Shown here piece after piece: positions 1-64,000 of a stretch of 64,000 nt of DNA; positions within the stretch are counted from its first letter, which is position 1; the number at the start of each line of letters is the position of its first letter. The stretch covers positions 38,861-102,860 of the forward strand of contig CAVTEG010000014.1 in assembly GCA_963733815.1 (NCBI GenBank), written 5' to 3'. The notes beneath the pieces are model-generated. The model did not search any database. It saw only the letters and a list, made by a program, of their open reading frames with translations, and was not told where the DNA came from. Origin of the DNA: an uncultured Acidobacteriota bacterium. Lineage in GTDB: Bacteria > Acidobacteriota > Thermoanaerobaculia > UBA5066 > Gp7-AA6. A program made the translations under genes and the position numbers.

Positions 1-32
1 TCCTGCGCCGTGTCATCGACCTCGGAATCAAC

Positions 33-425
33 ATGAGCACGGGGTCGGCACTGATTCTCGCGCCGCTCGTTCAGGTGGCCTGGGCCGAAGGCAAGGTCAC
101 CGACAAGGAGCGCGAGACCGTCCTGCGGCTCGCGGCCGGACGCGGCGTCGAGAAGGGCTCGCCCGCCGAGGGCCAGCTGCTCGTGTGGCTCGATCGGCGC
201 CCGGACGATGCGGTCTTCCAGGCGGCGATCGAGGTCATCAAGGCCGGCCTCTCGCACCTTCCGTCGAACGAGCGCGAGGAGCGCATCGCGAGCATCGTGC
301 AGGGCTGCCGGGAGGTCTCGGAAGCATCGGGCGGCATCGCGAAGGCGCTGGGAGTCGGGAGCGGCGTCTCCACCGAGGAACAGTCGGTGCTCGACGTCAT
401 CTCGGGCGCTCTCCGGAGCCCGTAG
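33..425 (+). CDS. TerB-like (tellurite-resistance TerB family) domain protein; 5' end may lie upstream of the window
   Basis: 130-aa ORF with a 'VAWAEGKVTDKERETVLRLA'-type helical motif typical of TerB-family domains. The frame is open from nt 3 to the ATG at 33. Confidence 0.45.
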   Translation: MSTGSALILAPLVQVAWAEGKVTDKERETVLRLAAGRGVEKGSPAEGQLLVWLDRRPDDAVFQAAIEVIKAGLSHLPSNEREERIASIVQGCREVSEASGGIAKALGVGSGVSTEEQSVLDVISGALRSP

Positions 426-483
426 CGACCGGGCGGAGGCCTCCGCAGAACGAGGATCGGCTGGGTCGCACGGGGGGGCCGCG

Positions 484-1406
484 ATGTCCAGTACCTTGGA
501 GTTCCGTCACGGTGTGCTCGCCGCTTATCCCGACGTCTATACGCCGGCGGCGCGGACGGCGCTCGAGGCGCTGGCGCCCCTGAATCGCGATCGGTGTCGA
601 ATCATGGCCGAGCGCAGCGTGCGGCGTCGCGAGCGAGCTATCCACGGTCATCGGATGGACTTTCTCGAGCCCGACGCTCTCATCCCGCGCACCGACCTCC
701 GCGTGCGCGATGCCCGCGAAGGCCTCTTCACCGGTGGCGACATTCCGGCCGATCTGCGGCGCCAGTGGATCCAGGGAACGGGGCCCGCCACGCGGCCGCG
801 CGCCACGGCCGAGAGCGGGCTGCGCAACGTCGCGTACGCGCTGCTCTCTGGCGCCGACGGCTGGATGTTCGACGGCGAGGATGCTCTGGGACAGGTCGAC
901 ACGTTGTCGCTGGACAACCAGCGGAATCTGAAGTCGCCTTTGACGAGGAGCCGATCTTCCTGCGGGTCGCCGATGACGTCGCCGCCGAGATGAACGAATG
1001 GGCATGGGACTTTCTGGGCCGGCCGATGTTCGACGGCTGGCGCCGGCAGCTCGCCTTCACCACCCGGCTCTTCCGTCCTCGCGGACTGCACCTGGACGAC
1101 CGTCACCTGCGCGAAGAGGACGGCACCGGCTTTTCCGCATCGATCGTCGACCTCGTGCTCTATGTCGTCAACAACCGCGAGCGACTGCAGGCGGAGGGCC
1201 GGTCCATCGTCCTCTACCTCCCGAAGATCCAGACGGCCGAAGAGGCCGCTTTGTGGAACGACATGCTCGCCGCGCTCGAGCGACACCTCGGGCTTGCGGT
1301 CGGGACGATCAAGGTCTACGTGCTCGTCGAGCAGATCGAGGCCTGCTTTCAGCTCATGGAGATCCGCGCCGCGCTCCGTGGGAGACCCCGGCCGTTTTGT
1401 TTCTGA
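484..1406 (+). pseudogene. Malate synthase A-like gene, frameshifted near 930 and lacking about the C-terminal half
   Basis: Two ORF-track frames (208..993 from residue MSSTLEF, and 594..1406) align colinearly with AceB-type malate synthase ('WMFDGEDALGQV', 'RPRGLHLDDRHL', 'LYLPKIQTAEEAALWNDM', 'IKVYVLVEQIEACFQLMEI'). The homology stops at about 1380, and the next gene starts at 1496. Confidence 0.75.
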
Positions 1407-1495
1407 ACCGCAAATCCGGCGTTGCCACAACCGCCGACGCCCGAGGCACAAGCGGTGGCCCCGTGATAGCGTGATGGAACGTTAGGGAGTTTCTC

Positions 1496-3711
1496 TTGAA
1501 GCCGGCTCGACCCGCTCCCGACACACGGAGGTGGTCTCCTTCCGGGAAAGGCGCGATTCTCGCCGGCTCCGGCGAGCGCCGGCAGCAACCGAATCACACC
1601 GGCCTCTTGAGAAGACTCACCTGTCCGGGCGTCCTGTTTCTGGCAGGCCTCCTGCTGATCCCGCGGGTCGCATCTTCCGAGTCGTCCTGGATTCCTTTGA
1701 CTCCGACGGGCGGACCGCCTGCTCCACGACGCTTTCACAGCTCCGTCTATGACCCGACGAGCAATCGGCTGATCCTCTTCGGCGGCTGTCTGGCCGGCAC
1801 GTGCCAGAGCGTCACGCAGTCGACCAATGAAGTCTGGGTGCTGACGAATGCCAATGGAGTCGGAACGCCGGCGTGGAGCCAGCTCACACCGACCGGTCCG
1901 CTTCCTCCCGCACGATTTCTTCACGTGGCCGCGTACGACACGGCGACCAATCGCATGATCGTGTGGAGCGGCGACAGCACGTTCGTCAGCCTCCCGGATC
2001 TCACCGACGTGTGGGTCCTGACGAACGCGAACGGGCTGGGAGGAACTCCGGCATGGGTTTCGCTTTTTCCGACCGGAGGGCCGCCGCCGGGAGGCACCTT
2101 TCCGGGCCGGGAATTCACGAGCGCCGTCTACGACGGGATCACCAATCGGATGATCGTGTTCGGGGGCGCGACCTGTGATCCGTGCGGGGGAAGAAACGAC
2201 GTCTGGGTCCTGACGAACGCCAACGGCCTCGGTGGCGCACCAGCCTGGCTGGAGCTATTTCCTTCCGGCGAACCGCCGAGCGCTCGCTACCTCAACAGTT
2301 CGACATTCGACTCGGCCGGCAATCGACTGATGATCTCGGACGGAGTCGGTCCGGGGGGAGGAGTCGCCGGCGACACGTGGGTCCTCGCGAATGCGACGGG
2401 TCTCGCCAGGAGCACTGGGATGCCGACCACTCCGGTCTGGACATCGCTTCCCGACGGTCCCGAGGCTCGCGCCTTCCATGCCGCGGCGTACGACCCCTTG
2501 AGCAATCGCATGGTCGTTTTTGGGGGCTCCGGGAGTTCGGGGTACCGGAACGACGTCTGGGTTCTCGACAACGCGAACGGGGCCGGCAGCGGGCCGGCCG
2601 CCTGGAGTTTGGCGACGCCGATGGGAACGCCGCCGGACGCAAGGGTCGTTTTCTACCATTACCAGCTGTACGACCCGGCGACACGCAGGCTGCTCGTTTT
2701 TGGCGGCGATGACGATACCGGGGCGCCGGCTCTCACGGACTACTGGGTGCTGACCGACGCGGTCGGGTCGCTCGCCGGCGCGTCCCTGAAGCTGGACGTC
2801 CACGGGTCCGGTGGCTCCTCCAACCTCAATGGCGTGCTGGAGCCCGGCGAGTCGGTCGTCGTGGAACCGGCCTGGTTGAACATCAGCGCGGCGTCTCTGG
2901 GGCTGACCGGCACCGCCTCCCTCTTCGAGGGCCCGCCCGCCGGTGGAACGACGTACACGATCGTCGACGGCGCGGCGGACTACGGAACCCTCGCCGCCGG
3001 AACGTCCGGCGACTGCTTCGCCGCCACGCAGGACTGTTACGAGCTCGCCGTCTCCGGACCGCGGCCCGTGCCTCACTGGGACGCGATTTTCGCCGAGTCG
3101 CTTTCGTCGACCCTGGACAAGACCTGGACTCTGCACATCGGCGAGAGCTTTGGCGACGTGCCGACCCCGAGCGTCTTCTACCCGCACATCGAGAACATCT
3201 TCCATCACGGCGTCACGACCGGCTGCAGCGACACCGACTTTTGCCCCGAGGAGCCGGCGCTGCGCAAGCAGATGGCGGTTTTCGTGCTGAAAGCGAAAGA
3301 GGGTGCGGCATACCTGCCCCCTCCGGCAACGGGGATTTTCTACGATGTCCCGGCGAGCGACCCGTTCGCCCCGTGGATCGAGGAGCTCTATCACCGGGGC
3401 GTCGTCGCGGGTTGCGTCGGACCCGGAGCCCAGGAGTACTGCCCGAACGATCCGGTCTTGCGGCAGCAGATGGCCGTGTTCCTGCTGCTCACGCTCGAGG
3501 GCTGCCGGTTACGCGCCGCCGGCCTGCTCCGGGCTCTTTGCCGACGTCGCATGCCCCAGCCTCTTCGCCGATTGGATCGAGGACTTGTGCGATGCGCGCG
3601 ATCACCGCCGGTTGCGGCGAAGGAAATTTCTGTCCCACGAAGGCGACGACGCGCGCCCAGATGGCGCCGTTTCTGGCCAAGACGTTTGGTCTCGTGCTCT
3701 ACGGTCCCTGA
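1496..3711 (+). pseudogene. Secreted Kelch-repeat beta-propeller protein with three C-terminal SLH-like repeats; the last repeat is split over three frames (about 3500-3600)
   Basis: Repeated 'R(M/L)I(V/L)FGG...NDVWVLTNANG' Kelch units and a hydrophobic signal-like N-terminus (alternative TTG start at 1607). The SLH-like units 'F.DV...PWIEELY..GV..GC...CP......QMAVFL' continue in the frames of ORFs 3303..3785 and 3241..3711, which ends '...TRAQMAPFLAKTFGLVLYGP*'. Confidence 0.7.
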
Positions 3712-4358
3712 AACAAGAGTTGGTCCAGACGTCTGATGAACCCCGGCCTGGCGAAGACCGGATTCGACGGGGCTCCTCCCGCTAACTCTCGATCCTGTAG
3801 ATCTCACGGCGACCATAGTTGATCGATTCGGCTTCCCTGTCTCGACGTCCAGCGAGTGCGTTCGGAGGCCCCCCCTCTTCCGCATGATGAGAACGACGCG
3901 CCCCGGCTTCCCCGGGGGCGAACGCGCACCCAGGTGGATGTCGCGGGTTCGACCCCGTTTCCCGCTCCAAGCTATCCCCGGCGCGTGAGTGCCTTAGAGT
4001 CGAACCTCGCCCTTTTCGTCCGAGTCTCTCGATCGGGGCCCTCGAGCCGCTCCCGAGGATCCCCGACGTCCTCTCACCCGGCTGGTCAAGATCGACCGTC
4101 CAGGACGCAGTGGCATCGGACGGGTACGCGAAGCGTGTTCGAACCGGATCATCGGAGCGCTCGGAAAATCTTCGCCGCGCCCTAACCAAGGGATCGCGCT
4201 CCCGGTGCTGCTTCTGATGGGAACCCTGCGGGAAGTCTCCCGCGCCGCGAAGCGGCGAAGAGGGTTCGGCGTCCACAGCGAGCTCCAAAATGATGCATCC
4301 GGGTCATGACAGGCGATGCTTTTCGAGGCATGTTGGTCACTCCAAAAGGAGGAGTGTC

Positions 4359-4661
4359 ATGAAATTCGCAAGAAACGTTAGCTTTCAGATCAAGACTGGT
4401 AAGGAGAAAGAGTTTACGAATCTGTTCGAGAAGGAAGTCGTCCCGATGCTTCGGAAGCAGAGCGGTTTTCTTGAGGAGGTGACGCTTGTCAACCCGAAGA
4501 ATGCCGTCGGCATCAGCCTTTGGGACAATCGACAAAGCGCCGAGGCCTACCAGACCACGACGTATCCACAAGTTCTGGCGAAGCTCGGCGGCGTGATCGA
4601 CGGAATACCGAAGGTCGAGACCTACGAGACGGCTTCCAGCTACATTCGCGCCGCAATCTGA
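4359..4661 (+). CDS. Small ABM-like (dimeric alpha/beta-barrel) protein, paralog of 26417..26722
   Basis: ATG at 4359 follows an AAAGGAGGAG ribosome-binding site. The 100-aa product has the ABM-type pattern '...GF.E..L.......GISLW......AY'. It is about 60% identical by eye to the 26417 ORF. Confidence 0.7.
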   Translation: MKFARNVSFQIKTGKEKEFTNLFEKEVVPMLRKQSGFLEEVTLVNPKNAVGISLWDNRQSAEAYQTTTYPQVLAKLGGVIDGIPKVETYETASSYIRAAI

Positions 4662-4692
4662 CCGATAGGGCGCGCGTCGTTCCCACGATGGC

Positions 4693-4716
4693 GAGGCCCC
4701 GAAAGGGGCCTCTTTT
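4693..4716 (+). terminator. Rho-independent terminator (GAGGCCCC-gaaa-GGGGCCTC + TTTT)
   Basis: Perfect 8-bp GC stem, GAAA loop and T-tract 32 nt after the ABM-like stop. The same hairpin core recurs at 26758. Confidence 0.8.
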
Positions 4717-4881
4717 GTAGTCAGGCGCCGAGCAGCGCCCCGACATCAGCACCAGGCTCATTCGCTGCCGAGGTACTGCTCGATAGGCAGAGGCTGGCTG
4801 GGCGACGAGGGGCATCCGCAAGGCCCGTCACAAAGGGTGGGCCAAGGCGCGATCGCGACTCTTCTCCGGTAATAACGGAGG

Positions 4882-6666
4882 TCAGTCCTTCGGCCGAGAG
4901 GGCTTCGGAAGGAGCTTCATGACGGGGCTGCCGGACTCGATGATCGTGGCCGACCGACGCTGGCCGTCCACCACCTCGAATCGAACGGAGAGACCAGGGG
5001 CGCCAGCGACGCGAAATCGCGTCTGCGCCACCGGGGCGAGCAGAAGGCGGTCCTCGCCAGGAAAGGTGAGGACGAGCATGCCGGCCTTCACTTCGAGCGT
5101 CACCTCGGCCGAGTCCCCCTCGGCAACGTAGCTTCCGGCGAGCCGGGCCAGATCCGCGTCCGGCAGGGAAACGACCTGCATCTCCATCGGCTCGGTGCGG
5201 AAAGGCGGGCGGCGAATTTTCTCGACGCAGGCGGTATCGAGCCCTTTCGTCGCGCCGCGCTCGACGAACTCAATCTGAAGGTTCTTCACGCAGTCGAGGC
5301 CGTCGAGCCCCTCGTAGTTGTGTCCGCCGTGGGGTACGACGACGTGGAGCCCGTGAGGAAGGTGCTTCGCCACCTCCTCGCCGTTGGAGGGCGGTGTGGC
5401 GGGGTCCCACATTCCCGAGAGCAGGAGCACCGGCACGTTCGCGCGCACCGGGCTCAGGAAGTCTCGGGAGACGCGCGCGCGGGGCCAGATTTCACACGCC
5501 TCGCGCTGCTGCTTTAGGCGGTACTCCCCGAGGAAGGTTCCCTGGGCCGCGCGCTCTCCCTCGCCGGGTTCAATCCACGGGACATCTTCGGCGCATGTAA
5601 TCGAGAGGTAGAGACCCATCGAACCGCTCCCGACGATACGCTGGCGCCCATATAGGGCGAACTCGGCGAGCGGCGTGAAGTCGCCTCCGGCGGCCTGGTG
5701 CAGCACGGCGGGAATCTCGCGGGCGGTCCCGGAGGAGTACAGCATGTATCGAACAGCTTCCGCGGCCAGGTCCTGTGACAACGTGACATCCGTCGGCGCG
5801 CCGGTCTGGGGATGGAGGACGCGGACGGTCACGGGCTCCCGCGCGAGCTGCCCGAAGGCGCGCTTTGCCTCTTCGCCCAGGTTCGGGAAGGCTGCCTTGC
5901 AAGGCGCCTCGGCCGCGCACTCCGCAAGCACTCCCGTAAGCGCTCGCTCCGCCCCTTGCGGAAAGTGCAGCGGCATACGGTCGTCGGTTGGCACCACGCC
6001 CTGCAGGGTCACCGTGCGGACGCGGTCGGGGTGTTGTCGCAGGTACACGAGCGCGGCGCGCGTACCGTAGGAGCCTCCAAGGAGGTTCAAACGGTCGTAG
6101 CCAAGAGCCGCCCGCACATCGTCCAGGTCGTCCATCGCGATCGACGTCGTGTAGAGAGTGAGATCCGTGCTCTTCTCGAGCTCCGCCCGGCACTGCCGAA
6201 CCGCGGCAAGAGGAAAGAAGGAGCCGAGATAGCTCTGCAGGTTGTCCGCGGGAACAAACATCTCGCAGTTGAGGGGATGCGAGCCCCCCGTGCCGCGTTG
6301 ATCGACGAGGAGAATGTCGCGCCGCTCGCGGAGCTTTGCGAACTCCCTTGCGAGAGGCGCGGCCGCTTCCGTGGACGACTCGCCGGGCCCACCATTGAGA
6401 AAGACGTATGGATCCGAGAGGCGTTCGGAATCGGTGGCGGGGACCACCACGATCTTCAGCGAGATCTTCCGTCCTATGCGCGTGTCGCGGTTCTCGTACA
6501 CCTCGTACGTGCCGCAGCGCGCCTTGCCCTGCACTCCGGGGACGTCGCAGGGCTCAAGCAAGCGGGAGGCCGCGGGCGGCTTCCGCGGCCCTTGCTCGCC
6601 AGCCGTTGCCGATCCGGTGGCCGCGCAGGCCGCCAGCGCGGCCAGGCGGAGGAGGCCAGCGTTCAT
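4882..6666 (-). CDS. Secreted alpha/beta hydrolase, tripeptidyl-aminopeptidase (S33)-like
   Basis: 'LLGGSYGTRAAL' nucleophile elbow and 'PVLLLSGMWDPATP' C-terminal TAP-like segment. I prefer the internal start MNAGLLRLAALAACAATGSATA (signal peptide; ATG at 6666) to the 6975 ORF start. Confidence 0.8.
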   Translation of the reverse strand: MNAGLLRLAALAACAATGSATAGEQGPRKPPAASRLLEPCDVPGVQGKARCGTYEVYENRDTRIGRKISLKIVVVPATDSERLSDPYVFLNGGPGESSTEAAAPLAREFAKLRERRDILLVDQRGTGGSHPLNCEMFVPADNLQSYLGSFFPLAAVRQCRAELEKSTDLTLYTTSIAMDDLDDVRAALGYDRLNLLGGSYGTRAALVYLRQHPDRVRTVTLQGVVPTDDRMPLHFPQGAERALTGVLAECAAEAPCKAAFPNLGEEAKRAFGQLAREPVTVRVLHPQTGAPTDVTLSQDLAAEAVRYMLYSSGTAREIPAVLHQAAGGDFTPLAEFALYGRQRIVGSGSMGLYLSITCAEDVPWIEPGEGERAAQGTFLGEYRLKQQREACEIWPRARVSRDFLSPVRANVPVLLLSGMWDPATPPSNGEEVAKHLPHGLHVVVPHGGHNYEGLDGLDCVKNLQIEFVERGATKGLDTACVEKIRRPPFRTEPMEMQVVSLPDADLARLAGSYVAEGDSAEVTLEVKAGMLVLTFPGEDRLLLAPVAQTRFRVAGAPGLSVRFEVVDGQRRSATIIESGSPVMKLLPKPSRPKD

Positions 6667-6883
6667 CGCTGCCAGTCTAGCGCTTGAACGTTCGACAAAA
6701 GCCCGTGCGTGGCAGAGGTCAGGCTGCGCCCGTGATTGAGATGCAGGAGCCTGCAGGCGTGCAACGGGAATTGCCGGGGTCGGTCCCGAGCAAGTCAAGG
6801 GGTTACGTCTTGAGACGTGACCCCTTTTTCTTAAGACCGGAAATCGTGCCGGGCGCCATTCGCTAGTCGAAGGCCGACGGCTT

Positions 6884-7111
6884 CTGTTCAGTCGAGCTGA
6901 AGGTCGAGAGTGTCCGTATCGGCGTTCGCGATGCCCGGTCCAGAAAGATCTCGTCGCGATGGGAAAGGCCAACAAGCAGGTCGGCTATGAGCTGGGGCTG
7001 GCCGAGGAAACCATCAAGGCGCATCTCAAGACCATTTTCTTGAAGCTCGACGTCGCCGATCGGACCCACGCCGTCACGGTGGCGGCGAAGCGTGGCATCA
7101 TCGAACTCTAA
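6884..7111 (+). CDS. LuxR/GerE-type helix-turn-helix: either a stand-alone ~75-aa protein or the C-terminal remnant of a response regulator
   Basis: My own translation (frame 2) ends '...LVAMGKANKQVGYELGLAEETIKAHLKTIFLKLDVADRTHAVTVAAKRGIIEL*'. There is no ATG or GTG start and no receiver domain upstream. Only a CTG at 6884 is available. Confidence 0.5.
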   Translation: MFSRAEGRECPYRRSRCPVQKDLVAMGKANKQVGYELGLAEETIKAHLKTIFLKLDVADRTHAVTVAAKRGIIEL

Positions 7112-7282
7112 TCCCGGTTCTTAGCTAGAGTGAGGACCCGTCTGACGTCTCAAGAGTCAGCTTCGGGTGTGCTCGCACGATCAACGCCGCAGGGATCAAC
7201 AACGGCAGGCAGCCTCGTGCGGCATGATGCGCAGCCCCGGCATGTCCCGGCCTCTTCGTGCGTGCCCGAACCGTGTGCGGCG

Positions 7283-7990
7283 CTATTCGTCGAAGGGGGC
7301 ATTGATCAGCAAGTCGACAGTCGACACGGCTTTGTAGCCGGGCACGAAGCGCTCGCCAAAGTCGCGCAGGAAATTGTCGTGACTCGTTTCGGGCCTCTCC
7401 CTGACGAGGCGACCGCACGTCTCGCTGAATCTGTCCTTCATCCGCAGACGGGGGAATTCATCGAGGATGCGACCGACATCGGCTGTCTGGAGAGCGTCAA
7501 GGCCAAAGCCGCCGTAGTCGAGGCCGATGCCCATCGTGCCGACCGCCACTTCCGGCTCCTTGTGAAACGCGAGCGATGGCGTCGAGTTGAGGGCCACCAG
7601 GTCCCAGACCAGTTGCGCCTGGCGATCCGAGAGACGGCCCGTGATGAACGACCGAGCCGCGTTGGCACCGTTCACTTCGAAGCGGTTGGGGCCTGCGACA
7701 CCCGCAGTGAGGCCGATGTCGTGGAGGATCGTGCCCACAGCGACGACGTGGCCATCGTAGTCGATTTTCTTTGCGCGGCCCATCAGTTCTGCGAAGAGCC
7801 ACGAACGCATCGCGTGATTGAAGAGATACGGCTCGGAGAGCCGCCGCGCGTACTCGATCGTCGCCGTGATGAGCGGACCGTCGGGTACAGTGACGCCCGC
7901 AATCAGTCGTGTCGGGGGCGCGTTCCGATCGGTGGAGGCCGTCGCTGACGCAACCGCCGGCTGTCTGTCCTGGACCATGCGTTCACTCAT
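7283..7990 (-). CDS. HD-domain (metal-dependent phosphohydrolase) protein
   Basis: Intact 235-aa ORF with 'AVGTILHDIGL' HD motif. AAAGGAG ribosome-binding site before the ATG. Confidence 0.75.
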   Translation of the reverse strand: MSERMVQDRQPAVASATASTDRNAPPTRLIAGVTVPDGPLITATIEYARRLSEPYLFNHAMRSWLFAELMGRAKKIDYDGHVVAVGTILHDIGLTAGVAGPNRFEVNGANAARSFITGRLSDRQAQLVWDLVALNSTPSLAFHKEPEVAVGTMGIGLDYGGFGLDALQTADVGRILDEFPRLRMKDRFSETCGRLVRERPETSHDNFLRDFGERFVPGYKAVSTVDLLINAPFDE

Positions 7991-8927
7991 CGGAGATCTC
8001 CTTTGCTTCGCACTGGCTTTGAATTATCCCTCGTTGATCGCTTGACGACGCGTCGCCGTAATTGTTTATCGTTCCGGAGCCCGGTGGCCAGGAAGACCCT
8101 CCAAAGAGGCCTGCTGCTCGCCTCGGCAGCTGCAACTACAAGACCTCATCCATCGCCGTTCTGTGACATCGGCGCCGGATTTCGTAGCCCCGTTCTATCG
8201 ATTTCTTTGGAAGCCCGCCGCGGGTGTCACATCCCGGAGTGCCTCCCGGTCTTCACCAACGCAGGCGGGCCTCGGAAGATCGGGTACCCGGCGTCCAACG
8301 CGCCTGCGGGGCAAGGTTTTCGAAGAGCTGCGCAGGCTGAACGGAGGCACTCGGACGAATTCATGAACCGGTCCATCGGCCGCCCAGGGGAGGAGCGCGC
8401 GAGCCCGTTTTTGCCGTTTCCTGGGCGAATCACCCCCGAAGGAGAACGGCGCCAGGGGTGACGACGCGCTTCCTCCCCGAGGCGGATGGTCGGACAGGAT
8501 CGAGTAGCGGCACGGTACGCGACCGAACGAGTGGGAGAGGATGAAGTGCCGTGAACCCCAAGACCCTATTGCGCCATCTCCGCCGAGGTCGCCGCAGCAC
8601 AACTGGTGCGCGCCCTGAACGGCTGGCCGGTGACGATCGCCGCGTGGCAGGTGTCGACCGCTCCGTGTTCCCCCGGCTTCTGGCCGCGGGCCCGCAACGT
8701 TCGCCGGATGCTCATTGGAAGCGTCCCGCCGCGCGCCGGCGCGTCGTTCGTCGCAGCCCATCTCGACCACGACGCGTTAGATGCGGTCGCCGGGTGCGAG
8801 TTCGTCGATGATCGAATCCGGTTCCAAGGATTGACCACGGACCCTTGAGCCGGCCAGGCATGTCGTTCGCTGCTCCTGGCGCAGGGAAGTGCGATATCGC
8901 TCGCATTGCTGATGGAGTTCGACACCG

Positions 8928-9477
8928 ATGACGCAGTCCCCCAGCCTCCTGACGAGCGTCCCGACGATCGATGAAGTTCTGCACGATCACGCGTCGGAGT
9001 TGGGGCACGACTTCATACGCCTATCGGAACCATGCGTACCGCGTCATGAACCTGTGCGCCGCCATTGTGAAAGACCGTGTCGACCTCGAGAGGATCGCGG
9101 TTGCCGCGGTCTTCCACGACCTCGGGATCTGGACCAACAGGACGTTCGACTACATCGCGCCGTCCGTCGCGCTCGCACGCGCGTACCTCGCCGCAAGCAG
9201 TCGGGCGGCCTGGATCGCTGAGATCGAAGGGATGATCGTGGACCACCACAAGATCACGCCCTCCCACGCCAATCAGGACTCGCTCGTCGAGCCATTCCGA
9301 CGAGCCGATTGGATCGACGTGACGCGCGGCCTGAGAACATTCGGGCTTCCACGTCCGTTGATTCGGTCGGTCCTCGCTGGTTGGCCGAGCGCCGGTTTTC
9401 ATCGGCGCCTGGTGCAGTTGACTCTCGAAAGATTCCGCACTCATCCGCTGTCGCCGTTGCCGATGGTCAAATGGTAG
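8928..9477 (+). pseudogene. HD-domain protein with a frameshift near 9015
   Basis: The N-terminus 'MTQSPSLLTSVPTIDEVLHDHASELGHDF' (ORF 8928) continues in ORF 8971's frame as 'YRNHAYRVMNLC...AAVFHDLGIW...VDHHK'. Confidence 0.6.
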
Positions 9478-9652
9478 TCGCGACAGGCTCTGGTCCAGAC
9501 GCGCTGGTGACGGAACGACGCGTTGTCACGTCGCGACATGCCGCTCGGTCCTACCTAGCATGAAGGCATTGTTCGCCAGATAATGAACCTGCCGTGTCGA
9601 CAGAGCGCCTCGACTCCGGCGTGCTGTTGTCACGAGAGACGAGGAGGAAGAA

Positions 9653-10591
9653 ATGACCATCGCGACCACCGAACGGACCATCACTGACCACGAGGCAGCA
9701 CAGGTCGACCGCGCGAATGCCTCGGGCACCACACCTGTTGTCTTCGTTCACGGGCTCTGGCTGTTGCCCTCGAGCTGGGACCGCTGGGTGACGCTGTTCG
9801 AGGAGGCAGGCTACGTGGGGTTGGCACCGGGCTGGCCCGACGATCCCGAGACCGTCGCCGAGGCCAAAGAGCGACCTGAGGTGTTCGCGGGCAAGGGGAT
9901 CCGCGAGATCGCCGACTACGAGGAGGCAATCATCCGCCGCCTGCATCGGAAGCCCGTAATCATCGGCCACTCCTTCGGGGGACTACTGACCATGATCCTC
10001 GCGGGGCGCGGGCTCGCCGCCGCGTCGGTCGCGATCAGCCCTGCTCCCTTCCGCGGCGTGCTCCCGTTGCCGATCGCGGCACTGCGCTCGGCGAGTGTCG
10101 CCCTGCGCAACCCCGCGAACTGGAACCGCGCGGTCCCGCTCAGCTACGAGCAGTTCCGTTACAGCTTCGCGAACGTGGTCGGCGAGGACGAGGCGAAGGA
10201 GCTGTACCTCGGTTACTCCGTTCCCGGCGCCGGCGAGCCGCTCTTCCAGGCGGCGTCCGCGAACATCAACCCGTGGTCCGAGGCAAAGGTCGACTCGATG
10301 AACCCGGAGCGGGGTCCGATGCTGGTCATCTCGGCCGACTCCGACCACACGGTCCCCTGGGCGATCGCGAACGCGTCCTACAAGAAGCAGAAGCGCAACA
10401 AGGGCGTGACCGAGATCGTGAAGATGTCGGGGCGGGGGCACGCGCTGACGATCGACGCCGGCTGGCGAGAGGTTGCCGAGAAGGCTCTCGAGTTCGTGAA
10501 GCGGTTTACGTCCGGCGGGCGTGCAGCCCGGGCAGTACCCGACCCTCGACTTCCGCAGAAACCTCCGAGCGCACGCAGAGGCACAGTTTGA
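9653..10591 (+). CDS. Alpha/beta hydrolase
   Basis: Intact 312-aa ORF with 'VVFVHGLW' and 'IIGHSFGG' nucleophile motif. Confidence 0.8.
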   Translation: MTIATTERTITDHEAAQVDRANASGTTPVVFVHGLWLLPSSWDRWVTLFEEAGYVGLAPGWPDDPETVAEAKERPEVFAGKGIREIADYEEAIIRRLHRKPVIIGHSFGGLLTMILAGRGLAAASVAISPAPFRGVLPLPIAALRSASVALRNPANWNRAVPLSYEQFRYSFANVVGEDEAKELYLGYSVPGAGEPLFQAASANINPWSEAKVDSMNPERGPMLVISADSDHTVPWAIANASYKKQKRNKGVTEIVKMSGRGHALTIDAGWREVAEKALEFVKRFTSGGRAARAVPDPRLPQKPPSARRGTV

Positions 10592-10645
10592 AGATCGTCG
10601 CTGTCGGTCTCGGAGCGCTCATCGACCGCCAACGGGAGCGTTAGA

Positions 10646-11534
10646 GTGGAAAGAACGATTCGCATTCTCATCCAGACGACCACTCCCGGCGGGCGGGACG
10701 ATTGGTCGGTCGAGAGCCTTTCGCTTCTCACGGGACACCTCGCGTCGGTTCGGGAGGAGGAGACTCGGTTCGACGTGACCGCGCGAAATCGCGAATCCAC
10801 GTCCGGCGGCGACGATCCGGTGCTCGCGTCTCTGGATCGCTCGTCGTTCGACCAGCTCTGGCTCTTCGCCCTGGACACGGGGAGATGGGCTCACGCCCGC
10901 CGATTGTCTGGGAATCACTCGATTCCGCCAGCGCGGCGGAGGCATTCTTGCCGCGCGAGATCACCAGGACATGGGCGTCTCTCTTTGTGCGCTCGGTGAG
11001 ATCGGTGCCGCGCACCACTTCCAGACGAAGAACCCCGAGCCGGATCCTGCACGCCTCACGTCCGACGACCGCGGGACACCGAGCATCCTCTGGCCCAACT
11101 ACCACTCCGGAAAGAACGGCGATTTCCATCGGATCGCGCGGGTCGAGCCGTCGCATCCGCTCCTTCGCAACCCGGACTCTCCTTCCGGTTGGATCGACTT
11201 CTTTCCTTCGCACCCGCACGAAGGGGCCGTCAACGCCCCTCCTGGAGACGAGGCGCGCGTCATCGCCACGGGCACGAGCCTGGCGACCGGACGTCCCTTC
11301 AACCTCGCGGTGGCGTTCGAATCGAGCAAGGATGACAACGGGAACACGCTCGGCCGAGCCGTTGCGGAGTCGAGCTTCCACCACTTTGCCGATTACAACT
11401 GGGACACGAGCCGCGGAGCTCCCTCGTTCGTGACGGAACCCGAGGGACAGGGCATGAGGAACGAGCCTCGTGCCCTCACGGATATCAAGCGATACGTGCA
11501 TAATCTCGCGTTCTGGCTCGCTCCGGCCGCCTGA
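10646..11534 (+). pseudogene. Glutamine-amidotransferase-like / ThuA-like hypothetical protein, frameshift near 10880
   Basis: The GTG-start ORF 'MERTIRILIQTTTPGGRDDW...DQLWLFALDTG' continues in the frame of ORF 10971..11534 ('...ILAARDHQDMG...FFPSHPHEG...'). The functional family call is weak. Confidence 0.4.
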
Positions 11535-11610
11535 CAACGCCACTTCGCGAAGGCCTCTCTGTTTGGAGTTTGAAGGGAAGTCGCCGACGTACTACGAAAG
11601 GAACGTGGAC

Positions 11611-11814
11611 ATGGCAATCGCAAAAGTCACCGAGATCTGGTCCGCATCCACCAAGAGCTTCGATGACGCCGTTCGCATTGGGATCGAGCGTGCGGGCAAG
11701 ACCCTGCAAAACATCAAGAGCGCCTGGGTCCAGGAGCAGAAGGCGAAGGTCGAGAATGGGAAGATCACCGAGTATCGCGTGAACATGAAGGTGACATTCG
11801 TCCTCAAGGACTAG
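11611..11814 (+). CDS. Dodecin-family small flavin-binding protein
   Basis: 67-aa product 'MAIAKVTEIWSASTKSFDDAVRIGIERAGKTLQNIKSAWVQEQKAKVENGKITEYRVNMKVTFVLKD' has the typical dodecin pattern. GAAAGGAA ribosome-binding site before the ATG at 11611. Confidence 0.8.
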   Translation: MAIAKVTEIWSASTKSFDDAVRIGIERAGKTLQNIKSAWVQEQKAKVENGKITEYRVNMKVTFVLKD

Positions 11815-12129
11815 CGATGGTGGGGCGAAAGGTCGGGCGATCTGGGCGTCTACAGGAGACGGATTTGACGACTCGAACGCCTGATCGAGTCGCGTTTTGT
11901 GGCTTCTTCTCTGCTGGGCCGATTCGCGGCGACTTCTCCGTTTGCCGCCGACTGCCAGTCCAACGAGGCGAGTAGGCCTCAGTCCTGTGGAGGGCCGCTC
12001 GCAGTATCAGAGAACTCGTCGCGGCCAAGCGAGCCTCGATCTTTCGCGACCCGGCGAATGCCTCTATTTCGGTGTCAAGAGAAGCCTGGATAACGGGACG
12101 GATGCTCAGTAGGTGACGTTCGACCTGCG

Positions 12130-12560
12130 TACATGTCCACAACCTTCATCGTGAGTTTCAGTGTCCGCCGAGCTGGAGGTGGTGGCTCTTTTCATATGCG
12201 TCGATTCTCGCCTCTATGGCCTTGAATCTAGCGACGCTCGCTCGTGGAGCGGGCGGAATGGAAACCGGAGACTCGGCCCATCTCGACCTCGCCGAGGTCC
12301 ACTTTTCTGCCCGGACGACGGGCGCGGATTGAAGCCGCGACGGAACGTTACTCATATCGACCTTTCTGAAAGCCTTCAGGAGGATGCTCTCACTCGATCC
12401 GGGGCCGCATCTGATGCAAAGGCATCAAAGGATTCCGGGCTTATCGGCTCAGATGAGCGCAAATGATTACCACCTGCCGCTGATATCCAAACCATCAAGG
12501 CCGGACGCCTACTGTACAGCGATACCATCTGCAAAAACGCCCTCGTGTTTGTGATTGTTC
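12130..12560 (-). repeat. Copy 1 of a ~430-bp duplicated cassette (structured leader + 65-aa ORF + first 6 codons of a second ORF)
   Basis: Aligns base for base with 36812..37222 (offset 24,682 nt in the ORF part), roughly 90% identical by eye. Homology stops at 'tacatgtccac' on the left and 'gtgattgttc' on the right. Confidence 0.9.
12158..12355 (-). CDS. Conserved 65-aa hypothetical protein (cassette copy 1)
   Basis: ATG is preceded by GAAAGG. Compared with copy 2, four of the core substitutions (12194, 12230, 12287, 12311) are third-position synonymous in this frame. The other frames are not conserved: the plus-strand frame carries a stop in copy 2. Confidence 0.6.
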   Translation of the reverse strand: MSNVPSRLQSAPVVRAEKWTSARSRWAESPVSIPPAPRASVARFKAIEARIDAYEKSHHLQLGGH

Positions 12561-12600
12561 TCGTCTGCCGTGTAGGCCGGTCCGCGCCGGTGTCCGTGAA

Positions 12601-12693
12601 TTAGCCCAGAACAGCCCGTAGAAGGCTTATCGCCGTCTCCGGAGGCCACGGCCTAAACGTCTCGTACGAGCTACCTGCGAAGTTCTGGGCTAA
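12601..12693. repeat. 93-nt hairpin element with 12-bp perfect inverted termini (TTAGCCCAGAAC ... GTTCTGGGCTAA)
   Basis: Arms at 12601-12612 and 12682-12693 are exact reverse complements. The interior contains CTCCGGAG and GGCC palindromes. There is no ORF. Confidence 0.7.
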
Positions 12694-12767
12694 CGCGAGC
12701 GCATCAACCCGCTCTCTGGCCCGGGTCGCTTTGCGTGCAGGGCTGCATCGCCCGGAGAATCCGACTT

Positions 12768-12793
12768 GGCCTGCCCGCGGGCCCTTTTTTTTT
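12768..12793 (+). terminator. Putative intrinsic terminator (GC-rich palindrome GCCCGCGGGC + T9) with no upstream plus-strand gene
   Basis: Nine consecutive T at 12785-12793 directly follow a GC-rich palindrome. It lies 20 nt before the start of the ndvB-like gene. Confidence 0.45.
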
Positions 12794-12812
12794 GCGTGGT
12801 AAGAAGAGCGTA

Positions 12813-15800
12813 ATGCGAGCGCCCGACCTCGCCCATTCGGTCAGAGCTCTTCTCGACGGAGCACCTGGAGCAGTTTGCCGGCGCCCTCGCGGCCGAGCAT
12901 CTCGTCTTTCCGGGAAAGAGGCGCGGCCGGCGGCTGCTGCCGCGCCTGCGCGAGAACGCCAGGGTCCTGGTGCATTCGCAACGGCTGATCGCGGAGGCGA
13001 GCCGGCAGACTCGCTCCGATCTCCCCCGCGGCCGAGTGGCTGCTGAACAACTTCCACATCGTCGAGGAGCAGATCCGCGAGATTCAGGAGGATCTGCCTC
13101 CCGGGTTCTATCGCGAGCTGCCCAAGCTCGCGTCCGGAGAGCTCAAGGACTTTCCGCGCGTTTACGCGCTCGCCTGGGAATTCGTATCCCACACCGACAG
13201 CCGAATCGAGCTCGAGACGCTCGGGCGGTTCGTCCGTGCCTATCAACGCGTACAGCCGCTCACGATCGGGGAGCTGTGGGCCCTGGCGATCTCCCTGCGC
13301 CTCGTGCTCGTGGAGAATTTACGGCGCATGGCGGAGGGCGTGGCCGCGCGAGGCATCGCGCGGGATCATGCGGATGCCGTCGCCGACGCGCAGCTGGGCA
13401 CCGACGGCGCCCCGAAGCCCGGACCGGCGGCCATGATCCAGATGCTCGAGCAGCGGCCGTTCACGAAGGCCTTCGCGGTGCAGCTCGCCCAGAGGCTTCG
13501 CGAGCAGGATCCCGCGGTCACGCCGGCGCTCGACTGGCTCGACCGACGGCTCGCCCGGGAGGGCACCACGACCGACGAGATCGTTCACACCGAGCACCAG
13601 GCCCAGGTCGCCACCCATGCCACGGTGCGCAACGTCATCACCAGCATGCGGCTGCTGTCGGCCGTCAACTGGGCGGATTTCTTCGAGAGCGTCAGCCTGG
13701 TTCACGAGGCGCTCTGCGCGGGCACGCGCGTCGCCGAAATGGACTTCGCGACCCGGGACCGCTACCGGCACGCGGTCGAGGAGCTCTCGCGAGGCTGCGC
13801 GCAGGACGAGGTCGAGGTGGCGCGCGGGGCCGTCCGCATGGCGCTCGACGCGCAGGCCTCGTCCTCCCGACGCGCCGTCCTTCGAGCCGCGCCTGGCCGA
13901 CCCGGGCTACTACCTCATCTCCAGGGGCCGCTCGCGTCTCGAATGCGGTGCTGGAGTACCGGTTGCCCGCGCGCCAGTGGCTGCGCCGCGACGTGGTTCC
14001 AGCGCGGCGGCTCCCCTCTACCTGTCCTCGATCGTCCTCTGGACCGCCGCGATCCTCGCCGTCCCGGTCTCGGTGGCCGCGGCCGCGGGCGACCCCGATT
14101 GCTCTCGCTCCTCCTCACCCTCCTCGCCCTCGTCCCGGCCTCGGATCTGGCGACCAGCCTCGTCCAACGGTTCGTCACGGAGCTCGTCGGTCCGCGCCGC
14201 CTTCCCAAGCTCGAGCTCGCCGGCGGGGTCCCGGAGGGCTCGACGCACCCTCGTCGCCGTCCCGATGCTCCTGACCGACGAGTCCGACATCCGCGACGTC
14301 GTCCAGCGGCTGGAGGTGCATTACCTGGGCAATCCGGATCCGGAGCTCCGGTTCGCGCTGCTGTCGGATTGGTCGGACGCGCCCTCGGAGAGCCTGCCCG
14401 AGGACCAGGCCCTCCTCGACGTCGCGCGCGCCGCGATCCGAGAGCTCAACGAGGAGCACGGCAGCGCGGCGGGTGGCGGCGACCGATTCTGGGTCTTCCA
14501 CCGCCGGCGCCTCTGGAACCCGAGCGAGGGGGCCTGGATGGGGTGGGAGCGCAAGCGCGGGAAGCTCCGCGAGCTGAATCGGCTCCTTCGAGGCGCGACG
14601 GACACGTCCTTTCTTCCGCAGGATCACGGCGCGGCCCCGCCCTCCGGAGTCCGCTACGTCGTGACGCTCGACGCGGACACCCGCCTGCCGCGAGAGGCCG
14701 TGCGCCGGATGGTGGGCACGATCTCCCATCCGCTGAATCTCCCGATCTTCGATGCCGCGGCCGGTCGCGTCGTCGACGGGCACGCGATCCTGCAGCCGCG
14801 CGTGACTCCGACCCTCGCCGAAACCGGGTGGGGAACGATCTTCCAGCTCGTCTTCTCGGGACCCCGCGGCATCGATCCCTACGCCTTCGCGGTGTCGGAC
14901 GTTTACCAGGACCTCTTCGGCGAAGGCATCTACACCGGCAAGGGAATCTACGAGGTGGACGTCTTCGAGAGAGCGCTCGGCGAGCGCGTCCCCGAGAACA
15001 CGCAGCTCTCGCACGATCTCTTCGAGGGCCTCTTCGCCCGAGCCGGATTCGCCTCCGACGTCGAGCTCTTCGAGGGATTTCCGGGTCACTACGAGGTGGC
15101 CGCGTCGCGCCAGCACCGGTGGGTCCGGGGGGACTGGCAGCTGCTGCCGTGGATTCTGGGAACGCGGCCCCATGGCAGGCCGTGCGGCCGGCTCCATCCC
15201 CATCATGGGGCGGTGGAAAATGCTCGACAACCTCCGCCGCAGCCTCTCGGCGCCCGCGATGCTCGCGACCCTGCTCGCCGGGTGGTGCCTGCCGAAGGCG
15301 AGCCCGAGGCTCTGGACGCTCTTCGTGCTCGCCGATTCTCTCGCTTACCGACGCTCCTCTCGTTCTTCACGAACCTCGTTCCGAACCGCCGCGGCATCGC
15401 CAAGCGGAGCTTCGTGCGCGGCGTCGTGGCGGATCTGGCCGTCGGCCTCGCGCAGTCGGCTCTCCGAGTCGTCTTCCTCGCCCACACCGCCTGGCTCCGG
15501 ACTGGACGCGATCGCGCGGACACTCTGGCGGGTGGCGGTGACGCGGCGCCGGCTGCTGGAGTGGGTGCCCGGCGGCGCAGTCGCTGCGCGACGTTGGACC
15601 TGGAGGCTTACGGGTTTTTACCGTCGCATGCGCTCGGCCCTCGGGGTCGCCGCGGTGGCGGCGCTTCCTGGTCGCCGCGTCCGGGCAAAGGCCTCCTGGC
15701 CATGGGCCGTGCCCTTCCTGGCCTGCTGGCTCGTCTCGCCGCTGGTTGCCTGGTGGGTCAGCCAGCCGCCGCGGGAGATCGACGGCGCCCAGATCGACGA

Positions 15801-18800
15801 GGCCCAGGCGCGCGAAGCTGCGCCTGATCGCCCGTCGAACCTGGCGTTACTTCGAGCGGTTCGGGGGGCCCGATTCCCATGGCCTCCCGGCCGACAATTT
15901 TCAGGAGGTGCCGCGAGCCGCAAGTCGCCCCGCGAACCTCGCCGACCAACATCGGGCTCGCGCTTCTGTCGACGGTCGCCGCCAACGACTTCGGCTGGAT
16001 CGGAACCGGCGAAATGGTGGAGCGGATGGAGGCGACGTTCGCGACGATGGCAAAGCTCGAACGGTATCGAGGCCACTTCTTCAACTGGTACGACACCGAG
16101 AGCCTTCTGCCGCTGGAGCCCCGCTACGTCTCCACGGTCGACAGCGGGAATCTCGCCGGGCATCTGATCGCCTTCCGAAATGCGTGTCTGGATCGATTGG
16201 AGGAGCCCGCCTCGATCGAGCGGGCGCTTGCCGGGCGTCGCGGCAGCGCTCGATCATCCTGCGCGAGACCGCGGCGGCGGTATCCGAGCGGAATCGGGAG
16301 CCGCGTCGTTACGTATCGCCAGCTGGAAGAGGCCGTTCGCGAGACCGCCGCGCTCCTCTCGCCGGCGCCCGCGTCGCCGGACGAATGGGCGGAGCGTCTT
16401 CGGGCGCTGTCGTGCCGCGCCGAGATCCTGGTCGACATCGGTCTCGCGCTCGTGCAGGAAGGCGGAAGGTCCGAGGCGGAGCGCCGTGCTCGAGTGGGCG
16501 AGGGCGGTTCGCGATTGCGTCGGCGAGCCATGCGCGCGACTCCGGGAGCAAAGCAAGGCGCCGAGGGTGAGGAGGCGTTCGCCCGAAGGAGCTCTCCTCC
16601 ATCGCCGCCACCGCGGCGACGCATGGCGCAGGAGATGGATTTCGCGTTCCTCTACGATTCCGGTCTCGCGAGCTCTTCGCGATCGGCTATCGCATGTCCG
16701 ACGGCACATTGGACCCCGGGCCACTACGACCTGCTCGCATCGGAAGCGCGCCTGGCCAGCTTCGTCGCGATCGCGCTCGGTGACGTGCCGGTCGAGCACT
16801 GGTTTCACCTCGGCCGCCCCTTGACCCCGGTCGGGCGCGGTTCGGCGCTGATGTCGTGGTCGGGATCGATGTTCGAGTACTTGATGCCGGACCTCGTTCT
16901 CGAGGCCCCACCCGCGAGCCTGCTCGAGCAGACCAATCGGCTCGCCGTGCGCCGCCAGATCCGTTACGGAGAGGAGCGGGGCGTTCCCTGGGGAACCTCC
17001 GAGGCGGCCTACAACGCGCGGGACGTCCAATTCACCTACCAGTATTCCAACTTCGGCGTCAGCGGCCTGGGGTTGAAGCGCGGCCTTTCGGAGGATCTGG
17101 TGGTGGCCCCTTATGCCACAGCGTTGGCTGCCATGGTCGAGCCGGTCGAGGCGCTGGAGAATTTCGAGCGCCTGGCCTCGATCGGCGCGCTCGGTCGGTA
17201 CGGGTACTACGAGTCGATTGATTACACGCCGACCCGGGTCCCGGAGGGCGCGGCCTTTGCGATCGTTCGCGCGTTCATGGCCCACCATCAGGGAATGACG
17301 ATCGTTGCGCTCGCGAACGTGCTGTTGGGATCCGTGATGCGCGGGCGCTTTCGGGACGAGCCGGCCGTTCAGGCTACCGAGCTCCTGCTCCAGGAACGCA
17401 CGCCCCGCACCGTGGCGGTCGCGCGCCCCGATCGGCGAAGGGGAGCTGCGGCTCCACGTGCGCGATGAGGTTCCGCCGGTTCTGCGGCGATTCCGATCGC
17501 CGCACGATCCGACGCCCCGCACGCATCTGCTGTCCAACGGCGGGTACTCGGTGATGATGACCGCCGCGGGCTCCGGCTACAGCCGCTGGCGGGGGCTCGA
17601 CGTGACGCGCTGGCGGGAGGACACGACGCGCGACGCCTGGGGGACTTTCGTGTTCTTAGCGACGGGGAGTCCGGTCAAGACGTGGTCGGCCGGATATCAA
17701 CCGGCGGGAGTCGAGCCCGACCAGTACGACGCCATCTATTCGGAAGACCGCGTCGAGATCCACCGACGGGACGGTGACCATCGCGACGAGCCTGCGGACC
17801 GTCGTTTCGACGGAGGACGACGCGGAAATGCGGCAAATATCGCTGACGAACTTCGGGTCTGCGCGCCCGAGAGATCGACATCACTTCGTATGCGGAGATC
17901 GTTCTCGCTCCCTCCGCGGCCGATGCCGCTCATCCGGCGTTCTCGAACCTCTTCGTCCAGACCCAGTTCGTCCCCGAGATCGAGGCCCTGCTGGCCAGCC
18001 GCCGGCCTCGCGATCGCGAGGAGCCGGTCTGGGCGGCACACGTGATGACGGTGCACGGCGAGTTCGTCGGCATGCTGCAGTACGACACGGATCGCGCGCG
18101 CTTCCTGGGGCGGGGCCGCCGATCCGTCATCCGAGCGCCGATCGAGGATCGCCGGCCGCTGTCGAATACGGTCGGCACGGTCCTGGATCCGATCTTCAGC
18201 ATTCGTCGCCGCCTCCGCCTCGCCCCCGGCGCCACGGCACGGGTGCAACTTGCGCTGATGGCGGCCGACACCCGCGAAGGCGCCGATCGCCCTGGCCGAC
18301 AAGTACCGGGACCCCGCGATCTTCGAGCGTGTCTCCAACCTGGCGTGGACGCAGGCCCAGGTCCAACTGCGGCATCTCGGGATCACGAGCGACGAGGCGC
18401 ACCTGTTCCAACGCGTCGCCACCCGCATCCTCTACTCCGATCCCACGTTGCGCGCTCCGGTGGAGACCCTGATCCGCAACCGCCGGGGGCCGTCGGCTCT
18501 CTGGAGACATGGAATCTCCGGCGATCGTCCGATCGTGCTCGTGCGGATCGACCAGGTCGACGACCAGGGAATCGTGCGGCAGCTGTTGCGCGCCCACGAG
18601 TACTGGAGACTGAAAGGGCTGAGCGGTGGATCTGGTCATCGTCAACGAATCGCCCGCCTCCTACTCTCCGGAGCTCGGCACCGCGCTCGAGTCTCTCGTT
18701 CGCGCCGGAGTCCGCGCATTCGGCGTCGCGACGGAGCACACGGTGGGGGAGGTCTTCGTGCTGCGCGGGGAGCTGCTTTCGGGCGAGGAGCGCGACGCGC

Positions 18801-21354
18801 TCGCCGCGGCCGCTCGGGTCGTCCTTCTCTCGCGGCATGGCACGCTGGCGGAGCAGGTCCTGCGTCTGTTGAGACGCGCTCCCGCGCCGCGGGCGCCCGA
18901 GGCGGTCCTCGCTCGGGCGCCGGACCTGGACATCCCTCCTCCGCGCCTTCCCTTGCAGTTCTTCAATGGGCTCGGTGGCTTCTCCGAAGACGGTAGCGAG
19001 TACGTCACGATCCTCGGGGAGCGCCACCAGTGGACCCCGGCGCCCTGGATCAACGTCCTCGCCAACGCGAACTTCGGCTGTCTCGTCTCGGAATCGGGAT
19101 CCGGCTACACGTGGGCCGGAAACAGCCGGGAGAACCAGCTCACGCCCTGGTCGAACGACCCGGTGAGCGATCCTCCGGGAGAGGCCTTCTTCCTGAGGGA
19201 CGAAGAGACGGGGGAGATCTGGAGCCCGACGCCGTTGCCGGCTCGGGGCGACGGGTCCTACGTAGTGCGCCATGGCCAGGGCTACAGCCGCTTCGAATAC
19301 GAGCACGGACGAGTCGCCACGGACCTCACCGTTTTCGTGGCCCGGGAGGACCCCGTCAAGATCTCGCGCCTGTCGGTCGAGAACCGATCCGCTTCGACCC
19401 GGACGCTGACCGTCACCGCCTACGCGGAGTGGGCTCTCGGCCCGCAGAGAGCGGCCGCCGCGCCTTTCGTCGTCACCGACCTCGACGCCGAGACGGGCGC
19501 GATTTTTGCGCGCAACTCCTGGAACGAGGCGCACGCCGGAGGAGTCGCGTTCGCGGACGTCGGGGGCGCACAGACCGCGTGGACGGCCGATCGCACCGAG
19601 TTTCTGGGACGCAACGGCGGCCTCGAGGCCCCGGCGGGATTGGCGCGCGAAGTGATCCTCTCGCGGCGCGCCGGCGCCGGCCTTGATCCCTGCGCGGCAC
19701 TGCAGGTGCGGCTGCGCCTGGCTCCGGGTCACCGCGAGGATGTCGTCTTCCTGCTCGGCCAGGGTCGCGACCTTCCGGAGGCGCGACAGCTCGTCGCCCG
19801 TTATCGGTCGCAGGATCATGACCTCGCAGTGGCCGCGGTGCGGCAGGAGTGGGAGGACACGCTGGCTGCGCTTGAGGTCCGGACGCCCGATCGTTCGATG
19901 GACCTGTTGCTGAACCGCTGGCTTCTCTACCAGGCGCTGGGCTGTCGCTTTCGGGCGCGCGCCGCGCTGTACCAGGCGGGCGGGGCCTGGGGCTTCCGCG
20001 ACCAGCTGCAGGACGTGATGTCCTTCACGGTCGCGCGCCGCGAGCTGGCGCGCGAGCACCTGCTGCGCGCGGCGTCACGCCAGTTCGAGGAAGGCGATGT
20101 TCAACACTGGTGGCACGATCCCGGAGGCCGGGGGGTGCGAACCCGGATCTCCGACGATCTGCTGTGGCTCGCCTACGCGACCCACCACTATGTCGAGATC
20201 ACCGGCGATCACGGCGTGCTCGACGAGCAGGTTCCGTTCCTCGTGGCGGCGCCACTCGAGCCGGGGGAGACCGATCGGTACTTCCAGCCGGGGAGTCGTC
20301 CGAAAGGGCGTCTCTTTTCGAGCATTGCGCGCGAGCCCTGGATCGGAGCCTCGAGGTCGGCCGCCACGGGCTTCCGCTGATGGGCACCGGAGACTGGAAC
20401 GACGGGATGAACCGGGTGGGCGCAGGGGGTCAGGGCGAGAGCGTCTGGCTGGGCTGGTTCCTCCATACCAACCTGGTCGAGTTCGCCGCTTTCGCCGAGT
20501 GCCGCGGAGAGAGCGAGCGCGCGGGCGTGTGGCGCAACCACGCCGCTTCGTTGAAGACGGCGCTCGATCGCGACGGGTGGGACGGCGACTGGTATCGCCG
20601 CGCCTTCTTCGACGACGGGACGCCGCTGGGATCCGCGAGCAACGATGAGTGCCGCATCGACTCGATCGCGCAGTCCTGGGCCGTCATTTCGGGCGCCGCG
20701 GATCCCGATCGGGCCCGGAGGGCCATGGCGGCCGTCGACGAGCACCTGATCCGGCGGGGAGACGGGCTCGTTCTGCTCTTCGCCCCCCCATTCGACCGCA
20801 CGGCCCTCGAGCCCGGGTACATCAAGGGATACGTCCCCGGCGTGCGCGAAAATGGGGGACAGTACACGCACGCCGCGGTCTGGGCCATGATCGCCTTTGC
20901 GGCGCTCGGCGACGGCGACAAGGCGGGAGAGCTCTTCGCGATCCTGAACCCGATCAACCACGCCAGCACGCGCTCGGGCCTGTATCGCTACAAGGTCGAG
21001 CCCTACGTGATGGCCGGCGATGTCTACTCGGAGCTCCCCCACGCGGGCCGGGGCGGCTGGAGCTGGTACACGGGCTCCGCCGGTTGGATGTACCGCGCGG
21101 GCGTCGAGTGGATCCTGGGCTTCCGTCTGCGCGGCACGGTCCTCCACGTGGACCCATGCATCCCCCGCGCGTGGCCGCGGTACGAGATCGATTTTCGTTA
21201 CCATTCTGCCCGCTACCGGCTCTCGGTGGAGAACCCACGGGGCGCGATGCGCGGCGTGACCAGCATCTCGCTCGACGGCGGACCGGTCACGGGCCGCGAG
21301 ATCCCGCTGGCCGATGATGGCCGCGAGCATCGGATCGAGGTCGTGCTGGGCTAG
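12813..21354 (+). pseudogene. Cyclic beta-1,2-glucan synthase (NdvB/ChvB/Cgs)-like giant gene: N-terminal membrane/GT84 part plus C-terminal GH94 glucan phosphorylase part, with about 20 frame changes
   Basis: Colinear homology is spread over all three plus frames. Examples: 'SELFSTEHLEQFAGAL', 'AEWLLNNFHIVEEQIREIQEDLP', 'YVVTLDADTRLPREAVRRMVGTISHPLN', 'HRWVRGDWQLLPW', 'FFNWYDTESLLPLEPRYVSTVDSGNLAGHL', 'SWSGSMFEYLMP', 'YTWAGNSRENQLTPWSNDPV', 'QHWWHDPGGRGVRTRISDD', 'GTGDWNDGMN', 'VRENGGQYTHAAVW'. It ends at the TAG at 21352-21354. Confidence 0.85.
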
Positions 21355-21531
21355 GTGAGAGATGCGCCCCGATCGGAGTCACGGAGCGCTCCCTCGGTCG
21401 CCCGGCGCGTCGCCGCTGTCAGGCCAGAATCACCGAGTCCGCCGGACCGGAGGGACAGAGCAAGCGGTCCAACAGTGCGAGAGAGAGTTTCTCGGCGAAT
21501 GCCGGGAATCGACTCCCGCCCTCAGCGAGGG

Positions 21532-22218
21532 TCACACGGGAGCGGGCCGTCCGATCAGGTTGTGCTGGTACGCAAACACCACGGCCGCGAGCTTGCTGTG
21601 GACTTGGAGCTTGATCAGGATTTTGCTCACATGGTTGCGAACGGTGACCTCCGCGATGGAAAGCGCTTCGCCGATCTCAGCGGACCTCAACCCACGGCCA
21701 AGGCCCTGCAGCACTTCCGTCTCGCGGCACGTCAGCGTGATCGTGCCCCCGTCGGGAGTTCGGGCCGGTTCCAGCGAGTCCATGTCCATGGAACGGCCTT
21801 TCGTTTCGCTGGCCGACCGCCGTATTTCGGGTTCCCGGCAAATGTGCACGAGAGTGGCCAATGCCGGATGGTAAGACTCGATCGCGAAGAGAGAAGTGGC
21901 AATTGTCTTTCTCGACCCGTCGCCGGTCTTGACCTCGAGTTCGAAGGGACAAACGTGATGATCCCGTCCGGTCCGCGCCTGACCCGCCACAGGGCAGCTC
22001 AGTTGGCAGTAGTGGTTCCCGTTGGCGTCCCGGCCGTCCAGGACCTCGTAGCATCGTTTTCCCATGACGGCTCTCGCGGGCTGGCCAAAGAGCGCCTCGG
22101 AAGCCTTGTTCCAATGGATGATGCGATTGCTCGCGTCCATCGCAAACATCGCCTCACCCCGGCGGGAGATGGCATCCAGCGTCTCATGGAGTGGTCCCAT
22201 CGAGCCCCTTGCGGCCAT
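21532..22218 (-). CDS. PAS-domain LuxR-family transcriptional regulator
   Basis: PAS-like N-terminal region ('AMFAMDASNRIIHWNKASEALFG') plus a C-terminal LuxR HTH ('LTCRETEVLQGLGRGLRSAEIGEALSIAEVTVRNHVSKILIKLQV'). I prefer the ATG at 22218, because the 22257 'M' is a TTG inside the upstream motif. Confidence 0.8.
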   Translation of the reverse strand: MAARGSMGPLHETLDAISRRGEAMFAMDASNRIIHWNKASEALFGQPARAVMGKRCYEVLDGRDANGNHYCQLSCPVAGQARTGRDHHVCPFELEVKTGDGSRKTIATSLFAIESYHPALATLVHICREPEIRRSASETKGRSMDMDSLEPARTPDGGTITLTCRETEVLQGLGRGLRSAEIGEALSIAEVTVRNHVSKILIKLQVHSKLAAVVFAYQHNLIGRPAPV

Positions 22219-22251
22219 CACGTCGCAGATTACAAGCCGCCGCGGAACGGC

Positions 22252-22282
22252 GTCCAATCGTTTGTTCTACTCGATTCAAGGC
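22252..22282 (-). promoter_or_regulatory. Conserved element copy a (minus strand: cttgaatcgagtagAACAAACGATTGGAC)
   Basis: TTGGAC at 22257-22252, a 17-nt spacer, then TGTAAT at 22234-22229. The regulator ATG is 10 nt further on. Confidence 0.6.
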
Positions 22283-22353
22283 GTCGTAACGATCGACCGT
22301 CGCGCCCGGAAGCCGGGCCCTGCGCGCTGCTCTCCCGCTTCCGATTTTTCACG

Positions 22354-22383
22354 TCTCAAATCGAGAGGAACAAACGATTGGAA
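22354..22383 (+). promoter_or_regulatory. Conserved element copy b (tctcaaatcgagaggAACAAACGATTGGAA)
   Basis: Divergent from copy a, about 100 bp away. An ATG at 22403 begins 19 nt after the TTGGAA hexamer. Confidence 0.55.
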
Positions 22384-22461
22384 GGAAAGCGCCGGAGCGT
22401 ACATGATCCGCTCGTCGATGAAGACTCTCGGAACGAGAAGGGACAAGACACGGAAACCGTA

Positions 22462-22530
22462 GTGATCGTTTTGATCGTACTCTTTCTTCTCGGTGGCGGA
22501 GGATACTGGTACCGGAGCAGACGGGCCTGA
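22462..22530 (+). CDS. Tiny membrane peptide (VIVLIVLFLLGGGGYWYRSRRA), possibly one ~41-aa ORF together with 22403..22462
   Basis: The hydrophobic helix plus GGGGYW-RSRR tail resembles small membrane proteins of the DUF3309 type. The upstream mini-ORF MIRSSMKTLGTRRDKTRKP* overlaps it as TAGTG. Confidence 0.35.
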   Translation: MIVLIVLFLLGGGGYWYRSRRA

Positions 22531-22679
22531 CGTCAGCGTCGAGCGCAGAGCCTGACCCATGCCGCACGGCGACCTCGGCCGGGGAGATGCCACGATGAAA
22601 CGAGGCGTCGCATAGTGGATCGATCACCGGCAGGCGGTCGCCCGGCGGCGATTCGCGGAACAGACGGAGCACGCCCCCT

Positions 22680-23408
22680 GTGAGAGCGGGATCGCTCGGC
22701 CGGTCATCCCGGGTCTCCAGGGGCCACGCGGAAGGGCACCGCACCGGGCGCATCGGCTGGTTGCGCGCGGCCGTGCTGGGCGCCAACGACGGCATCGTCT
22801 CCACGGCGAGTCTCGTGCTCGGTGTCGCTGCCGCGCATGCGAGCCACAGCAACGTCCTGGTCGCCGGAGTCGCGGGCCTCGTCGCCGGGGCTATGTCGAT
22901 GGCTGCCGGCGAGTACGTGTCCGTTCACTCGCAGGCAGATAGCGAGCAAGCGGCGCTCGAGCTCGAGCGGGCGGAGCTGAAGGCGGACGACGAGGGCGAG
23001 CGCTCGGAATTGGCGGCCATCTACGTCGCTCGCGGTCTCGACCGGTCGCTCGCCAGGCAGGTCGCCGATCAGCTGATGGCCCGCGACGCGCTCGGCGCGC
23101 ATGCTCGCGACGAGCTCGGCATCTCCGACACCTTCCGCGCTCGCCCGATTCAGGCGGCGCTGGCGTCGGCGGCGAGCTTTGCGGTGGGAGCAGCCATGCC
23201 TCTGTTGGTCACCGTGATGGCCCCCCCGGCCGGGTTGATCGCGCTCGTCTCGGGGACGTCTCTTCTGTTCCTCGCGCTTCTCGGCGGCCTGGCGGCGCGC
23301 GTGGGCGGCGCCGGCGTGCTCAAAGGCGCGCTGCGTGTCACGTTCTGGGGTGCGCTGGCCATGGCGCTGACCGCGGGAGTCGGGGCGCTGTTCGGGACGG
23401 CGGCCTAG
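22680..23408 (+). CDS. VIT1/CCC1-family iron/manganese transporter
   Basis: Contains 'WLRAAVLGANDGIVSTASLVLGVAAA' and 'AMSMAAGEYVSV', with a C-terminal triple-TM region. Intact, 242 aa, GTG start. Confidence 0.8.
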   Translation: MRAGSLGRSSRVSRGHAEGHRTGRIGWLRAAVLGANDGIVSTASLVLGVAAAHASHSNVLVAGVAGLVAGAMSMAAGEYVSVHSQADSEQAALELERAELKADDEGERSELAAIYVARGLDRSLARQVADQLMARDALGAHARDELGISDTFRARPIQAALASAASFAVGAAMPLLVTVMAPPAGLIALVSGTSLLFLALLGGLAARVGGAGVLKGALRVTFWGALAMALTAGVGALFGTAA

Positions 23409-23531
23409 GCGGCCTCCCGGCGTGGGGGACCACCACGCCAACCCGGCGCGTGGTCTGAGCCCGGACCTTCGTACCGAAGCGCCGTCGGCTCTGGATGACG
23501 GCAGGTGCGATCCGAGTCGATCGATTTGGCG

Positions 23532-23561
23532 TCACGAACTGAGCGTAAACAACGATTGGAC
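23532..23561 (+). promoter_or_regulatory. Conserved element copy c (tcacgaactgagcgtAAACAACGATTGGAC)
   Basis: One base shorter in the A-run. An ATG at 23581 begins 19 nt after TTGGAC. The next real gene starts at 23635. Confidence 0.5.
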
Positions 23562-23634
23562 GCGCCGGCGGCGGTTGGACATGCTGCAAGCTGCTCTGCG
23601 AACTGGAAAGACAGGGTGAGGCCGGAGGTGAGGC

Positions 23635-23979
23635 GTGACGGTGGATGTGGTGGATGAGCCCTCGGGCTTTGCGCAGACCCGATCCGGGGGTGAAAGGCAA
23701 TTGACGCGCCGCCTTCGGATGCGGTGCCGTGAGCTCATCGCCGGCTGGTCGCGTCCGCCGGCGAGGCTCGAAGTCGAAGTGCCCCGGATACAGGACATGC
23801 GTTGGACCTGTCCCGACTGCCGCTTGAGACACGAGACGATCATCGATCCCGATGCCGAGGCCGGGAAGATCGTCGAGGTGAGCTGCCGGGCCTGCGGGGC
23901 ACAACACGAAGCCTCCGTGTTCTTCCGCCGGCAGGTGGCCAGTAAGGCGCGCATGACGGTCGGCGTCGTTTGGCTTTGA
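23635..23979 (+). CDS. Small zinc-ribbon protein (WTCPDC...CRACG), probably co-transcribed with SOD
   Basis: GTG start follows a GGAGGTG ribosome-binding site. The CxxC-N22-CxxC core resembles the ORFs at 38172, 54222 and 54416. It ends 14 nt before the SOD start. An alternative start is the ATG at 23797. Confidence 0.5.
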   Translation: MTVDVVDEPSGFAQTRSGGERQLTRRLRMRCRELIAGWSRPPARLEVEVPRIQDMRWTCPDCRLRHETIIDPDAEAGKIVEVSCRACGAQHEASVFFRRQVASKARMTVGVVWL

Positions 23980-23992
23980 GTGGAGATCTCTA

Positions 23993-24631
23993 ATGGCGAC
24001 ATACACGCTTCCCGAGCTTCGATACGACTACAGCGCTCTCGAGCCCCACATATCGGGCAAGATCATGGAGCTTCACCACGACAAACACCACGCCGGCTAC
24101 GTGAAGGGGGCGAACGCCGCTCTCGAACGGCTCGGCGAGGCGCGCGACAAGGACAACTTCGACAACATCGGCGCTCTCGAGAGAGCCCTCGCGTTCAATC
24201 TGTCGGGTCACGTGCTGCACTCATTGTTCTGGAACAACCTGGCTCCGAAGGCGGGCGGACGGCCGCAGGGAGAGCTGGCGACTGTGATCCAGCAGGAATT
24301 CGGGAGCTTCGAGAAGCTCCAGAAGCAGATCAACGCCGTCGCTGGAAGCATCATGGGTTCCGGCTGGGCGGCGCTCGTGTGGGAGCCGCTCGGAAAGAAG
24401 CTGCTCGTCACTCAGATCTACGATCACCAGTCGAATCTCGCCCAGGCGGGCACTCCGTTGCTCGTGCTCGACGCGTGGGAGCACGCGTTCTATCTGCAGT
24501 ATCAGAACCGCAAGACCGAGTTCTTCGACGCGGTGTGGAACGTTTGGAACTGGGCCGACGTGGCCGAGCGCTTCCAGGCGGCATGCCGGGTCAACATAGA
24601 GCTCGTCGGCGCGGGGATTGGGGTCGACTAG
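23993..24631 (+). CDS. Fe/Mn superoxide dismutase
   Basis: Contains 'LPELRYDYSALEPHISGKIMELHHDKHH' and 'DAWEHAFYLQYQNRK'. Intact, 212 aa. Confidence 0.95.
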   Translation: MATYTLPELRYDYSALEPHISGKIMELHHDKHHAGYVKGANAALERLGEARDKDNFDNIGALERALAFNLSGHVLHSLFWNNLAPKAGGRPQGELATVIQQEFGSFEKLQKQINAVAGSIMGSGWAALVWEPLGKKLLVTQIYDHQSNLAQAGTPLLVLDAWEHAFYLQYQNRKTEFFDAVWNVWNWADVAERFQAACRVNIELVGAGIGVD

Positions 24632-24656
24632 AGCGGGCACCCCGCCGTAGTCACGG

Positions 24657-26270
24657 ATGCCCTTCGACCTGCTCTCTTCATTGACGCGCCGGAAGGGGCG
24701 TCTTCGGAAAAAGCTGTCACAGCGGATTCGACGTCCGCGACGACTGCTCCTCTTGCTGGTCCTCGGCCCGCTCCTGCCTCTCCTCGTCTACGTCGCGGCG
24801 GCCCGCTGGCTTCTCTCGGGACCCGGGCTCCGCTCGCTGATCAACACGGACCCCGAGACGCTGACTCTGGACTACGACGATGCGACGTCGCTCTGGCCCG
24901 GCCGCGTCACGATCCGGAACCTCCGGATCCGAGGCAGCGATCACAACGTGCAGTGGATCGTCCGGCTGGCCGATGCGCGTGTCGACTATTCGGTGCTGGC
25001 TCTCGTGGGAAGAACCTTTCGGGCCGAGCGCGTTTGCGGAACCGGTCTGTCCTTCTCCGTCCGCAACAAGCTCGAAGCTGGGGAGGCGAAGAACGCGGAC
25101 CTGTCCGTTCTGCCGCCGATTCCAGGCTTCGCCGATCCGCCGCTGCGCTCGCCGAAAACGCAGGGGGCGAAGGCCCCCGGCAATCCGTGGCGAATCGACG
25201 TCCGAAACATTCGCGTCGAACACTTCGACGACGTTTGGTTCGACGCTTACCACTACCAGGGCACGGCGCGCCTCGATGGGGCATTCTTCCTGCGGCCGGG
25301 CCTCATGGTCTGGATCGGGCCGGCGCGCGTCGCCATCGAGACCGGCGAGGTGCGCATCGGACGGGCGCCCGTCGGCGTCTCCGTATCGGGGAGCATCGAC
25401 GGAACCTTCGAGCCGTTCGAGCCGCCGAAGGTGCACGGCAGCGAGGTCTGGCAGAAGACATTCGGAGCCGTCAACCTCGACGCCCGCTTCGACCGGCTCG
25501 AGTCGCTCGAGCACCTCGTCCCTCGGGCTCGCACGCGCCTCGAAGGGGGAGCCGGCAAGGCAACATTCCGGGCTGCCATCGAGCACGGAATTGCGAAAGG
25601 CGAGCTCGGCCTCGAGGTTCACGACGGGTCGGTGCGTCTGGACAAGCTCGGGCTCCGGGGCGACGCCGACCTGCGCCTGCTCATTCCCGCGTGGAATCTG
25701 GCGACCGGTCCCCTCGAGATCTCGGGCAGCCGGGCCGCTTTCTCGAATGTCCGCGCCTCCGGTTCGGATGATTCGCGGCGCTGGTGGGGCCGGTTCGACA
25801 TTCGATCGGGGAAGATCGGCTCGACCACGACCGCCCGCATCGACGCCCAGACTCGGGATGCGCGGCCGCTGCTCGCGCTGCTCGCGGCCGACCTCCCGGC
25901 CTGGACTCGGGACCTCCTGAACCTCGACACCTTCTCCGCGACGGGCACAGTCTCCCTCGGGCCGTCACTGACCCGCCTCCGAGGCCTCGATGCCCGCGGC
26001 GGCAGCTTTCATATCCAGGGGCACTATCTCCGCGACGAGACAACCCGGGACGGCGCCTTCCTGATCGAGTCCGGCAGCCTGAGCGTCGGCCTCGAGCTGG
26101 AGCCCGCCGCGACAAAGATCAGGCTTCTCGGCGCGAAGCAGTGGTACGAGGAAGAGCGGGACGCTCGGAGCGACCTACCGAGCCCCGGTGGGGATGACAA
26201 GAGCGTTCGCATCATACGGGCAGGCTCTCATCATGCTTCAAGGACCATCGCGTCGGCTGGGTCCCGTTGA
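24657..26270 (+). CDS. Hypothetical membrane-anchored protein (N-terminal TM helix, large extracytoplasmic domain; AsmA/DUF-like)
   Basis: Intact 537-aa ORF with a basic N-terminus followed by 'LLLLLVLGPLLPLLVYVAAA'. I could not make a confident family match from sequence alone. Confidence 0.5.
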   Translation: MPFDLLSSLTRRKGRLRKKLSQRIRRPRRLLLLLVLGPLLPLLVYVAAARWLLSGPGLRSLINTDPETLTLDYDDATSLWPGRVTIRNLRIRGSDHNVQWIVRLADARVDYSVLALVGRTFRAERVCGTGLSFSVRNKLEAGEAKNADLSVLPPIPGFADPPLRSPKTQGAKAPGNPWRIDVRNIRVEHFDDVWFDAYHYQGTARLDGAFFLRPGLMVWIGPARVAIETGEVRIGRAPVGVSVSGSIDGTFEPFEPPKVHGSEVWQKTFGAVNLDARFDRLESLEHLVPRARTRLEGGAGKATFRAAIEHGIAKGELGLEVHDGSVRLDKLGLRGDADLRLLIPAWNLATGPLEISGSRAAFSNVRASGSDDSRRWWGRFDIRSGKIGSTTTARIDAQTRDARPLLALLAADLPAWTRDLLNLDTFSATGTVSLGPSLTRLRGLDARGGSFHIQGHYLRDETTRDGAFLIESGSLSVGLELEPAATKIRLLGAKQWYEEERDARSDLPSPGGDDKSVRIIRAGSHHASRTIASAGSR

Positions 26271-26416
26271 CGTCATCTCGTATGTAGTAGTCCTATGTGG
26301 TAGTCTCCGGGTGGTTCAATAGGTCGGGTCGGCTTCGAAACCTTGTCGTCGCCGTTCTTACCGTCGGGTTCTCCGACTCAGAATCATCGCTTTCAAGGAC
26401 TGTGGAGTTCACTGTC

Positions 26417-26722
26417 ATGAGATTCGCACGAAACGTCCATTTTCAGATCAAGAACGGTAAAGAACAGGAATTCAAGACTCTCCTCGAGAAGAAGGTCATC
26501 CCGATGCTCCGGAAGGAGAAGGGGTTTCTCGAAGAGCTGACGCTGGTCAACAAAGACGGCGCCCTCGGAATCAGCCTTTGGGAAGACCGCAAGAACGCCG
26601 AGGCCTATCAGTCGTCGACGTATCCCAAGGTTGTCGAGATCCTGCAGCCGGTGCTCGTCGGAACACCGAGGCTCGAGACATACGAGGTGACTGTCACGAC
26701 TCTCGAGTTCGTCACGGCTTGA
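26417..26722 (+). CDS. Small ABM-like protein, paralog of 4359..4661
   Basis: 'MRFARNVHFQIKNGKEQEFKTLLEKKVIPMLRKEKGFLEELTLVN...GISLWEDRKNAEAYQSSTYP', about 60% identical to the 4359 ORF by eye. Confidence 0.7.
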   Translation: MRFARNVHFQIKNGKEQEFKTLLEKKVIPMLRKEKGFLEELTLVNKDGALGISLWEDRKNAEAYQSSTYPKVVEILQPVLVGTPRLETYEVTVTTLEFVTA

Positions 26723-26757
26723 TTCAGAGATTCGGCGCGGCGACGCGCCGATGGTTC

Positions 26758-26787
26758 AGAGGCCCCGAAAGGGGCCTCTTCTTTTTC
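26758..26787 (+). terminator. Rho-independent terminator (AGAGGCCCC-gaaa-GGGGCCTCT + T-tract)
   Basis: Same GGCCCCGAAAGGGGCC core as the terminator at 4693. Confidence 0.8.
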
Positions 26788-26933
26788 TCCCTCCGTGCTG
26801 TCCCGGATGATCGCGAGGGCCAACGGCCGATGTGTGATAACGTGTGGATTCCGACTCCTCCGGATGGACCGACTCCCCAAGACAATTGAGTGGCCCCCCG
26901 CCGGTCTCGGCGAAGAAAGTGGGGTTTTGGATC

Positions 26934-27212
26934 ATGGCTACCGAGTTCAAACGACTAAGCTGTGCAATCTGCGGACATCCGTTGGATTCCGACTGGCTCC
27001 AGGATCAGGTCAGAACTTGTGAAGCATGTGCGGCGTCTTCGCGGCGCCGTAAGGGGACAGTGCTTCGCCACTGGACCACCAATGGCCCGGCCTTCGTAGG
27101 GAAGGCGACCACGGCAGTTGCAGTGGGCGACTGGGGCCTGGCCGATTCCCGGCGGATCAGCCTGATCGGGTCGAAGCTGAAGTCGCTCGCGAGCGGGGCC
27201 GGTGCACTATGA
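26934..27212 (+). CDS. Small zinc-ribbon protein (SCAICG...CEAC)
   Basis: 92-aa ORF in a locally lower-GC stretch. Its stop overlaps the next ORF's start as ATGA. Confidence 0.4.
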   Translation: MATEFKRLSCAICGHPLDSDWLQDQVRTCEACAASSRRRKGTVLRHWTTNGPAFVGKATTAVAVGDWGLADSRRISLIGSKLKSLASGAGAL

Positions 27213-27457
27213 CGTCCCTCCTCCGACGTTGGAACTGCCGCAACTGCGGCCGGCACAACAAGACCGCAGTGGCGCGCGACGGGACCGCAAAGTGCGAGTA
27301 CTGTACAGACACGGCCGAAGTTCACCCCCTCTACCCATGGGGACCGAAACTGTATCGGTTCGCGTCGAGCCTTCTGTCCTCACTCACGAGAGGCTCGGGT
27401 TGTATTCACTGGCGGCGGGTCCTGGCGCCAGTCAGGACATGGAGGCCGAACCGCTAA
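27209..27457 (+). CDS. Small zinc-ribbon protein (WNCRNCG...CEYC)
   Basis: 82-aa ORF coupled to the preceding ORF by an ATGA overlap. It has the W-x-C-x2-C ... C-x2-C pattern seen in other mini-ORFs of this window. Confidence 0.4.
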   Translation: MTSLLRRWNCRNCGRHNKTAVARDGTAKCEYCTDTAEVHPLYPWGPKLYRFASSLLSSLTRGSGCIHWRRVLAPVRTWRPNR

Positions 27458-27548
27458 CAGTGCGGCTTCGCGCTCTCAGATCGCTTCGGCGTTCGGTGCC
27501 ACATGCGTGCGGGCCAATTTCGGTCCGCTCTTTGAAAGGTTGAGCATC

Positions 27549-28190
27549 ATGAAGAGAATCATCGGAACGGCGGCGGGTCTTTGCCTGCTGGCCGCATCAC
27601 AGGTCTTCGCGCAGACGCCGGAAAAGAAGGCGGTCGAGACGACGACGAAGCAGACCGGCGCCGGGCCGACTCTGAAGACTGAGGCGCAATCCGTGTCGGG
27701 CACGGTCCGGGAGTACGAGGCGGGCAAGAAGATCAAGCTTTCCGGTCCCGGCGACAAATCGTACTCATTCGATCTCAGCGAGAACGCTCGGGTCGAGGGA
27801 GCGATCGTCATCGGCCAGATGGCCACGGTCAATTACACGAAGGGAACCGACGGCAAGGAAACTGTCGTCGCGGTCTCCGAGGCCACGGCCAATGCAGTGA
27901 CGGCGGCCGGCGCTCCGAAGATGCATTCGGAGTCGACGACGAAGATGAGCGGCACGACAGCGAGCACGGAGACGAAAACGGAAGTCGTCATCGGAATCGT
28001 GAAGGAATACGAGGCGGGCAAGTCGATCAAGGTGACGGGGCCCGATTCCAAGGACTACAGTTTTGATCTGACCGACATGGCCGCCTTGAAAAGCGCCGTG
28101 ACTGTTGGCGAGCGCGTCAAGGTCACGTTCACGAAGTCGGACAACGGCGACAAGGCCACGACGATCGTGGCACACCCCGGTAAGGTCTGA
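27549..28190 (+). CDS. Secreted protein with an internal tandem duplication
   Basis: Signal peptide 'MKRIIGTAAGLCLLAASQVFAQ'. Two copies of 'G(T/I)V(R/K)EYEAGK(K/S)IK(L/V)(S/T)GP..K.YSFDL...V..G..V.V.(Y/F)TK'. Confidence 0.65.
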   Translation: MKRIIGTAAGLCLLAASQVFAQTPEKKAVETTTKQTGAGPTLKTEAQSVSGTVREYEAGKKIKLSGPGDKSYSFDLSENARVEGAIVIGQMATVNYTKGTDGKETVVAVSEATANAVTAAGAPKMHSESTTKMSGTTASTETKTEVVIGIVKEYEAGKSIKVTGPDSKDYSFDLTDMAALKSAVTVGERVKVTFTKSDNGDKATTIVAHPGKV

Positions 28191-28229
28191 CGAGCCGCAG
28201 TAACCCCTTTTCAGCCAATCGACGCGTCG

Positions 28230-28265
28230 GCGCCGGAAGCCATCATCTTCCGGCGCTCTTTTTTT
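28230..28265. terminator. Bidirectional terminator hairpin (GCGCCGGAAG-ccatcat-CTTCCGGCGC + T-tract)
   Basis: 10-bp perfect stem between convergent genes. The annotated LysR stop (28243) falls inside the loop. Confidence 0.7.
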
Positions 28266-29250
28266 GGGGTCGCTTGCGGCTCGGCCGGGCCCAGAGCCGA
28301 ACGGCCCGTGGCTTCGAGGGAGCGGCCATTCTTCTCCCGGCGCCGGCCGGGACGTCCGGCTGTCGGCGAGGAGTGAGTCGGATCTCGTGAAGGAATGAGG
28401 CCAACAGCGGCGAGAGGTCGTCCTGCCGGTAGATTACCCCGGATTCGGTGAACACTTCGCGGTCCTCGATGTCACGGAAGACGACCCCCGGCATCGCCCG
28501 CAGCTTGATCGCCGGGTCGACGAGGGCGATCGTCAAACCCGCGGCGACCATGCCCAGCACAGTCTCGGTTGAGGGGAGCCCGCCTTCCATCGTGATCGGC
28601 GGGCCGAACCCGGCGAGCTGAAAAATCGCCGACAGGTGGTCGTAGGAGCCCGGCGACAGGTGCCGGGGCCAGAGCGTGTAGGCTTCTTTGGACAGGTCTC
28701 GTAGCCCGATGCGGTCCCGGCGAGCCACGGGATGCTGTTCCGAGATTGCGGCCACGAGTCTCTCGCGCGCGGTGACTTCGCTGGCGATGCCCTCCGCCTC
28801 GATCGGCAGTCCCACGAATCCGATGTCGATGAGACCCTCGCGCAGCGCCGCGATCTGGGCCTCGGGTGTCAGGTTCTGAAAAAGAACCTCGACCGAGGAG
28901 GCGTGCTCCCGGAAGAGCCGCAGCGCACTGCCGAGAAACGCCCAATCCGTTTCCGGGGAAATGCCGATCACGATCTTCCGGAACTCTTCGCGCGCCGCCT
29001 CTCTCGCCAAGCCGGCCGCACGCTCGGCCGCGGCCAGGATCTCGCGCGACTCCTGGAGAAACCGCTTCCCGGCCGGCGTGAGCTCGACGTGCCGTTTGAC
29101 GCGCCGCAGCAGGTCGACTTTGAGCTCCTTTTCGAGATTTCGGATCTGCTGACTCAGCGACGATTGCGAGGTGTGCAGACGGTTCGCGGCGCGGCCGAAA
29201 TGGAGTTCCTCGGCGACCCCGACGAAATATCGAAGATGACGAAGCTCCAT
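28243..29250 (-). CDS. LysR-family transcriptional regulator
   Basis: 'MELRHLRYFVGVAEELHFGRAANRLHTSQSSLSQQIRNLEKEL' winged HTH plus a substrate-binding domain. The basic C-terminal tail may be a read-through artefact. Confidence 0.85.
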   Translation of the reverse strand: MELRHLRYFVGVAEELHFGRAANRLHTSQSSLSQQIRNLEKELKVDLLRRVKRHVELTPAGKRFLQESREILAAAERAAGLAREAAREEFRKIVIGISPETDWAFLGSALRLFREHASSVEVLFQNLTPEAQIAALREGLIDIGFVGLPIEAEGIASEVTARERLVAAISEQHPVARRDRIGLRDLSKEAYTLWPRHLSPGSYDHLSAIFQLAGFGPPITMEGGLPSTETVLGMVAAGLTIALVDPAIKLRAMPGVVFRDIEDREVFTESGVIYRQDDLSPLLASFLHEIRLTPRRQPDVPAGAGRRMAAPSKPRAVRLWARPSRKRPQKKSAGR

Positions 29251-29275
29251 AAGATCCTCTTTGATCGTTAGGCGG

Positions 29276-29305
29276 GCTGAATTCTATCGGAACAAACGAT
29301 TGGAC
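29276..29305 (+). promoter_or_regulatory. Conserved element copy d (gctgaattctatcggAACAAACGATTGGAC)
   Basis: Lies in the LysR/DsbA-like divergent intergenic region. An ATG at 29325 begins 19 nt after TTGGAC and opens a 31-codon ORF ending at the dsbA-like start region. Confidence 0.55.
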
Positions 29306-29410
29306 CTGCGCCGGCCAGGCGCCCATGCTCGTTCTCCGGGATCTCAAAGGCCTCCGAGGGAAGCTCCGGCGGTCTTGGACCGAAATTCCGCTTCCTGACC
29401 CCGGTGAAAG

Positions 29411-29965
29411 GTGCAAATGAAGAAAATGAATCGGGCGCGAAAGCTCGAGTCCCCGGTCTCTTCGAAGGACCACGTCCGGGGGTCCCCGCTCGCGAAGGTC
29501 ACTCTCGTCGGTTATGGAGACTTCACGTGCCCGGACTGTGCGAAAGCGTATCGAGACGTCAAGAAGATCCAGGCGGAAATGGGCTCCCGGCTCCGCTACG
29601 TCTTCCGCAGCTTTCCTCAAGACTCCCTTGACGAGAAGTCCGAGAGCTCCGCCGAAGCAGCGGAGTCCGCTGGGGCCCAGGGAAAGTTCTGGGAGATCCA
29701 CGATCGGATGTTCGAGAACCAGCGCGCTTCGACCCAGCTTCAGTTGGCCAAGCACGCCAGGGCGGTCGGCCTGGATGCCCGTCAGTTTCGGCGAGACATG
29801 CGGGGACACGTTCATCTGGCGAGGGTTCGCGTGGTGCGGAAAGAAGGCGTTCGGAGCGGCGTCGTTGAGGTTCCAACCTTCTTCATCAATTCCCTGCAAC
29901 ACGAGAGTGCGTTCGGTCTGGCGACGTTGCTCCCGGCAGTCCAGGCTGCGGCAGGCGGCTCGTGA
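29411..29965 (+). CDS. DsbA-family thioredoxin-fold protein (CPDC active site)
   Basis: Contains 'VTLVGYGDFTCPDCAKAY' and 'VPTFFIN'. Intact, 184 aa. Confidence 0.8.
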   Translation: MQMKKMNRARKLESPVSSKDHVRGSPLAKVTLVGYGDFTCPDCAKAYRDVKKIQAEMGSRLRYVFRSFPQDSLDEKSESSAEAAESAGAQGKFWEIHDRMFENQRASTQLQLAKHARAVGLDARQFRRDMRGHVHLARVRVVRKEGVRSGVVEVPTFFINSLQHESAFGLATLLPAVQAAAGGS

Positions 29966-30281
29966 TGACTTGCGCCTCGGTGCATCGGGCGGCGCTGTCG
30001 GCGACTCGGAGGGGCCATGGACGAAACACGCAATCACGAAGGATCGAGTGACGAGGCGAAGCAGCCGAATCCCCGAGATGCTCAAGGGTTCAAAGAGAAT
30101 CCGGCACCTAGGGACTGAAGACGCCGCCTCCGTTCCCGGAGGGCGAGGACTCCGGCGAATGGACCCGGGGCGGGGGTTCGAACGCGGCGGGCGGCCAAGG
30201 CGAAGGTCAGCGCAAGCGGTCCACGACGTAGATGCACTCTCGATTCGAGCGGCGAGCGAAGCGGCATCGATCGTTGCTTCG

Positions 30282-30311
30282 TCTGAAGTCGAGCGAAGAA
30301 AACGATTGGAC
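30282..30311 (+). promoter_or_regulatory. Conserved element copy e (tctgaagtcgagcgaAGAAAACGATTGGAC)
   Basis: Lies in an ORF-poor stretch. An ATG at 30335 begins 23 nt after TTGGAC and opens a 28-codon ORF. Confidence 0.5.
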
Positions 30312-30485
30312 GGCGCGAACTTCCTTCGCCGACAATGGAGAACCACCCGGCAAAACCCGGGAACTCTTCCAAAAGCCGCGCGCCCCGCACCGGGGGCGTT
30401 AGCGGCCCTTCCTTGTTCTGAGTTCTGAGCTCGGTTTTGAGATTCGATTCTGCCGCTCAGTGACGACTCTTCAATCGCTCTGAGG

Positions 30486-30515
30486 TCTCAACGCCAGCGA
30501 AACAAACGATTGGAT
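30486..30515 (+). promoter_or_regulatory. Conserved element copy f (tctcaacgccagcgaAACAAACGATTGGAT)
   Basis: An ATG at 30535 begins 19 nt after TTGGAT and opens a 17-codon ORF. The desaturase fragment starts at 30665. Confidence 0.5.
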
Positions 30516-30664
30516 CTGCTCTCGCCGGCGCCACATGATCGAGACGCCCACCACATTTCAGTGCGAGGCCAGGATGGAGCGCACGTGACAACGAACAAAC
30601 AGAGCAGACCAGCCGCCCGGCAACGCTCTCCGAGCCGTCGTTGCGGGATTGGGAGGGAAGGTTC

Positions 30665-30990
30665 GTGATTCGCAGGATCGAAAGGCCTTCCGAGATCGCC
30701 AATCCCGTACAGGGAAGTCGGAGAAGCTGGGTCAACATCCTGTTCCTTTCGCTGACTCCAGTCATTGGCATCGTGGGCACCGCGGCCTATGCAATCGCTT
30801 TCGGGGTCCGCTGGTGGGAGCCTGCGCTCTTCGTCGTGCTCTTCGGTCTCGTGAGCTTTTCCGTGACGGCGGGCTACCACCGCTGCTTCGCACACAAGGC
30901 CTACGTCTGCCACCCGGCCGTTCAGGTCTTCTATCTCTTCTTCGGAGCCATGGCCCTTCAGAATTCTGCCCTGAAGTGGTCCCCACTGGC
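30665..30990 (+). pseudogene. Acyl-CoA (delta-9-type) fatty-acid desaturase, N-terminal ~110 aa only
   Basis: Contains 'WVNILFLSLTPVIGIVG', 'TAGYHRCFAHKAY' (first His box) and 'FFGAMALQNSALKW'. Homology then ends before the second His box. The frame runs on without a stop into the BON gene. Confidence 0.65.
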
Positions 30991-31051
30991 GGTTCCGATC
31001 GACCCGGATTTGCCCCGTCGACGGAGCCGCTCGGAAAGATCAGAGGAACTC

Positions 31052-31375
31052 ATGAATCGTCGTACCCGAGGAATCCTGACGGTTGCCGTCACCATCACGC
31101 TCGCCCTGTTGGTCGTGGGCTGCTCGACGACCCAGACCGCGGGCCGCCAGATCGACGACACCAGCATTCACGCCGCCGTCTCGGCGAAGCTCACCTCCGA
31201 ACGCTTCTCGAACATCGTGAACATCGACATCAACGTGACCAACGGCATCGTGACGCTGGCCGGAGAGGTCCCGAACGCTCAGGTCAAGGCCGACGCGCAG
31301 AAAGAGACCCGTAAGGTCGACGGGGTCGTCCGGGTAATCAACAATCTCCAGGTCAAGTCGCCTCCGACCGCCTGA
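31052..31375 (+). CDS. BON-domain lipoprotein (OsmY-like)
   Basis: Lipobox 'LALLVVGCSTT', then 'VTNGIVTLAGEVPNAQVKADAQKETRKVDGVVRVINNLQV'. AGAGGAA ribosome-binding site before the ATG at 31052. Confidence 0.8.
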   Translation: MNRRTRGILTVAVTITLALLVVGCSTTQTAGRQIDDTSIHAAVSAKLTSERFSNIVNIDINVTNGIVTLAGEVPNAQVKADAQKETRKVDGVVRVINNLQVKSPPTA

Positions 31376-31399
31376 CCTGTCGCTGATTTCCAGTCTTTC

Positions 31400-31430
31400 G
31401 CCGAGCCGGCTTCCGGCTCGGCGTTTCTTT
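31400..31430 (+). terminator. Rho-independent terminator (GCCGAGCCG-gcttc-CGGCTCGGC + gTTTcTTT)
   Basis: 9-bp perfect stem 25 nt after the BON stop. Confidence 0.8.
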
Positions 31431-31603
31431 GCCCTGCAAGATGCTGGAACCCGAGCTCGTGCGGCCGGCGACGGAGTCCCGGAACGAATCGGTGTCGCAC
31501 CCATCCGGAAACCTCGTAGCGGCTGCGCGGTCCGCCTCGGAGACGATCCACGGCGTTCGCATCTCCAACCCCGACGAGCGCGACCTGGCCGGGTCGCCAG
31601 CGA

Positions 31604-31630
31604 TTAGCACTCTCGATCAGGGAGTGCTGA
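31604..31630 (+). promoter_or_regulatory. CIRCE operator (HrcA binding site) upstream of groES
   Basis: TTAGCACTC-tcgatcagg-GAGTGCTGA matches the consensus TTAGCACTC-N9-GAGTGCTAA at 17 of 18 positions. Confidence 0.9.
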
Positions 31631-31705
31631 TATGGGAACCCGACGCGCCCCCGGATCCGCGAGTGCGCCGGACCCACAAAACACAACGGATTCAGGAGGA
31701 ACGTC

Positions 31706-31996
31706 ATGAAGATTCGGCCACTTTACGATCGGATTCTGGTCAAGCGGCTCGAGACCGGCGAGATGAAGAAGGGCGGCATCATCATCCCGGACACCGCCAA
31801 GGAGAAGCCGATGGAAGCGGAGGTCGTCGCCGTCGGCAAGGGAAAGATCAACGAGGAAGGCAAGCAGCTTCCCCTGGACGTCAAGAAGGGCGACCGCATT
31901 CTCATCGGCAAGTACGCCGGCACCGAAATCAAAATCCACGATGAAGAGCACCTTATCCTCAAGGAGGAGGAAGTGCTCGCGGTCGTCGAGAAGTAA
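31706..31996 (+). CDS. groES: Co-chaperonin GroES
   Basis: '[16 protein letters not shown]...[13 protein letters not shown]', 96 aa. AGGAGGAA ribosome-binding site. Confidence 0.97.
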
Positions 31997-33646
<1,650 letters not shown>

Positions 33647-33671
33647 GGAATCCCTTTGGTATTCATTTCGA

Positions 33672-33699
33672 GCCCCGGCGAAAGCCGGGGCCTTTTTTT
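33672..33699 (+). terminator. Rho-independent terminator after groEL (GCCCCGGC-gaaa-GCCGGGGC + T7)
   Basis: 8-bp GC stem, GAAA loop, seven T. Confidence 0.85.
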
Positions 33700-33987
33700 G
33701 TCCCGACCATACTGCTCACGCGCGATGGAGCCCCTGCTGAGCCCGCCCGCCCGGGCCGACAATTGGTCCAGCTGGCGGCCTCGTGCGAATCGGCTTATTG
33801 AGGCCTCAGAGCGTCCATTTCCGCGGCGAGGGTTCCAGCACCAAACTGGGCGGCTCCCTTGTAGCCGCCCGGTAGAGCGAAAGTCGGGCGATCTCCAGCC
33901 GATTCGGATCGACTCCAGGCGAATCGACGCCAAGGGGAAGCCGCGGATTCACGGATCTCTTCGCGCCCTGTCGACGATCGGCGAGGT

Positions 33988-34032
33988 CTCATGACCCAAA
34001 GGTCGGAGGTTCAAATCCTCCCCCCGCAACCA
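33988..34032 (+). pseudogene. 3' half of an initiator-type tRNA-Met (anticodon loop CTCATGA to CCA); the 5' half is absent
   Basis: Variable loop AGGTC, T-arm GGAGG-TTCAAAT-CCTCC and acceptor 3' strand CCCCGCA+A+CCA, the last as in bacterial tRNA-fMet. The ~45 nt upstream have no D-arm, no CGCGGGG acceptor strand and no pairing partner for the anticodon stem. Confidence 0.6.
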
Positions 34033-34042
34033 TGATGATTAG

Positions 34043-34079
34043 ACGCCGGGAGGAAGCTCCCGGCGTTTCGTTTGTTTCT
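34043..34079 (+). terminator. Rho-independent terminator following the tRNA remnant (ACGCCGGGAG-gaag-CTCCCGGCGT + T-rich tail)
   Basis: 10-bp perfect stem followed by TTCGTTTGTTTCT. Confidence 0.8.
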
Positions 34080-34087
34080 GCCCAGGT

Positions 34088-34181
34088 GTCATCCCGAGCG
34101 AAGCGAGGGATCCCGGACTGGATGAGCCGCAGTCCGAATCAAGACTCGGGATCCCTCAATCGCTGCGCTCCTCGGGATGAC
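34088..34181. repeat. 94-nt imperfect palindrome (REP/MITE-like or structured RNA)
   Basis: Three nested stems. Outer: GTCATCCCGAG ... CTCGGGATGAC. Middle: GAGGGATCCCG ... CGGGATCCCTC. Inner: GGACTG ... CAGTCC. Confidence 0.7.
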
Positions 34182-34256
34182 AGGCCCCGAAGCGGGCGAC
34201 AAATCGGCCGTCCGGCAGAAGGCGGGGTGACGCGCATCGCATGCTAGGCTTTCGCT

Positions 34257-36782
34257 GTGCGGTCGCGCCCCGCGCTCATCACGCTCCTTGCGGTCCTCGT
34301 TGCATGCGTGCCCGCGGCGGGATCGGCGGGATCGGCGGGATCGGGCTACGACAAGCCGCCGCAGAACGTGCTCGACGTGCTGCACGCGCCTGCGCTGCCG
34401 AATCCGTACGTGAGCCCGACGCGCGACCGGATCCTTCTCGTGGCGTGGGTCTGGTACCCGCCCATCGCGCAGGTCGCGGAGCCGTTCCTCAAGCTCGCGG
34501 GCGTGCGCGTCGAGCCGCGGACGCGGCGCAAGCACGACACTCCCGGCGGTTACGGAATCGCGCCTTGCGCGCAGACGCTGACGCTCGTCGACGTTGCCAC
34601 CAGCCGCGAGGTCCCGGTGACGCTGCCGCCGGATGGCTGCGTGGATGGCGTCGTGTGGGCCGCCGACGGGCGGCGGTTCGCTTTCCGAAACACCTCAAAG
34701 GATGCCGTGCGAGCTATGGATCGGCGACGCCGCCACGGGCGCGATTCGGCGCCTCGGCGCCGCGCGGCTGAACCCGATGCTGGGGAGCGCGCTGCAATGG
34801 ATGCCCGACCAGAAGACGCTCCTCGTGAAGCTCGTGCCGGCGAACGCCGGGACGGCTCCTGCGGCGGCCGTCGAGTCCGACGGCCCGAGCATCCAGGAGA
34901 CGACCGGCGAGACCGGCGAGAGCAGTACCTACGAGACGCGCGACACGCTTTCGAACAAGCACGACGAGGACCTCTTCGACTACTACGCGGCCAGCCATCT
35001 CGCCTTCGTCGATGCGGACTCGGGTGCGATCACGCCGCTGGGCGCCCCGGCGATCATCACCGAGGTCGATCCCTCGCCCGATGGTCAGTAACCTTCGTGT
35101 GACCACCATTCACAAGCCGTACTCGTACGTCACCACGTACCCGAATTTCGCGCACGACGTGGAGCTCTGGGACCGAACTGGCCGCAAGATCCACACGCTC
35201 GCGAAGCTGCCCCTCGCGGACCGCGTACCGATCGCCGGAGTGCCGACCGGCCCCCGCGATTTCGAGTGGCGTCCGACGGAACCGGCGACGCTCGTCTGGG
35301 CCGAGGCGCTCGACGGCGGCGACTGGAACGTCAATGTCCCCGCACGCGACAAGGTCATGACGCTCGGCGCGCCGTTCACGCGGCGCGGCCGCCGAGATCG
35401 CCCGTACCGAGCAGCGGTTCGTCGGCTACGAATGGTGCGAGCGGCGCGGCGTGGCCTTGCTCCACGAGTACGACGAGAACAAGCACTGGCAGCGCACCTT
35501 CCTCGCGGACGTCGACCATCCGGCGACCAAGCCGAGTCTGGTGTGGGACATGTCGAGCGACGAGCGCTACAAGGACCCCGGTCAGCCGGTCTACAAGACG
35601 CTGCCGAACGGGCAGCGGGTCGTGCGGCAGGATGGCTCCGCGATCTTCCTCCGGGGCGAGGGAGCGTCCGTCGACGGGGATCGGCCGTTCCTCGATCGCT
35701 TTGACCTGGAGTCGCGCAAGTCCGTGCGGTTGTTCCGCAGCGACAAGACCGCCCTCGAGACCTTTCTGGCGTTCACCGACGCCAGCGGCCGCGCGTTCCT
35801 GACGTGGCACCAGTCGCCGACGGATCCTCCCAACGCGATGGTCCGCACGCTGGGCAAGCCGCTCCCGTCGCCGAAACCCGGTGAGCCCGCGGTCGCTTCG
35901 ACGGCGCGCGCCGTAACTCACATCCCGGATCCCACGCCTGCGGTGCGCTCCGTCAAGCAGCGCCTGGTCACCTACCAGCGCAAGGACGGCACGCCGCTCT
36001 CGTTCACCCTTCTCACGCCGCCCGGCTACAAAGAGGGCACGCGCATCCCGGCGATCCTGTACGCGTATCCGCTCGACTACGCGAGCACCTCGACGGCCGG
36101 GCAGATCAGCGGCTCGGAGCGGGAGTTCATGCGCATCGACGACTACCGCCTGCTGCTTCTTTCCGGGTACGCGATCCTCGACAACGCCGCGTTCCCGATC
36201 GTCGGCGATCCGAAGCAGGCGTACGACACGTACCTCGAGCAACTCGTCGAAGACGCCCGCGCGGCCGTCGACACCGCCGTCGGGACGGGAGTCGTCGATC
36301 GCGACCGGATCGGCGTCACCGGCCACAGCCACGGCGCGCTGATGACGGCGAATCTGATCGCCCACACCGACTTCTTCCGCGCCGGTGTGGCGACCAGCGG
36401 CTCGTACAACAAGACGCTCACGCCGTTCGGGTTCCAGAACGAGCGCCGCTCCGTCTGGAAGGGCCAGAGCGTGTACCTTCAGGTCTCGCCGTTCTTCTTC
36501 GCCGACAAGATCAAGCTGCCGCTGCTGATCATGCACGGCGCCGACGACGCGAACCCGGGCACGACGCCGCTCCAGGCCGTCAAGCTCTACGAGGCGATCC
36601 GCGGCAACGGCGGAACGGCGCGGCTCGTGATGCTGCCGCACGAGCCGCACTGGTACGCGGCGATGGAGTCCAATGAGCAGCTCGCGTACGAGGAGCTGCG
36701 CTGGTTCGACACGTACGTCAAGAACGCGCCACCCGGTGGGAAGGCCGCAGAGCCCAAGGCTCCGGCCGCGGCGAAACCTTAG
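34257..36782 (+). pseudogene. S9-family serine peptidase (prolyl oligopeptidase / glutamyl endopeptidase-like) with several frameshifts in the N-terminal propeller half
   Basis: Pieces lie in ORFs 34257, 34633, 35012 and 35451. The C-terminal catalytic domain is intact ('IGVTGHSHGALMTANL', 'LLIMHGADDAN', 'MLPHEPHWY'). Signal peptide at the N-terminus. Confidence 0.75.
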
Positions 36783-36811
36783 AGCAACTGGGGCATTCAG
36801 CAGCCAGCGCT

Positions 36812-37222
36812 TACATGTCCACGACCTTCATCGTGAGTTTCAGTGTCCGCCAGGCTGGAGGTGGTGGCTCTTTTCGTATGCGTCGATTCTCGCCTCTATG
36901 GCCTTGAATCTGGCGACGCTCGCTCGTGGAGCTAGCGGAATGGAAGCCGGAGACTCGGCCCATCTCGATCTCGCCGAGGTCCACTTTTCTGCGCGGACGA
37001 CGGGCGCGGATTGAAGCGGCAACGGAACGTCAGTCATATCGACCTTTCTGAAGCCTTCAGGAGGATGCTCTCACTCGATCCATCAAAGGGCTCCGAGCTT
37101 ATCGGCTCAAATGAGCGCAGATGATTACCATCTGCCGCTGATATCCAAACCATCAAGGCCGAAAGACCTACTGTATACGGATACCATCTGCAAAAACACA
37201 CTTACGTATGTGATTGTTCCAT
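36812..37222 (-). repeat. Copy 2 of the ~430-bp duplicated cassette
   Basis: See 12130..12560. It lacks the ~23-nt hairpin insertion present in copy 1. Confidence 0.9.
36840..37037 (-). CDS. Conserved 65-aa hypothetical protein (cassette copy 2)
   Basis: 'MTDVPLPLQSAPVVRAEKWTSARSRWAESPASIPLAPRASVARFKAIEARIDAYEKSHHLQPGGH', with the same ribosome-binding site and hairpin context as copy 1. Confidence 0.6.
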   Translation of the reverse strand: MTDVPLPLQSAPVVRAEKWTSARSRWAESPASIPLAPRASVARFKAIEARIDAYEKSHHLQPGGH

Positions 37223-37396
37223 ACCGAAGGATTTCCGGGATCGAGCACGCTACCGACGATAGTTGAAGGCCGTTTGAATTTGGACGGTGAGCGAAAAAAG
37301 CTGGTCCAGCGAGGCGGTATCGTGCATTTGAACTTCACACGCCATACCGGCCGCCTACGCACGGCTTGAACTTTCGCACGGCTACGCTCCGCTCGA

Positions 37397-37669
37397 ATGG
37401 CGGAGCCGGAAAGCCCAGCGGAAGGACTGGCGCTACCCACCCGCTTCGACCATGGGATGCCGGGAATGCAACCCGGAATTGGCCCGGCCGAGCTCGAGCG
37501 AATGCCGGCGGGACCAGCGGTACCGGTGGGGTGCATCGACTACGGGCCCGATCGCTCCGAGACCCGGAGCGTCGACGATCTCGAGGCCTTCGTCGGGCAG
37601 CATCGTCCGGCATGGGTCCGAGTGCGTTGGATCAACGTGGACGGACTCTCCGCCTCGTGGGTGGGATGA
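37397..37669 (+). pseudogene. CorA-type magnesium transporter, N-terminal ~90 aa fragment
   Basis: 'VGCIDYGPDRSETRSVDDLEAFVGQHRPAWVRVRWINVDGL' resembles CorA N-termini. The ORF stops right after this, and no TM or GMN region follows. Confidence 0.45.
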
Positions 37670-37705
37670 CGCTCTGGTTTCGCCAGCGAGGTCGGTTCTA
37701 GAGCC

Positions 37706-38158
37706 ATGTCCCGGCGACGGACTCGGCCACCCTTCGCGAAACGGCGCTCCCGGATCCACGGGCTCGGCGTTTTCGCGACCCGACGCATTCGCGTCGGGCG
37801 TCGTTTGATTGCTTACGAGGGGCAGGCCCTCACGTCCGCGGGTGTTCGGGCGCGTTACAAGGCGGCGGAGGGAGATCCGCACACGCTTCTCTTCCACGTC
37901 GGGCGCGATCGCTATATCGACGCGAGCGTGGCTGGAAACGATGCGCGCTTCATCAACCATTCGTGCGACCCATCCTGCGAAGCCGAAAGCTGGAAGGGAA
38001 CCATCTGGATCCGAGCAATCCGGAACATTCAACCCGGGGTCGAGTTGACGTATGACTACGCGCTGGAGATCGAGAAGGGCGCTTCGCGCGCGAGAAGACG
38101 TCTCTTTTCCTGTCGCTGCGGTGCCGCGAGCTGCCGGGGAACGATGCTGGCGGACTGA
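37706..38158 (+). CDS. SET-domain protein (lysine methyltransferase fold) with post-SET Cys cluster
   Basis: Contains 'IHGLGVFATRRIRVGRRLIAYEG', 'ARFINHSCDPSCEAE', 'ELTYDY' and a C-terminal 'CRCGAASCRG'. Confidence 0.8.
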   Translation: MSRRRTRPPFAKRRSRIHGLGVFATRRIRVGRRLIAYEGQALTSAGVRARYKAAEGDPHTLLFHVGRDRYIDASVAGNDARFINHSCDPSCEAESWKGTIWIRAIRNIQPGVELTYDYALEIEKGASRARRRLFSCRCGAASCRGTMLAD

Positions 38159-38171
38159 CGCGGTCGAACGT

Positions 38172-38363
38172 CTATCCGTTCTCTCCCGGTTTGACCGCAA
38201 CCAACGTCACGCCGTCGAATTTGTACATGACCGCGTGACCGCTGGCGCACTCCGTTGTGCCGATGCGGGGGTCTTTGTCGCTCACAGGTACTTCGACGAT
38301 GACTTGATCGCCGCACTCGGGACAGCGAAGCGGCCAGATTTTCCACGTCTCCCCAAGTTCCAT
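38172..38363 (-). CDS. 63-aa zinc-ribbon protein (WPLRCPECGD...ECASGH) immediately downstream of the encapsulin gene
   Basis: ATG at 38363 follows a GGAGGT ribosome-binding site. Clear paralog of 54416..54673 (shared 'WPL(R/K)CPECGD.V.V..P....IGT..C...H'). Confidence 0.6.
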   Translation of the reverse strand: MELGETWKIWPLRCPECGDQVIVEVPVSDKDPRIGTTECASGHAVMYKFDGVTLVAVKPGENG

Positions 38364-38464
38364 AGAAACCTCCAGCGTTCCTCGGCTTTCCGCAGCGTCC
38401 CCGCTGACCGTATCGACCGGACGTAAAGTCGAACTACACACGAGACCGAGCTCTCGAGAGGCTG

Positions 38465-39262
38465 CTACGCCGTCAGCGCCACGGCGGCCTCCGGCGTGGT
38501 GACGTGGAAGCTGAAGCTCTCCTCGAGGTACAGACGCACGACGTCGCCGTCGTGCGAGGCGTAGCCGATCGACACGTCCTGGCCCGAGTCGAAGATGAAA
38601 TCGCCGCCCCGCATGCTCAGCACGAGGGCTCCGGTCACGCCCGGCGCCCACACGATCGGGCCCTCGAGAATCTTGCGAAGGTGCTCCAACAGCAGGGTTC
38701 CGCCGTGTTCGACCGTCTCGATGACCAGACGGTATTGCTCGCTTCCGAGCGCGAGCCCGTACGGCCCGCCGATCCCGCTCTGCAACAGGCGCTCGGCGGC
38801 GCCCGCCACTTGCCGTGGATACCCGTCCGGCTTTCCGAGCGGCATCGGTTCCTGCGTCGAGATCTCGGCGACGCCGCGGATCGCGCCCCGCCAGCCGTGG
38901 AACACGGCGACGTTCTCGGCGACCGCGATCTGATGCGCCGCCTTGTCGAGCGCCCCCAGGTCGATGTCATCCGCGCCACGATCGGCGTCTCGCAGCTCCG
39001 CCCGGGACAGCTGAAAGTCCGCTCGCACCTCGACCAGCGGCAGGATGCGTCGCTGGAGTCCGGTCACTCCGGCGGGCGGGCCCGACGGCAGAGGATCGGT
39101 GCGGCCCAGGTTCGTCGCCGAGTGCTCCCACCCGTGCGGCCCGGAGAAGTCGACCAGCCTCCGGGCGGCGAGCGCCGGCTTCAGCCGCTCTTTCGCCTCG
39201 CCGTCGAGCATCTCCCAGCCCGACACGCTGATCGGCGCCAACTTGCGGAGCAGATGGTTCAT
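38465..39262 (-). CDS. Family 1 encapsulin shell protein (linocin M18-like, HK97 fold)
   Basis: Intact 265 aa with 'LRKLAPISVSGWEMLDGEAKE', 'VEVRADFQLSRAELRDADRGADDIDL' and 'GGDFIFDSGQDVSIGY'. It overlaps the upstream DyP gene by 4 nt. Confidence 0.9.
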   Translation of the reverse strand: MNHLLRKLAPISVSGWEMLDGEAKERLKPALAARRLVDFSGPHGWEHSATNLGRTDPLPSGPPAGVTGLQRRILPLVEVRADFQLSRAELRDADRGADDIDLGALDKAAHQIAVAENVAVFHGWRGAIRGVAEISTQEPMPLGKPDGYPRQVAGAAERLLQSGIGGPYGLALGSEQYRLVIETVEHGGTLLLEHLRKILEGPIVWAPGVTGALVLSMRGGDFIFDSGQDVSIGYASHDGDVVRLYLEESFSFHVTTPEAAVALTA

Positions 39263-40272
39263 CGCTGAATCTCCTTCAAGGTCCCGATGGCGAGCGAACC
39301 GTTCCCGGAAACATCCTCGGTCTCGGAGACCGCGTTGGCGGCCGGGGTCGGCGGATCGTCGAGGAAGTCGGACGTGGGTGCGAAGAACAGGTTGCCGCTG
39401 ACCGCCCTGGAGAAGTCGAGGATCCGGTCGGAGTTGCCCGGCGGCTTGCCGACGAACATGTTGGTCAGCATCTGCTCGATTATGTCCGGGCTTCGGGCGT
39501 AGCCGATGAAATAGGTCCCGAACTCACGCTCGCCGACGGACCCGAACGGCATGTTGAAGCGCATGATCTGGCGCTGCACGCCGTTCTCGTCGACGATCGT
39601 GTTCAGGGCGACGTGCGAGTTGGCGGGCTTCACCTCGTCGGGCAACTCGATGTCGCTGAGCTTCGTCCGGCCGATCGCCCGCTCCTGTGCCTCGACGGGC
39701 AGTGCATCCCAGGCGTCGAGGTCGTGGAGATACTTCTGGACGACGACGTAGCTACCGCCCGCGAACGGCGGGTCCTCGTCTCCGATCAGGACGGCGGCGT
39801 GCGCCGCCGCTCCCTCCGGATTCTCCGTCCCGTCGACGAACCCGAGCAGGTCGCGTTCGTCGAACGAGCGGAATCCGTGCACTTCATCGACGACCCGCGC
39901 ATACCGGGTGAGCCGATCCATCAGCCGCTGCGCGAGCTCGAAGCACAGGTCCAGCCGCTGAGCCCGCATGTGGAACAACAGATCGCCGGGCGTCGCGGGC
40001 GCGGTGTGCCTGGGGCCGGCGAATCCGGGAAACGGATGCAAGGCGGCGGGACGGGGTAGGCCGAACAGCCGGTTCCAGACGGCGTCACCGACCCCGACCG
40101 CACAGCTGAGCTGTCCCTCGGGGATCCGGAAGCCCACCGACCGTCGGAGCCCGCTGACATCCGACAGCACCGCGCGAACGGCGTCCTCGCCTCCCGGATC
40201 CAGCGTCATCGTGAGGAAAATCGCTGCGTCGGTGAGTGGGGTCAGGATCGCTTGGGGCTCGGTTGGCTTCAT
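39259..40272 (-). CDS. DyP-type peroxidase with C-terminal encapsulin targeting peptide
   Basis: Contains 'GFVDGTENP' and 'RFNMPFG'. The tail '...SGNGSLAIGTLKEIQR' matches the GSL-x-IGSLK cargo-loading motif. Confidence 0.9.
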   Translation of the reverse strand: MKPTEPQAILTPLTDAAIFLTMTLDPGGEDAVRAVLSDVSGLRRSVGFRIPEGQLSCAVGVGDAVWNRLFGLPRPAALHPFPGFAGPRHTAPATPGDLLFHMRAQRLDLCFELAQRLMDRLTRYARVVDEVHGFRSFDERDLLGFVDGTENPEGAAAHAAVLIGDEDPPFAGGSYVVVQKYLHDLDAWDALPVEAQERAIGRTKLSDIELPDEVKPANSHVALNTIVDENGVQRQIMRFNMPFGSVGEREFGTYFIGYARSPDIIEQMLTNMFVGKPPGNSDRILDFSRAVSGNLFFAPTSDFLDDPPTPAANAVSETEDVSGNGSLAIGTLKEIQR

Positions 40273-40451
40273 GACGGCTCAGGATCCCGCAACTTCGCGC
40301 AGACTATCGCGGGTCCGCCCCGCAGCGGAAGGTGCGGGGTGCAGCGGCGATTCCCCGGGCGACTGGGCGAGATGCCGGGCAATAACGCCATACTGAGGTG
40401 TCGGACCGGAGCGGGCGAGCGCCGGCCCGCCGCTCGACGAGGAGGGCGCCG

Positions 40452-40951
40452 CATGCGGTCGAGTCCGGCACGCTGGCTTTCATCAGTCTGGACGAGCGAT
40501 TGGGTGATGCATTCGGCCCGTTCGGCCGTCGCCGCAGTCGCCTCTCTGTCCCTGGCGAAGCTGTTGAAGATGCCCGAATCGTACTGGGCCGCGATCACCA
40601 CCATCGTCGTCATGCAGTTCCTTGGGCGCCGCGTGGGCGACATCGATCGAGCGGCTCGCGGGCACCGCGCTGGGCTGAGCTTTCGGCGCGTCGGTCGCGA
40701 GCGTCCTCGCACCAAACTGGCTCGTGTACGGCGGGGGGATCTTCGCGCTCGGACTGATCTGCGCGGGCCTGCATCTCGGTAGATCGGCGTATCGGTTCGC
40801 GGGGCTGACGTTCACGATCGTCATCCTTTTGAGTCGCCCGGGCGGGCCGATCGTGATCGCGCTCCACCGCTTCATCGAGGTCTCGATCGGAATCGCAGTC
40901 GCACTCGCGCTCACCGCAATATGGCCCGAGCGCGAGCCGATGCCCTCGTGA
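40452..40951 (+). pseudogene. FUSC-family small membrane protein, degraded paralog of 60897..61391
   Basis: Nucleotide-level paralog. Relative to the intact copy it lacks 2 nt in 'catgcagt(ct)tccttggg' and has TGA where the other has TGC ('gggctgAgctttcgg'). Confidence 0.7.
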
Positions 40952-41095
40952 CGCTGCTCCGGACGGGGTCGCTTCGGCACGTCGGTAGGAGCCGATAAGC
41001 GACTAGACTCTCCTCGAGGGCCATCGAGTCCCATGCTCGATCCACAGCCTGCCGTTCCTGCGGGACCGCCGACGCGCCGCGTGGAATCGACCCGG

Positions 41096-42630
41096 ATGAC
41101 GAGGACCCAGCGCTGGACGCTCCTCGCCACGGGCCTCGGTCTTTTCATGATCTTCCTCGATTCGAACATCGTGAACGTGGCGCTGCCGTCGATTCAGGCG
41201 GTTTTTCATGTCGGCGAGTCGGGACTGCAGTGGGTCGTCACGGCCTACAGTCTCGGCATGGCGGTGTGCATGATGTCGGCGGGCACGCTGGCCGATCTTC
41301 AGGGGCGCCGGAAGCTCTACCTCGCGGGCATTGCTCTCTTCACGGCGTCTTCCGCGACCTGCGGCCTGGCCTGGTCGCTCGGGTTTCTCAACATCTCCCG
41401 CGCGATCCAGGGTGTTGCCGCCGCGGCGGTCACCGCGACGTCTCTCGCCCTCGTCAGCGCAGCGTTCCCCGAGCCGAGGCTCAAGGCTCTGGCAATCGGC
41501 ATCTGGACCACAATCGCGAACACGGCGACCGCCATCGGGCCCACACTCGGCGGCTTCATGGTGCAACACATCGGCTGGCGAAGCGTCTTTCTCGTAAACG
41601 TTGCCCGTCGGTCTGGTCGTCGTCCTGCTGACGCGGCGGTTCGTGGCCGAATCACGCGATTCGAGGGCGCGCCGTTTCGACGTGCCCGGTCAGCTGCTGT
41701 TGGCGGTGGCGATCGGCTCGTTCGCCGGCGCCGTGATCGAGGGGCCGCGGGCCGGCTGGCTCTCTGCCGAGATCCTCGTTCTCTTCGCTCTCGCGGTGGG
41801 AACGCTCATGGCCTTCGTGCGATGGGAACGCCACATCCCCGATCCGATGATGGACCTCACGCTCTTCCGCAGTCGGACGTACTCGCTTGCGGTCGCCACC
41901 ATTTTCGTCGTCATGTTCGGGAGCTACGGGATGCTGCTGGTGATCACGCAATACCTGCAGAACGTTCGCGAGTTCTCGCCGGTCCAGGCCGGTCTGCTGC
42001 TCCTGCCCTCCAGCCTCACGACGATGGTTGGCTCGTTGGAGGCAGGGCGTCTGGTGGGCATCGTCGGGTCGCGCCGCCTGATCCTTTCCGGTCTCCTGTC
42101 CCTGATCGTCGGGCTGGCCGTGATGATCGGCGGCCTGGCGACCAGCACGATCGCCGTCGTGGTCGGGCTCGTCATCGTCGGGGCCGGGCGCGCCCTGGCC
42201 ATGACGCCGTCGACCGCGCTTGCGGTGGCCGCGGTTCCGCCCGAGCGGGCGGGAATGGCCTCCGGTATCGTGAGCGTCCAGCGGGCCCTCGGCTCGACCG
42301 TGGGCTTCGCCGTTATCGGCTCGATCCTCGCCGCCTGGCTCGGTGCGACACTGGACGGTCATCTCGCCGGCGCCGTGCCGAACCCGTCCGAGCGCGCGCG
42401 ATCTGACCGCCGTCATCGTCGCCAACGCGAATCCCCGTGCCTACGCCGCCGAGATCGGACCGGGCCGGCCAATTCCCCAGCTCGACCGTGCCGCCCGCGA
42501 CGCCGTCATCGCCGCCGCCGACCGCGACTTCGTCTCCGGCATCCGGGCGGCACTGGCCGTCGCGATCCTCTTGCTGGGCGTCACCCTCGCCGCGGGCTAC
42601 CGCGGGTTCCCGCGCGATTCGGGCAACTAG
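41096..42630 (+). pseudogene. DHA2-type (EmrB/QacA-like, 14-TMS) MFS efflux transporter with two frameshifts (about 41600 and 42400)
   Basis: Colinear pieces in ORFs 41033, 41601 and 42343, including 'LDSNIVNVALPSIQ', 'GTLADLQGRRK' and 'GPTLGGFMVQHIGWRSVFLVNV'. Confidence 0.75.
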
Positions 42631-42847
42631 TCAGGTGCATACGCCTCCGTCTCGGATCCGTACCGCCGGGATTCTGTGGTGGCGATAAACAGCAAGCCAC
42701 CAGGCATGGCTGTGTTCTTGAGGAAATTGAGAAGCTGCGCCGTAAAGGAGGCGATGCCGGCAACCTGCCCGAAGGCGTGCGCAGCGCTCCTAGAACGAGG
42801 TCGGTTCACGGCGGGTTGAGGTTGACACCGGGCCATCCGCCCACAAC

Positions 42848-43498
42848 TCAACCCCCGGCTGTGTGGAACAAGCGGGCCGATCAAGAATCCGGCCGCGGCA
42901 GCGCCCAGGCCGATGGCCACCATCTGCAAGCCGCTCCGACGCCAGTCCCCGATCAGAGTCTTCGCGGAGTAAACGCCCACGGCGAAGAGCGTCACTGCAC
43001 TGAGCGATATCGCCGCAACGATCGCCGGTGTCCGTGCGAACGCAATAAAAGGGATCAACGGGATCAAGTGGCCGATGAGTGTGGCCACCGTGACGATCAC
43101 TGCGCTACGCAGCAGGCTTTGCTCTTTGACCGGCTGGAGATGCAACTCTTCGTCCATCATCGTGCTCACCCAAGCCTCCCGATTCGAGGTGATCGTGGAA
43201 ACGACATCCTCGAGCAACTGCCCTCCGAAGCCCTTGGCCGCATAGATTTCCCGGATTTCCGCGCGTTCCTCTTCGGGTTGCGACGAGATCTCATCTTGCT
43301 CGCGCTTTTTCTCCGCGAGATAGAAGTCACGGATCCGAACCAAACGATGTGTACGCCACCGCACCCATGGAAATCGATTCCGTGATGTGCCGCGGCAATT
43401 CCGGTGACGACGAGAACGTGGCTAGACCCGCCGGCGGCCACGACGCCCAATGCGATACCCAACATGTTGACCAGGCCATCCTGTCCACCCAGAATCAC
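42848..43498 (-). pseudogene. VIT1/CCC1-family transporter with at least 3 frameshifts
   Basis: 'MILGGQDGLVNMLGIALGVVAAG' (ORF 43166..43498), then 'ITESISMGAVAYTS' in a third frame, then 'AEKKREQDEISSQPEEERAEIREIYAAKGF...LIPLIPF' (ORF 42627..43364). The likely true stop is at 42848 after a further shift. Confidence 0.65.
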
Positions 43499-43832
43499 AT
43501 CCCTCGAGAGAGTTCTTTGCGCTGTGCGGCTCTGTGGCGGGCGAGGTGTATCTTGCCGGGGTCGAGAGAAGCACGCACGACGCGTCCCAGGCGAGTTGTG
43601 GATGTTCTGGGCATGTCGGAGAGGTCGGGCCTTTCCACGCCGCCTCCGGCGCGGGAGGCCCGATCGTACTCCTCTGGCTTGCCCTCGCGAGGAACGGTCA
43701 CGCGTGCGCCCGTCGGCCAGGGCGGGTGGAACGGGCCACGAAAGGGGAATAGCATGGCACCCCGTTCGACGTTCGAGGCAGACCTCGATCCGAGGCTGAC
43801 CCGATCCGAGGACGAGTCGAAGGACCTAGAGC

Positions 43833-46800
43833 ATGTGGCTAGTCCGACTCGCTCTCAGCCGGCCTACACGTTCGTCGTCGTGTCGCTCCTCATCGCCGTC
43901 CTGGGGGTGCTGTCCATCGCCGCCATGCCCACGGACATCTTCCCGAAGATCGACATTCCCGTCGTCAGCGTGATCTGGGGCTACGGCGGTCTCTCGCCGG
44001 AAGAGATGCAGGACCGGATCACGACGGTCGTCGAGCGCGCGTTCACCACGACGGTCAGCAACATCGAGCACATGGAGTCGCTGTCGGTGCGGGGGACCAG
44101 CGTGATCAAGCTGTTCTTGCAGCCAAAAACGGACGTCAACGGCGCGGTGGCTCAAGTGACGGCGATCTCTGAGACGCTGCTTCGGCCCCTGCCTCCGGGC
44201 ATCACGCCGCCGCTGATCATCGCGTACAACGCGGCCGACGTGCCGGTGATCATGCTGAGCCTCGGCAGCGATCAGCTCTCGGAGCAGCAGCTCTGGGACT
44301 ATGGGAACAACTTCATCCGGACGCAGCTCGTGACGGTGCAAGGCGCGGCGGTTTCTTCTTCCCTACAGCGGCGTGAGCCGCGTCGGTGAACGTCGACCTC
44401 GATCCGGACGGCCTCTACGCGCGGAGTCTGTCGCCCCAGGACGTCGTCAAGGCCGTGCTGAACCAGAACATCGTCGTCTCCGCCGGCACGATCAAGATGG
44501 GGGTCGATCGAGTACGACGTCGCCATCAATAGCAGCCCGGAGGTCCTGGCGGACCTCAACGACATTCCGATCCGCTATTAAACGGAGCCATGGTCTACGT
44601 CCGCGACGTGGGGATTCGTCCACGACGGCTTCAGCGCCGCAGACGAACCTCGTGCGGCGCGACGGCAGGCATTCGCGTCCTGATGCCCCATTCTCAACAG
44701 CGGCAACGCCTCGACGCTCGACGGTCGTCGAGCGGAGTCAACGAGACCTGATGCCGAGGGTCCAGGCCGGTCTGCCCAGGAGCCTGAAGGTGGATTTCGC
44801 TGTTCGACCAGAGCGTATTCGTTCGCGCGGCGATCGCCGGGCGTGCACGAAGGGGACCGATTGCGGCCTGCCTCGATCGGCGCTGATGATTCTGGTCTTC
44901 CTTGGCACTCCTGGCGAAGCACGCTCATCGTCATCATCTCGATTCCGCTTTCGATCCTCGCTTCGTCGGGGTGCTGCGCGTGCTCGGGGAGACGCTCAAC
45001 GTGATGACGCTCGGCGGTCTCGCGCTGGCAGTCGGTATCCTGGTCGATGACGCGACGGTCGAGATCGAGAACATCCATCGCAACATCGGCCTCGGCACAG
45101 CGCGCTGCCGTCAGGCGATTCTCGACGGCGCCGCAGCAGATCGCCGCGCCGGCCTTCGTCGTCGACGCTGTCGATCTGCATCGTGTTCGTCCCGGTCGTG
45201 TTGCTGGGCGGCGTCGGCGGATTATCTCTTCACGCCGCTCGCGCTGGCCGTGGTCTTCGCGATGCTCGCCTCCTATCTGCTCTCCCGGACGCTGGTGCCC
45301 GACGATGTTCGCTGTACCTGATGCGCCGAGGGAGCGGGCCCGAATGGAGGGCGCGAAGAACGAGAAGCCGCGCTCCTTCGCCCGGAGCCTCCGATCGGAT
45401 CGAGGCCGGCTTCGACGGCGCTCGCGCGACGCGCTACCAGGGAACGCTCGACTGGGTGCTGGCGAACCGGAAGCGTCGCGTTCTCGCGTTCGTTGGATCT
45501 CGCCGGTCGGCTCGGCGTCGTACTGTTCCCGTTCGTGGGCCGCGACTTCTTCCCGACGGTCGACGCAGGGCAGCTCCGGCTACACGTGCGCGTGCCGGCC
45601 GGGACGCGGATCGAGGAGACGGAGGCGTACTTTCAGCGGGTGGAGGACTACATCCGCGGAGTGATCCCGGCCGACGAGCTCGTCCGTGGTCAACGACAAC
45701 ATCGGCATGCCGAACAGCGCATCAACCTCGCGCTCAGCGACAGCGCCACCGATCGGCACCGTCGGACGGGGAGATCCTCGTGGCTCTCAAACCCGAGCCA
45801 TGCGTCCGACGGCCGAGCTACCTGAAGACGCTGCGCGAGGACTGCCGAAGCGATTCCCGGACCTTGAGGTTCTTCTTGCAGCCGGCCGACATCGTCAGCC
45901 AGATCCTCAACTTCGGCTTGCCGGCGCCGATCGACATCCAGATCAGCGGGCCGATCGCGCAAGCCGGTGCAACTACGCGATCGCCCAACAGATCGCGGAG
46001 CGAGCTCGCCGGCGTTCCCGGCGCGGTGGACGTGCACATCCAGCAGATCGTGAGCGCTCCGCGCCTCATGGTCGAAACGGATCGGGTCCTGGCGCAGCAG
46101 AACGGCATGACGGAATCGGACATGGCCAACAGCCTGTCCGTTTCGCTCTCCGGCAGCGGGCAGCCTCGACCGAATTTCTGGTTGAACTACAAGAATGGAG
46201 TCCAGTATCAGGTCGTCGTGCAAACGCAAGCAGCACCACCTCGACCTCGATGGACGAACTGCGGCCGCACCCCGCTCCTCGCCGCCGGGCAGACGTCGAC
46301 CGCAGATGTTGACCAACCTCGCCACGATTCGGCGAACGTCCACGGCCTTGTCGCTCAACCACTACAACGTGCAGCCCGTCTTCGACGTCTCCGCCAACGT
46401 GCAGGGGACGGACCTCGGAAGCGTCGTCGAAGGCGATCGACAAGATCGTCGCCGGCATACGGCGAAGATCTCGAAGGCCAGCACGATCACCGTGCGCGGA
46501 CAGATCGCAGAGCATGAAGCAGTCGTTCGCCCAGATGTCGCTCGGGCATCTGTTCGCGATCCTCCTCGTGTATTTCCTGATGGTCGTGAACTTCCAGTCG
46601 TGGCTCGGCCCCTTCATCATCCTGACCGCTCTGCCCGGGCGCGCTCGCCGGAGTCTCTGGGCTGCTCTTCGTGACGCACACGACGCTCAGCGTACCGTCG
46701 CTCATGGGCGCGATCATGGCGATCGGCGTCGCGACTTCGAACAGCATCCTGATGGTCACGTTCGCCAACGAGCAGCGCGCCCGGCGTCGGCGAAGGACTC

Positions 46801-47126
46801 GCGGGACGGCCGCGCTGATCGCCGGCCGCACGCGGCTGCGCCCCGTCCTGATGACGGCGCTCGCCATGCTCTTCGGCATGCTGCCGATGGCCTCGGGCTG
46901 GGCGAGGGCGGCGAGCAGAACGCGCCGCTCGGCCGGGCCGTGATCGGCGGCCTGCTGCGTGGCGACGTTCTACACGCTGTTCTTCGTCCCGGCCGCCTAC
47001 AGCGTGCTGCAGCGAAAGCCGCCGCTGGCCGCGATTCGAACGGGCGAGGAGAAAACGGAAAAGGAGCCGCCGAAGAAGTACCCGCCGGAGAAAAAGCCGC
47101 CGGAGCAACCGGAGAAGCCGTCATGA
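43833..47126 (+). pseudogene. RND (AcrB/HAE1-like) inner-membrane efflux pump with many frameshifts
   Basis: 'MWLVRLALSRP' shifts at once to 'YTFVVVSLLIAVLGVLSIAAMPTDIFPKIDIPVVSVIW'. Further pieces lie in ORFs 44902, 45183, 45493, 46195, 46514 and 46671 ('ALAVGILVDDATVEIENIHRN', 'LMVVNFQSWLGPFIILTALP', 'MGAIMAIGVATSNSILMVTFA'). Confidence 0.8.
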
Positions 47127-48428
47127 GCAATTCGAGCGGCATCGAGCAAGAACCGGCGGCGGCGGAACCCTCGCACGTCGACCATTCCGTGCCGCGCGCC
47201 CGGACGCGAACGATGCAGGTCATCGGCCTCGGCATCCTCGTTCTGTTTGCGGTCCTTCTGGTCGTCAGCGTGATCCCGCGCGTGATCAACCGCCACCGCC
47301 TGGCGAAGGCGGCGCAGTCCGTGCGCACCGCGGTGACCAGCGTGCACGTGGTCTCGCCTGTTGCCGCCTCCGAAGCGGGCCTCTCCATCGCTGCCACGAC
47401 CCAGGCCATGCAGGACGCGATCATCTATGCCCGGACGAGCGGCTGCGTTCGCAAGCGCTATGTGGACATCGGCGACGACGTGAAAGCCGGCGAGCTCCTG
47501 GCGGAGATCGACTCCCCGGAGATCGACCAGCAGCTCATGCAGGCCCGGGCGGATCTGCGGACAGGCGGAGAGGAACCTGGACCTTCAGAAAGCCACTCTG
47601 GATCTGAATCGAGTCACCATGGATCGCTACAAAGGCGCCGACGAGGAGGGGGCGGTTGCAGTCGAGGCGGTGGATCAGAGCGTGTCGGCCTACCGGACGG
47701 CGGAGGCCGCCGTCGCCGCGGCGGAGGCGAGCGTCGAATCGAATCGGGCAAACGTCCAGAGGCTCGTGGACTTGACCGGCTTTCAGCGAGTCGTCGCACC
47801 GTTCGCCGGGACGGTGATCCGAACGCAACGTGGATGTCGGGACGTTGGTCACCGCGGGCAGCCCGACCGACAACACCGCCGTGGCTCCGACCAGCGTGAC
47901 AGGCCAGGCGAACGGGCTCTTCGAGGTCGCGCGCATCGACGAGCTGCGCGTGTTTGTGAAACGTTCCCCAGGTCTATGCGCCGAACGTGAAGGTCGGTCT
48001 CCCCGTCGAAGTCACGGTTCGGGGACAGCTCCAAACGCCGGTCACCGGCACGGTGACGCGCACCGCCCGAGCGCTGGATCCGGCGACGCGCACGCTGCTG
48101 ACGGAGGTGGACATTCCCAATCCGACCCATCGGATGCTTCCCGGAATGTTCGTGTACGTCGCCTTCAAGATCGGCCCCTGCCGGGATACGGTTACGCGTT
48201 CCGGCGACGGCGGTCATCGTTGACGCGAAGGGGACCCGCGTCGCGATCGTCAGGACGGGGAGATCAGACTGCGCTTTCTACCGGTCGGTGCTCGGACGCG
48301 ACTTCGGGGACGTCATCGACATTCAGGAGGGCCTGGCGGGCGGCGAGACCATCGTGGCGCAGCCGACCGTTTCGCTCCAGGAGGGCCAGGTCGTCAACCC
48401 GATCGCGGCCAAGGGCGCCGGGAGCTGA
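47123..48428 (+). pseudogene. RND periplasmic adaptor (MFP/HlyD family) with several frameshifts
   Basis: ATGA overlap with the RND stop. Contains 'DIGDDVKAGELLAEIDSPEIDQQL', 'RVVAPFAGTVI' and 'LPVEVTVRGQLQTPVTGTVTRTARALDPATRTLLTEVDIPN', spread over three frames. Confidence 0.7.
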
Positions 48429-48434
48429 TCGGCG

Positions 48435-49965
48435 ATGCGGGGCCGTTCTCCGGACCGCCGCTGCGATCGTGCGCCGTCGCTGGCGTTTCCGCTTCTCGCC
48501 GTGATGACCGGAGCGTGCATGGTCGGCCCGAACTATTCGCGGCCGCCGGTCGAGGAGCCGCCCGCTTTCAAGTCCGAGCTCCCGGCCTCGCCCTGGGCGC
48601 TTCCCGAGACCGGCTGGTGGGAGCTCTATGCGGATCCGGAGCTCACGCAGTTTGATTGCGGCCGCGAACGCTTCGAACCCAGACTCTTCGCCAGGCGGTG
48701 GCGCGCGTTCGACCAGGCGCGAGCGCTCGCGAGGGTTGCGGGGAGCTACCTCTACCCGTCGGATCTCGGCGAATCCGCGTTCTCTCGGACGCGTTTCTGG
48801 GAACGCGCGACAGCACCATCACCGGTGAGCCCGTGACCGGGGGCGCGACGATCAGCGACTGGATCATCACTGCCGATCTGTCCTGCGCAGATCGACGTCT
48901 GGGGCCGCGTCCGCCGGTCGTTCGAATCCTCACGGGCAACCGCCGAAGCGGCAGCCGACGACGAAGCCGTCGTTCGGCTCACGGTCCAGGCGGACGTGGC
49001 CACCCTGTACCTCACAACATCCGCTCGCTCGACGCCCAGGATTGATCTGACGCAGACCGTCAAGGCCTGTCGGGAAGGCAGGTTGCCCATCCTTTCGGTC
49101 CAGCTCGAGGATCGGACTCGTCAGTTCGATCGCCGTCTATCAGGCGCAGTAGCGCTGTTCCAGACGACGCGCAGGCCCTCCAGCGGGACGTCCAGCGAGC
49201 GCGGGCGGACCTGGAACATGTTCTTGCCATCCTGTGCGGGCGACCCGCGCCATCGTTCGCGCTCCCCGTACGCCCGCTGGAAGTACGGCGCTGCCTGCGT
49301 GCCGGCCGGTCTGCCCGCCGACCTGCTGACCCGCCGTGCCGGACGTCGCCGAGGCGGAGCAGAACGTCGTGGTGGCGAACGCCCAGGATCGGAGTCGCCA
49401 CGGCGGACTTCTATGCGCGGTTCATGTCTGACGGGCTACGCGGGTTCGAAAGCCGCCCGTGCGAGCGATCATGTTCAACTGGGCGGAGCCGCGTCGCTTC
49501 GCTCCTGCCGAGCATCTCGTTCCCGATTTCCAGGGTCGGACGGCTGAAGGCGCAATCTCGCGGCGACGAAGGCCCAGTATCGAGCGAAACCGTGGCGGCG
49601 TATGTCCGAACAGGTTCTGATCGCCTATGGAAGATGTCGAGGACGCGCTGACCGACTTGGACGCCCTCGCCGACGAGGTCGAGACCTTGCGCGGGGCCGT
49701 GGACGCGTCCAGAATTACCTCCGGCATCGCCCGAGCGCAGTTCAAGTACGGGCTGGTGGACTGACCTGCTCGTCATCGACGCCGAGCGCCACGCTGCTCG
49801 GCAACCAGCTGCTGCTCGGCGCAGACCATCGATTTGCGGCATGAGGGCCAGCGTCGAGTCTCATCAAGGCGCTCGAGCGGCGGATCGGGAGGGCCTTTGC
49901 AAGGGCCGAACACGCCGCCCTCGGGAAGAGGCGGACGCAAAAGCCGGAGAGCCCCGGCGTCATAG
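48435..49965 (+). pseudogene. Outer-membrane efflux factor lipoprotein (NodT/OprM family), heavily frameshifted
   Basis: Lipobox 'LLAVMTGACMVGPNYSRPPV' and 'WWELYADPELTQ'. The C-terminal 'SLIKAL..GG' signature is reachable only through further shifts. The likely stop is the TAG at 49963. Confidence 0.6.
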
Positions 49966-49977
49966 GAGACGCCGGTC

Positions 49978-50906
49978 ATGGCGAAGATTGGATTCCTGGG
50001 GTTGGGTGAGATGGGCACGCCGATGGCCGGGCGCTTGCTCAAAGCGGGTCATGAGTTGACGGTCTGGAATCGCAGCCCGGAGAAGACGGCACCCCTGGCG
50101 AAGGAGGGCGCCGCGGTCGCGGCGACTCCCGCGAAAGTCTCCGCCGGTGCAGATGTGGTCATCACGATGCTCGCGACGCCGGATGCCCTCGAGCAGGTGC
50201 TCTTCGGAGTCGCGGGGCTGGCGGCCGCGCTCTCACCCGGCCAGATCCTGATCGACATGTCGACCGTGGGGCCGGACGAGGTCCGCTCGGCCGCTTCTCG
50301 GCTTCCCGAGGGCGCATCCCTCGTCGATGCGCCTGTACGGGGCAGCGTGCCGCAGGCCACATCCGGGAAACTCGACATTTTCGTTGGCGCGACCGACTCG
50401 GACTACGAGCGTGTGCGGCCGATCCTGGAGGTTCTCGGCGCGGTGCGGCATACGGGAGGACCCGGAGCAGGAGCCGCGATGAAGCTCGTGGCGAATCTCG
50501 TTCTGGGTGCCGCGATCGTGACGCTCGGGGAGGCCCTCTCTCTCGGAGAGTCGCTCGAGCTCAAGCAGGCCGTCATTCTCGATGTCCTCGCCGGCTCGCC
50601 GATCGGACCCATCGTCGCGGCCAAGCGAGGCAATGTCGAATCCGGCCTTTTCCCTCCAGCTTCAAGCTGCGGCATGCTGAAAAAGATCTCCGGCTCGTCA
50701 CCGAAGCGGCGGCCGCCAGAGGCGGCGACCTCAAGCAGGCCCGGGCGAATCGCGCCTGGTTCGACGAAGCCGCGGAGCGGGGCGCCGCCGACCTCGACTT
50801 CTCGGCGGTCGTCGCGACGATTGGAGGGAAGCCACCCGAGCCGACCCGCAAGAGTATGGAGAATCGTCCGCAGGAGCCGGGTGGGCGCAAGGAGATTCGG
50901 ACATGA
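49978..50906 (+). pseudogene. 3-hydroxyisobutyrate / 6-phosphogluconate dehydrogenase-family NAD(P) oxidoreductase with a single 1-nt deletion near 50663
   Basis: 'MAKIGFLGLGEMGTPMAGRLLKAGH' Rossmann start. After 'GNVESG' the expected 'F.PSFKLRHAEKDLRLVTEAA' is in the neighbouring frame. Stop overlaps the next gene as ATGA (50903-50906). Confidence 0.7.
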
Positions 50907-51991
50907 AGTACAGGAAGTTGGGACATACCGGGCTCATCGTCAGCGAGGTGGGGCTGGGCAGCATGCAGTTCGGCGGCAAGATGAACATGGGCAACCTCGG
51001 CCAGGAGGACACGACGCGAATGGTGAGGGTCGCCCTGGACAACGGCGTCAATTTCGTCGACACGGCCGACGTGTACAGCCTCGGCGAGAGCGAGACGCTT
51101 CTGGGCAATGCGTTGAAGGGCATCCGGCAAGAGATCGTCCTGGCCACGAAGGTCCGGCTTCCCATGGGTGGAGCCGAGCAATTCAATCGAAGCGGCGCGA
51201 CGCGCGTGAACATCCTGCGAGAGGTGGAGGGCAGCCTCGAGCGGTTGCAGACCGATTACATCGACCTCTACCAGGTGCACGGATGGGACAGCAACACGCC
51301 GCTGGAGGAGACCCTGCGCACGCTCGACGACCTCGTGCGCCAGGGGAAGGTCCGTTACATCGGGCTCTCCAACTACATGTCGTGGCAGGCGGCTACGGCG
51401 ATCAGGCTGCAGGAGCGCCTCGGACTGGAAAGATTCGCGACGGCGCAGATGTATTACAGCCTCGTCGGCCGGGGCCTCGAATTCGAGTTCCAGTCTTTCG
51501 CCGAGTACCACGACGTGGGCATCCTGGTCTGGAGCCCGCTCGCCGGCGGCTTCCTGACGGGCAAGTACACGCGCGGCAACCCGCCGCCCGCCGGCAGCCG
51601 ATTCTTCGACGCGGGTCAGTTCGTTCCGTTCGACAGGGAGAAGGGCTACCTCGTCGTGGATGCGCTGAAGGAGGTGGCCGCCCGCCGCAACGCGAGCCCG
51701 GCGCGCGTCGCGATCGCGTGGCTGCTGGGCCGACGAGCGGTCCGCAGCGTAATCGTCGCCGCCCGGAAGGCGGAGCAGCTCGAAGACAATATCCGTGCCG
51801 TCGACTTGCGACTGTCGGACGAGGACGTTCGACAACTGGATGCGGCGTCGGATCCGGGTATTCCGTACCCGAAGTGGATGGTGTTGCAGCTCGATACCGC
51901 CGAGGACCCGCGTCCGAGGATCCTGCATCCCGAGCGCTACGCGAAGGGCGGTCAGTGGAAAGACCTTCGGGGAACCGGATGGTCCGGATAG
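50903..51991 (+). CDS. Aldo/keto reductase
   Basis: Intact 362 aa with 'YRKLGHTGLIVSEVGLG', 'FVDTADVY' and 'DLYQVHGWD'. Confidence 0.9.
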   Translation: MKYRKLGHTGLIVSEVGLGSMQFGGKMNMGNLGQEDTTRMVRVALDNGVNFVDTADVYSLGESETLLGNALKGIRQEIVLATKVRLPMGGAEQFNRSGATRVNILREVEGSLERLQTDYIDLYQVHGWDSNTPLEETLRTLDDLVRQGKVRYIGLSNYMSWQAATAIRLQERLGLERFATAQMYYSLVGRGLEFEFQSFAEYHDVGILVWSPLAGGFLTGKYTRGNPPPAGSRFFDAGQFVPFDREKGYLVVDALKEVAARRNASPARVAIAWLLGRRAVRSVIVAARKAEQLEDNIRAVDLRLSDEDVRQLDAASDPGIPYPKWMVLQLDTAEDPRPRILHPERYAKGGQWKDLRGTGWSG

Positions 51992-53322
51992 AGCAGATCA
52001 AGCCGGAGACCGCCCGAATTGCCATCCGGCTGATGGCCTCGATCGTGGCCTGGCTCATCGCGAACCCGGAAGCGGCGCGCGCTCAGACGGGAACACCCGT
52101 CCCATCCGGGACGCCGACGGACGTTTCGCGTCGCCCGCCTCCGATCCCGCCTGCGGGGCCTCTCGCCGATCCGAGATCGCGGCATCAGGTCGGCATGCCG
52201 GTCCGGCTGACCGACGACGCGACGCCGGCGGACAATCCGCAGACTCCCGAAAAGATCGAGCTCGGCCGGAAGCTCTTCTTCGACGGGCGGCTGTCGGCCG
52301 ACGGTACCGTGGCCTGCGCCACGTGTCACGACCCGGCTCGAGCCTTCACCGACGGCCGCCCCGTCTCGATCGGCATTCGGGGCCGCGCGGGCCAGCGCAA
52401 TTCGCCGACCGTTCTCAACGCGCTTCTCGACAAGGCGCAGTTCTGGGACGGCCGCGCCGACACTCTCGAGGAGCAGGCCGCGCTTCCGATCACCAACCCC
52501 TCGGAGATGGGGCAGCCCACCCTCGATGCCGCTGTGGCCCGGATCGCCGCCGTCGCGGAATACCGGCGAGCTTTTCGGGAGGCGTTCGGCCGTCCCGTCA
52601 GCGGCCCGGATCTCGTGCGCGCGCTCGCCGCGTACGAGCGAACACTGGCGTCGTTCGGTTCTCCGTTCGACCGTTTCGTCGCGGGTGACACGGCCGCCCT
52701 CGACGCTGCGACCCGACGCGGCTGGGAGCTCTTCAACACGAAGGCCCGCTGCAACAAGTGTCATGCCCGTTCGGACAGCGAGCGCGACGTCACGAACTTC
52801 ACGGACTTCGACTACCACAACATCGGCATCGGCATCCTGAAGCACCACGTCGCGGCCTCGGAGCGCGAAGCCGAAGTGGAGGTCGCTCTCGGAACGCTGG
52901 CCGCGGTGGACCAGGCCGCCATCGATTCGGATCTGTCCGTCCTCGGTCGCTTTCTCGTGACGCGAAAGGATGCCGATACCGCCGCCTTCAAGACGCCGAA
53001 CCTGCGCAACGTGATGGTGACGGCGCCCTACTTTCACGACGGCTCGCAGGCGACATTGTGGGACGCGATGGATCACTACAATAAGGGCGACGGACGGACC
53101 GATCCGTGGTTGGACGAGGACATCCAGCCGTTGGCGTTGACCGAGCCCGAGATCGACGACCTTGTGGCGTTTCTGGCGTCGCTGACCAGTCCGGAATATC
53201 GGGACCTCGGGAAGCGGGAATGGGAGCGTCAGACAGCCTTGTCGCGAACGAGTCGCCCGCAGCGCGACACGAAACGAGCCTTCGGCCCGAAGCCGACCCA
53301 ACCCAGGCCACCGGCGCCATGA
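51979..53322 (+). CDS. Di-haem cytochrome c peroxidase (CCP/MauG family)
   Basis: Two haem motifs, 'CATCHD' and 'CNKCHA', plus 'FKTPNLRNV..TAPYFHDG'. It is the last third of composite ORF 49978..53322. The start at 51979 (MVRIEQ) is tentative. Confidence 0.85.
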   Translation: MVRIEQIKPETARIAIRLMASIVAWLIANPEAARAQTGTPVPSGTPTDVSRRPPPIPPAGPLADPRSRHQVGMPVRLTDDATPADNPQTPEKIELGRKLFFDGRLSADGTVACATCHDPARAFTDGRPVSIGIRGRAGQRNSPTVLNALLDKAQFWDGRADTLEEQAALPITNPSEMGQPTLDAAVARIAAVAEYRRAFREAFGRPVSGPDLVRALAAYERTLASFGSPFDRFVAGDTAALDAATRRGWELFNTKARCNKCHARSDSERDVTNFTDFDYHNIGIGILKHHVAASEREAEVEVALGTLAAVDQAAIDSDLSVLGRFLVTRKDADTAAFKTPNLRNVMVTAPYFHDGSQATLWDAMDHYNKGDGRTDPWLDEDIQPLALTEPEIDDLVAFLASLTSPEYRDLGKREWERQTALSRTSRPQRDTKRAFGPKPTQPRPPAP

Positions 53323-53327
53323 GTCGA

Positions 53328-54029
53328 TCAGCCCTCGCGGTGCATCCCGGGGCTGAGCCGCTCGGGATGACCGGCCGGCAGCGTCTTCTTCACCCGGCTC
53401 ATCCAGAAGCTGTAGCCGCCCAGCAACGCGAGTGCGCCGTAGAAAAGCCCCATGAACAGGATCACGACGCCGCCAGGCAAGGGCCCGATGGCGGCTCTTC
53501 TCGTCACTTCTTCCAGGGACGTCGTCGCCGTGGGATGGCTCATCAACACCACCACCCAGCTGCCGAGTAGGGTCCCGTAGATCCACTGGTAGTTCCGGCG
53601 CAGGCGCCGGCCCGCGGCTTCCCACCACGGCATGTGAAAGCGCGGCCACGACAAGTCCTGCGCGAGCCGGTCGGCCCAGTCGGGAAGAGCCGGCGCCGTT
53701 CCATCGAGCAGGGGCCGATAAAAGTTGATCTCGAGCATGCGCACGCGCGAGCGCCAGATGTCGAAGAATCGGTAGCGACGAGCTTCCATTTGCAGCAGGC
53801 AAGTACAGAAGAGAGTGACGATGGGGATGATGGCGTGACGTTCGTCGCCGCGGTCGCTGAAGACGAACGTCAACGCCGTCGCGCTGACGACGATCGCCCA
53901 GTGAGAGGTCGTATCGATTCGGCTTCGCCATGCTGCCGCTTCGCCGAGCTCGCCGCGGTACAGATGGACCAGGGCGTTGATGAGCTCCGCGCGCGTGACC
54001 TGGGAAGGGTCGAACCGCGGCTCAGTCAC
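53328..54029 (-). CDS. DUF2270-like integral membrane protein
   Basis: 'LVHLYRGELGEAAAWRSRIDTTSHWAIVVSATALTFVFS...LLQMEARRYRFFDIWRSRVRMLE'. The GTG start at 54029 is tentative. The upstream part of the 431-aa ORF is antisense to other genes. Confidence 0.55.
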   Translation of the reverse strand: MTEPRFDPSQVTRAELINALVHLYRGELGEAAAWRSRIDTTSHWAIVVSATALTFVFSDRGDERHAIIPIVTLFCTCLLQMEARRYRFFDIWRSRVRMLEINFYRPLLDGTAPALPDWADRLAQDLSWPRFHMPWWEAAGRRLRRNYQWIYGTLLGSWVVVLMSHPTATTSLEEVTRRAAIGPLPGGVVILFMGLFYGALALLGGYSFWMSRVKKTLPAGHPERLSPGMHREG

Positions 54030-54221
54030 CGGGAAGCTTCGAGCATCGAGCCCCTCCCCACGGAACCTATCGGCCTCGCGTGAAGGAAAGGGTAAACGTG
54101 GAGCGAAGCCCGCCGGGGAAACCGAGGCCTCGAGAGTTGAGCCGCCTTCCTCCCGCCATTTTCCCGACACGTTCAACCCGCCTTCATCCATGCCCGATAG
54201 GGTCCCCCGCGGAGGCCAGCC

Positions 54222-54413
54222 ATGACCGAGGGACCGCAGAAGTTCTTTCTCACCTGCTCCGAGTGCAACGACCGCATGCTGATCGTGATCCCGGCAAATC
54301 CTGACGAAAGACAGGAGCGCCGCGCGACCTGCTCGAAAGGCCACACGATGACCTACGACGAGCGCACCCTGCTCGAGCCCGCCGCCGCCGGCGACAGCAA
54401 AGCGAGGGGCTGA
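54222..54413 (+). CDS. 63-aa zinc-ribbon protein (LTCSECND...CSKGH), first of a tandem trio
   Basis: GGAGG ribosome-binding site 7 nt before the ATG. Same C-x-E-C-x-D ... C-x2-G-H layout as 38172..38363. Confidence 0.55.
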   Translation: MTEGPQKFFLTCSECNDRMLIVIPANPDERQERRATCSKGHTMTYDERTLLEPAAAGDSKARG

Positions 54414-54415
54414 CC

Positions 54416-54673
54416 GTGGCAGGAAGGCTTTCGAACACCTGGCCGCTGAAGTGTCCCGAGTGTGGCGACCTCGTAAAGGTCGACTTGCCTGCGGATGTCG
54501 AGAACGGGCTGATCGGGACTGCGAAGTGTCATCGCCTCCACACCCTCCACTTCCGATACGAGGTCCTCTCAGTAACTCTCGTCGAGCTACTCCAACCAGA
54601 AAAGGTGACCCAATGGCGAACACGCGGTACGTCCAGATTCAGTGCCCCGCTTGCTGGACCAGAACCCTCGTGA
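54416..54673 (+). CDS. Zinc-ribbon protein (WPLKCPECGD...CHRLH), second of the trio
   Basis: GTG start 2 nt after the previous stop, GAGGGG ribosome-binding site. Closest paralog of the encapsulin-adjacent ORF. Confidence 0.55.
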   Translation: MAGRLSNTWPLKCPECGDLVKVDLPADVENGLIGTAKCHRLHTLHFRYEVLSVTLVELLQPEKVTQWRTRGTSRFSAPLAGPEPS

Positions 54674-54816
54674 CCGGAGACACTCCGAGGCCTTCGCGAT
54701 GTCCGGAGTGTGACCGGGAATTCGACCTGGGTCGGTCGGAAGCGAGCAGCGCGTGGGCGCACCCCGCGCCACCAAGGCCGCCGCGACCAAACGGATCATC
54801 CGGCCAACCCGGCTGA
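54613..54816 (+). CDS. Zinc-ribbon protein (QCPACW...CPECD) with Pro-rich tail, third of the trio
   Basis: ATG at 54613 follows AAGGTG and overlaps the tail of the previous ORF. CxxC-N15-CxxC. Confidence 0.45.
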   Translation: MANTRYVQIQCPACWTRTLVTGDTPRPSRCPECDREFDLGRSEASSAWAHPAPPRPPRPNGSSGQPG

Positions 54817-54887
54817 AGTGCGCGGAAACTTCACGCCGACTTAGCTGCCTCTGGAGAGCCTAGGCCGGCAACCGGAGGGCACCCGAC

Positions 54888-57377
<2,490 letters not shown>

Positions 57378-57443
57378 ACGGCGAAGCGAACACGAAGGAG
57401 ATCGTCAGGGGAACTCTGCGGCTGCCTGCCTCGAGGTAACGCC

Positions 57444-59499
57444 TCAGGTCAGGTGGCGGGCGCGGCCGAAGGCGTCCATGCGGCCCCAGCGGCCCGGGAT
57501 GTCCAGTATCTGCAGCTCGCCGATCGCCTCGGGCATCGCCGGGTCGATGATCAAGTGATCGCCTTCGGGCTCCAGGCCCAGCAGGGTGCGCAGCAACAGC
57601 AGCGGCGCCCCGGTCGCCCAGGCCTGCGGACTGCACGCAGTCGGGTACTCGACCGGGTACCTCGTGGTCTCGCGCGCGTAGCCGGCGAAGGCCTCGGGCA
57701 AGCGGTCATGGAAAAGTTCGGCCGCCTCCAGAATCCCCACGGCGAGCCGGGCCGCCTCCTTCCGGTAGCCGTAACGCCGCAAGCCCCACGCTGACGATCG
57801 ACGTGTCGTGCGGCCAAACCGTGCCCACGTGGTAGCCGATCGGGTTGAAGGATCCCTCGCCGACCGCCATCGTGCGCACGCCCCAGCCCGAGAACAGGGC
57901 GTCGCTCATCAGGTGGCGCACGCAGCTCTGGCCTTGTCCCGATCGGCGATCCCGCTCCACAGCAGGTGGCCGATGTTGGAGGTCAGCGAGTCGACTTTGC
58001 GCTTCTGGCCATCGAGCGCCAGGGCGAAAAACCCGCGCTCGGGGATCCAGAAGTCCTCGTTGAAGCGCTGCTTGAGCTCCGCGGCCTCGCGCTCGAGGCT
58101 GATCCGCCCAGGCCGGATCGCCCCAGACCAAACGCGCCAGCCGCGCCGTTCGGATGCTTGGCGTCGTAGACGTAGCCCTGCAGCTCGCAGGTGGCGCGCG
58201 GCGTGGGCGCCAGCGTGCCGTCGGCGAAGGCGATCGAATCCCACGAGTCCTTCCAGCACTGGTTGTCGAGGCCGGTCTTCCGGTTGCGTCGCTCGTACTC
58301 GACGTAGCCGTCACCGTCGCGGTCGCCGTAGTCGTCGATCCAGTCGACGGCGGCGCGCGCTTCCCGCTCCAGCGAGCGCGATCAGCCCGCGGTCGCCGGT
58401 CCAGCGCTCGTACTCGTCGAGCAGGATCAGGAACAGCATGGTCGCTGTCGGCGGCGCCGTAGTACGGCGAGTGCGGCCGCTCCTCGAAGGCGGTCAGCTC
58501 GCCGAGGCGCAGCTCGTGAGGATCTTGCCCGGCTCCTCGTCGCGGAACGGGTCGTCGACCCGCGCCTGGAGCAGGGCCAGCGTGCGCAGCGTGGTCGACG
58601 CGAGCTCGGGCGACGAAGGGCAGCGCTTGAAAGCTGGTGATCAGGCTGTCGCGCCCGAAGATGGCCATGAACCAGGGCAGCCCGGCCGCGGGCAGCGCGC
58701 CGGGGAAGATGACGCTCTGGAAGCGCAACGCCGCGAGGTCCACCAGGCTGCGCTGGTAGGTGCGCTCGAGCGGCGTCCGCACGGAGACCAGCTTGGGCGC
58801 GGCGGAGATCCACTCCTGGATGCTCGCGTCCCCCTTGGGCCGCGCCTCGGCGGCGCCGTGCCAGTTCTTGGACTTCCCGGCGCCGCCGTCCGAGCGCCAC
58901 CGGATGTTGGAGATCGCCCCTACGTCCACGTAAGTGCTCCAGCTCCCTTGCGGCGGAATGGTGATCCGGTAGAGCAAGCCCTCCTCGCTCACCTCCGCCT
59001 GGCTGCTGCTGGTGATGGTGGTCTCGCGCTGGAAGGTATCGCGCCGGTACCCCAGGGTCAGGACGCCGTCCTCCACGCGCCGGTAGACCTGACCCTTCTT
59101 GTTCGGGTTGCGGTCCTTCACCTCGAACAGGTCGGCAAAGTCCGCGGCCGCCTCGAGACGTACGGTCAGCTCCGCCGGCTCCTTGTCGTGGTTGACCAGG
59201 GTCAGCTCTTCGTGAAGGCCGTCGCCGACCCAGCGCTGCCTCTGGACGGACAGGTGAGAGTCCAGGTAGATGGTCCCCGTGGCCACCGCCAGGAAGAAGC
59301 CGACCCGGTAGTACGCCAGGTCGTCGGTGGACAGCAGCTTGGGGCGCTGGCCGTTGATGGTCAGAATCCAGCGTGAGAGAAACCGGGTGTCGTCGCGGAA
59401 CAGCCCCAGGGTCTCGGTGGCCGAGTCATCGATGTCCCCCCGGGCGTCGCTGACCACGAACTCGTTGCCGTCCAGGATGCTGACGGTGTCCTTGGGCAT
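57444..59499 (-). pseudogene. Amylo-alpha-1,6-glucosidase / glycogen debranching enzyme (GDE_N + GDE_C), frameshifted in its central part
   Basis: The N-terminal 300 aa are intact in ORF 57706..59499 ('ILDGNEFVVSDARGDI...FRDDTRFLSRW'). The C-terminal end is in ORF 57444..57782 ('PTACSPQAWATGAPLLLLR'). The middle is recoverable only across frames (for example ORF 57909..58259). Confidence 0.7.
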
Positions 59500-59502
59500 G
59501 GC

Positions 59503-59889
59503 TCAGCGTTCGTTTCGGGCGCCGCCGTCGACCTGCAGCGCGCGCGCGGAGGCGGGTGGGGGATGGAACACCGCCTGCAGTCCCAGGATGACCCGAATGG
59601 CCAGGGCGTCATCGCCCTCGGGGAGGACGCGTCCCTGCAGCATCGCCACGAGCGGGTTGAGCTTCCCGCGTTGGAACGCCGCCAGCGTTTTCTCGCTGTC
59701 ACACTTGAGGACCGCGGACGCGTCCTCGGCATCCCCGGTCGGCCTGCCGGAGATCGTTCCATCACGGATCTCCAGGATCCACGCCGGCTGGCCGGCGACG
59801 TCGACCCGTAGCCGTCCCGACAGCCCCGCCAGCGAGGGCACGGACATTGGCTGCAGCCCGGCCTCCTGCCCCTTCCTGACTTCTTCCAT
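59503..59889 (-). CDS. SCP2 sterol-carrier-like domain protein
   Basis: 'VLKCDSEKTLAAFQRGKLNPLVAMLQGRVLPEGDDALAIRV' matches the SCP2-fold pattern. It lies 4 nt upstream of the debranching gene. Confidence 0.6.
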   Translation of the reverse strand: MEEVRKGQEAGLQPMSVPSLAGLSGRLRVDVAGQPAWILEIRDGTISGRPTGDAEDASAVLKCDSEKTLAAFQRGKLNPLVAMLQGRVLPEGDDALAIRVILGLQAVFHPPPASARALQVDGGARNER

Positions 59890-59999
59890 CAGCGTCCCTC
59901 CTCAGCCGAAGATAGCCGCGACGATCTCGGCATTTGGGACAAGTATCTACCTCGATTTCCACTGTGCGCGGCTCCCGAGAATGGGGAACCGGCCGCGGA

Positions 60000-60674
60000 T
60001 CAGCGATCCGGGGCCTTCTCGAAGACGAAGAAGTGCTGAACGGGCAGAAACTCGTGGAGCGTCACGAGTCGGTATCCGGCCGGGGTCCACTCGGCGAGCA
60101 CTTGACTGGTCGACATGCGGTGCTCCTCCCGGATGTGGAGCGCGGTCAGCCCTTCGAGGCGGTACTCCACGAGCGCCACTTTGCCGGTGGGCTTCAAGGC
60201 TTCGCGTATCTTCGCGAGCGTTGCTTTCGGCTGCTGGAGCTCGTGGTAAACATCGACGAGCAAGACCCAGTCGAGCGAGTTCTTCGGCAGTTTCGGGTCG
60301 TCGGTCTCGCCGAGGACCGTCACCACGTTCCGGATTCCGGCCTTTTCGACGTTGTTCTTCAGCAGCGAGAGCATCTCGGGCTGGATGTCGACGGCGTACA
60401 CGCGGCCGGAAGGGGCGACGGCCTTTGCCAGGCGCCGCGTGAAGTAGCCGGTTCCGGCGCCGAGATCGGCGACCACGTCGCCATTCCTCAAGCCCATGGT
60501 CCGGATGATGTCGTCGGGCTTCTGTTCCTCGTCGCGACCAGGCCGCTCGAGCCAGTCCGCTCCCCCCGCGCCCATAACGGGGGCGGGGCGGCGTTGATCA
60601 CCGGCAGGGATCTGGGCGGAAGCCGGAACCGCCGCGGCTAGGGAGAGGGTAAGAACGAGGACAAGCGAGGCCAT
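60000..60674 (-). CDS. Secreted/periplasmic class I SAM-dependent methyltransferase
   Basis: Signal peptide 'MASLVLVLTLSLAAAVPASA' (ATG 60674) and 'VVADLGAGTGYFT' SAM-binding motif. Confidence 0.75.
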   Translation of the reverse strand: MASLVLVLTLSLAAAVPASAQIPAGDQRRPAPVMGAGGADWLERPGRDEEQKPDDIIRTMGLRNGDVVADLGAGTGYFTRRLAKAVAPSGRVYAVDIQPEMLSLLKNNVEKAGIRNVVTVLGETDDPKLPKNSLDWVLLVDVYHELQQPKATLAKIREALKPTGKVALVEYRLEGLTALHIREEHRMSTSQVLAEWTPAGYRLVTLHEFLPVQHFFVFEKAPDR

Positions 60675-60896
60675 TCGCCGAGGCGAATTCAGGCAGGTCT
60701 TCACGGGGCGCTCACTGCTACTCACCCCCTCCACAACAGCGAAAGAGTCCTCGATCTTCGCGGTTCAGAACGCGATGACGCGTGAGCAGAGAGCTCCCCG
60801 GTCGAGACATTTGGTCTCCCTCTCTACGGTCCGTGATACCGGGCTCCACATATACTGAGCTCCAGCGGGCCCGCCGCTCGAAGAGGAAGGCGTCGC

Positions 60897-61391
60897 ATGC
60901 GGTTGAGTCCGGCACGCTGGCTTTCATCAATCCGGACGCGCGATTGGGTGATGCACTCGGCCCGTTCGGCCATCGCCGCAGTCGCCTCTCTGTCCCTGGC
61001 GAAGCTATTGAAGATGCCCGAATCGTACTGGGCCGCGATCACCACCATCGTCGTCATGCAGTCTTCCTTGGGCGCCGCGTGGGCGCCATCGATCGAGCGG
61101 TTCGCAGGCACCGCGCTGGGCTGCGCTTTCGGCGCGTTGGTCGCGAGCTTCCTCGCGCCAAGCTGGCTCGTGTACGGCGCGGGGATCTTCGCGCTCGGAC
61201 TGATCTGCGCGGGCCTGCATCTCGATAAGTCTGCCTATCGGTTCGCAGGGCTGACGTTCACGATCGTTATCCTCGTGACTCGCCCGGGCGGACCGGTCGT
61301 CGTCGCGCTCCACCGCTTTCTGGAGGTTTCGATCGGAATTTCGGTTGGCCTCGCCATGACGGCGCTCTGGCCCGAGCGCGAGTCGGTCTAA
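60897..61391 (+). CDS. FUSC-family small membrane protein (intact copy)
   Basis: 164 aa with 'AAVASLSLAKLLKMPESYWAAITTIVVMQSSLGA' and 'RFLEVSIGISVGLAMTALWP'. Confidence 0.65.
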   Translation: MRLSPARWLSSIRTRDWVMHSARSAIAAVASLSLAKLLKMPESYWAAITTIVVMQSSLGAAWAPSIERFAGTALGCAFGALVASFLAPSWLVYGAGIFALGLICAGLHLDKSAYRFAGLTFTIVILVTRPGGPVVVALHRFLEVSIGISVGLAMTALWPERESV

Positions 61392-61709
61392 CAGAGAGGC
61401 CGGCACCCGGGTGGTGAGCTCACCACGGGCCACCTGCTCGTAGGCCGCGCGACCGTCGAAGAGAGGGCCGGTTTCCCAGACCTCCACGCCAAGCCATTCG
61501 GCCGGGCCGTGGATGATTATGCCGGCATAGTCGCGCCCGGGCACGCGGGGCGAGGTCGTGAGCTCCATCTTCCCCTCGACGTTCTTCACATCGCTGGGGC
61601 TGATCGCTCCCGCCGCGACCTTGACGATCGCTGTTGCGGAATCGGCCTTGGGATCCGGCAACTCGATCAAGCGCAGGTTCGAGACCGGGCCAAACTCGGT
61701 GAATTGCAA
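61392..61709 (-). pseudogene. Zinc-type/MDR alcohol dehydrogenase-quinone oxidoreductase remnant (GroES-like N-domain only)
   Basis: 'MQFTEFGPVSNLRLIELPDPKADSATAIVKVAAGAISPSDVKNVEGKM...PGRDYAGII' is followed directly by a C-terminal-type tail. The Rossmann domain is missing. The ORF then runs antisense through the FUSC gene. Confidence 0.4.
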
Positions 61710-61775
61710 GGCGCGCGTCGCTCAATGCTCCTCAGGGCTTGCAGGGGTTTGGCAACGGGAAGCCCGCCCCGCCCA

Positions 61776-63143
61776 CTACATGGATCGATGTCGCAGTCCG
61801 AGCACGGACATTCTGGAGAAGAGCGTGCTCGCCTTCATCCCGAGCAACTCGGCCGCGCCGCGCGGCCCGGAGACGCGGCCTCCGCTCCGGTCGAGAGCGG
61901 CCACGATCGCATCTCGTTGGTGCTTCTCCATCGCTGCGCGCGACAACGAAGGAAGCGAGCTCGACGCGGATGGCGGCTGTGGCATCGCGACCGCGGGCCC
62001 TGACTCGAACCGAAGTTGCCCATCGCGGGCGAGGATGATGGCGCGCTCGATCACGTTCTCCAGCTCCCGGATGTTGCCCGGCCAATCGCGGCTCATGAGC
62101 TGGCGCAGAGCGGCCTCGGTGAGGCGCGGCGGCTGGCGGTGGAGCCGGCGCGCGGACGCCTGGATGAAGTGCTCCGCCAGCAGCGGAATGTCTTCGCGGC
62201 GGTCGCGCAACGGCGGGTTCTCGATGGGGAACACGTTGAGCCGGTAGAAGAGGTCTCCGCGGAAGCGTCCCGACTCGACGTCCGCCGCGAGGTCGCGGTT
62301 CGTGGCGGCGACGATCCGCACATCGATCTTCCGCGTCCGTGTCTCGCCCACGCGCTCGAACGCCTTTTCTTGGAGGACGTGCAGAAGCTTGGGCTGCATC
62401 GTCAGCGGCACCTCGCCGATCTCGTCGAGCATCAGGGTGCCGCCCTGCGCCGCTCCGAAGCGTCCGGTCCGGTCGGTCAGCGCACCCGTGAAGGCGCCCT
62501 TCACGTGACCAAACAGCTCGCTCTCGAAGAGGGTTTCAGGGATGGACCCGCAGTTCACCCTCACAAACGGCGTGTTCCTTCGACGGCTCCGCTCGTGGAT
62601 GGCGCGGGCGACCAGATCCTTGCCGGTGCCGCTCTCGCCCGTGATCAGGACCGTCGCATCCGTGTCCGCCACAAGCTCGACCTGCTGCAGCACGGCCTGC
62701 AGCGCCTCGCTTTCTCCCACGATCCCGCCGATCCGGGGCACCCGGCCGGCCAGCCGCGCGGGGAAGCGACCCGACACGGCATGGCGCACCGCCGCGAGCA
62801 GGTCGTCATCGTCGAAGGGCTTCGTGAGGAAGTCGAGGACCCCCGCCTTCATGGCGCGCACCGACGTGGGGACGTCCCCGTGCGCCGTCAAGAGCATGGT
62901 CGGAGCATCCATCCCGGTCCGGGTTAGCTCCTGGTGGAGGTCGAGGCCCGACATGCCTGGAAGGGCGAGGTCCACGATCATGCAGGCCGGCGGCTCCTGC
63001 CGCGGCCGGTCGAGAAAGCTCTCCGCGGATTCGAACGTGCGGACGTGGAAGCCTTCCTCCCGTAACAGTCCTTCGACCGACTCCCGGATCAGGGAATCAT
63101 CGTCCACCACACAAACGAGGGGCCCGGCAACGCTGGTGCTCAT
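61776..63143 (-). CDS. Sigma-54-dependent response regulator (NtrC family: receiver + AAA+ + Fis HTH)
   Basis: Intact 455 aa with 'VCVVDDD', '[17 protein letters not shown]', 'GAFTGA', 'ESELFGH' and '[22 protein letters not shown]'. GGAGGTG ribosome-binding site. Confidence 0.9.
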
Positions 63144-63290
63144 GCTTCACCTCCATCCGGGCCAATGGACCCGGAACCGTGGGCCCTCGATCCCGCCGCC
63201 GCGTCCCACGCGGTACCTCGATCGAAGGCTGCGTTCACGACCTCGAAAACGTCCATGGACTCCCTCGCGCCGCGAGCCTCCTCCCGGGTC

Positions 63291-63665
63291 TCAAAGCCCC
63301 AGAGCCGCTCGGACGCTTCTGAGCAACACCTCGTCGTCGAATGGTTTGGCCAGAAAGTCCGCCGCGCCCGCTCTCAGCGCCTGCATCCGCAATCGCTCGT
63401 CTCCGTGAGCCGTAATGAAGATGATGGGGATCCGGATCTGCTCCGCGTTGAGCCTGGCCTGCAAGTCGATGCCCGACATGCCCGGCATGCGGACGTCGAC
63501 GATCAGGCACGAAGACAGGTGCTGCGCGCCGGAGCGCAGGAACTCCTCGGCGGACGCGAAAGCTCGTGCGGGCAATCCCGCTTCTCTCAGCAGGCCTCGC
63601 AGGGCGCCGCGCATCAACTCGTCGTCATCGATGATGGCGACCAATACCGAGTCCTGCGGAGCCAT
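63291..63665 (-). CDS. Stand-alone receiver-domain (CheY-like, FixJ-type) response regulator
   Basis: Contains 'VLVAIIDDDELMR', 'LIVDVRMPGMSGIDL' and 'IIFITAHGDERLRMQALRAGAADFLAKPF'. No output domain. I prefer the ATG at 63665 to the TTG at 63701. Confidence 0.75.
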   Translation of the reverse strand: MAPQDSVLVAIIDDDELMRGALRGLLREAGLPARAFASAEEFLRSGAQHLSSCLIVDVRMPGMSGIDLQARLNAEQIRIPIIFITAHGDERLRMQALRAGAADFLAKPFDDEVLLRSVRAALGL

Positions 63666-63692
63666 ACGGGGGAGTATTTGGCGGCAGGTTCC

Positions 63693-63829
63693 GGCCCGCA
63701 ATTATCCTTTGGTTTGACGTCGCGCGGTCTCGACCCGGCCGGCCTCCGGACCAGCTCGGCGGCCCGCAATTATCCTTTGGTTTGCCCTGGCGTCGTTTCG
63801 ACCCTGGCCGCCATCCGGACCAGCTCGGC
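63693..63829. repeat. Tandem duplication (2 x ~68 bp) of the 3' end of the FixJ-type gene
   Basis: Units 63693-63760 and 63761-63829 both start GGCCCGCAATTATCCTTTGGTTTG and end CCGGACCAGCTCGGC. Roughly 80% identical by eye. Confidence 0.85.
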
Positions 63830-64000
63830 GAACGAGCCCGCGCGCATCTTCCTCATGACGCGGCCGCGATGGATCTTGATCGTGATCTCGCTCGTTCCGA
63901 GCTCCGCGGCGACCTGCTTGTTGAGCATCCCCGACACGACGAGGGCCATGACCTCGCGCTCCCGTGGCGTCAGGCTGGCGTAACGGTCCTTCAGCGTCGA
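63770..64000 (-). CDS. FixJ/LuxR-type response regulator, C-terminal HTH part (5' end beyond the window)
   Basis: My own translation of the minus strand gives '...[74 protein letters not shown]'. The stop is the complement of TTA at 63770-63772. Confidence 0.8.

Follow-up and report, generated by a model that had tools for sequence, protein, structure and literature searches.

Clustered frame-breaking indels in a 64-kb stretch of a soil Acidobacteriota-like contig, very probably residual consensus errors

Genes broken into several reading frames lie beside intact ones in the window, the 64-kb stretch of DNA analyzed here, which belongs to a contig of 488,127 nt from a soil-type community. More than 100 frame-breaking indels occur in it, crowded into few stretches. 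Are these lesions mutations of the organism or faults of its sequence? The first-pass annotation proposed either gene-specific decay or a locally poor consensus. The lesion spectrum, the stop-free repaired frames, and the private nature of the indels favor the second: the frameshifts are very probably technical, that is, residual single-base consensus errors of an error-prone long-read metagenome contig.

The pattern can be followed in the ndvB-like gene, which comprises damaged patches and clean blocks:

12784..21351, + strand, ndvB-like cyclic beta-1,2-glucan synthase gene, 36 frame changes, no in-frame stop
13877..14243, + strand, dense patch A of ndvB, 7 frame changes in 370 nt
15183..16715, + strand, dense patch B of ndvB, 20 frame changes in 1.5 kb
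17427..18622, + strand, sparser patch C of ndvB, 7 frame changes
18623..20290, + strand, clean block of 1.67 kb, differing from relatives by whole codons only (19024 and 19744/6)
13019-13876, 14244-15182, 16716-17426, and 20293-21351, + strand, further clean blocks by alignment with the L073 orthologue

Frame changes were counted here by frameshift-aware protein-to-DNA alignment with the intact 2933-aa orthologue of L073; the orthologues of L001, L002, L057, L008, and L019 are also single ORFs, of 2841-2926 aa. The window has one extra base at 29 of the 36 changes, and the other 7 are shifts of two. An earlier reading of about 20 frame changes was thus right that the shifts are real and too low in its count. 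All 36 events are confined to 3.3 of the 8.6 kb, and the five clean blocks measure 0.7-1.7 kb each.

A second damaged region holds an efflux operon and its neighbors:

41105..42627, + strand, MFS transporter gene, 2 or more frame changes (near 41602 and 42393, codon model)
42627..43500, - strand, second VIT-family gene, 3' part clean, 5' (N-terminal) part in other frame(s)
43820..46990 (approximate), + strand, RND permease gene, clean to 44353, then at least 29 frame changes
47020..48420, + strand, membrane-fusion protein (MFP) gene, 4 single-base insertions (47559, 47820, 47961, and 48193, codon model)
48430..49960, + strand, outer-membrane factor (OMF) gene, 20 or more frame changes, of which some 16 are +1 insertions
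49978..50860, + strand, HIBADH-like gene, one frame change at about 50650

The nearest relatives by glgP (84-86% amino acid identity) share no gene order with the window, and references were therefore chosen gene by gene (L073 for ndvB, P0122 for RND, L083 for MFP and OMF). Changes in the RND gene, roughly 16 insertions and 13 deletions, were counted by eye on three-frame translations compared with P0122, and those in the OMF gene were traced in the same manner against the syntenic L083 gene. Once repaired, the MFP aligns over its full length with that of L083, with 60% identity and one gap. In the HIBADH-like protein, the match to NAD_binding_11 grows from 1-71/122 to 1-121/122 after repair of one base, and the repaired MFS protein matches MFS_1 over 3-346/347. 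The second VIT gene retains Pfam VIT1 60-213/214 in the ORF 42627-43364, and its frame plot switches at about 43200 and 43350. The many frameshifts first noticed in the operon, the single one in the HIBADH-like gene, and those of the MFS pump and the second VIT gene are all borne out.

Four more genes are damaged over part of their length:

484..1376, + strand, malate synthase remnant, one frame change at about 934, abrupt end at 1375/1376
1496..3711, + strand, Kelch and SLH-repeat gene, six Kelch blades in a single frame, last SLH-like repeat broken
34272..36782, + strand, S9 peptidase gene, 3 frame changes in the N-terminal half (34711, 35091, and 35381, codon model)
57447..59500, - strand, glycogen debranching enzyme gene, 7 frame changes in 57774-58611, N-terminal 1.2 kb clean

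The seven changes of the debranching enzyme were found by the codon model, six of them being seen at the DNA level too, and the damage is limited to the 3' 0.85 kb; after repair, the protein has matches to GDE_N_bis and to GDE_C (72-363/367). The last repeat of the Kelch gene, previously described as split over three frames, is the SLH-like repeat at its 3' end, and it crosses these frames through a +1 insertion near 3500 and another near 3590. For the ThuA-like gene (10881), one frame change had been reported, and the codon model is the evidence for damage there. This codon-usage model recovers only 17 of the 36 events in ndvB and fails to follow the frame where lesions are densest, so the counts for the S9 peptidase, the MFS transporter, and the ThuA-like gene are lower bounds. 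Several frameshifts had been counted before in the S9 and debranching genes and one in the malate synthase, as found here. The malate synthase, in addition, keeps Pfam MS_TIM-barrel 3-103/248 only, no continuation past 1376 appears in any of the frames, and relatives read through this position with sequence encoding GPHFVGFNTG. Its end is a true structural truncation, and thus not every defect in the window is a single-base error.

Intact genes served as controls:

32009..33646, + strand, groEL, intact, Pfam 1-488/490
50903..51991, + strand, aldo-keto reductase (AKR) gene, intact, adjoining a dense patch, Pfam 1-290/291
54888..57377, + strand, glgP, intact, Pfam 2-712/713

Full-length Pfam matches in one frame were also obtained for both DyP domains, the sigma-54 regulator, CCP, and the S33 hydrolase, and the codon model placed no frame change inside any of these genes or inside that of encapsulin, for which it is the evidence. 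The intactness of ORF 24657-26270, which has no Pfam match, is judged by its 537-aa open frame and the lack of a codon-model event. The set of genes originally listed as free of frameshifts therefore stands.

The window mean is about 2 events per kb. The verified clean genes, about 14 kb together, contain none of the approximately 28 events expected at this mean (Poisson P ~1e-12), which agrees with the earlier statement that a uniform error model does not fit. The accompanying view that the unevenness is gene-specific fails, since the damage comes patch by patch (0.4-6 kb) and not gene by gene, as the kilobase-sized clean blocks inside ndvB illustrate. The patch 44353-49900, 5.5 kb with about one indel per 100 nt, opens 450 nt into the RND gene and spans three genes. 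Gene borders are likewise ignored elsewhere: the RND gene is clean over its first 450 nt, the debranching gene over its N-terminal 1.2 kb, and the second VIT gene over its 3' 500 nt.

Nearly all lesions are of a single base and a few are of 2 nt; none longer than 2 nt was seen among the disabling indels traced. Insertions exceed deletions by about 3:1 in the ndvB, RND, OMF, and MFP genes. At 18 inspected indel sites, neither homopolymer runs nor a shared motif were present, runs never exceeding 3-4 bases, in accordance with the previous remark that the indels lie outside homopolymers. The repaired frames of the ndvB alignment and of the MFP, HIBADH, MFS, and GDE proteins contain no in-frame stop, and removal or addition of single bases yields full-length proteins again (the MFP judged against L083; HIBADH, MFS, and GDE by their domains).

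This spectrum bears on whether the genes are genuine pseudogenes of the lineage, decayed gene by gene under relaxed selection or reductive evolution. Real pseudogenes are marked by nonsense mutations, by deletions of widely varying size, and by a relaxed pattern of substitution, and bacterial ones reportedly show a deletion bias, as described by Mira, Ochman and Moran in 2001. Here, not one nonsense codon is found among more than 100 disabling lesions, the one-nucleotide, insertion-biased changes are the opposite of such a bias, and within ndvB the lesions are clustered instead of being scattered over the whole length, as they would be in a dead gene. Most of the damaged genes have accessory roles (efflux pump, glucan synthase, peptidase), and groEL and glgP are among the clean ones; Mycobacterium leprae and recently host-restricted symbionts similarly have broken genes beside intact ones, with accessory functions worse affected than core functions, but the window shows none of the nonsense mutations, varied deletions, or relaxed substitutions of that type of pseudogene. 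The truncated malate synthase and a desaturase-like remnant suggest some real gene loss. For the frameshifts themselves, the indel-only, stop-free, insertion-biased, patchy, and private lesions argue strongly against decay, which is considered very improbable.

A further reading is that the genes are expressed by programmed recoding, whether the ribosome shifts frame, the transcript slips, or the RNA is edited where the frame changes. Programmed frameshifting uses a conserved slippery site, usually one per gene and common to orthologues. In the damaged genes, shifts come as often as once every 70-100 nt and a gene can hold dozens of them, going in both directions in the RND and debranching genes; no slippery motif or homopolymer is shared by the 18 sites, and the sites are not conserved in relatives or orthologues. 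That the repaired frames encode well-conserved proteins is the one fact in its favor, and an indirect one, leaving recoding with a next to negligible probability. Replication slippage is unlikely too, because the contexts are neither repeats nor homopolymers.

Comparison with close relatives, a check suggested at the outset, was carried out with contigs from soil samples, the nearest available being 92-95% identical to the window, and these lack its indels. For ndvB patch B, the interval 16700-18700, and the debranching gene, the indels are absent from relatives' short-read contigs of at least four samples at this identity. In patch B, the short-read relatives are one base shorter at 15815, 15913, 16231, 16256, 16285, 16463, 16483, 16617, and 16717, and two bases shorter at 16658/16662. 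Between 16700 and 18700, relatives that are at least 92% identical, drawn from three independent samples and concordant with one another, show unbalanced length differences only at the seven predicted sites (17431, 17777, 17858/9, 18119, 18141, 18286/8, and 18625), which pair one-to-one with the seven changes of patch C. Single-base differences occur in the debranching gene at 57929, 58098, 58376/7, 58446, 58520, and 58611, that at 58446 in four of four runs. Contigs of relatives have nine gaps across 13880-14341 (patch A, a contig of 463 nt) and nine across 45058-45190 in the RND gene, and one aligns exactly with the S9 gene between 35099 and 35380. Among the control genes, the indels that separate glgP from relatives are all compensated pairs and confined to one divergent contig; in groEL they are a whole codon (+GAT at 33007) plus a compensated pair (32000/32007). 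Over 46900-51000 the metagenome relatives are too divergent to be informative, and among public sequencing runs the best share of the window's 31-mers was 0.22.

Substitutions were tallied by hand for codon position in the repaired ndvB frame blocks. Of 39 listed against relatives at 92% identity or more, 31 (79%) fall at position 3, four at position 1, and four at position 2, and the preference for position 3 holds in each of the repaired blocks. Because of this third-position excess, relaxed selection is not supported, and the affected genes would seem never to have escaped constraint; the excess argues against pseudogenisation, and the absence of the lesions from relatives in several samples points the same way. 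The mismatch rate with relatives is similar in a clean block (5.2%) and in an affected one (6.2%). The indels might nevertheless be real if a very recent, indel-only mutational burst, for instance through error-prone repair synthesis, had struck kilobase-long chromosome tracts. Such a strain-specific event is compatible with the comparison, because the nearest relatives are only 92-95% identical, and it would mean that ndvB and the efflux operon were destroyed before substitutions could build up; we regard it as extremely unlikely.

The preferred reading, consensus error, would have the errors gather in 0.4-6 kb stretches of weakly supported consensus, arising for example from few reads, unpolished sequence, or gap fill, with platform and local read depth as the probable cause. 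A contig size of 488 kb is typical of long-read assembly. Indels in long-read consensus are known to break up genes, an effect that the IDEEL test gauges and that frame-shift correction deals with in long-read metagenomes (PMC9262707, PMC6469205). The window resembles such Nanopore or PacBio CLR errors in its single-base indels, the lack of surplus substitutions, and its colinear gene pieces (PMC9262707, PMC6469205), as well as in being part of a long contig from a complex community, with errors missing from short-read assemblies of relatives. It differs in that its lesions are insertion-biased and not tied to homopolymers, and in its strong patchiness, with more than 14 kb free of error against one error per 70-100 nt elsewhere. 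Without a homopolymer tie these are not the classic nanopore consensus errors, which weakens the 'nanopore homopolymer' label and not the technical explanation overall. Two simple causes of patchiness were rejected. Variable gene parts would fit ndvB, where relatives are scarce or divergent at the patches, but not the debranching gene, in which the patch occupies the best-conserved part, the one richest in relatives. GC content peaks at 0.706 in the 2-kb bin 14001-16000, which overlaps patches A and B, but it is 0.698 in the clean ndvB block at 18-20 kb and no more than 0.65-0.67 in the dense RND/OMF patch.

One special form that the technical explanation may take is a collapsed strain mixture, in which reads of several slightly differing strains that occur together are merged and nearby variants shift the alignments, producing extra or missing bases. 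In Trypanosoma brucei Lister 427, collapsing the nearby variants of two haplotypes was documented to add indels (PMC8445201). The likeness lies in indels made by misaligned nearby variants, and there the ORF truncations vanish once the alleles are separated (PMC8445201); that organism, however, is a diploid eukaryote with two alleles, and here the presumed mixing would involve several soil bacterial strains. Relatives of 85-99% identity do co-occur in soil metagenomes, the patches of ndvB fall where relatives are most divergent, and an insertion bias suits a consensus that retains both alleles. The debranching patch, however, sits in a highly conserved stretch, and about one indel per 100 nt over 44353-49900 is closer to near-raw read quality than to occasional variant clashes, so that mixing is a possible but rather doubtful source.

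Gene callers applied to this contig can be expected to return dozens of fragments and 'pseudogenes'. False long ORFs are also expected, since high GC leaves wrong frames open; one example is a 1114-aa ORF, 49978-53322, that runs across three genes. Error and decay can be told apart by a read-free recipe that combines the lesion spectrum, the absence of stops, the third-position bias in repaired frames, and short-read relatives. In the organism itself, an Acidobacteriota-like soil bacterium that is uncultured, the ndvB, RND/MFP/OMF, debranching, S9, MFS, and other genes are most likely intact. To claim from the sequence of the window that this lineage has undergone reductive evolution, or has lost efflux or glucan synthesis, would be wrong.

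Frame changes number at least about 108 in the 64 kb of the window and are far from evenly spread: about 14 kb of verified genes are free of them, where the mean rate of the window would predict about 28 (Poisson P ~1e-12), which confirms the first-pass annotation in its claim that frameshifted genes lie beside intact ones.

The ndvB-like gene, whose nearest relatives are uncultured Acidobacteriota from soil, was examined with a frame-change-tolerant protein-to-DNA alignment of the intact 2933-aa orthologue from the relative's locus L073 against 12400-21700. The gene is colinear with this orthologue over 12784-21351, with 36 changes of frame, of which 29 correspond to one surplus base in the window and 7 to a shift of two, and the repaired blocks contain no stop codon. 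The presence of frameshifts had been recognized correctly at first pass, and their number, put at about 20 for this gene, was too low. All 36 fall within about 3.3 kb, mainly in three patches; the long blocks are 79-92% identical to L073, and five others, each 0.7-1.7 kb in length, contain no frame change.

Clean blocks and frame-change-dense patches of the ndvB-like gene
13019-13876, clean block
13877-14243, patch A
14244-15182, clean block
15183-16715, patch B
16716-17426, clean block
17427-18622, patch C
18623-20290, clean block
20293-21351, clean block

Logan contigs of soil short-read metagenomes were aligned to the window for comparison at the DNA level. Relatives from four runs have exactly one base fewer than the window in patch B at 15815, 15913, 16231, 16256, 16285, 16463, 16483, 16617, and 16717, and two fewer near 16660; the protein alignment had predicted these very sites. 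Inside this patch lies a hypervariable ndvB segment (16520-16620), where the relatives' contigs skip 99 bases and have 97 unrelated bases instead, a length difference of 2 nt. The cleanest test was provided by 16700-18700 and relatives of at least 92% identity from three different samples and studies (X1, X8, and X18). Unbalanced length differences occurred only at 17431, 17777, 17858/9, 18119, 18141, 18286/8, and 18625, the same seven sites at which the protein alignment changes frame, and the relatives were mutually consistent. In the debranching enzyme, the relatives differ by single bases at 57929, 58098, 58376/7, 58446 (in each of the four runs), 58520, and 58611, in agreement with the calls of the codon model described below. 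The only indels over the adjoining glgP gene were compensated pairs, confined to a single divergent contig, and groEL differed by a single whole codon plus a single compensated pair. The 18 indel-site contexts inspected contained neither homopolymer runs, in line with what the first-pass annotation had observed at its own indels, nor a common motif.

The genes of the efflux operon are arranged as they are at 3375-8950 of L083, a soil contig from JGI; the RND protein encoded there shares 63% identity with the window's RND query.

Genes of the efflux operon (43820-49960)
43820-46990, plus strand, RND permease
between the two, membrane-fusion protein (MFP)
48430-49960, plus strand, outer-membrane factor (OMF)

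Frame changes in the RND and OMF genes were traced by following the three frame translations by eye against a reference protein. Compared with P0122 (1038 aa, 61% identical), the RND gene is clean over reference residues 1-151 and then carries at least 29 frame changes to its end, roughly 16 insertions and 13 deletions; an apparent single deletion at 44353 proved to be two insertions. The OMF gene has at least 20 frame changes within 1.5 kb relative to its L083 counterpart, about 16 of them +1 insertions, and the MFP gene has four insertions, its repaired protein aligning full length to the L083 MFP with 60% identity and one gap. The damage forms one patch, which begins within the RND gene, 450 nt from its start, and extends through MFP and OMF to about 49900; 3' of it, the HIBADH gene has one event and the AKR and CCP genes none.

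The whole window was also scanned with a hidden Markov model of codon usage, for which the clean genes served as training set, an insensitive tool that recovered 17 of the 36 ndvB events and lost the frame altogether in the densest stretches. Outside ndvB it placed events in the MFS pump, the RND operon, the S9 peptidase, HIBADH, the debranching enzyme, the ThuA-like gene, and malate synthase, all of which had been read as frameshifted at first pass. A single repair extends the NAD_binding_11 match of HIBADH from 1-71/122 to 1-121/122, in agreement with the one frame change proposed. The repaired MFS protein matches MFS_1 over 3-346/347, and the repaired debranching enzyme, damaged only in its 3' 0.85 kb, matches GDE_N_bis and GDE_C 72-363/367. 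The second VIT gene (42627-43500, minus strand) is likewise broken, its ORF matching VIT1 60-213/214 and its N-terminal part lying in another frame. Six blades of the Kelch gene share one frame, and its last, SLH-like repeat is indeed spread over three frames, owing to +1 insertions at two sites, near 3500 and near 3590.

No codon-model event was found in glgP, groEL, the S33 hydrolase, ORF 24657-26270, DyP, or encapsulin. The earlier list of intact genes is supported by single-frame, full-length Pfam matches except for encapsulin and ORF 24657-26270 (no match in the Pfam search), whose intactness rests on an open frame and the codon model. This ORF (537 aa) directly follows an Fe/Mn superoxide dismutase gene. 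The minus strand at 38465-40272 carries an intact gene for a DyP-type peroxidase directly upstream of the encapsulin shell gene, the classic cargo-plus-shell pair, and a small SET-domain (lysine methyltransferase-like) gene, of a kind uncommon in bacteria, occurs at 37706-38158 (Pfam SET 1-104/105). In the window, the length of an ORF says little about whether a gene is intact, since the high G+C (~66%) holds wrong frames open. The longest ORF of its region, 49978-53322 (1114 aa), does not correspond to a gene: it contains HIBADH at its start, a wrong frame open across the AKR gene, and cytochrome c peroxidase at its end.

Malate synthase ends at 1375/1376, covering only positions 3-103/248 of the barrel profile, and no continuation was found past 1376 in any frame. 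Relatives' contigs from four soil runs read on at this base into codons for GPHFVGFNTG, the residues expected next; the window has unrelated sequence, then the Kelch gene (484-1496 region). This break is a real defect and stems from a true deletion or, alternatively, from a chimeric join in the assembly. Within 30725-31380, a stretch of about 90 codons (motif HRCFAH) is similar to the N-terminal end of a membrane fatty-acid desaturase and looks like a second truncated remnant; the gene of a lipoprotein with a BON domain (Pfam BON 1-68/69) follows directly.

Gene-specific decay and locally poor consensus had both been offered as readings of the frameshifts. Bacterial pseudogenes show a deletion bias and mixed lesion types. 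Among the more than 100 disabling events of the window there are no in-frame stops and no larger deletions, only small indels, with insertions outnumbering deletions about 3:1. Substitutions were assigned to codon positions via the repaired frame blocks of the ndvB alignment. In 16700-18700, the 39 listed substitutions relative to the relatives fall on the third position in 31 cases and on the first and second in 4 each, a bias kept across seven differently framed blocks; patch B gave a weaker tally in the same direction (23/40 on position 3). Mismatch rates were alike in a clean (45/871) and an affected block (61/981). A gene dead long enough to gather 36 indels would be expected to carry several hundred neutral substitutions, blurring the third-position pattern; judging from these tallies, selection on ndvB was never relaxed. 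Damage pays no heed to gene borders, with clean blocks inside ndvB and a patch crossing the efflux operon, and the window differs from every relative as the odd one out. Taken together, the indel-only lesions, unrelaxed selection, gene-blind damage, and isolated position of the window argue against biological decay and support poor consensus.

They indicate noise that produced only indels in parts of the assembled sequence, which amounts to a locally poor consensus. The worst patches have one frame change per 70-100 nt, near raw long-read quality, and the size of the source contig (488,127 nt) suggests a long-read assembly. Indel errors in long-read consensus, and the way in which they disturb gene calls, are well documented (PMC9262707, PMC6469205), and consensus from mixed haplotypes gains indels where variants sit close together (PMC8445201). 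No public run holds the window sequence; the best are soil metagenomes with 5-22% of its 31-mers, which thus hold relatives and not the same strain. In ndvB, relatives are few or divergent where the patches lie, which fits either strain-mixture artefacts or polishing effective only in conserved parts; the debranching-enzyme patch, in contrast, lies in a conserved stretch rich in relatives. Clean and dense stretches are not set apart by their GC content. Low depth, mixed strains, or unpolished gap fill are possible causes. The frameshift pattern is not a biological feature of this bacterium, and its value is as a warning for annotation.

Follow-up and report, generated by a model that had tools for sequence, protein, structure and literature searches.

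The two direct repeats found in the stretch of DNA analysed here (64,000 nt from an uncultured Acidobacteriota bacterium, GCA_963733815.1 CAVTEG010000014.1:38861-102860; hereafter the window) are probably two paralogs of a complete small-gene unit, composed of an upstream control region, a 65-codon open reading frame (ORF) and a short 3′ tail, that originated from a plain dispersed duplication at the DNA level. According to this reading, in which we place fairly good confidence, both copies are orphaned, the core of the encoded protein is under selection, the leader is neither an RNA thermometer nor a riboswitch, and no island is involved. The duplication would postdate the divergence from the closest relative that was sampled (dS ~0.14). 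The finding brings an unannotated family of small proteins to a soil phylum that has received little study, and provides an example of how a neat "structured leader" can largely consist of recently duplicated and partly formerly coding sequence. The finding would carry more weight should the small protein and its partner, encoded next to it in relatives, form a regulatory or toxin-antitoxin-like pair of a new kind, or should the conserved upstream elements represent new RNA motifs.

The unit is present as a direct repeat of ~430 nt on the minus strand, each copy ending in a conserved tail behind the stop codon:
12127-12560, minus strand: copy 1 of the duplicated unit, the ancestral locus, comprising the upstream region, the 65-aa ORF and the 31-nt tail
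36809-37222, minus strand: copy 2 of the duplicated unit, the derived copy, without the 23-nt segment bearing the family-wide motif
12127-12157, minus strand: 31-nt conserved post-stop tail of copy 1, holding a mini-ORF (MKVVDM)
36809-36839, minus strand: 31-nt conserved post-stop tail of copy 2, in which the mini-ORF ends in TAA within the conserved part

A repeat search resolved the unit into three collinear direct-repeat families (D2, 12127-12370/36809-37052; D7, 12423-12503/37081-37161; D12, 12508-12560/37167-37219). In a pairwise alignment of the copies, 376 of 407 aligned positions were identical (164/181 in the leader, 182/195 in the ORF and 30/31 in the 3′ tail), and this 92% identity is in line with the ~90% given in an earlier first-pass annotation of this DNA. 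The copies furthermore differ by one indel of 23 nt (copy 1, 12401-12423) and two of 1 nt. Copy 1 lies in the context of a dodecin and an ndvB-like gene, copy 2 in that of an S9 peptidase and a SET-domain gene. Since the copies differ at 31 positions and occupy different gene contexts, an assembly duplication was rejected.

The 65-codon ORF is intact in both copies and is preceded by a Shine-Dalgarno (SD) sequence and, at the upstream border, by a possible promoter:
12158-12355, minus strand: small-protein gene of copy 1, 65 aa plus stop, MSNVPSRLQSAPVVRAEKWTSARSRWAESPVSIPPAPRASVARFKAIEARIDAYEKSHHLQLGGH
36840-37037, minus strand: small-protein gene of copy 2, 65 aa plus stop, with 89% amino-acid identity to copy 1
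12361-12366, minus strand: SD sequence GAAAGG of copy 1, kept as GAAAGG or GAAGGG in the subfamily with a short N-terminus
37043-37048, minus strand: SD sequence GAAAGG of copy 2
12536-12562, minus strand: possible ECF-sigma-like promoter of copy 1, GAGAAC-N17-CGTT, located at the 5′ border
37195-37220, minus strand: possible promoter of copy 2, GGAAC-N17-TGTT, exactly where the homology between the copies starts

An alignment of copy 1, copy 2 and the closest ortholog, locus L001, revealed two conserved blocks around a variable 11-nt spacer within the candidate promoter, a pattern which is not enriched within the window. The two proteins differ by seven amino acids. Four of these differences fall into the first seven residues, where the first-pass annotation had seen the changes cluster; the remaining three (V31A, P35L and L62P) are located elsewhere. 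Nei-Gojobori counting over the ORF yielded seven non-synonymous and six synonymous differences, where four synonymous changes had been noted for the ORF core. A comparison of the two copies gives a dN/dS of 0.36 over the whole ORF and of 0.12 over residues 8-57, with core values of 0.12-0.25 across the compared pairs, each of which contains only 13-24 differences. Judged by this substitution pattern, the core of the small protein is under purifying selection in both window copies. One short soil metatranscriptome contig from a related strain spans positions 12134-12355 of copy 1.

Relatives of the small protein were collected by a profile search against 1.84 billion cluster representatives (cut-off E<=1e-3), which returned 11 clusters at 50% identity, all 65-162 aa in length. 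A genome scan added one Acidobacteria metagenome-assembled genome (MAG) and a metagenome scan three loci. Relatives are found at ~14 independent loci, apart from the MAG all on metagenome contigs. Only one relative was recovered by a word-indexed search of 5.8 billion proteins. Common to all relatives is a near-invariant C-terminal helix motif (ASVARFKAIEARIxAY), and both window ORFs carry the motif as (A/P)x(K/R)ASVARFKAIEARIxAYxK within a predicted helix (profile scores from E=1e-39 to 5e-4). At the DNA level, half of the minor-allele cells of the motif region are at third codon positions and the peptide remains ASVARFKAIEARI. The conserved helix of the relatives, the third-position variation and the core dN/dS together bear out the earlier claim of a conserved ORF, and on these sequence grounds the 65-aa ORF is a genuine protein-coding gene. 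Searches of Pfam, NCBIfam, PADLOC and the PDB yielded no relative of the small protein, the best Pfam match (YnhH-like, E=0.16) being noise. The family, with proteins of 65-85 aa, is an undescribed one; to date, its members come exclusively from metagenome contigs of soil origin and a single Acidobacteria MAG.

An AlphaFold model of the small protein contains a single helix (residues 38-62, pLDDT ~90) with low confidence for the remainder, and no DNA-binding domain is predicted in it. The N-terminal half is probably disordered and the C-terminal helix is amphipathic. In these respects the protein resembles the conserved hypothetical small proteins of bacteria (mu-proteins), which likewise combine a single helix with a disordered region, are encoded by short ORFs with their own SD sequence and coding-type substitutions across relatives, occur as duplicated paralogs and are often left uncalled by gene finders. 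Unlike these, the window family has no relative in Pfam, NCBIfam or the PDB and is known only from the soil sources named above.

In three independent relatives (L007-9, L011-12 and L014), a gene of ~105 aa follows directly 3′ of the small gene at a spacing of -4 to +47 nt. Its product belongs to a family of its own with 22 members and is predicted to fold into a two-helix hairpin (pLDDT 83), for which a fold search returned only generic coiled-coil matches (E>1). In the window, tblastn with three of these partner proteins gave nothing below E=0.6, and no significant nucleotide similarity is present in the downstream flanks of the two copies. The window repeat ends about where the partner gene would begin. 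In several relatives, the small gene thus arranged opens an operon of two genes, and the window copies are orphaned derivatives. This agrees with the suggestion of the first-pass annotation that the repeat represents an operon truncated by recombination; the MKVVDM ORF, which had been taken for the start of the second operon gene, is present but is not the start of the partner. It begins 8 nt past the stop codon, not nine, and belongs to the 31-nt tail, which by eye resembles the longer C-terminal tails of the relatives. Compared with the relatives, the window copies would have had their start codon shifted to an internal Met, their C-terminal tail cut by a stop codon and their partner gene lost. 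To judge from the architecture, the small protein may dock its helix on a partner protein and thereby function much like an antitoxin, in the role of a small adaptor or inhibitor.

Such an arrangement raises the question of whether the gene pair of the relatives is a toxin-antitoxin (TA)-like module, the window copies being orphan "antitoxins" and the upstream palindrome their operator. As in type II TA operons, a small first gene, whose product combines a disordered part with a docking helix, is followed by a slightly larger second gene (with a 4-nt overlap or within 47 nt) and preceded by a palindrome; the distribution is patchy, the neighbours vary, one partner is often absent, and 3 of the ~14 loci adjoin tRNA-Met, tmRNA or tRNA-SeC. 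Nevertheless, we consider this interpretation unlikely, since Pfam and PADLOC searches with the two proteins gave no match to any TA or defence family, and sequence and fold searches against the PDB gave nothing significant with respect to TA homology. The partner is predicted to be a plain helical hairpin rather than a toxin-like nuclease or kinase fold, and no DNA-binding fold is predicted for the small protein. Additionally, the partner gene is also found alone behind a long conserved leader, which would be unusual for a toxin.

Regarding the history of the locus, L001 is collinear with positions 14359-12127 of the window at 82-86% identity. Because the upstream flank of copy 1 is included in this collinearity, copy 1 is taken as the ancestral locus. 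The 3′ border of the repeat lies within ~5 nt of the synteny break relative to L001, a coincidence not predicted by a random duplication. This coincidence would fit a scenario in which the 434-nt unit represents a cassette that is mobile or undergoes site-specific recombination, with an inserted island of 24.7 kb between its two direct copies. The same holds for the sharp borders, at which the homology ends abruptly on both sides between unrelated flanks, for the tRNA and tmRNA genes adjoining relatives (with a tRNA fragment in L004) and for two more dispersed direct duplicates with 20-22-kb spacing in the same window. Integron gene cassettes, too, carry one short ORF per unit and have sharp borders, comparable to the two direct ~430-bp copies seen here.

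However, such a scenario appears very unlikely. The borders of both copies are free of inverted repeats, as had been stated before, and neither a target duplication nor an attC-like element was found there. In contrast to integron cassettes, the unit has no attC-type imperfect inverted repeat at its 3′ end and no GTTRRRY core at its borders, and it brings along ~200 nt of sequence upstream of the ORF. The scanned ORFs adjoining the two copies included neither an integrase nor a transposase, no plasmid match was obtained, and GC content and skew do not change across 12.6-36.8 kb. The tRNA remnant previously reported for this block could not be reproduced, with 0 genes found by ARAGORN and no tRNA-like Rfam match at E<=0.5. 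The ndvB-like gene inside the block also adjoins the cassette in L001, which makes this junction ancestral, and a divergence of 8% between the copies is unlike that of fresh att duplications. On this evidence, the two copies bound neither a mobile element nor an island.

The upstream region contains one motif shared across the family and an extended hairpin specific to the lineage of the window:
12411-12428, minus strand: family-wide upstream motif TTGATGCCTTTGCATCAG with a 6-bp stem and a YUUU loop, a hairpin or palindrome, in copy 1 only
12446-12493, minus strand: lineage-specific extended leader hairpin of copy 1, inner stem GCAGGUG/CAUUUGC at 12459-12477
37104-37151, minus strand: lineage-specific extended leader hairpin of copy 2, inner stem GCAGAUG/CAUCUGC at 37117-37135

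The first-pass annotation had interpreted the leader as an RNA thermometer or riboswitch platform, that is, a cis-acting riboregulator masking the SD sequence until a signal opens it. Like the thermometers of the ROSE and fourU types and riboswitch expression platforms, it offers a hairpin at the SD sequence a few nucleotides before the AUG, since GAAAGG can be drawn as paired, either locally (CCUCCUGAA...UUCAGAAAGG) or in a long-range CGGCCUU/AAGGUCG helix, which shows one G.U to G-C change in L001. The listed stems (GCAGGTG/CATTTGC in copy 1, GCAGATG/CATCTGC in copy 2) were confirmed, as were the substitutions in the hairpin loops of GCTC-aYct-GAGC and CTGAA-ggc(t)-TTCAG, and the inner stem of the central hairpin (GCAGRUG/CAYYUGC) indeed stays paired in all four haplotypes seen, with G.U and G.U in copy 1, G-C and A-U in copy 2, G-C and G-C in L001, and G-C and G.U in a soil variant. 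One true compensatory path (A-U / G.U / G-C) is thereby present in the leader, in which 2 of 67 predicted pairs carry double changes. Folding at several temperatures, as had been suggested, gave a calculated opening energy that drops as the temperature rises, which is the behaviour of any helix.

Despite these features, a riboregulator is very unlikely. The energy required to open the SD/AUG region (7.2-7.4 kcal/mol) falls inside the spread seen for dinucleotide-shuffled leaders (5.8-6.8 +/- 2.1-2.5), 22-34% of which reach a value as high as the native one, and folding z-scores of only -1.4 and -2.4 were obtained for the two copies. In L001, the proposed SD hairpin is broken by an A.C mismatch and a gap, and the CCUCC anti-SD is altered. 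The leader diverges at close to the neutral rate (K=0.10-0.15 as compared with an ORF dS of 0.14-0.20, i.e., ~0.7 of the synonymous rate). Its first 140 nt (5′ part) have counterparts only among copy 1, copy 2 and L001, and the stretch forming the "SD hairpin" corresponds in the alignment to the start codon and the codons right after it in L014, L015, L016, L004 and L018, so that the part next to the SD sequence is former coding sequence of the family. Deletions are also tolerated, one of 23 nt in copy 2 and one of 10 nt, affecting the GCUC/GAGC hairpin, in soil variants. Unlike riboswitches, the family has no aptamer-like core conserved across its members, and the Rfam search proposed earlier found no family at E<=5.

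The 18-nt motif is the sole family-wide element of the upstream region. It is located 35-55 nt upstream of the start codon at 10 independent loci and has a single occurrence in the window, with no further one elsewhere in the loci retrieved. What had been described as an extra 23-nt insert in copy 1 is the ancestral segment carrying this motif, and segment 12401-12423 was deleted in copy 2. Since copy 2 lost this element, the two copies are probably regulated differently. Expression of the small gene may be set by its own upstream region, including this hairpin or palindrome.

The upstream hairpins might also be RNA elements of another kind, with the 18-nt hairpin acting as a 5′-UTR stability element or protein site, possibly for autoregulation by the small protein. 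We regard this as a tentative possibility, less likely than not. The motif is kept at a fixed distance from the start codon in any reading frame and only upstream of the small gene, 93% of its cells pair, and each of the six single-side changes is compatible with G.U pairing, though solely on the sense strand. C-G / U.G / G.U is seen at one pair, and a further soil variant contributes another U.G. On the other hand, a double change is seen in only one pair, the covariation score is equalled or exceeded in 44 of 500 column shuffles, and two loci (L017 and L018) have a mismatch in the middle of the stem. A DNA operator for a dimeric regulator predicts the same sequence conservation, and copy 2 keeps a selected ORF without the motif. 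Given the compensatory path in the leader and several wobble-compatible changes in the 18-nt motif, a functional RNA structure could escape tests on 3-10 sequences.

A broader interpretation would combine the small protein, its helical-hairpin partner, a divergently transcribed 65-aa Zn-ribbon gene and a 240-300-nt intergenic region into one undescribed, Acidobacteria-specific regulatory module with the 18-nt hairpin as its self-control site at the RNA (or DNA) level. This appears rather unlikely; were it true, the orphan copies of the window would serve as spare regulators, and one of the two would no longer be subject to self-control. The conserved intergenic region of 240-300 nt is found in L007, L010, L011, L021 and L031, and its first 90 nt are also present in the window at 26833-26923, beside a Zn-ribbon ORF.

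A repeat finder returned three collinear families of direct repeats in the window (12127-12370/36809-37052, 12423-12503/37081-37161 and 12508-12560/37167-37219), which pairwise alignment resolved into a single minus-strand unit of 434 nt in copy 1 (12127-12560) and 414 nt in copy 2 (36809-37222). The copies are 92% identical (376 of 407 aligned positions), with one indel of 23 nt (12401-12423 in copy 1) and two of 1 nt. Homology ends abruptly at either border, the flanks being unrelated, and no inverted repeats were found at the borders. Both analyses, with the high identity and the sharp borders, bear out the duplicated cassette described in the first-pass annotation. Copy 1 is flanked on its two sides by genes for a dodecin and an ndvB-like protein, copy 2 by genes for an S9 peptidase and a SET-domain protein. 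Since the repeat was confirmed and the neighbours differ, the duplication is not an assembly artefact. Both copies carry an intact small gene:

12158-12355, minus strand, 65-codon ORF of copy 1
36840-37037, minus strand, 65-codon ORF of copy 2

Searches of the 65-aa ORF in Pfam and NCBIfam yielded no match, and a word-indexed search of 5.8 billion proteins retrieved a single relative (P0001, 83% identity). With a profile run against 1.84 billion cluster representatives, 11 clusters of 65-162 aa were recovered at E<=1e-3. Two peptide patterns matched one locus among 185,579 species genomes (L003, from an Acidobacteria MAG), and a metagenome scan gave three more (L004-L006). All members have the C-terminal motif (A/P)x(K/R)ASVARFKAIEARIxAYxK in common, and in distant members the DNA of this motif varies chiefly at third codon positions while the peptide is unchanged. 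The two copies differ with a dN/dS of 0.36 over the whole ORF and 0.12 over residues 8-57; for the core, comparison with the ortholog in L001, the closest sampled relative, gives 0.25. A soil metatranscriptome contig covers window 12134-12355, the soil metagenome and metatranscriptome contigs at the unit being short and of thin coverage. The family relatives, the third-position variation and the dN/dS values confirm the earlier claim that the ORF is a conserved gene. The gene is genuine and its family undescribed; the two copies are an ordinary duplication of one member. AlphaFold, supplied with the family alignment, predicted one confident helix (residues 38-62, pLDDT ~90) and a low-confidence N-terminal half, and no relative was found in the PDB by sequence. 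The unit thereby holds a duplicated small protein-coding gene under selection, whose product has a helix-plus-disordered architecture. The closest known kind is that of conserved hypothetical small proteins.

The L001 locus runs collinear with the window from 14359 to 12127 (82-86% identity), which identifies copy 1 as the ancestral locus. The 3′ border of the unit (window 12127/36809) lies within ~5 nt of the point at which synteny with L001 ends (L001 2131-2132), so that from there on the downstream context differs in all three cases; a search of this border revealed no recombination signal. In L001, TCA replaces the TGA of the window and the ORF is four codons longer. By eye, the 31-nt tail of the unit, which includes the 'MKVVDM' reading, is similar to the longer C-termini found in relatives (GGD-SSW...). 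At the other end, the ATG used in the window corresponds to an internal Met of members with a 12-residue N-terminal extension (MxxFQxxE...), and CCTGAAGGCTTTCAGAAAGG, proposed as the hairpin sequestering the Shine-Dalgarno (SD) sequence, aligns with the start and first codons of these extended members.

In L007-L009, L011-L012 and L014, which amount to three independent relatives, the small gene is followed by a second gene of 103-120 aa, the partner, which starts with a 4-nt overlap or up to 47 nt downstream. The partner forms a family of its own with 22 members, for which searches of Pfam, PADLOC and the PDB found no relatives. It is predicted to be a two-helix hairpin (pLDDT 83), and a fold search returned generic coiled-coil matches only. 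No partner copy was found in the window. The unit ends 31 nt past the stop codon, about where the partner starts in relatives, and this agreement supports the previous suggestion of a truncated operon. The downstream flank of copy 1 (ATGTAC...) resembles the partner start of L011 and L007 and would, as an unproven lead, represent a decayed partner gene; tblastn and nucleotide alignment of the flanks for a partner remnant scored no better than shuffles. The small protein may act by docking an amphipathic helix on another protein. Its ancestral target would have been the helical-hairpin partner; the products of the window copies would dock on another target, if any, and the two copies would differ in regulation.

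The leader had been read as an RNA thermometer or riboswitch that sequesters the SD sequence, together with base changes that preserve its structure. The latter part holds for the inner stem of the central hairpin, GCAGRUG/CAYYUGC, which pairs in four haplotypes and includes one A-U/G.U/G-C series. This series is one compensatory path; the remaining changes, being transitions, yield wobble pairs almost by default, and RNAalifold recorded double changes in 2 of 67 pairs. Folding z-scores were weak (-1.4 and -2.4). Opening of the SD and AUG costs 7.2-7.4 kcal/mol in three leaders, within the range of dinucleotide shuffles of the upstream part (5.8-6.8 +/- 2.1-2.5 kcal/mol), 22-34% of which reached values as high as the native leaders. 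In L001 the local SD hairpin is broken and the anti-SD altered, in soil variants the GCUC/GAGC hairpin is deleted, and no Rfam family matched the leader at E<=5. As opening energy, folding, L001, the soil variants and Rfam all speak against them, the thermometer and riboswitch readings were rejected and appear highly improbable.

The 140 nt upstream of an 18-nt motif described below are common to copy 1, copy 2 and L001 only. Leader divergence K is 0.10 between the copies and 0.15 and 0.13 between the copies and L001, with ORF synonymous divergence dS of 0.14, 0.19 and 0.20 for the corresponding pairs and 0.18 for the orthologous flank outside the unit. The likeness of the leaders is therefore mostly explained by recent duplication. 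MAFFT and nhmmer detected no homology at the cassette to the long conserved leader of L007, L010 and L011, with which the window leader shares only the ACGGCAGACG box at the 5′ border. The presence within the leader of diverged tandem copies of the 18-nt motif was rejected, 74 of 500 shuffles reaching the local alignment score.

The 23-nt segment of copy 1, noted earlier as an insert, is indeed present there but is not an insertion: it holds TTGATGCCTTTGCATCAG, the sole upstream element common to the whole family, found 35-55 nt 5′ of the start in 10 independent loci, and copy 2 has lost it by deletion. The window has a single occurrence of the 18-nt motif, and in the fetched loci it is found nowhere but 5′ of the small gene, which indicates a gene-specific cis element. 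In a 6-bp hairpin drawing, 93% of its cells are paired. Each of the six changes confined to one side is compatible with G.U pairing on the sense strand; one base pair varies among C-G, U.G and G.U, and an additional U.G comes from a further soil variant. A double change occurs in one pair only, the covariation score was reached by 44 of 500 shuffles, and two loci have a mid-stem mismatch. We lean slightly towards an action as RNA rather than as DNA operator. Sigma-54 and Fur/MerR-type readings of the motif were dropped, the spacing being unfit by eye. A sigma-70 consensus scan found no promoter in either copy. GGAAC-N17-YGTT, which coincides precisely with the repeat's 5′ border, is a possible ECF-type promoter, and the alignment displays two conserved blocks with a variable spacer. 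As a regulon signal, GGAAC-N16-18-CGTT shows no enrichment across the window, with 2 matches vs 1.7 expected.

A tRNA remnant had also been placed between the copies; ARAGORN and Rfam found neither a tRNA nor a remnant in the window. GC content and skew are flat over 12.6-36.8 kb, the unit has no terminal repeats, blastn against a plasmid collection gave no match, and in L001, too, the ndvB-like gene of the 'inside' block adjoins the unit. The copies mark no island and no mobile element. To orphan antitoxins of type II TA operons the small gene bears a likeness in layout only, and the unit has none of the testable defining features of TA systems, thermometers, riboswitches, integron cassettes or att-bounded islands.

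Elsewhere, members of the small-gene family are situated 0.2-0.9 kb 3′ of tRNA-Met (L004 590-666), tmRNA (L006 1-274) and tRNA-SeC (L014 501-600), and an inverted tRNA 3′ fragment is located beside the tRNA-Met. Such adjacency in three of ~14 independent loci exceeds chance expectation, and the small gene may often reside at island integration hot spots.

Several relatives contain a conserved region of ~240 nt (L007 245-485, L010 402-640, L011 6-241, L021 3696-3941, L031 5718-5946) with long invariant blocks such as TTCGCTAGGCTCCCTGCCAG and CCTGACAGACCCCAACGAAAAGGCG, flanked by a divergent Zn-ribbon gene on one side and by the small gene or partner on the other. Rfam gave no match to this candidate for a new RNA motif or complex control region. 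The first third of the region, which spans 240-300 nt and precedes the small gene and/or the partner in these five loci, recurs in the window as a 90-nt element (26833-26923, minus strand; nhmmer E=7e-9). As in the relatives, a CxxC...CxxC Zn-ribbon ORF diverges from it, with the start codon directly adjoining the element:

26934-27212, plus strand, ORF beside the 90-nt element
27209-27457, plus strand, further ORF

The second Zn-ribbon ORF of the window resembles the 65-aa Zn-ribbon ORF of L021 and L031. Neither Rfam nor Pfam gave a match here, and covariation was scant. Where the partner stands alone behind the long leader, the next gene upstream specifies a fusion of a 328-aa Y1 transposase-like protein with a DnaA C-terminal domain (L021-L030 2485-3471). 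That small protein, partner, divergent Zn-ribbon gene and the relatives' 240-300-nt intergenic region constitute one new Acidobacteria-specific regulatory module seems rather unlikely.

Rfam searches of the window and seven related loci, using gathering score and E-value thresholds, detected nothing at the cassette. The sole matches were tRNA and tmRNA in L004 and L006 and the CyVA-1 RNA motif at 8395-8469 (plus strand; 47.4 bits, E=1e-7), the only one in the window above gathering score. The 'stress cluster' contains a six-member repeat family:

22248-22296, minus strand, repeat
22341-22383, plus strand, repeat
23519-23561, plus strand, repeat
29263-29305, plus strand, repeat
30269-30311, plus strand, repeat
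30473-30515, plus strand, repeat

The repeats read GATCGTT-N~24-(G)AACAAACGATTGGAC, followed ~18 nt on by CATG(A/C)T, and lie 70-300 nt upstream of genes at 21532-22257 (minus strand) and 22680, 23635, 29411 and 30641 (plus strand). Their form suggests a common promoter (-35 TTGGAC, -10 CATGAT) combined with an inverted-repeat operator, which would define a small regulon. A dispersed direct duplicate of ~530 nt (40421-40917/60865-61363; ~90% identity, 20.4 kb apart) looks, from its translation, like a small membrane-protein gene; the 40-kb copy is probably a pseudogene, as a 2-nt deletion shifts its frame. Two genes for ABM-domain proteins (antibiotic biosynthesis monooxygenase-like; 4290-4714/26297-26780) form an older pair of paralogs, ~77% identical, in direct orientation and 22 kb apart, with the same GAGGCCCCGAAAGGGGCCTC terminator hairpin after each. 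Finally, a gene for an encapsulin shell protein (Linocin_M18; 38465-39262, minus strand) lies directly 3′ of one for a DyP-type peroxidase (39259-40272, minus strand), forming a classical encapsulin-cargo operon.

Follow-up and report, generated by a model that had tools for sequence, protein, structure and literature searches.

A 45-nt element stands six times in the 64,000-nucleotide stretch of DNA analysed here (the window), and the analysis supports reading it as a common cis-regulatory module, promoter plus operator, for stress-type genes that are regulated together, in line with the promoter or operator role suggested in the initial annotation. As read from the sequence, each copy is a candidate 45-bp regulator-binding site joined to a predicted promoter, ahead of stress-protection genes, and many uncultured soil Acidobacteriota have the same module. 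We consider it somewhat probable that the copies are composite transcription-control modules of a candidate stress regulon activated by a LysR-type regulator (LTTR), and the cognate regulator is most likely the LysR-type protein encoded next to copy d, rather than the PAS-LuxR protein encoded beyond copy a.

The six repeats are real and non-random. A search for AACAAACGATTGGA with at most two mismatches returned exactly the six copies reported earlier, compared to 0.11 expected from shuffled sequences, and a repeat search of the window groups all six into one family. A PWM scan of the whole 64 kb found no seventh copy: scores are 57-64 bits for the six and 15 for the best match after them. The length of ~30 nt given initially has to be revised, as a further 15 nt on the upstream side belong to the element, whose 45-nt consensus is TCGATCGTTnnnACGTCTCAAtTCGAGCGAAACAAACGATTGGAC. 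The copies, all placed by the PWM, are as follows:

22252-22296, minus strand: element copy a, upstream of the PAS-LuxR gene, 63.5 bits, sequence TCGATCGTTACGACGCCTTGAATCGAGTAGAACAAACGATTGGAC
22339-22383, plus strand: element copy b, a subtype with a TTGGAA end and without the distal ATCG box
23517-23561, plus strand: element copy c, with orthologous copies in L050, L051, L027, L044 and L064
29261-29305, plus strand: element copy d, with the proximal dyad ATCG-N7-CGAT
30267-30311, plus strand: element copy e
30471-30515, plus strand: element copy f, with TTGGAT at its end; in other genomes it is the f-type copy that adjoins the LysR gene

All six are intergenic and co-oriented with the next gene, as had been noted, and the same bias holds elsewhere: in related loci an ORF on the same strand starts within 450 nt of 86 of the 88 copies. 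A strict two-ended pattern run on 185,579 species genomes matched 60 stretches, 32 of which carry full elements (31 labelled Acidobacteriota or Thermoanaerobaculia, one Alphaproteobacteria). Altogether 102 distinct copies were gathered: from the window, from one further locus and from 32 MAG contigs, of which 31 are labelled Acidobacteriota. A copy was accepted only if it had the CGATTGG core and agreed with the consensus at 17 or more of 25 positions, so the conservation of positions 34-45 is partly circular. Beyond positions 1-45, and likewise in the spacer that follows, the 102 copies show next to no information content. The copies cluster in islands, with up to 6 in surroundings of 8 kb and 9 in 20 kb at L064, and the genes behind them are orthologous between genomes: Fe/Mn SOD, DsbA-like thioredoxin, fatty-acid desaturase, BON, CsbD and Gly-zipper proteins, a ~25-aa membrane peptide, the PAS-LuxR gene and a ~80-nt candidate sRNA.

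A GC-rich, unconserved spacer of 17-19 nt separates each copy from a sigma-70-type -10 hexamer, CATGMT. The logo of this hexamer, which played no part in choosing the copies, reads C73/G23, A97, T79, G74, A58/C39, T101 among the 102 copies, and the spacer is 18 nt in 45 of them and 19 nt in 44 (18 or 19 in 89 of 102). The pattern TTGGAN(19-20)CATGMT has four matches in the window, all at element copies, where 0.03 would be expected. The predicted -10 hexamers are:

22229..22234, minus strand: TGTAAT, promoter a, spacer 17, read from the sequence
22402..22407, plus strand: CATGAT, promoter b, pattern search
23580..23585, plus strand: CATGCT, promoter c, pattern search
29324..29329, plus strand: CATGCT, promoter d, pattern search
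30331..30336, plus strand: GACAAT, promoter e, spacer 19, read from the sequence, with the same hexamer at orthologous copies
30534..30539, plus strand: CATGAT, promoter f, pattern search

The distances originally reported are thus correct (TGTAAT 17 nt past copy a, CATGMT 18 nt past b, c, d and f, GACAAT 19 nt past e), and the proposal of TTGGAC at -35 with aCATGm at -10 is upheld by A2 in 97 of 102 copies, T6 in 101 and the 18- or 19-nt spacer. The ATG lying 19 nt downstream is on this evidence a predicted -10 box and not a start codon, because the CATGMT hexamer keeps its A2 and T6. A sigma-70-family promoter is marked by A2 and T6 in a -10 hexamer about 17 bp from a -35 element, and the copies fit this description. 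The hexamer at -35, TTGGAC, agrees with TTGACA in only three of six positions, so these promoters are probably weak alone, and a consensus promoter scan does not call the element promoters. TTGGA is asymmetric and could instead be read by a dedicated sigma factor. The short GC hairpin described after each copy dissolves into a merely GC-rich spacer with zero conservation across the 102 copies. The earlier judgement that ECF, sigma-54 and CIRCE do not fit stands. For an ECF/EcfG promoter (GGAAC-N16-17-CGTT), GAAC is found at positions 30-33 and is followed 16-17 bp on by unconserved spacer, and the -10 is CATGMT; for a sigma-54 promoter (GG-N10-GC), the 18 nt past TTGGAC hold no conserved position and a sigma-70-type -10 hexamer is present.

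Within the element, the conserved patches of the 102 copies lie at positions 4-9, 15-21, 26-32 and 35-44, ~11 bp apart, with the outer arms ATCGTT and AACGAT inverted about position 22 and the promoter-proximal part best conserved. With the start assumed 7 nt past the -10 box, so that all promoter positions are relative to a predicted start, the dyad centres at positions 11 and 33 fall near -65 and -43. LTTR sites are described as 50-60 bp long, the RBS lying near -65 and the ABS at -35 (PMC8407307), and the 45-bp block, measured from predicted starts, corresponds to an extended LTTR site as defined there, which spans ~50 bp and has one sub-site near -65 and another at -35 or adjoining it. Four patches at a spacing of ~11 bp, and dyads centred near -65 and -43, give the element the geometry of a LysR-type tetramer site. 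Only d-type copies contain a clean T-N11-A dyad (ATCG-N7-CGAT; T27-N11-A39); the general consensus has T9-N11-A21 (T 93%, A 72%), and a dyad scan found weak symmetry of the arms and of the inner half-sites. Counting against an LTTR site are this weak symmetry, the best conservation lying in the promoter-proximal part, and the b-type copies that lack the distal ATCG box.

The genes and other features that surround the six copies are:

21532..22218, minus strand: PAS-LuxR (GerE) regulator gene, target of copy a (Pfam GerE and PAS)
22450..22530, plus strand: tiny membrane peptide (..IVLIVLFLLGGGGYWYRSRRA), a conserved b-type promoter target found behind a b-type element in 10 loci
22680..23408, plus strand: VIT1/CCC1-family metal transporter gene, downstream in transcription unit b (Pfam VIT1, E = 1.7e-66)
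23635..28190, plus strand: probable operon c (Pfam; synteny in related loci)
28229-28257: strong terminator closing operon c (terminator prediction)
28243..29250, minus strand: LysR-type regulator gene, 335 aa, no cysteine (Pfam HTH_1 and LysR_substrate), the proposed cognate regulator
29411..29965, plus strand: DsbA-like thioredoxin-fold gene, target of copy d (Pfam Thioredoxin_4/DSBA)
30343..30421, plus strand: candidate sRNA, with a hairpin CCCGG/CCGGG, a long GC stem and then a CCUUCCUUGUUCU tail
30641..31375, plus strand: truncated fatty-acid desaturase in in-frame fusion to a BON-domain gene, target of copy f (Pfam BON)

The PAS-LuxR start is probably the ATG at 22200, with AAGGGG 5 nt upstream; the database version of the protein (P0001) has 222 aa. 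The membrane peptide may start at the GTG at 22462, because the window has ACG and not ATG at 22450. The VIT1/CCC1-family gene is also present in 7 motif-selected related loci and 1 protein-selected locus. Operon c holds a Zn-ribbon protein, an Fe/Mn SOD (23993-24631), a 537-aa protein, an ABM domain protein, small ORFs and, as its last gene, a secreted 227-aa protein (27507-28190) whose gene has its own element in other genomes. The DsbA-like gene and LysR occur as a pair in 15 motif-selected and in 16 protein-selected loci, and an apparently full-length desaturase lies behind the f-type element in L024 and L064, the ORF in L020 running off the locus end. Copies e and f had both been placed ahead of the desaturase/BON unit, which is right for f; copy e instead fronts what reads as a conserved candidate non-coding RNA of ~80 nt, which it would drive. 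An nhmmer profile of this sRNA matched 14 loci with the element core 26-30 nt upstream, indels among the homologs disrupt every reading frame, and a terminator-like site lies at 30392-30410. Rfam 15 run over the window gave CyVA-1 at 8395-8469 as its sole gathering-level match, with none at the elements or the e-class RNA, and an E-value scan of 29200-30700 gave nothing relevant.

The LysR gene tracks the element. Between its start codon and the distal end of copy d lie 11 bp, and the corresponding distance to a divergent element is 9-15 bp in 17 of 18 motif-selected loci, L030 having 67 bp. Among 27 protein-selected orthologs (55-93% identity), 21 have the element or a variant upstream of the start codon, mostly abutting it, and one more keeps a copy degenerate only in its proximal half, which gives about 22 of 27 with a start-adjacent element; at three of the 27 loci the element lies 87-97 bp upstream, and at L084 and L087 no element was found near the gene. 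None of eight unrelated LTTR loci has an element by the start. A divergent regulator gene with an adjoining site is typical of LTTRs. At L064b and L075, where the divergent promoter is gone, the distal half is retained while the proximal half has decayed, so the distal half appears to behave like an RBS. The protein is strongly conserved, the best 120 of 3,693 matches being at least 73% identical. LysR adjacency would also be expected if LysR were merely a member of the regulon.

The initial annotation had named LysR only as a second candidate for EMSA and had taken the back-to-back copies a and b to suggest autoregulation by PAS-LuxR. Such autoregulation is not supported as the organising principle of the set, and that the PAS-LuxR protein binds the element and regulates itself through copies a and b now seems to us quite unlikely. 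Copy a is its own promoter in the window, the homolog at L064 also has an element upstream, and homologs occur in the element-rich L074 and L076 islands; in both the window and L064, however, the gene has the same place behind an element as the remaining targets, and the three closest homolog loci (66-70% identity) have no element within 10 kb on either side. PAS-LuxR is present in only 1 of 33 acidobacterial comparison loci compared to 19 of 33 for LysR. GerE-type dimers usually bind short palindromes, and such a dimer leaves the 45-bp four-patch site unexplained, the proximal half of the element not being palindromic.

A less remote alternative, though still a doubtful one, is that a dedicated alternative (general-stress) sigma factor reads TTGGAC-N18/19-CATGMT, with the upstream 35 bp UP-like or architectural and LysR a mere regulon member. 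TTGGA and the -10 hexamer are nearly invariant and differ from TTGACA/TATAAT, and the spacer exceeds the sigma-A optimum; the regulon content also resembles that of sigma-B, RpoS and EcfG regulons, with its CsbD-like, BON/OsmY-like, Gly-zipper, SOD and small membrane proteins and an embedded secondary regulator, but in both sequence and spacing the motif departs from sigma-B, RpoS and ECF promoters. Such a sigma factor would leave unexplained the base-specific C/G conservation out to -72 in four phased patches, and it predicts neither that the LysR start should lie at a constant 9-15 bp from the element nor that the distal half should survive the decay of the promoter half. The genes annotated in two islands, L064 and the window, include no sigma gene. 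This reading is compatible with LTTR binding, and the 45-bp upstream site and the adjacent LTTR gene argue for an activator rather than, or besides, a sigma switch. It is highly improbable that the copies lack promoter function and are instead either dispersed repeats of a mobile or structural kind (MITE- or REP-like) or a motif of a transcribed RNA: there are multiple near-identical 45-nt copies within 8 kb with weakly inverted outer arms, but orthologous positions and genes keep their copies in genomes whose proteins are only 55-90% identical, the copies share the orientation of the next gene both in the window and in related loci, the -10 hexamer stands at a fixed distance, the flanks are unconserved and an Rfam match is absent.

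An LTTR-activated regulon of this kind would resemble known systems in part. OxyR of E. coli has the operator ATAG-N7-CTAT-N7-ATAG-N7-CTAT and controls a multi-promoter protective regulon with a thiol-disulfide oxidoreductase, metal homeostasis genes and the small RNA oxyS. The element likewise has four half-sites in a 37-bp geometry on one helix face that reaches the -35 region, a divergent regulator gene with the site covering its own promoter region, and a multi-promoter protective set that includes the same three kinds of product. It differs in its half-sites (ATCG/CGAT, not ATAG/CTAT), in the invariant TTGGA positioned at -35, and in that the targets found include neither a catalase nor a peroxiredoxin gene. 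The window LysR is not OxyR itself, as it lacks any cysteine (the redox sensors C199/C208 are absent) and scores 89.5 bits with NF008361 against a cut-off of 329. LTTRs of the BenM/CatM/CbnR/AlsR type have a site 1 near -65 and a site 2 near -43. The best relatives of the window LysR are AlsR (248 bits), HcaR (174) and BenM (126), and BenM and CbnR are its PDB matches (E = 1e-34 to 1e-30); it scores far below all equivalog cut-offs and so is not an ortholog of any named LTTR. The dyad centres predicted near -65 and -43 agree with where the RBS and the activated ABS of LTTRs classically lie (PMC8407307). Regulators of the BenM/CatM/CbnR/AlsR type control one or two catabolic operons, whereas the window LysR may control up to nine stress-gene promoters, and in their sites the distal RBS is better conserved, while in the element it is the proximal site.

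We favour a tetrameric LTTR, encoded at 28243-29250, that would bind positions 1-40 at four half-sites ~11 bp apart (ATCG-N7-GTCT-N7-AGCG-N7-CGAT), the site passing straight into the invariant TTGGA(C) at -35 with a sigma-70-family CATGMT 18-19 bp on. In its active conformation on the -43 dyad, the protein would recruit RNA polymerase and switch the promoters on rather than repress them, and on the copy that abuts its own start codon it would repress its own gene. The inducing signal is probably oxidative, desiccation or osmotic stress. The regulon would form a compact island of protective functions in these bacteria, made up of SOD, the DsbA-like oxidoreductase, the VIT1 metal transporter, the desaturase, BON, CsbD and Gly-zipper proteins, the tiny membrane peptide, a secondary regulator (PAS-LuxR) and a small RNA.

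With at most two mismatches, the 14-mer AACAAACGATTGGA matches the window 6 times compared to the 0.11 matches predicted from shuffles, and these are exactly the six copies that the initial annotation had listed. The repeat is real, and its extent had been underestimated at about 30 nt: alignment and repeat finding both show that the similarity runs 15 nt further upstream, giving an element of 45 nt. A position weight matrix built from the six copies, which score 57-64 bits, found no seventh copy in the whole 64 kb, the next match scoring 15. All six copies lie between genes and point at the next gene, as had been proposed. They sort into orthologous classes, each of which precedes the same gene in different genomes:

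22252-22296, minus strand: copy a, 45 nt; a class, target the PAS-LuxR regulator gene, also in L064 (a comparison locus of 20 kb around a PAS-LuxR homolog)
22339-22383, plus strand: copy b, 45 nt; b class, target a membrane peptide of ~25 aa, M(G/E)TIVIVLLVLFLLGGGGYWYR
23517-23561, plus strand: copy c, 45 nt; c class, target a Zn-ribbon protein, Fe/Mn SOD and downstream genes
29261-29305, plus strand: copy d, 45 nt; d class, target a DsbA-like thioredoxin
30267-30311, plus strand: copy e, 45 nt; e class, target a conserved non-coding stretch
30471-30515, plus strand: copy f, 45 nt; f class, target a fatty-acid desaturase or DUF6600 protein

Further targets of the element are BON and CsbD-like proteins, a Gly-zipper protein, a Met-rich secreted protein and a secreted protein of 228 aa. 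Together with the divergent LysR gene (28243-29250, minus strand), the six promoters cover nearly all genes at 21.5-31.4 kb.

The membrane-peptide gene (22450-22530, plus strand) has ACG in place of the ATG of ten orthologs. This reflects either a mutated start codon or an error in sequencing, and translation may begin instead at the GTG of 22462. At 22590-22680 (plus strand) lies what remains, interrupted by an in-frame stop, of a gene of ~140 aa (KRDIALWIDHRQAVIAAV...) that matches no Pfam family; the comparison loci L020, L044, L050 and L060 have it intact behind b-type elements. A GH94/glucoamylase cyclic-glucan-synthase-like gene at 13617-21354 (plus strand) is broken into four ORFs and the desaturase at 30641-31040 (plus strand) is truncated, while both are intact in L064 (2837 aa, and FA_desaturase of 311 aa, respectively); in the window they may be pseudogenes or carry long-read frameshift errors of the assembly. 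The adjoining heat-shock operon, groES (31706-31996) and groEL (32009-33646), is preceded by a CIRCE operator, TTAGCACTC-N9-GAGTGCTGA (31604-31630, plus strand), and is predicted to be under HrcA-type control, not that of the element. The sole Rfam match in the window is a CyVA-1 RNA (RF02965; 8395-8469, plus strand; 47.4 bits, gathering score 41.4).

Across 102 distinct copies, whose consensus is TCGATCGTTnnnACGTCTCAAtTCGAGCGAAACAAACGATTGGAC, conservation sets in sharply at position 1 and stops at 45, the 24 nt upstream and 18 nt downstream carrying essentially no information, and it falls into four patches (4-9, 15-21, 26-32 and 35-44) spaced ~11 bp apart. The best-conserved part is the proximal one and not the putative distal sub-site (RBS) of a LysR-type operator. 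The conservation of positions 34-45 is in part built in, since copies were gathered by a CGATTGG core (at most one mismatch) plus agreement with 17 or more of 25 consensus positions; this bias does not touch the boundaries, the distal patches or the -10 logo. The outer arms, ATCGTT (4-9) and AACGAT (35-40), form an inverted repeat around position 22 in a self-symmetry analysis of the weight matrix; the half-site arrangement given below is a tentative model. A clean T-N11-A dyad is present in d-type copies only, and the distal ATCG box is absent from b-type copies.

An unsupervised search of the 45 nt downstream, which had not been used for selection, returned a single motif, (C/G)-A-T-G-(A/C)-T, with counts among the 102 copies of C73/G23, A97, T79, G74, A58/C39 and T101, starting 18 nt after TTGGAC in 45 copies and 19 nt after it in 44. 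An A at position 2 and a T at position 6 characterise sigma-70-family -10 hexamers, and this identifies the ATG 19 nt past the hexamer as a -10 box. The initial annotation had correctly placed this ATG at the -10 position. A role for it as the start codon of small ORFs was rejected: about a quarter of the copies have no ATG there (GATCAT, GACAAT, TGTAAT), 26% lacking its G, and the frames downstream vary in length among orthologs and are not conserved. TTGGAC agrees with TTGACA at 3 of 6 positions, and a scan with the canonical sigma-70 consensus did not call the element promoters; the poor -35 and the missing call would both fit dependence on an activator. No tRNA genes, sought as a housekeeping-promoter comparison, were found in the window.

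We scanned 185,579 species-representative genomes with the two-ended pattern GATCGWT-N21-A-N3-AACGATTGGA, for which our own arithmetic predicts ~35 chance matches. Sixty stretches matched. The full element is present in 32 of them, of which 31 bear an Acidobacteriota or Thermoanaerobaculia label and one an Alphaproteobacteria label; the remaining 28 are spread over unrelated taxa and lack the other conserved positions. Extra copies missed by the strict pattern bring the count within 8-kb stretches to 4-6 per locus in L020, L021, L024, L044, L050, L054, L055, L059 and L060, and L064 holds nine elements. The alphaproteobacterial label belongs to a MAG contig, L030 (CAVYTN010000002.1), which carries at 2448-7430 a LysR ortholog (66% identical), two full elements and a DsbA-like gene, and could reflect horizontal transfer or mis-binning. 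Palindromic relatives at L098 9171-9217, L078 43-87 and L098 1411-1455 have the outer arms GATCGTTT ... AAACGATC in common with the element, differ in the interior and lack TTGGAC; a paralogous regulator may bind them.

Which regulator reads the element? Homologs of both the PAS-LuxR and the LysR protein come from Acidobacteriota MAGs, some labelled Thermoanaerobaculia or Vicinamibacteria. The PAS-LuxR protein, favoured by the initial annotation, had to be demoted as anchor: none of the three loci with its closest homologs (L001-L003; 66-70% identity) has an element within 10 kb on either side, and only 1 motif-selected comparison locus encodes it. Orthologs of the window's LysR protein, by comparison, occur in 19 such loci; in 17 of the 18 that include the start codon, this codon is 9-15 bp from the distal end of a divergent element, the exception being L030 (67 bp). 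The unbiased test used metagenome loci fetched by LysR protein similarity alone, which gave upstream DNA for 27 orthologs (55-93% identity). The element or a recognisable variant lies upstream of the start codon, mostly abutting it, in 21/27; one has an adjacent copy degenerate in its promoter-proximal half only, three have an element 87-97 bp upstream and two have none upstream. None of 8 unrelated LysR-type (LTTR) loci (24-49% identity) has the element. Decayed copies beside LysR genes (L064b, L075) have kept the distal half and lost the proximal half, a pattern that would fit an anchoring RBS in the distal half. Relatives of LysR (65-72% identity) on the short contigs L077, L078, L092 and L097 abut variant elements with AAGAATTGGAC, AAGGATTGGAC or CAGAATTGTAC in place of the proximal box AACGATTGGAC, and the regulator and its putative site may co-vary. 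In the orientation of the LysR-coding strand, d-type elements (29261-29305 and orthologous copies) have at their centre (element positions 26-21) TAGAAT, TAAGAT, TACAAT or TAGGAT, a good predicted -10 for a lysR promoter within the operator; f-type copies abutting lysR have no such central hexamer on that strand.

The LysR protein is cysteine-free and strongly conserved, with identity of at least 73% in the best 120 of 3,693 matches. It is nearest to the AlsR/HcaR/BenM/CbnR group and far under all equivalog cut-offs, including that of OxyR; this score and the absent cysteine rule out an OxyR identity. If transcription is assumed to begin 7 nt past the -10 box, the 37-bp core ATCG-N7-GTCT-N7-AGCG-N7-CGAT reaches from about -72 to -36 and its dyads are centred near -65 and -43, which is also the geometry of the OxyR consensus. 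LTTR sites span 50-60 bp, with the RBS near -65 and the proximal sub-site (ABS) at -35 (PMC8407307), and the layout of the core, counted from the assumed start, is the same as theirs. We propose that an LTTR tetramer would bind the element and, when active, would sit on the -43 dyad beside TTGGA and recruit RNA polymerase to the poor -35 promoter; on the copy abutting its own gene, it would repress itself. The main rival is a dedicated sigma factor that reads the promoter, alone or together with the LTTR, and the asymmetric TTGGA might suit such a factor. A mobile repeat or RNA motif is effectively excluded, being contradicted by the orthologous placement, the fixed orientation and the -10 logo. 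For the proposed LTTR regulon, the protective gene set suggests oxidative, desiccation or osmotic stress as the signal.

The stretch behind copy e is a candidate sRNA:

30343-30421, plus strand: candidate sRNA with a short hairpin, a long GC stem and a CCUUCCUUGUUCU tail; segments CCUUCCUU (tail, anti-Shine-Dalgarno-like) and AACUCAUCC

About 80 nt downstream of copy e are conserved in 14 loci, in every one of which the element core lies 26-30 nt upstream, and the reading frames are all broken by indels. The CCUUCCUUGUUCU after the GC stem is terminator-like and the single-sequence fold has z = -2.0, which makes a structured RNA plausible; there are 0 compensatory pairs among 11 sequences because these are too similar. 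Rfam searched with the elements and this RNA returned no family. A diverged copy in L064 (4423-4500) follows straight after the stop of a Zn-ribbon gene, not an element.

Searches of a paper library by sequence and keyword found no description of the element or regulon: the core sequence matched only primers, and searches for Acidobacteria with LysR/regulon and for the general stress response gave nothing relevant. Judged from its sequence, the element is in kind an LTTR-type operator-promoter module, which would extend known regulatory logic and not overturn it; what stands out is how many copies an island holds, how widely they occur in an under-studied phylum, and the candidate sRNA that goes with them. 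Acidobacteriota rank among the most abundant bacteria of soil, and to our knowledge almost nothing is known of their transcriptional regulation. The results supply an exact cis-element that can be tested, a named candidate for its regulator, a defined protective regulon and a candidate sRNA, all conserved over dozens of uncultured genomes. The element offers a handle on stress status in soil metatranscriptomes, and LysR with a 45-bp oligonucleotide offers an in vitro route for organisms beyond cultivation. In Firmicutes, Proteobacteria and Actinobacteria the general stress response runs via an alternative sigma factor. Our broadest reading, tentative and rather doubtful at present, is that a large uncultured Acidobacteriota clade may instead run a general protective stress response via one highly conserved, cysteine-free LysR-type master regulator whose 45-bp operator is joined to an unusual TTGGAC-N18/19-CATGMT promoter, and that an island with a dedicated regulatory sRNA (CCUUCCUU tail) and a secondary PAS-LuxR would form a layered cascade from the LTTR to the sRNA and LuxR.
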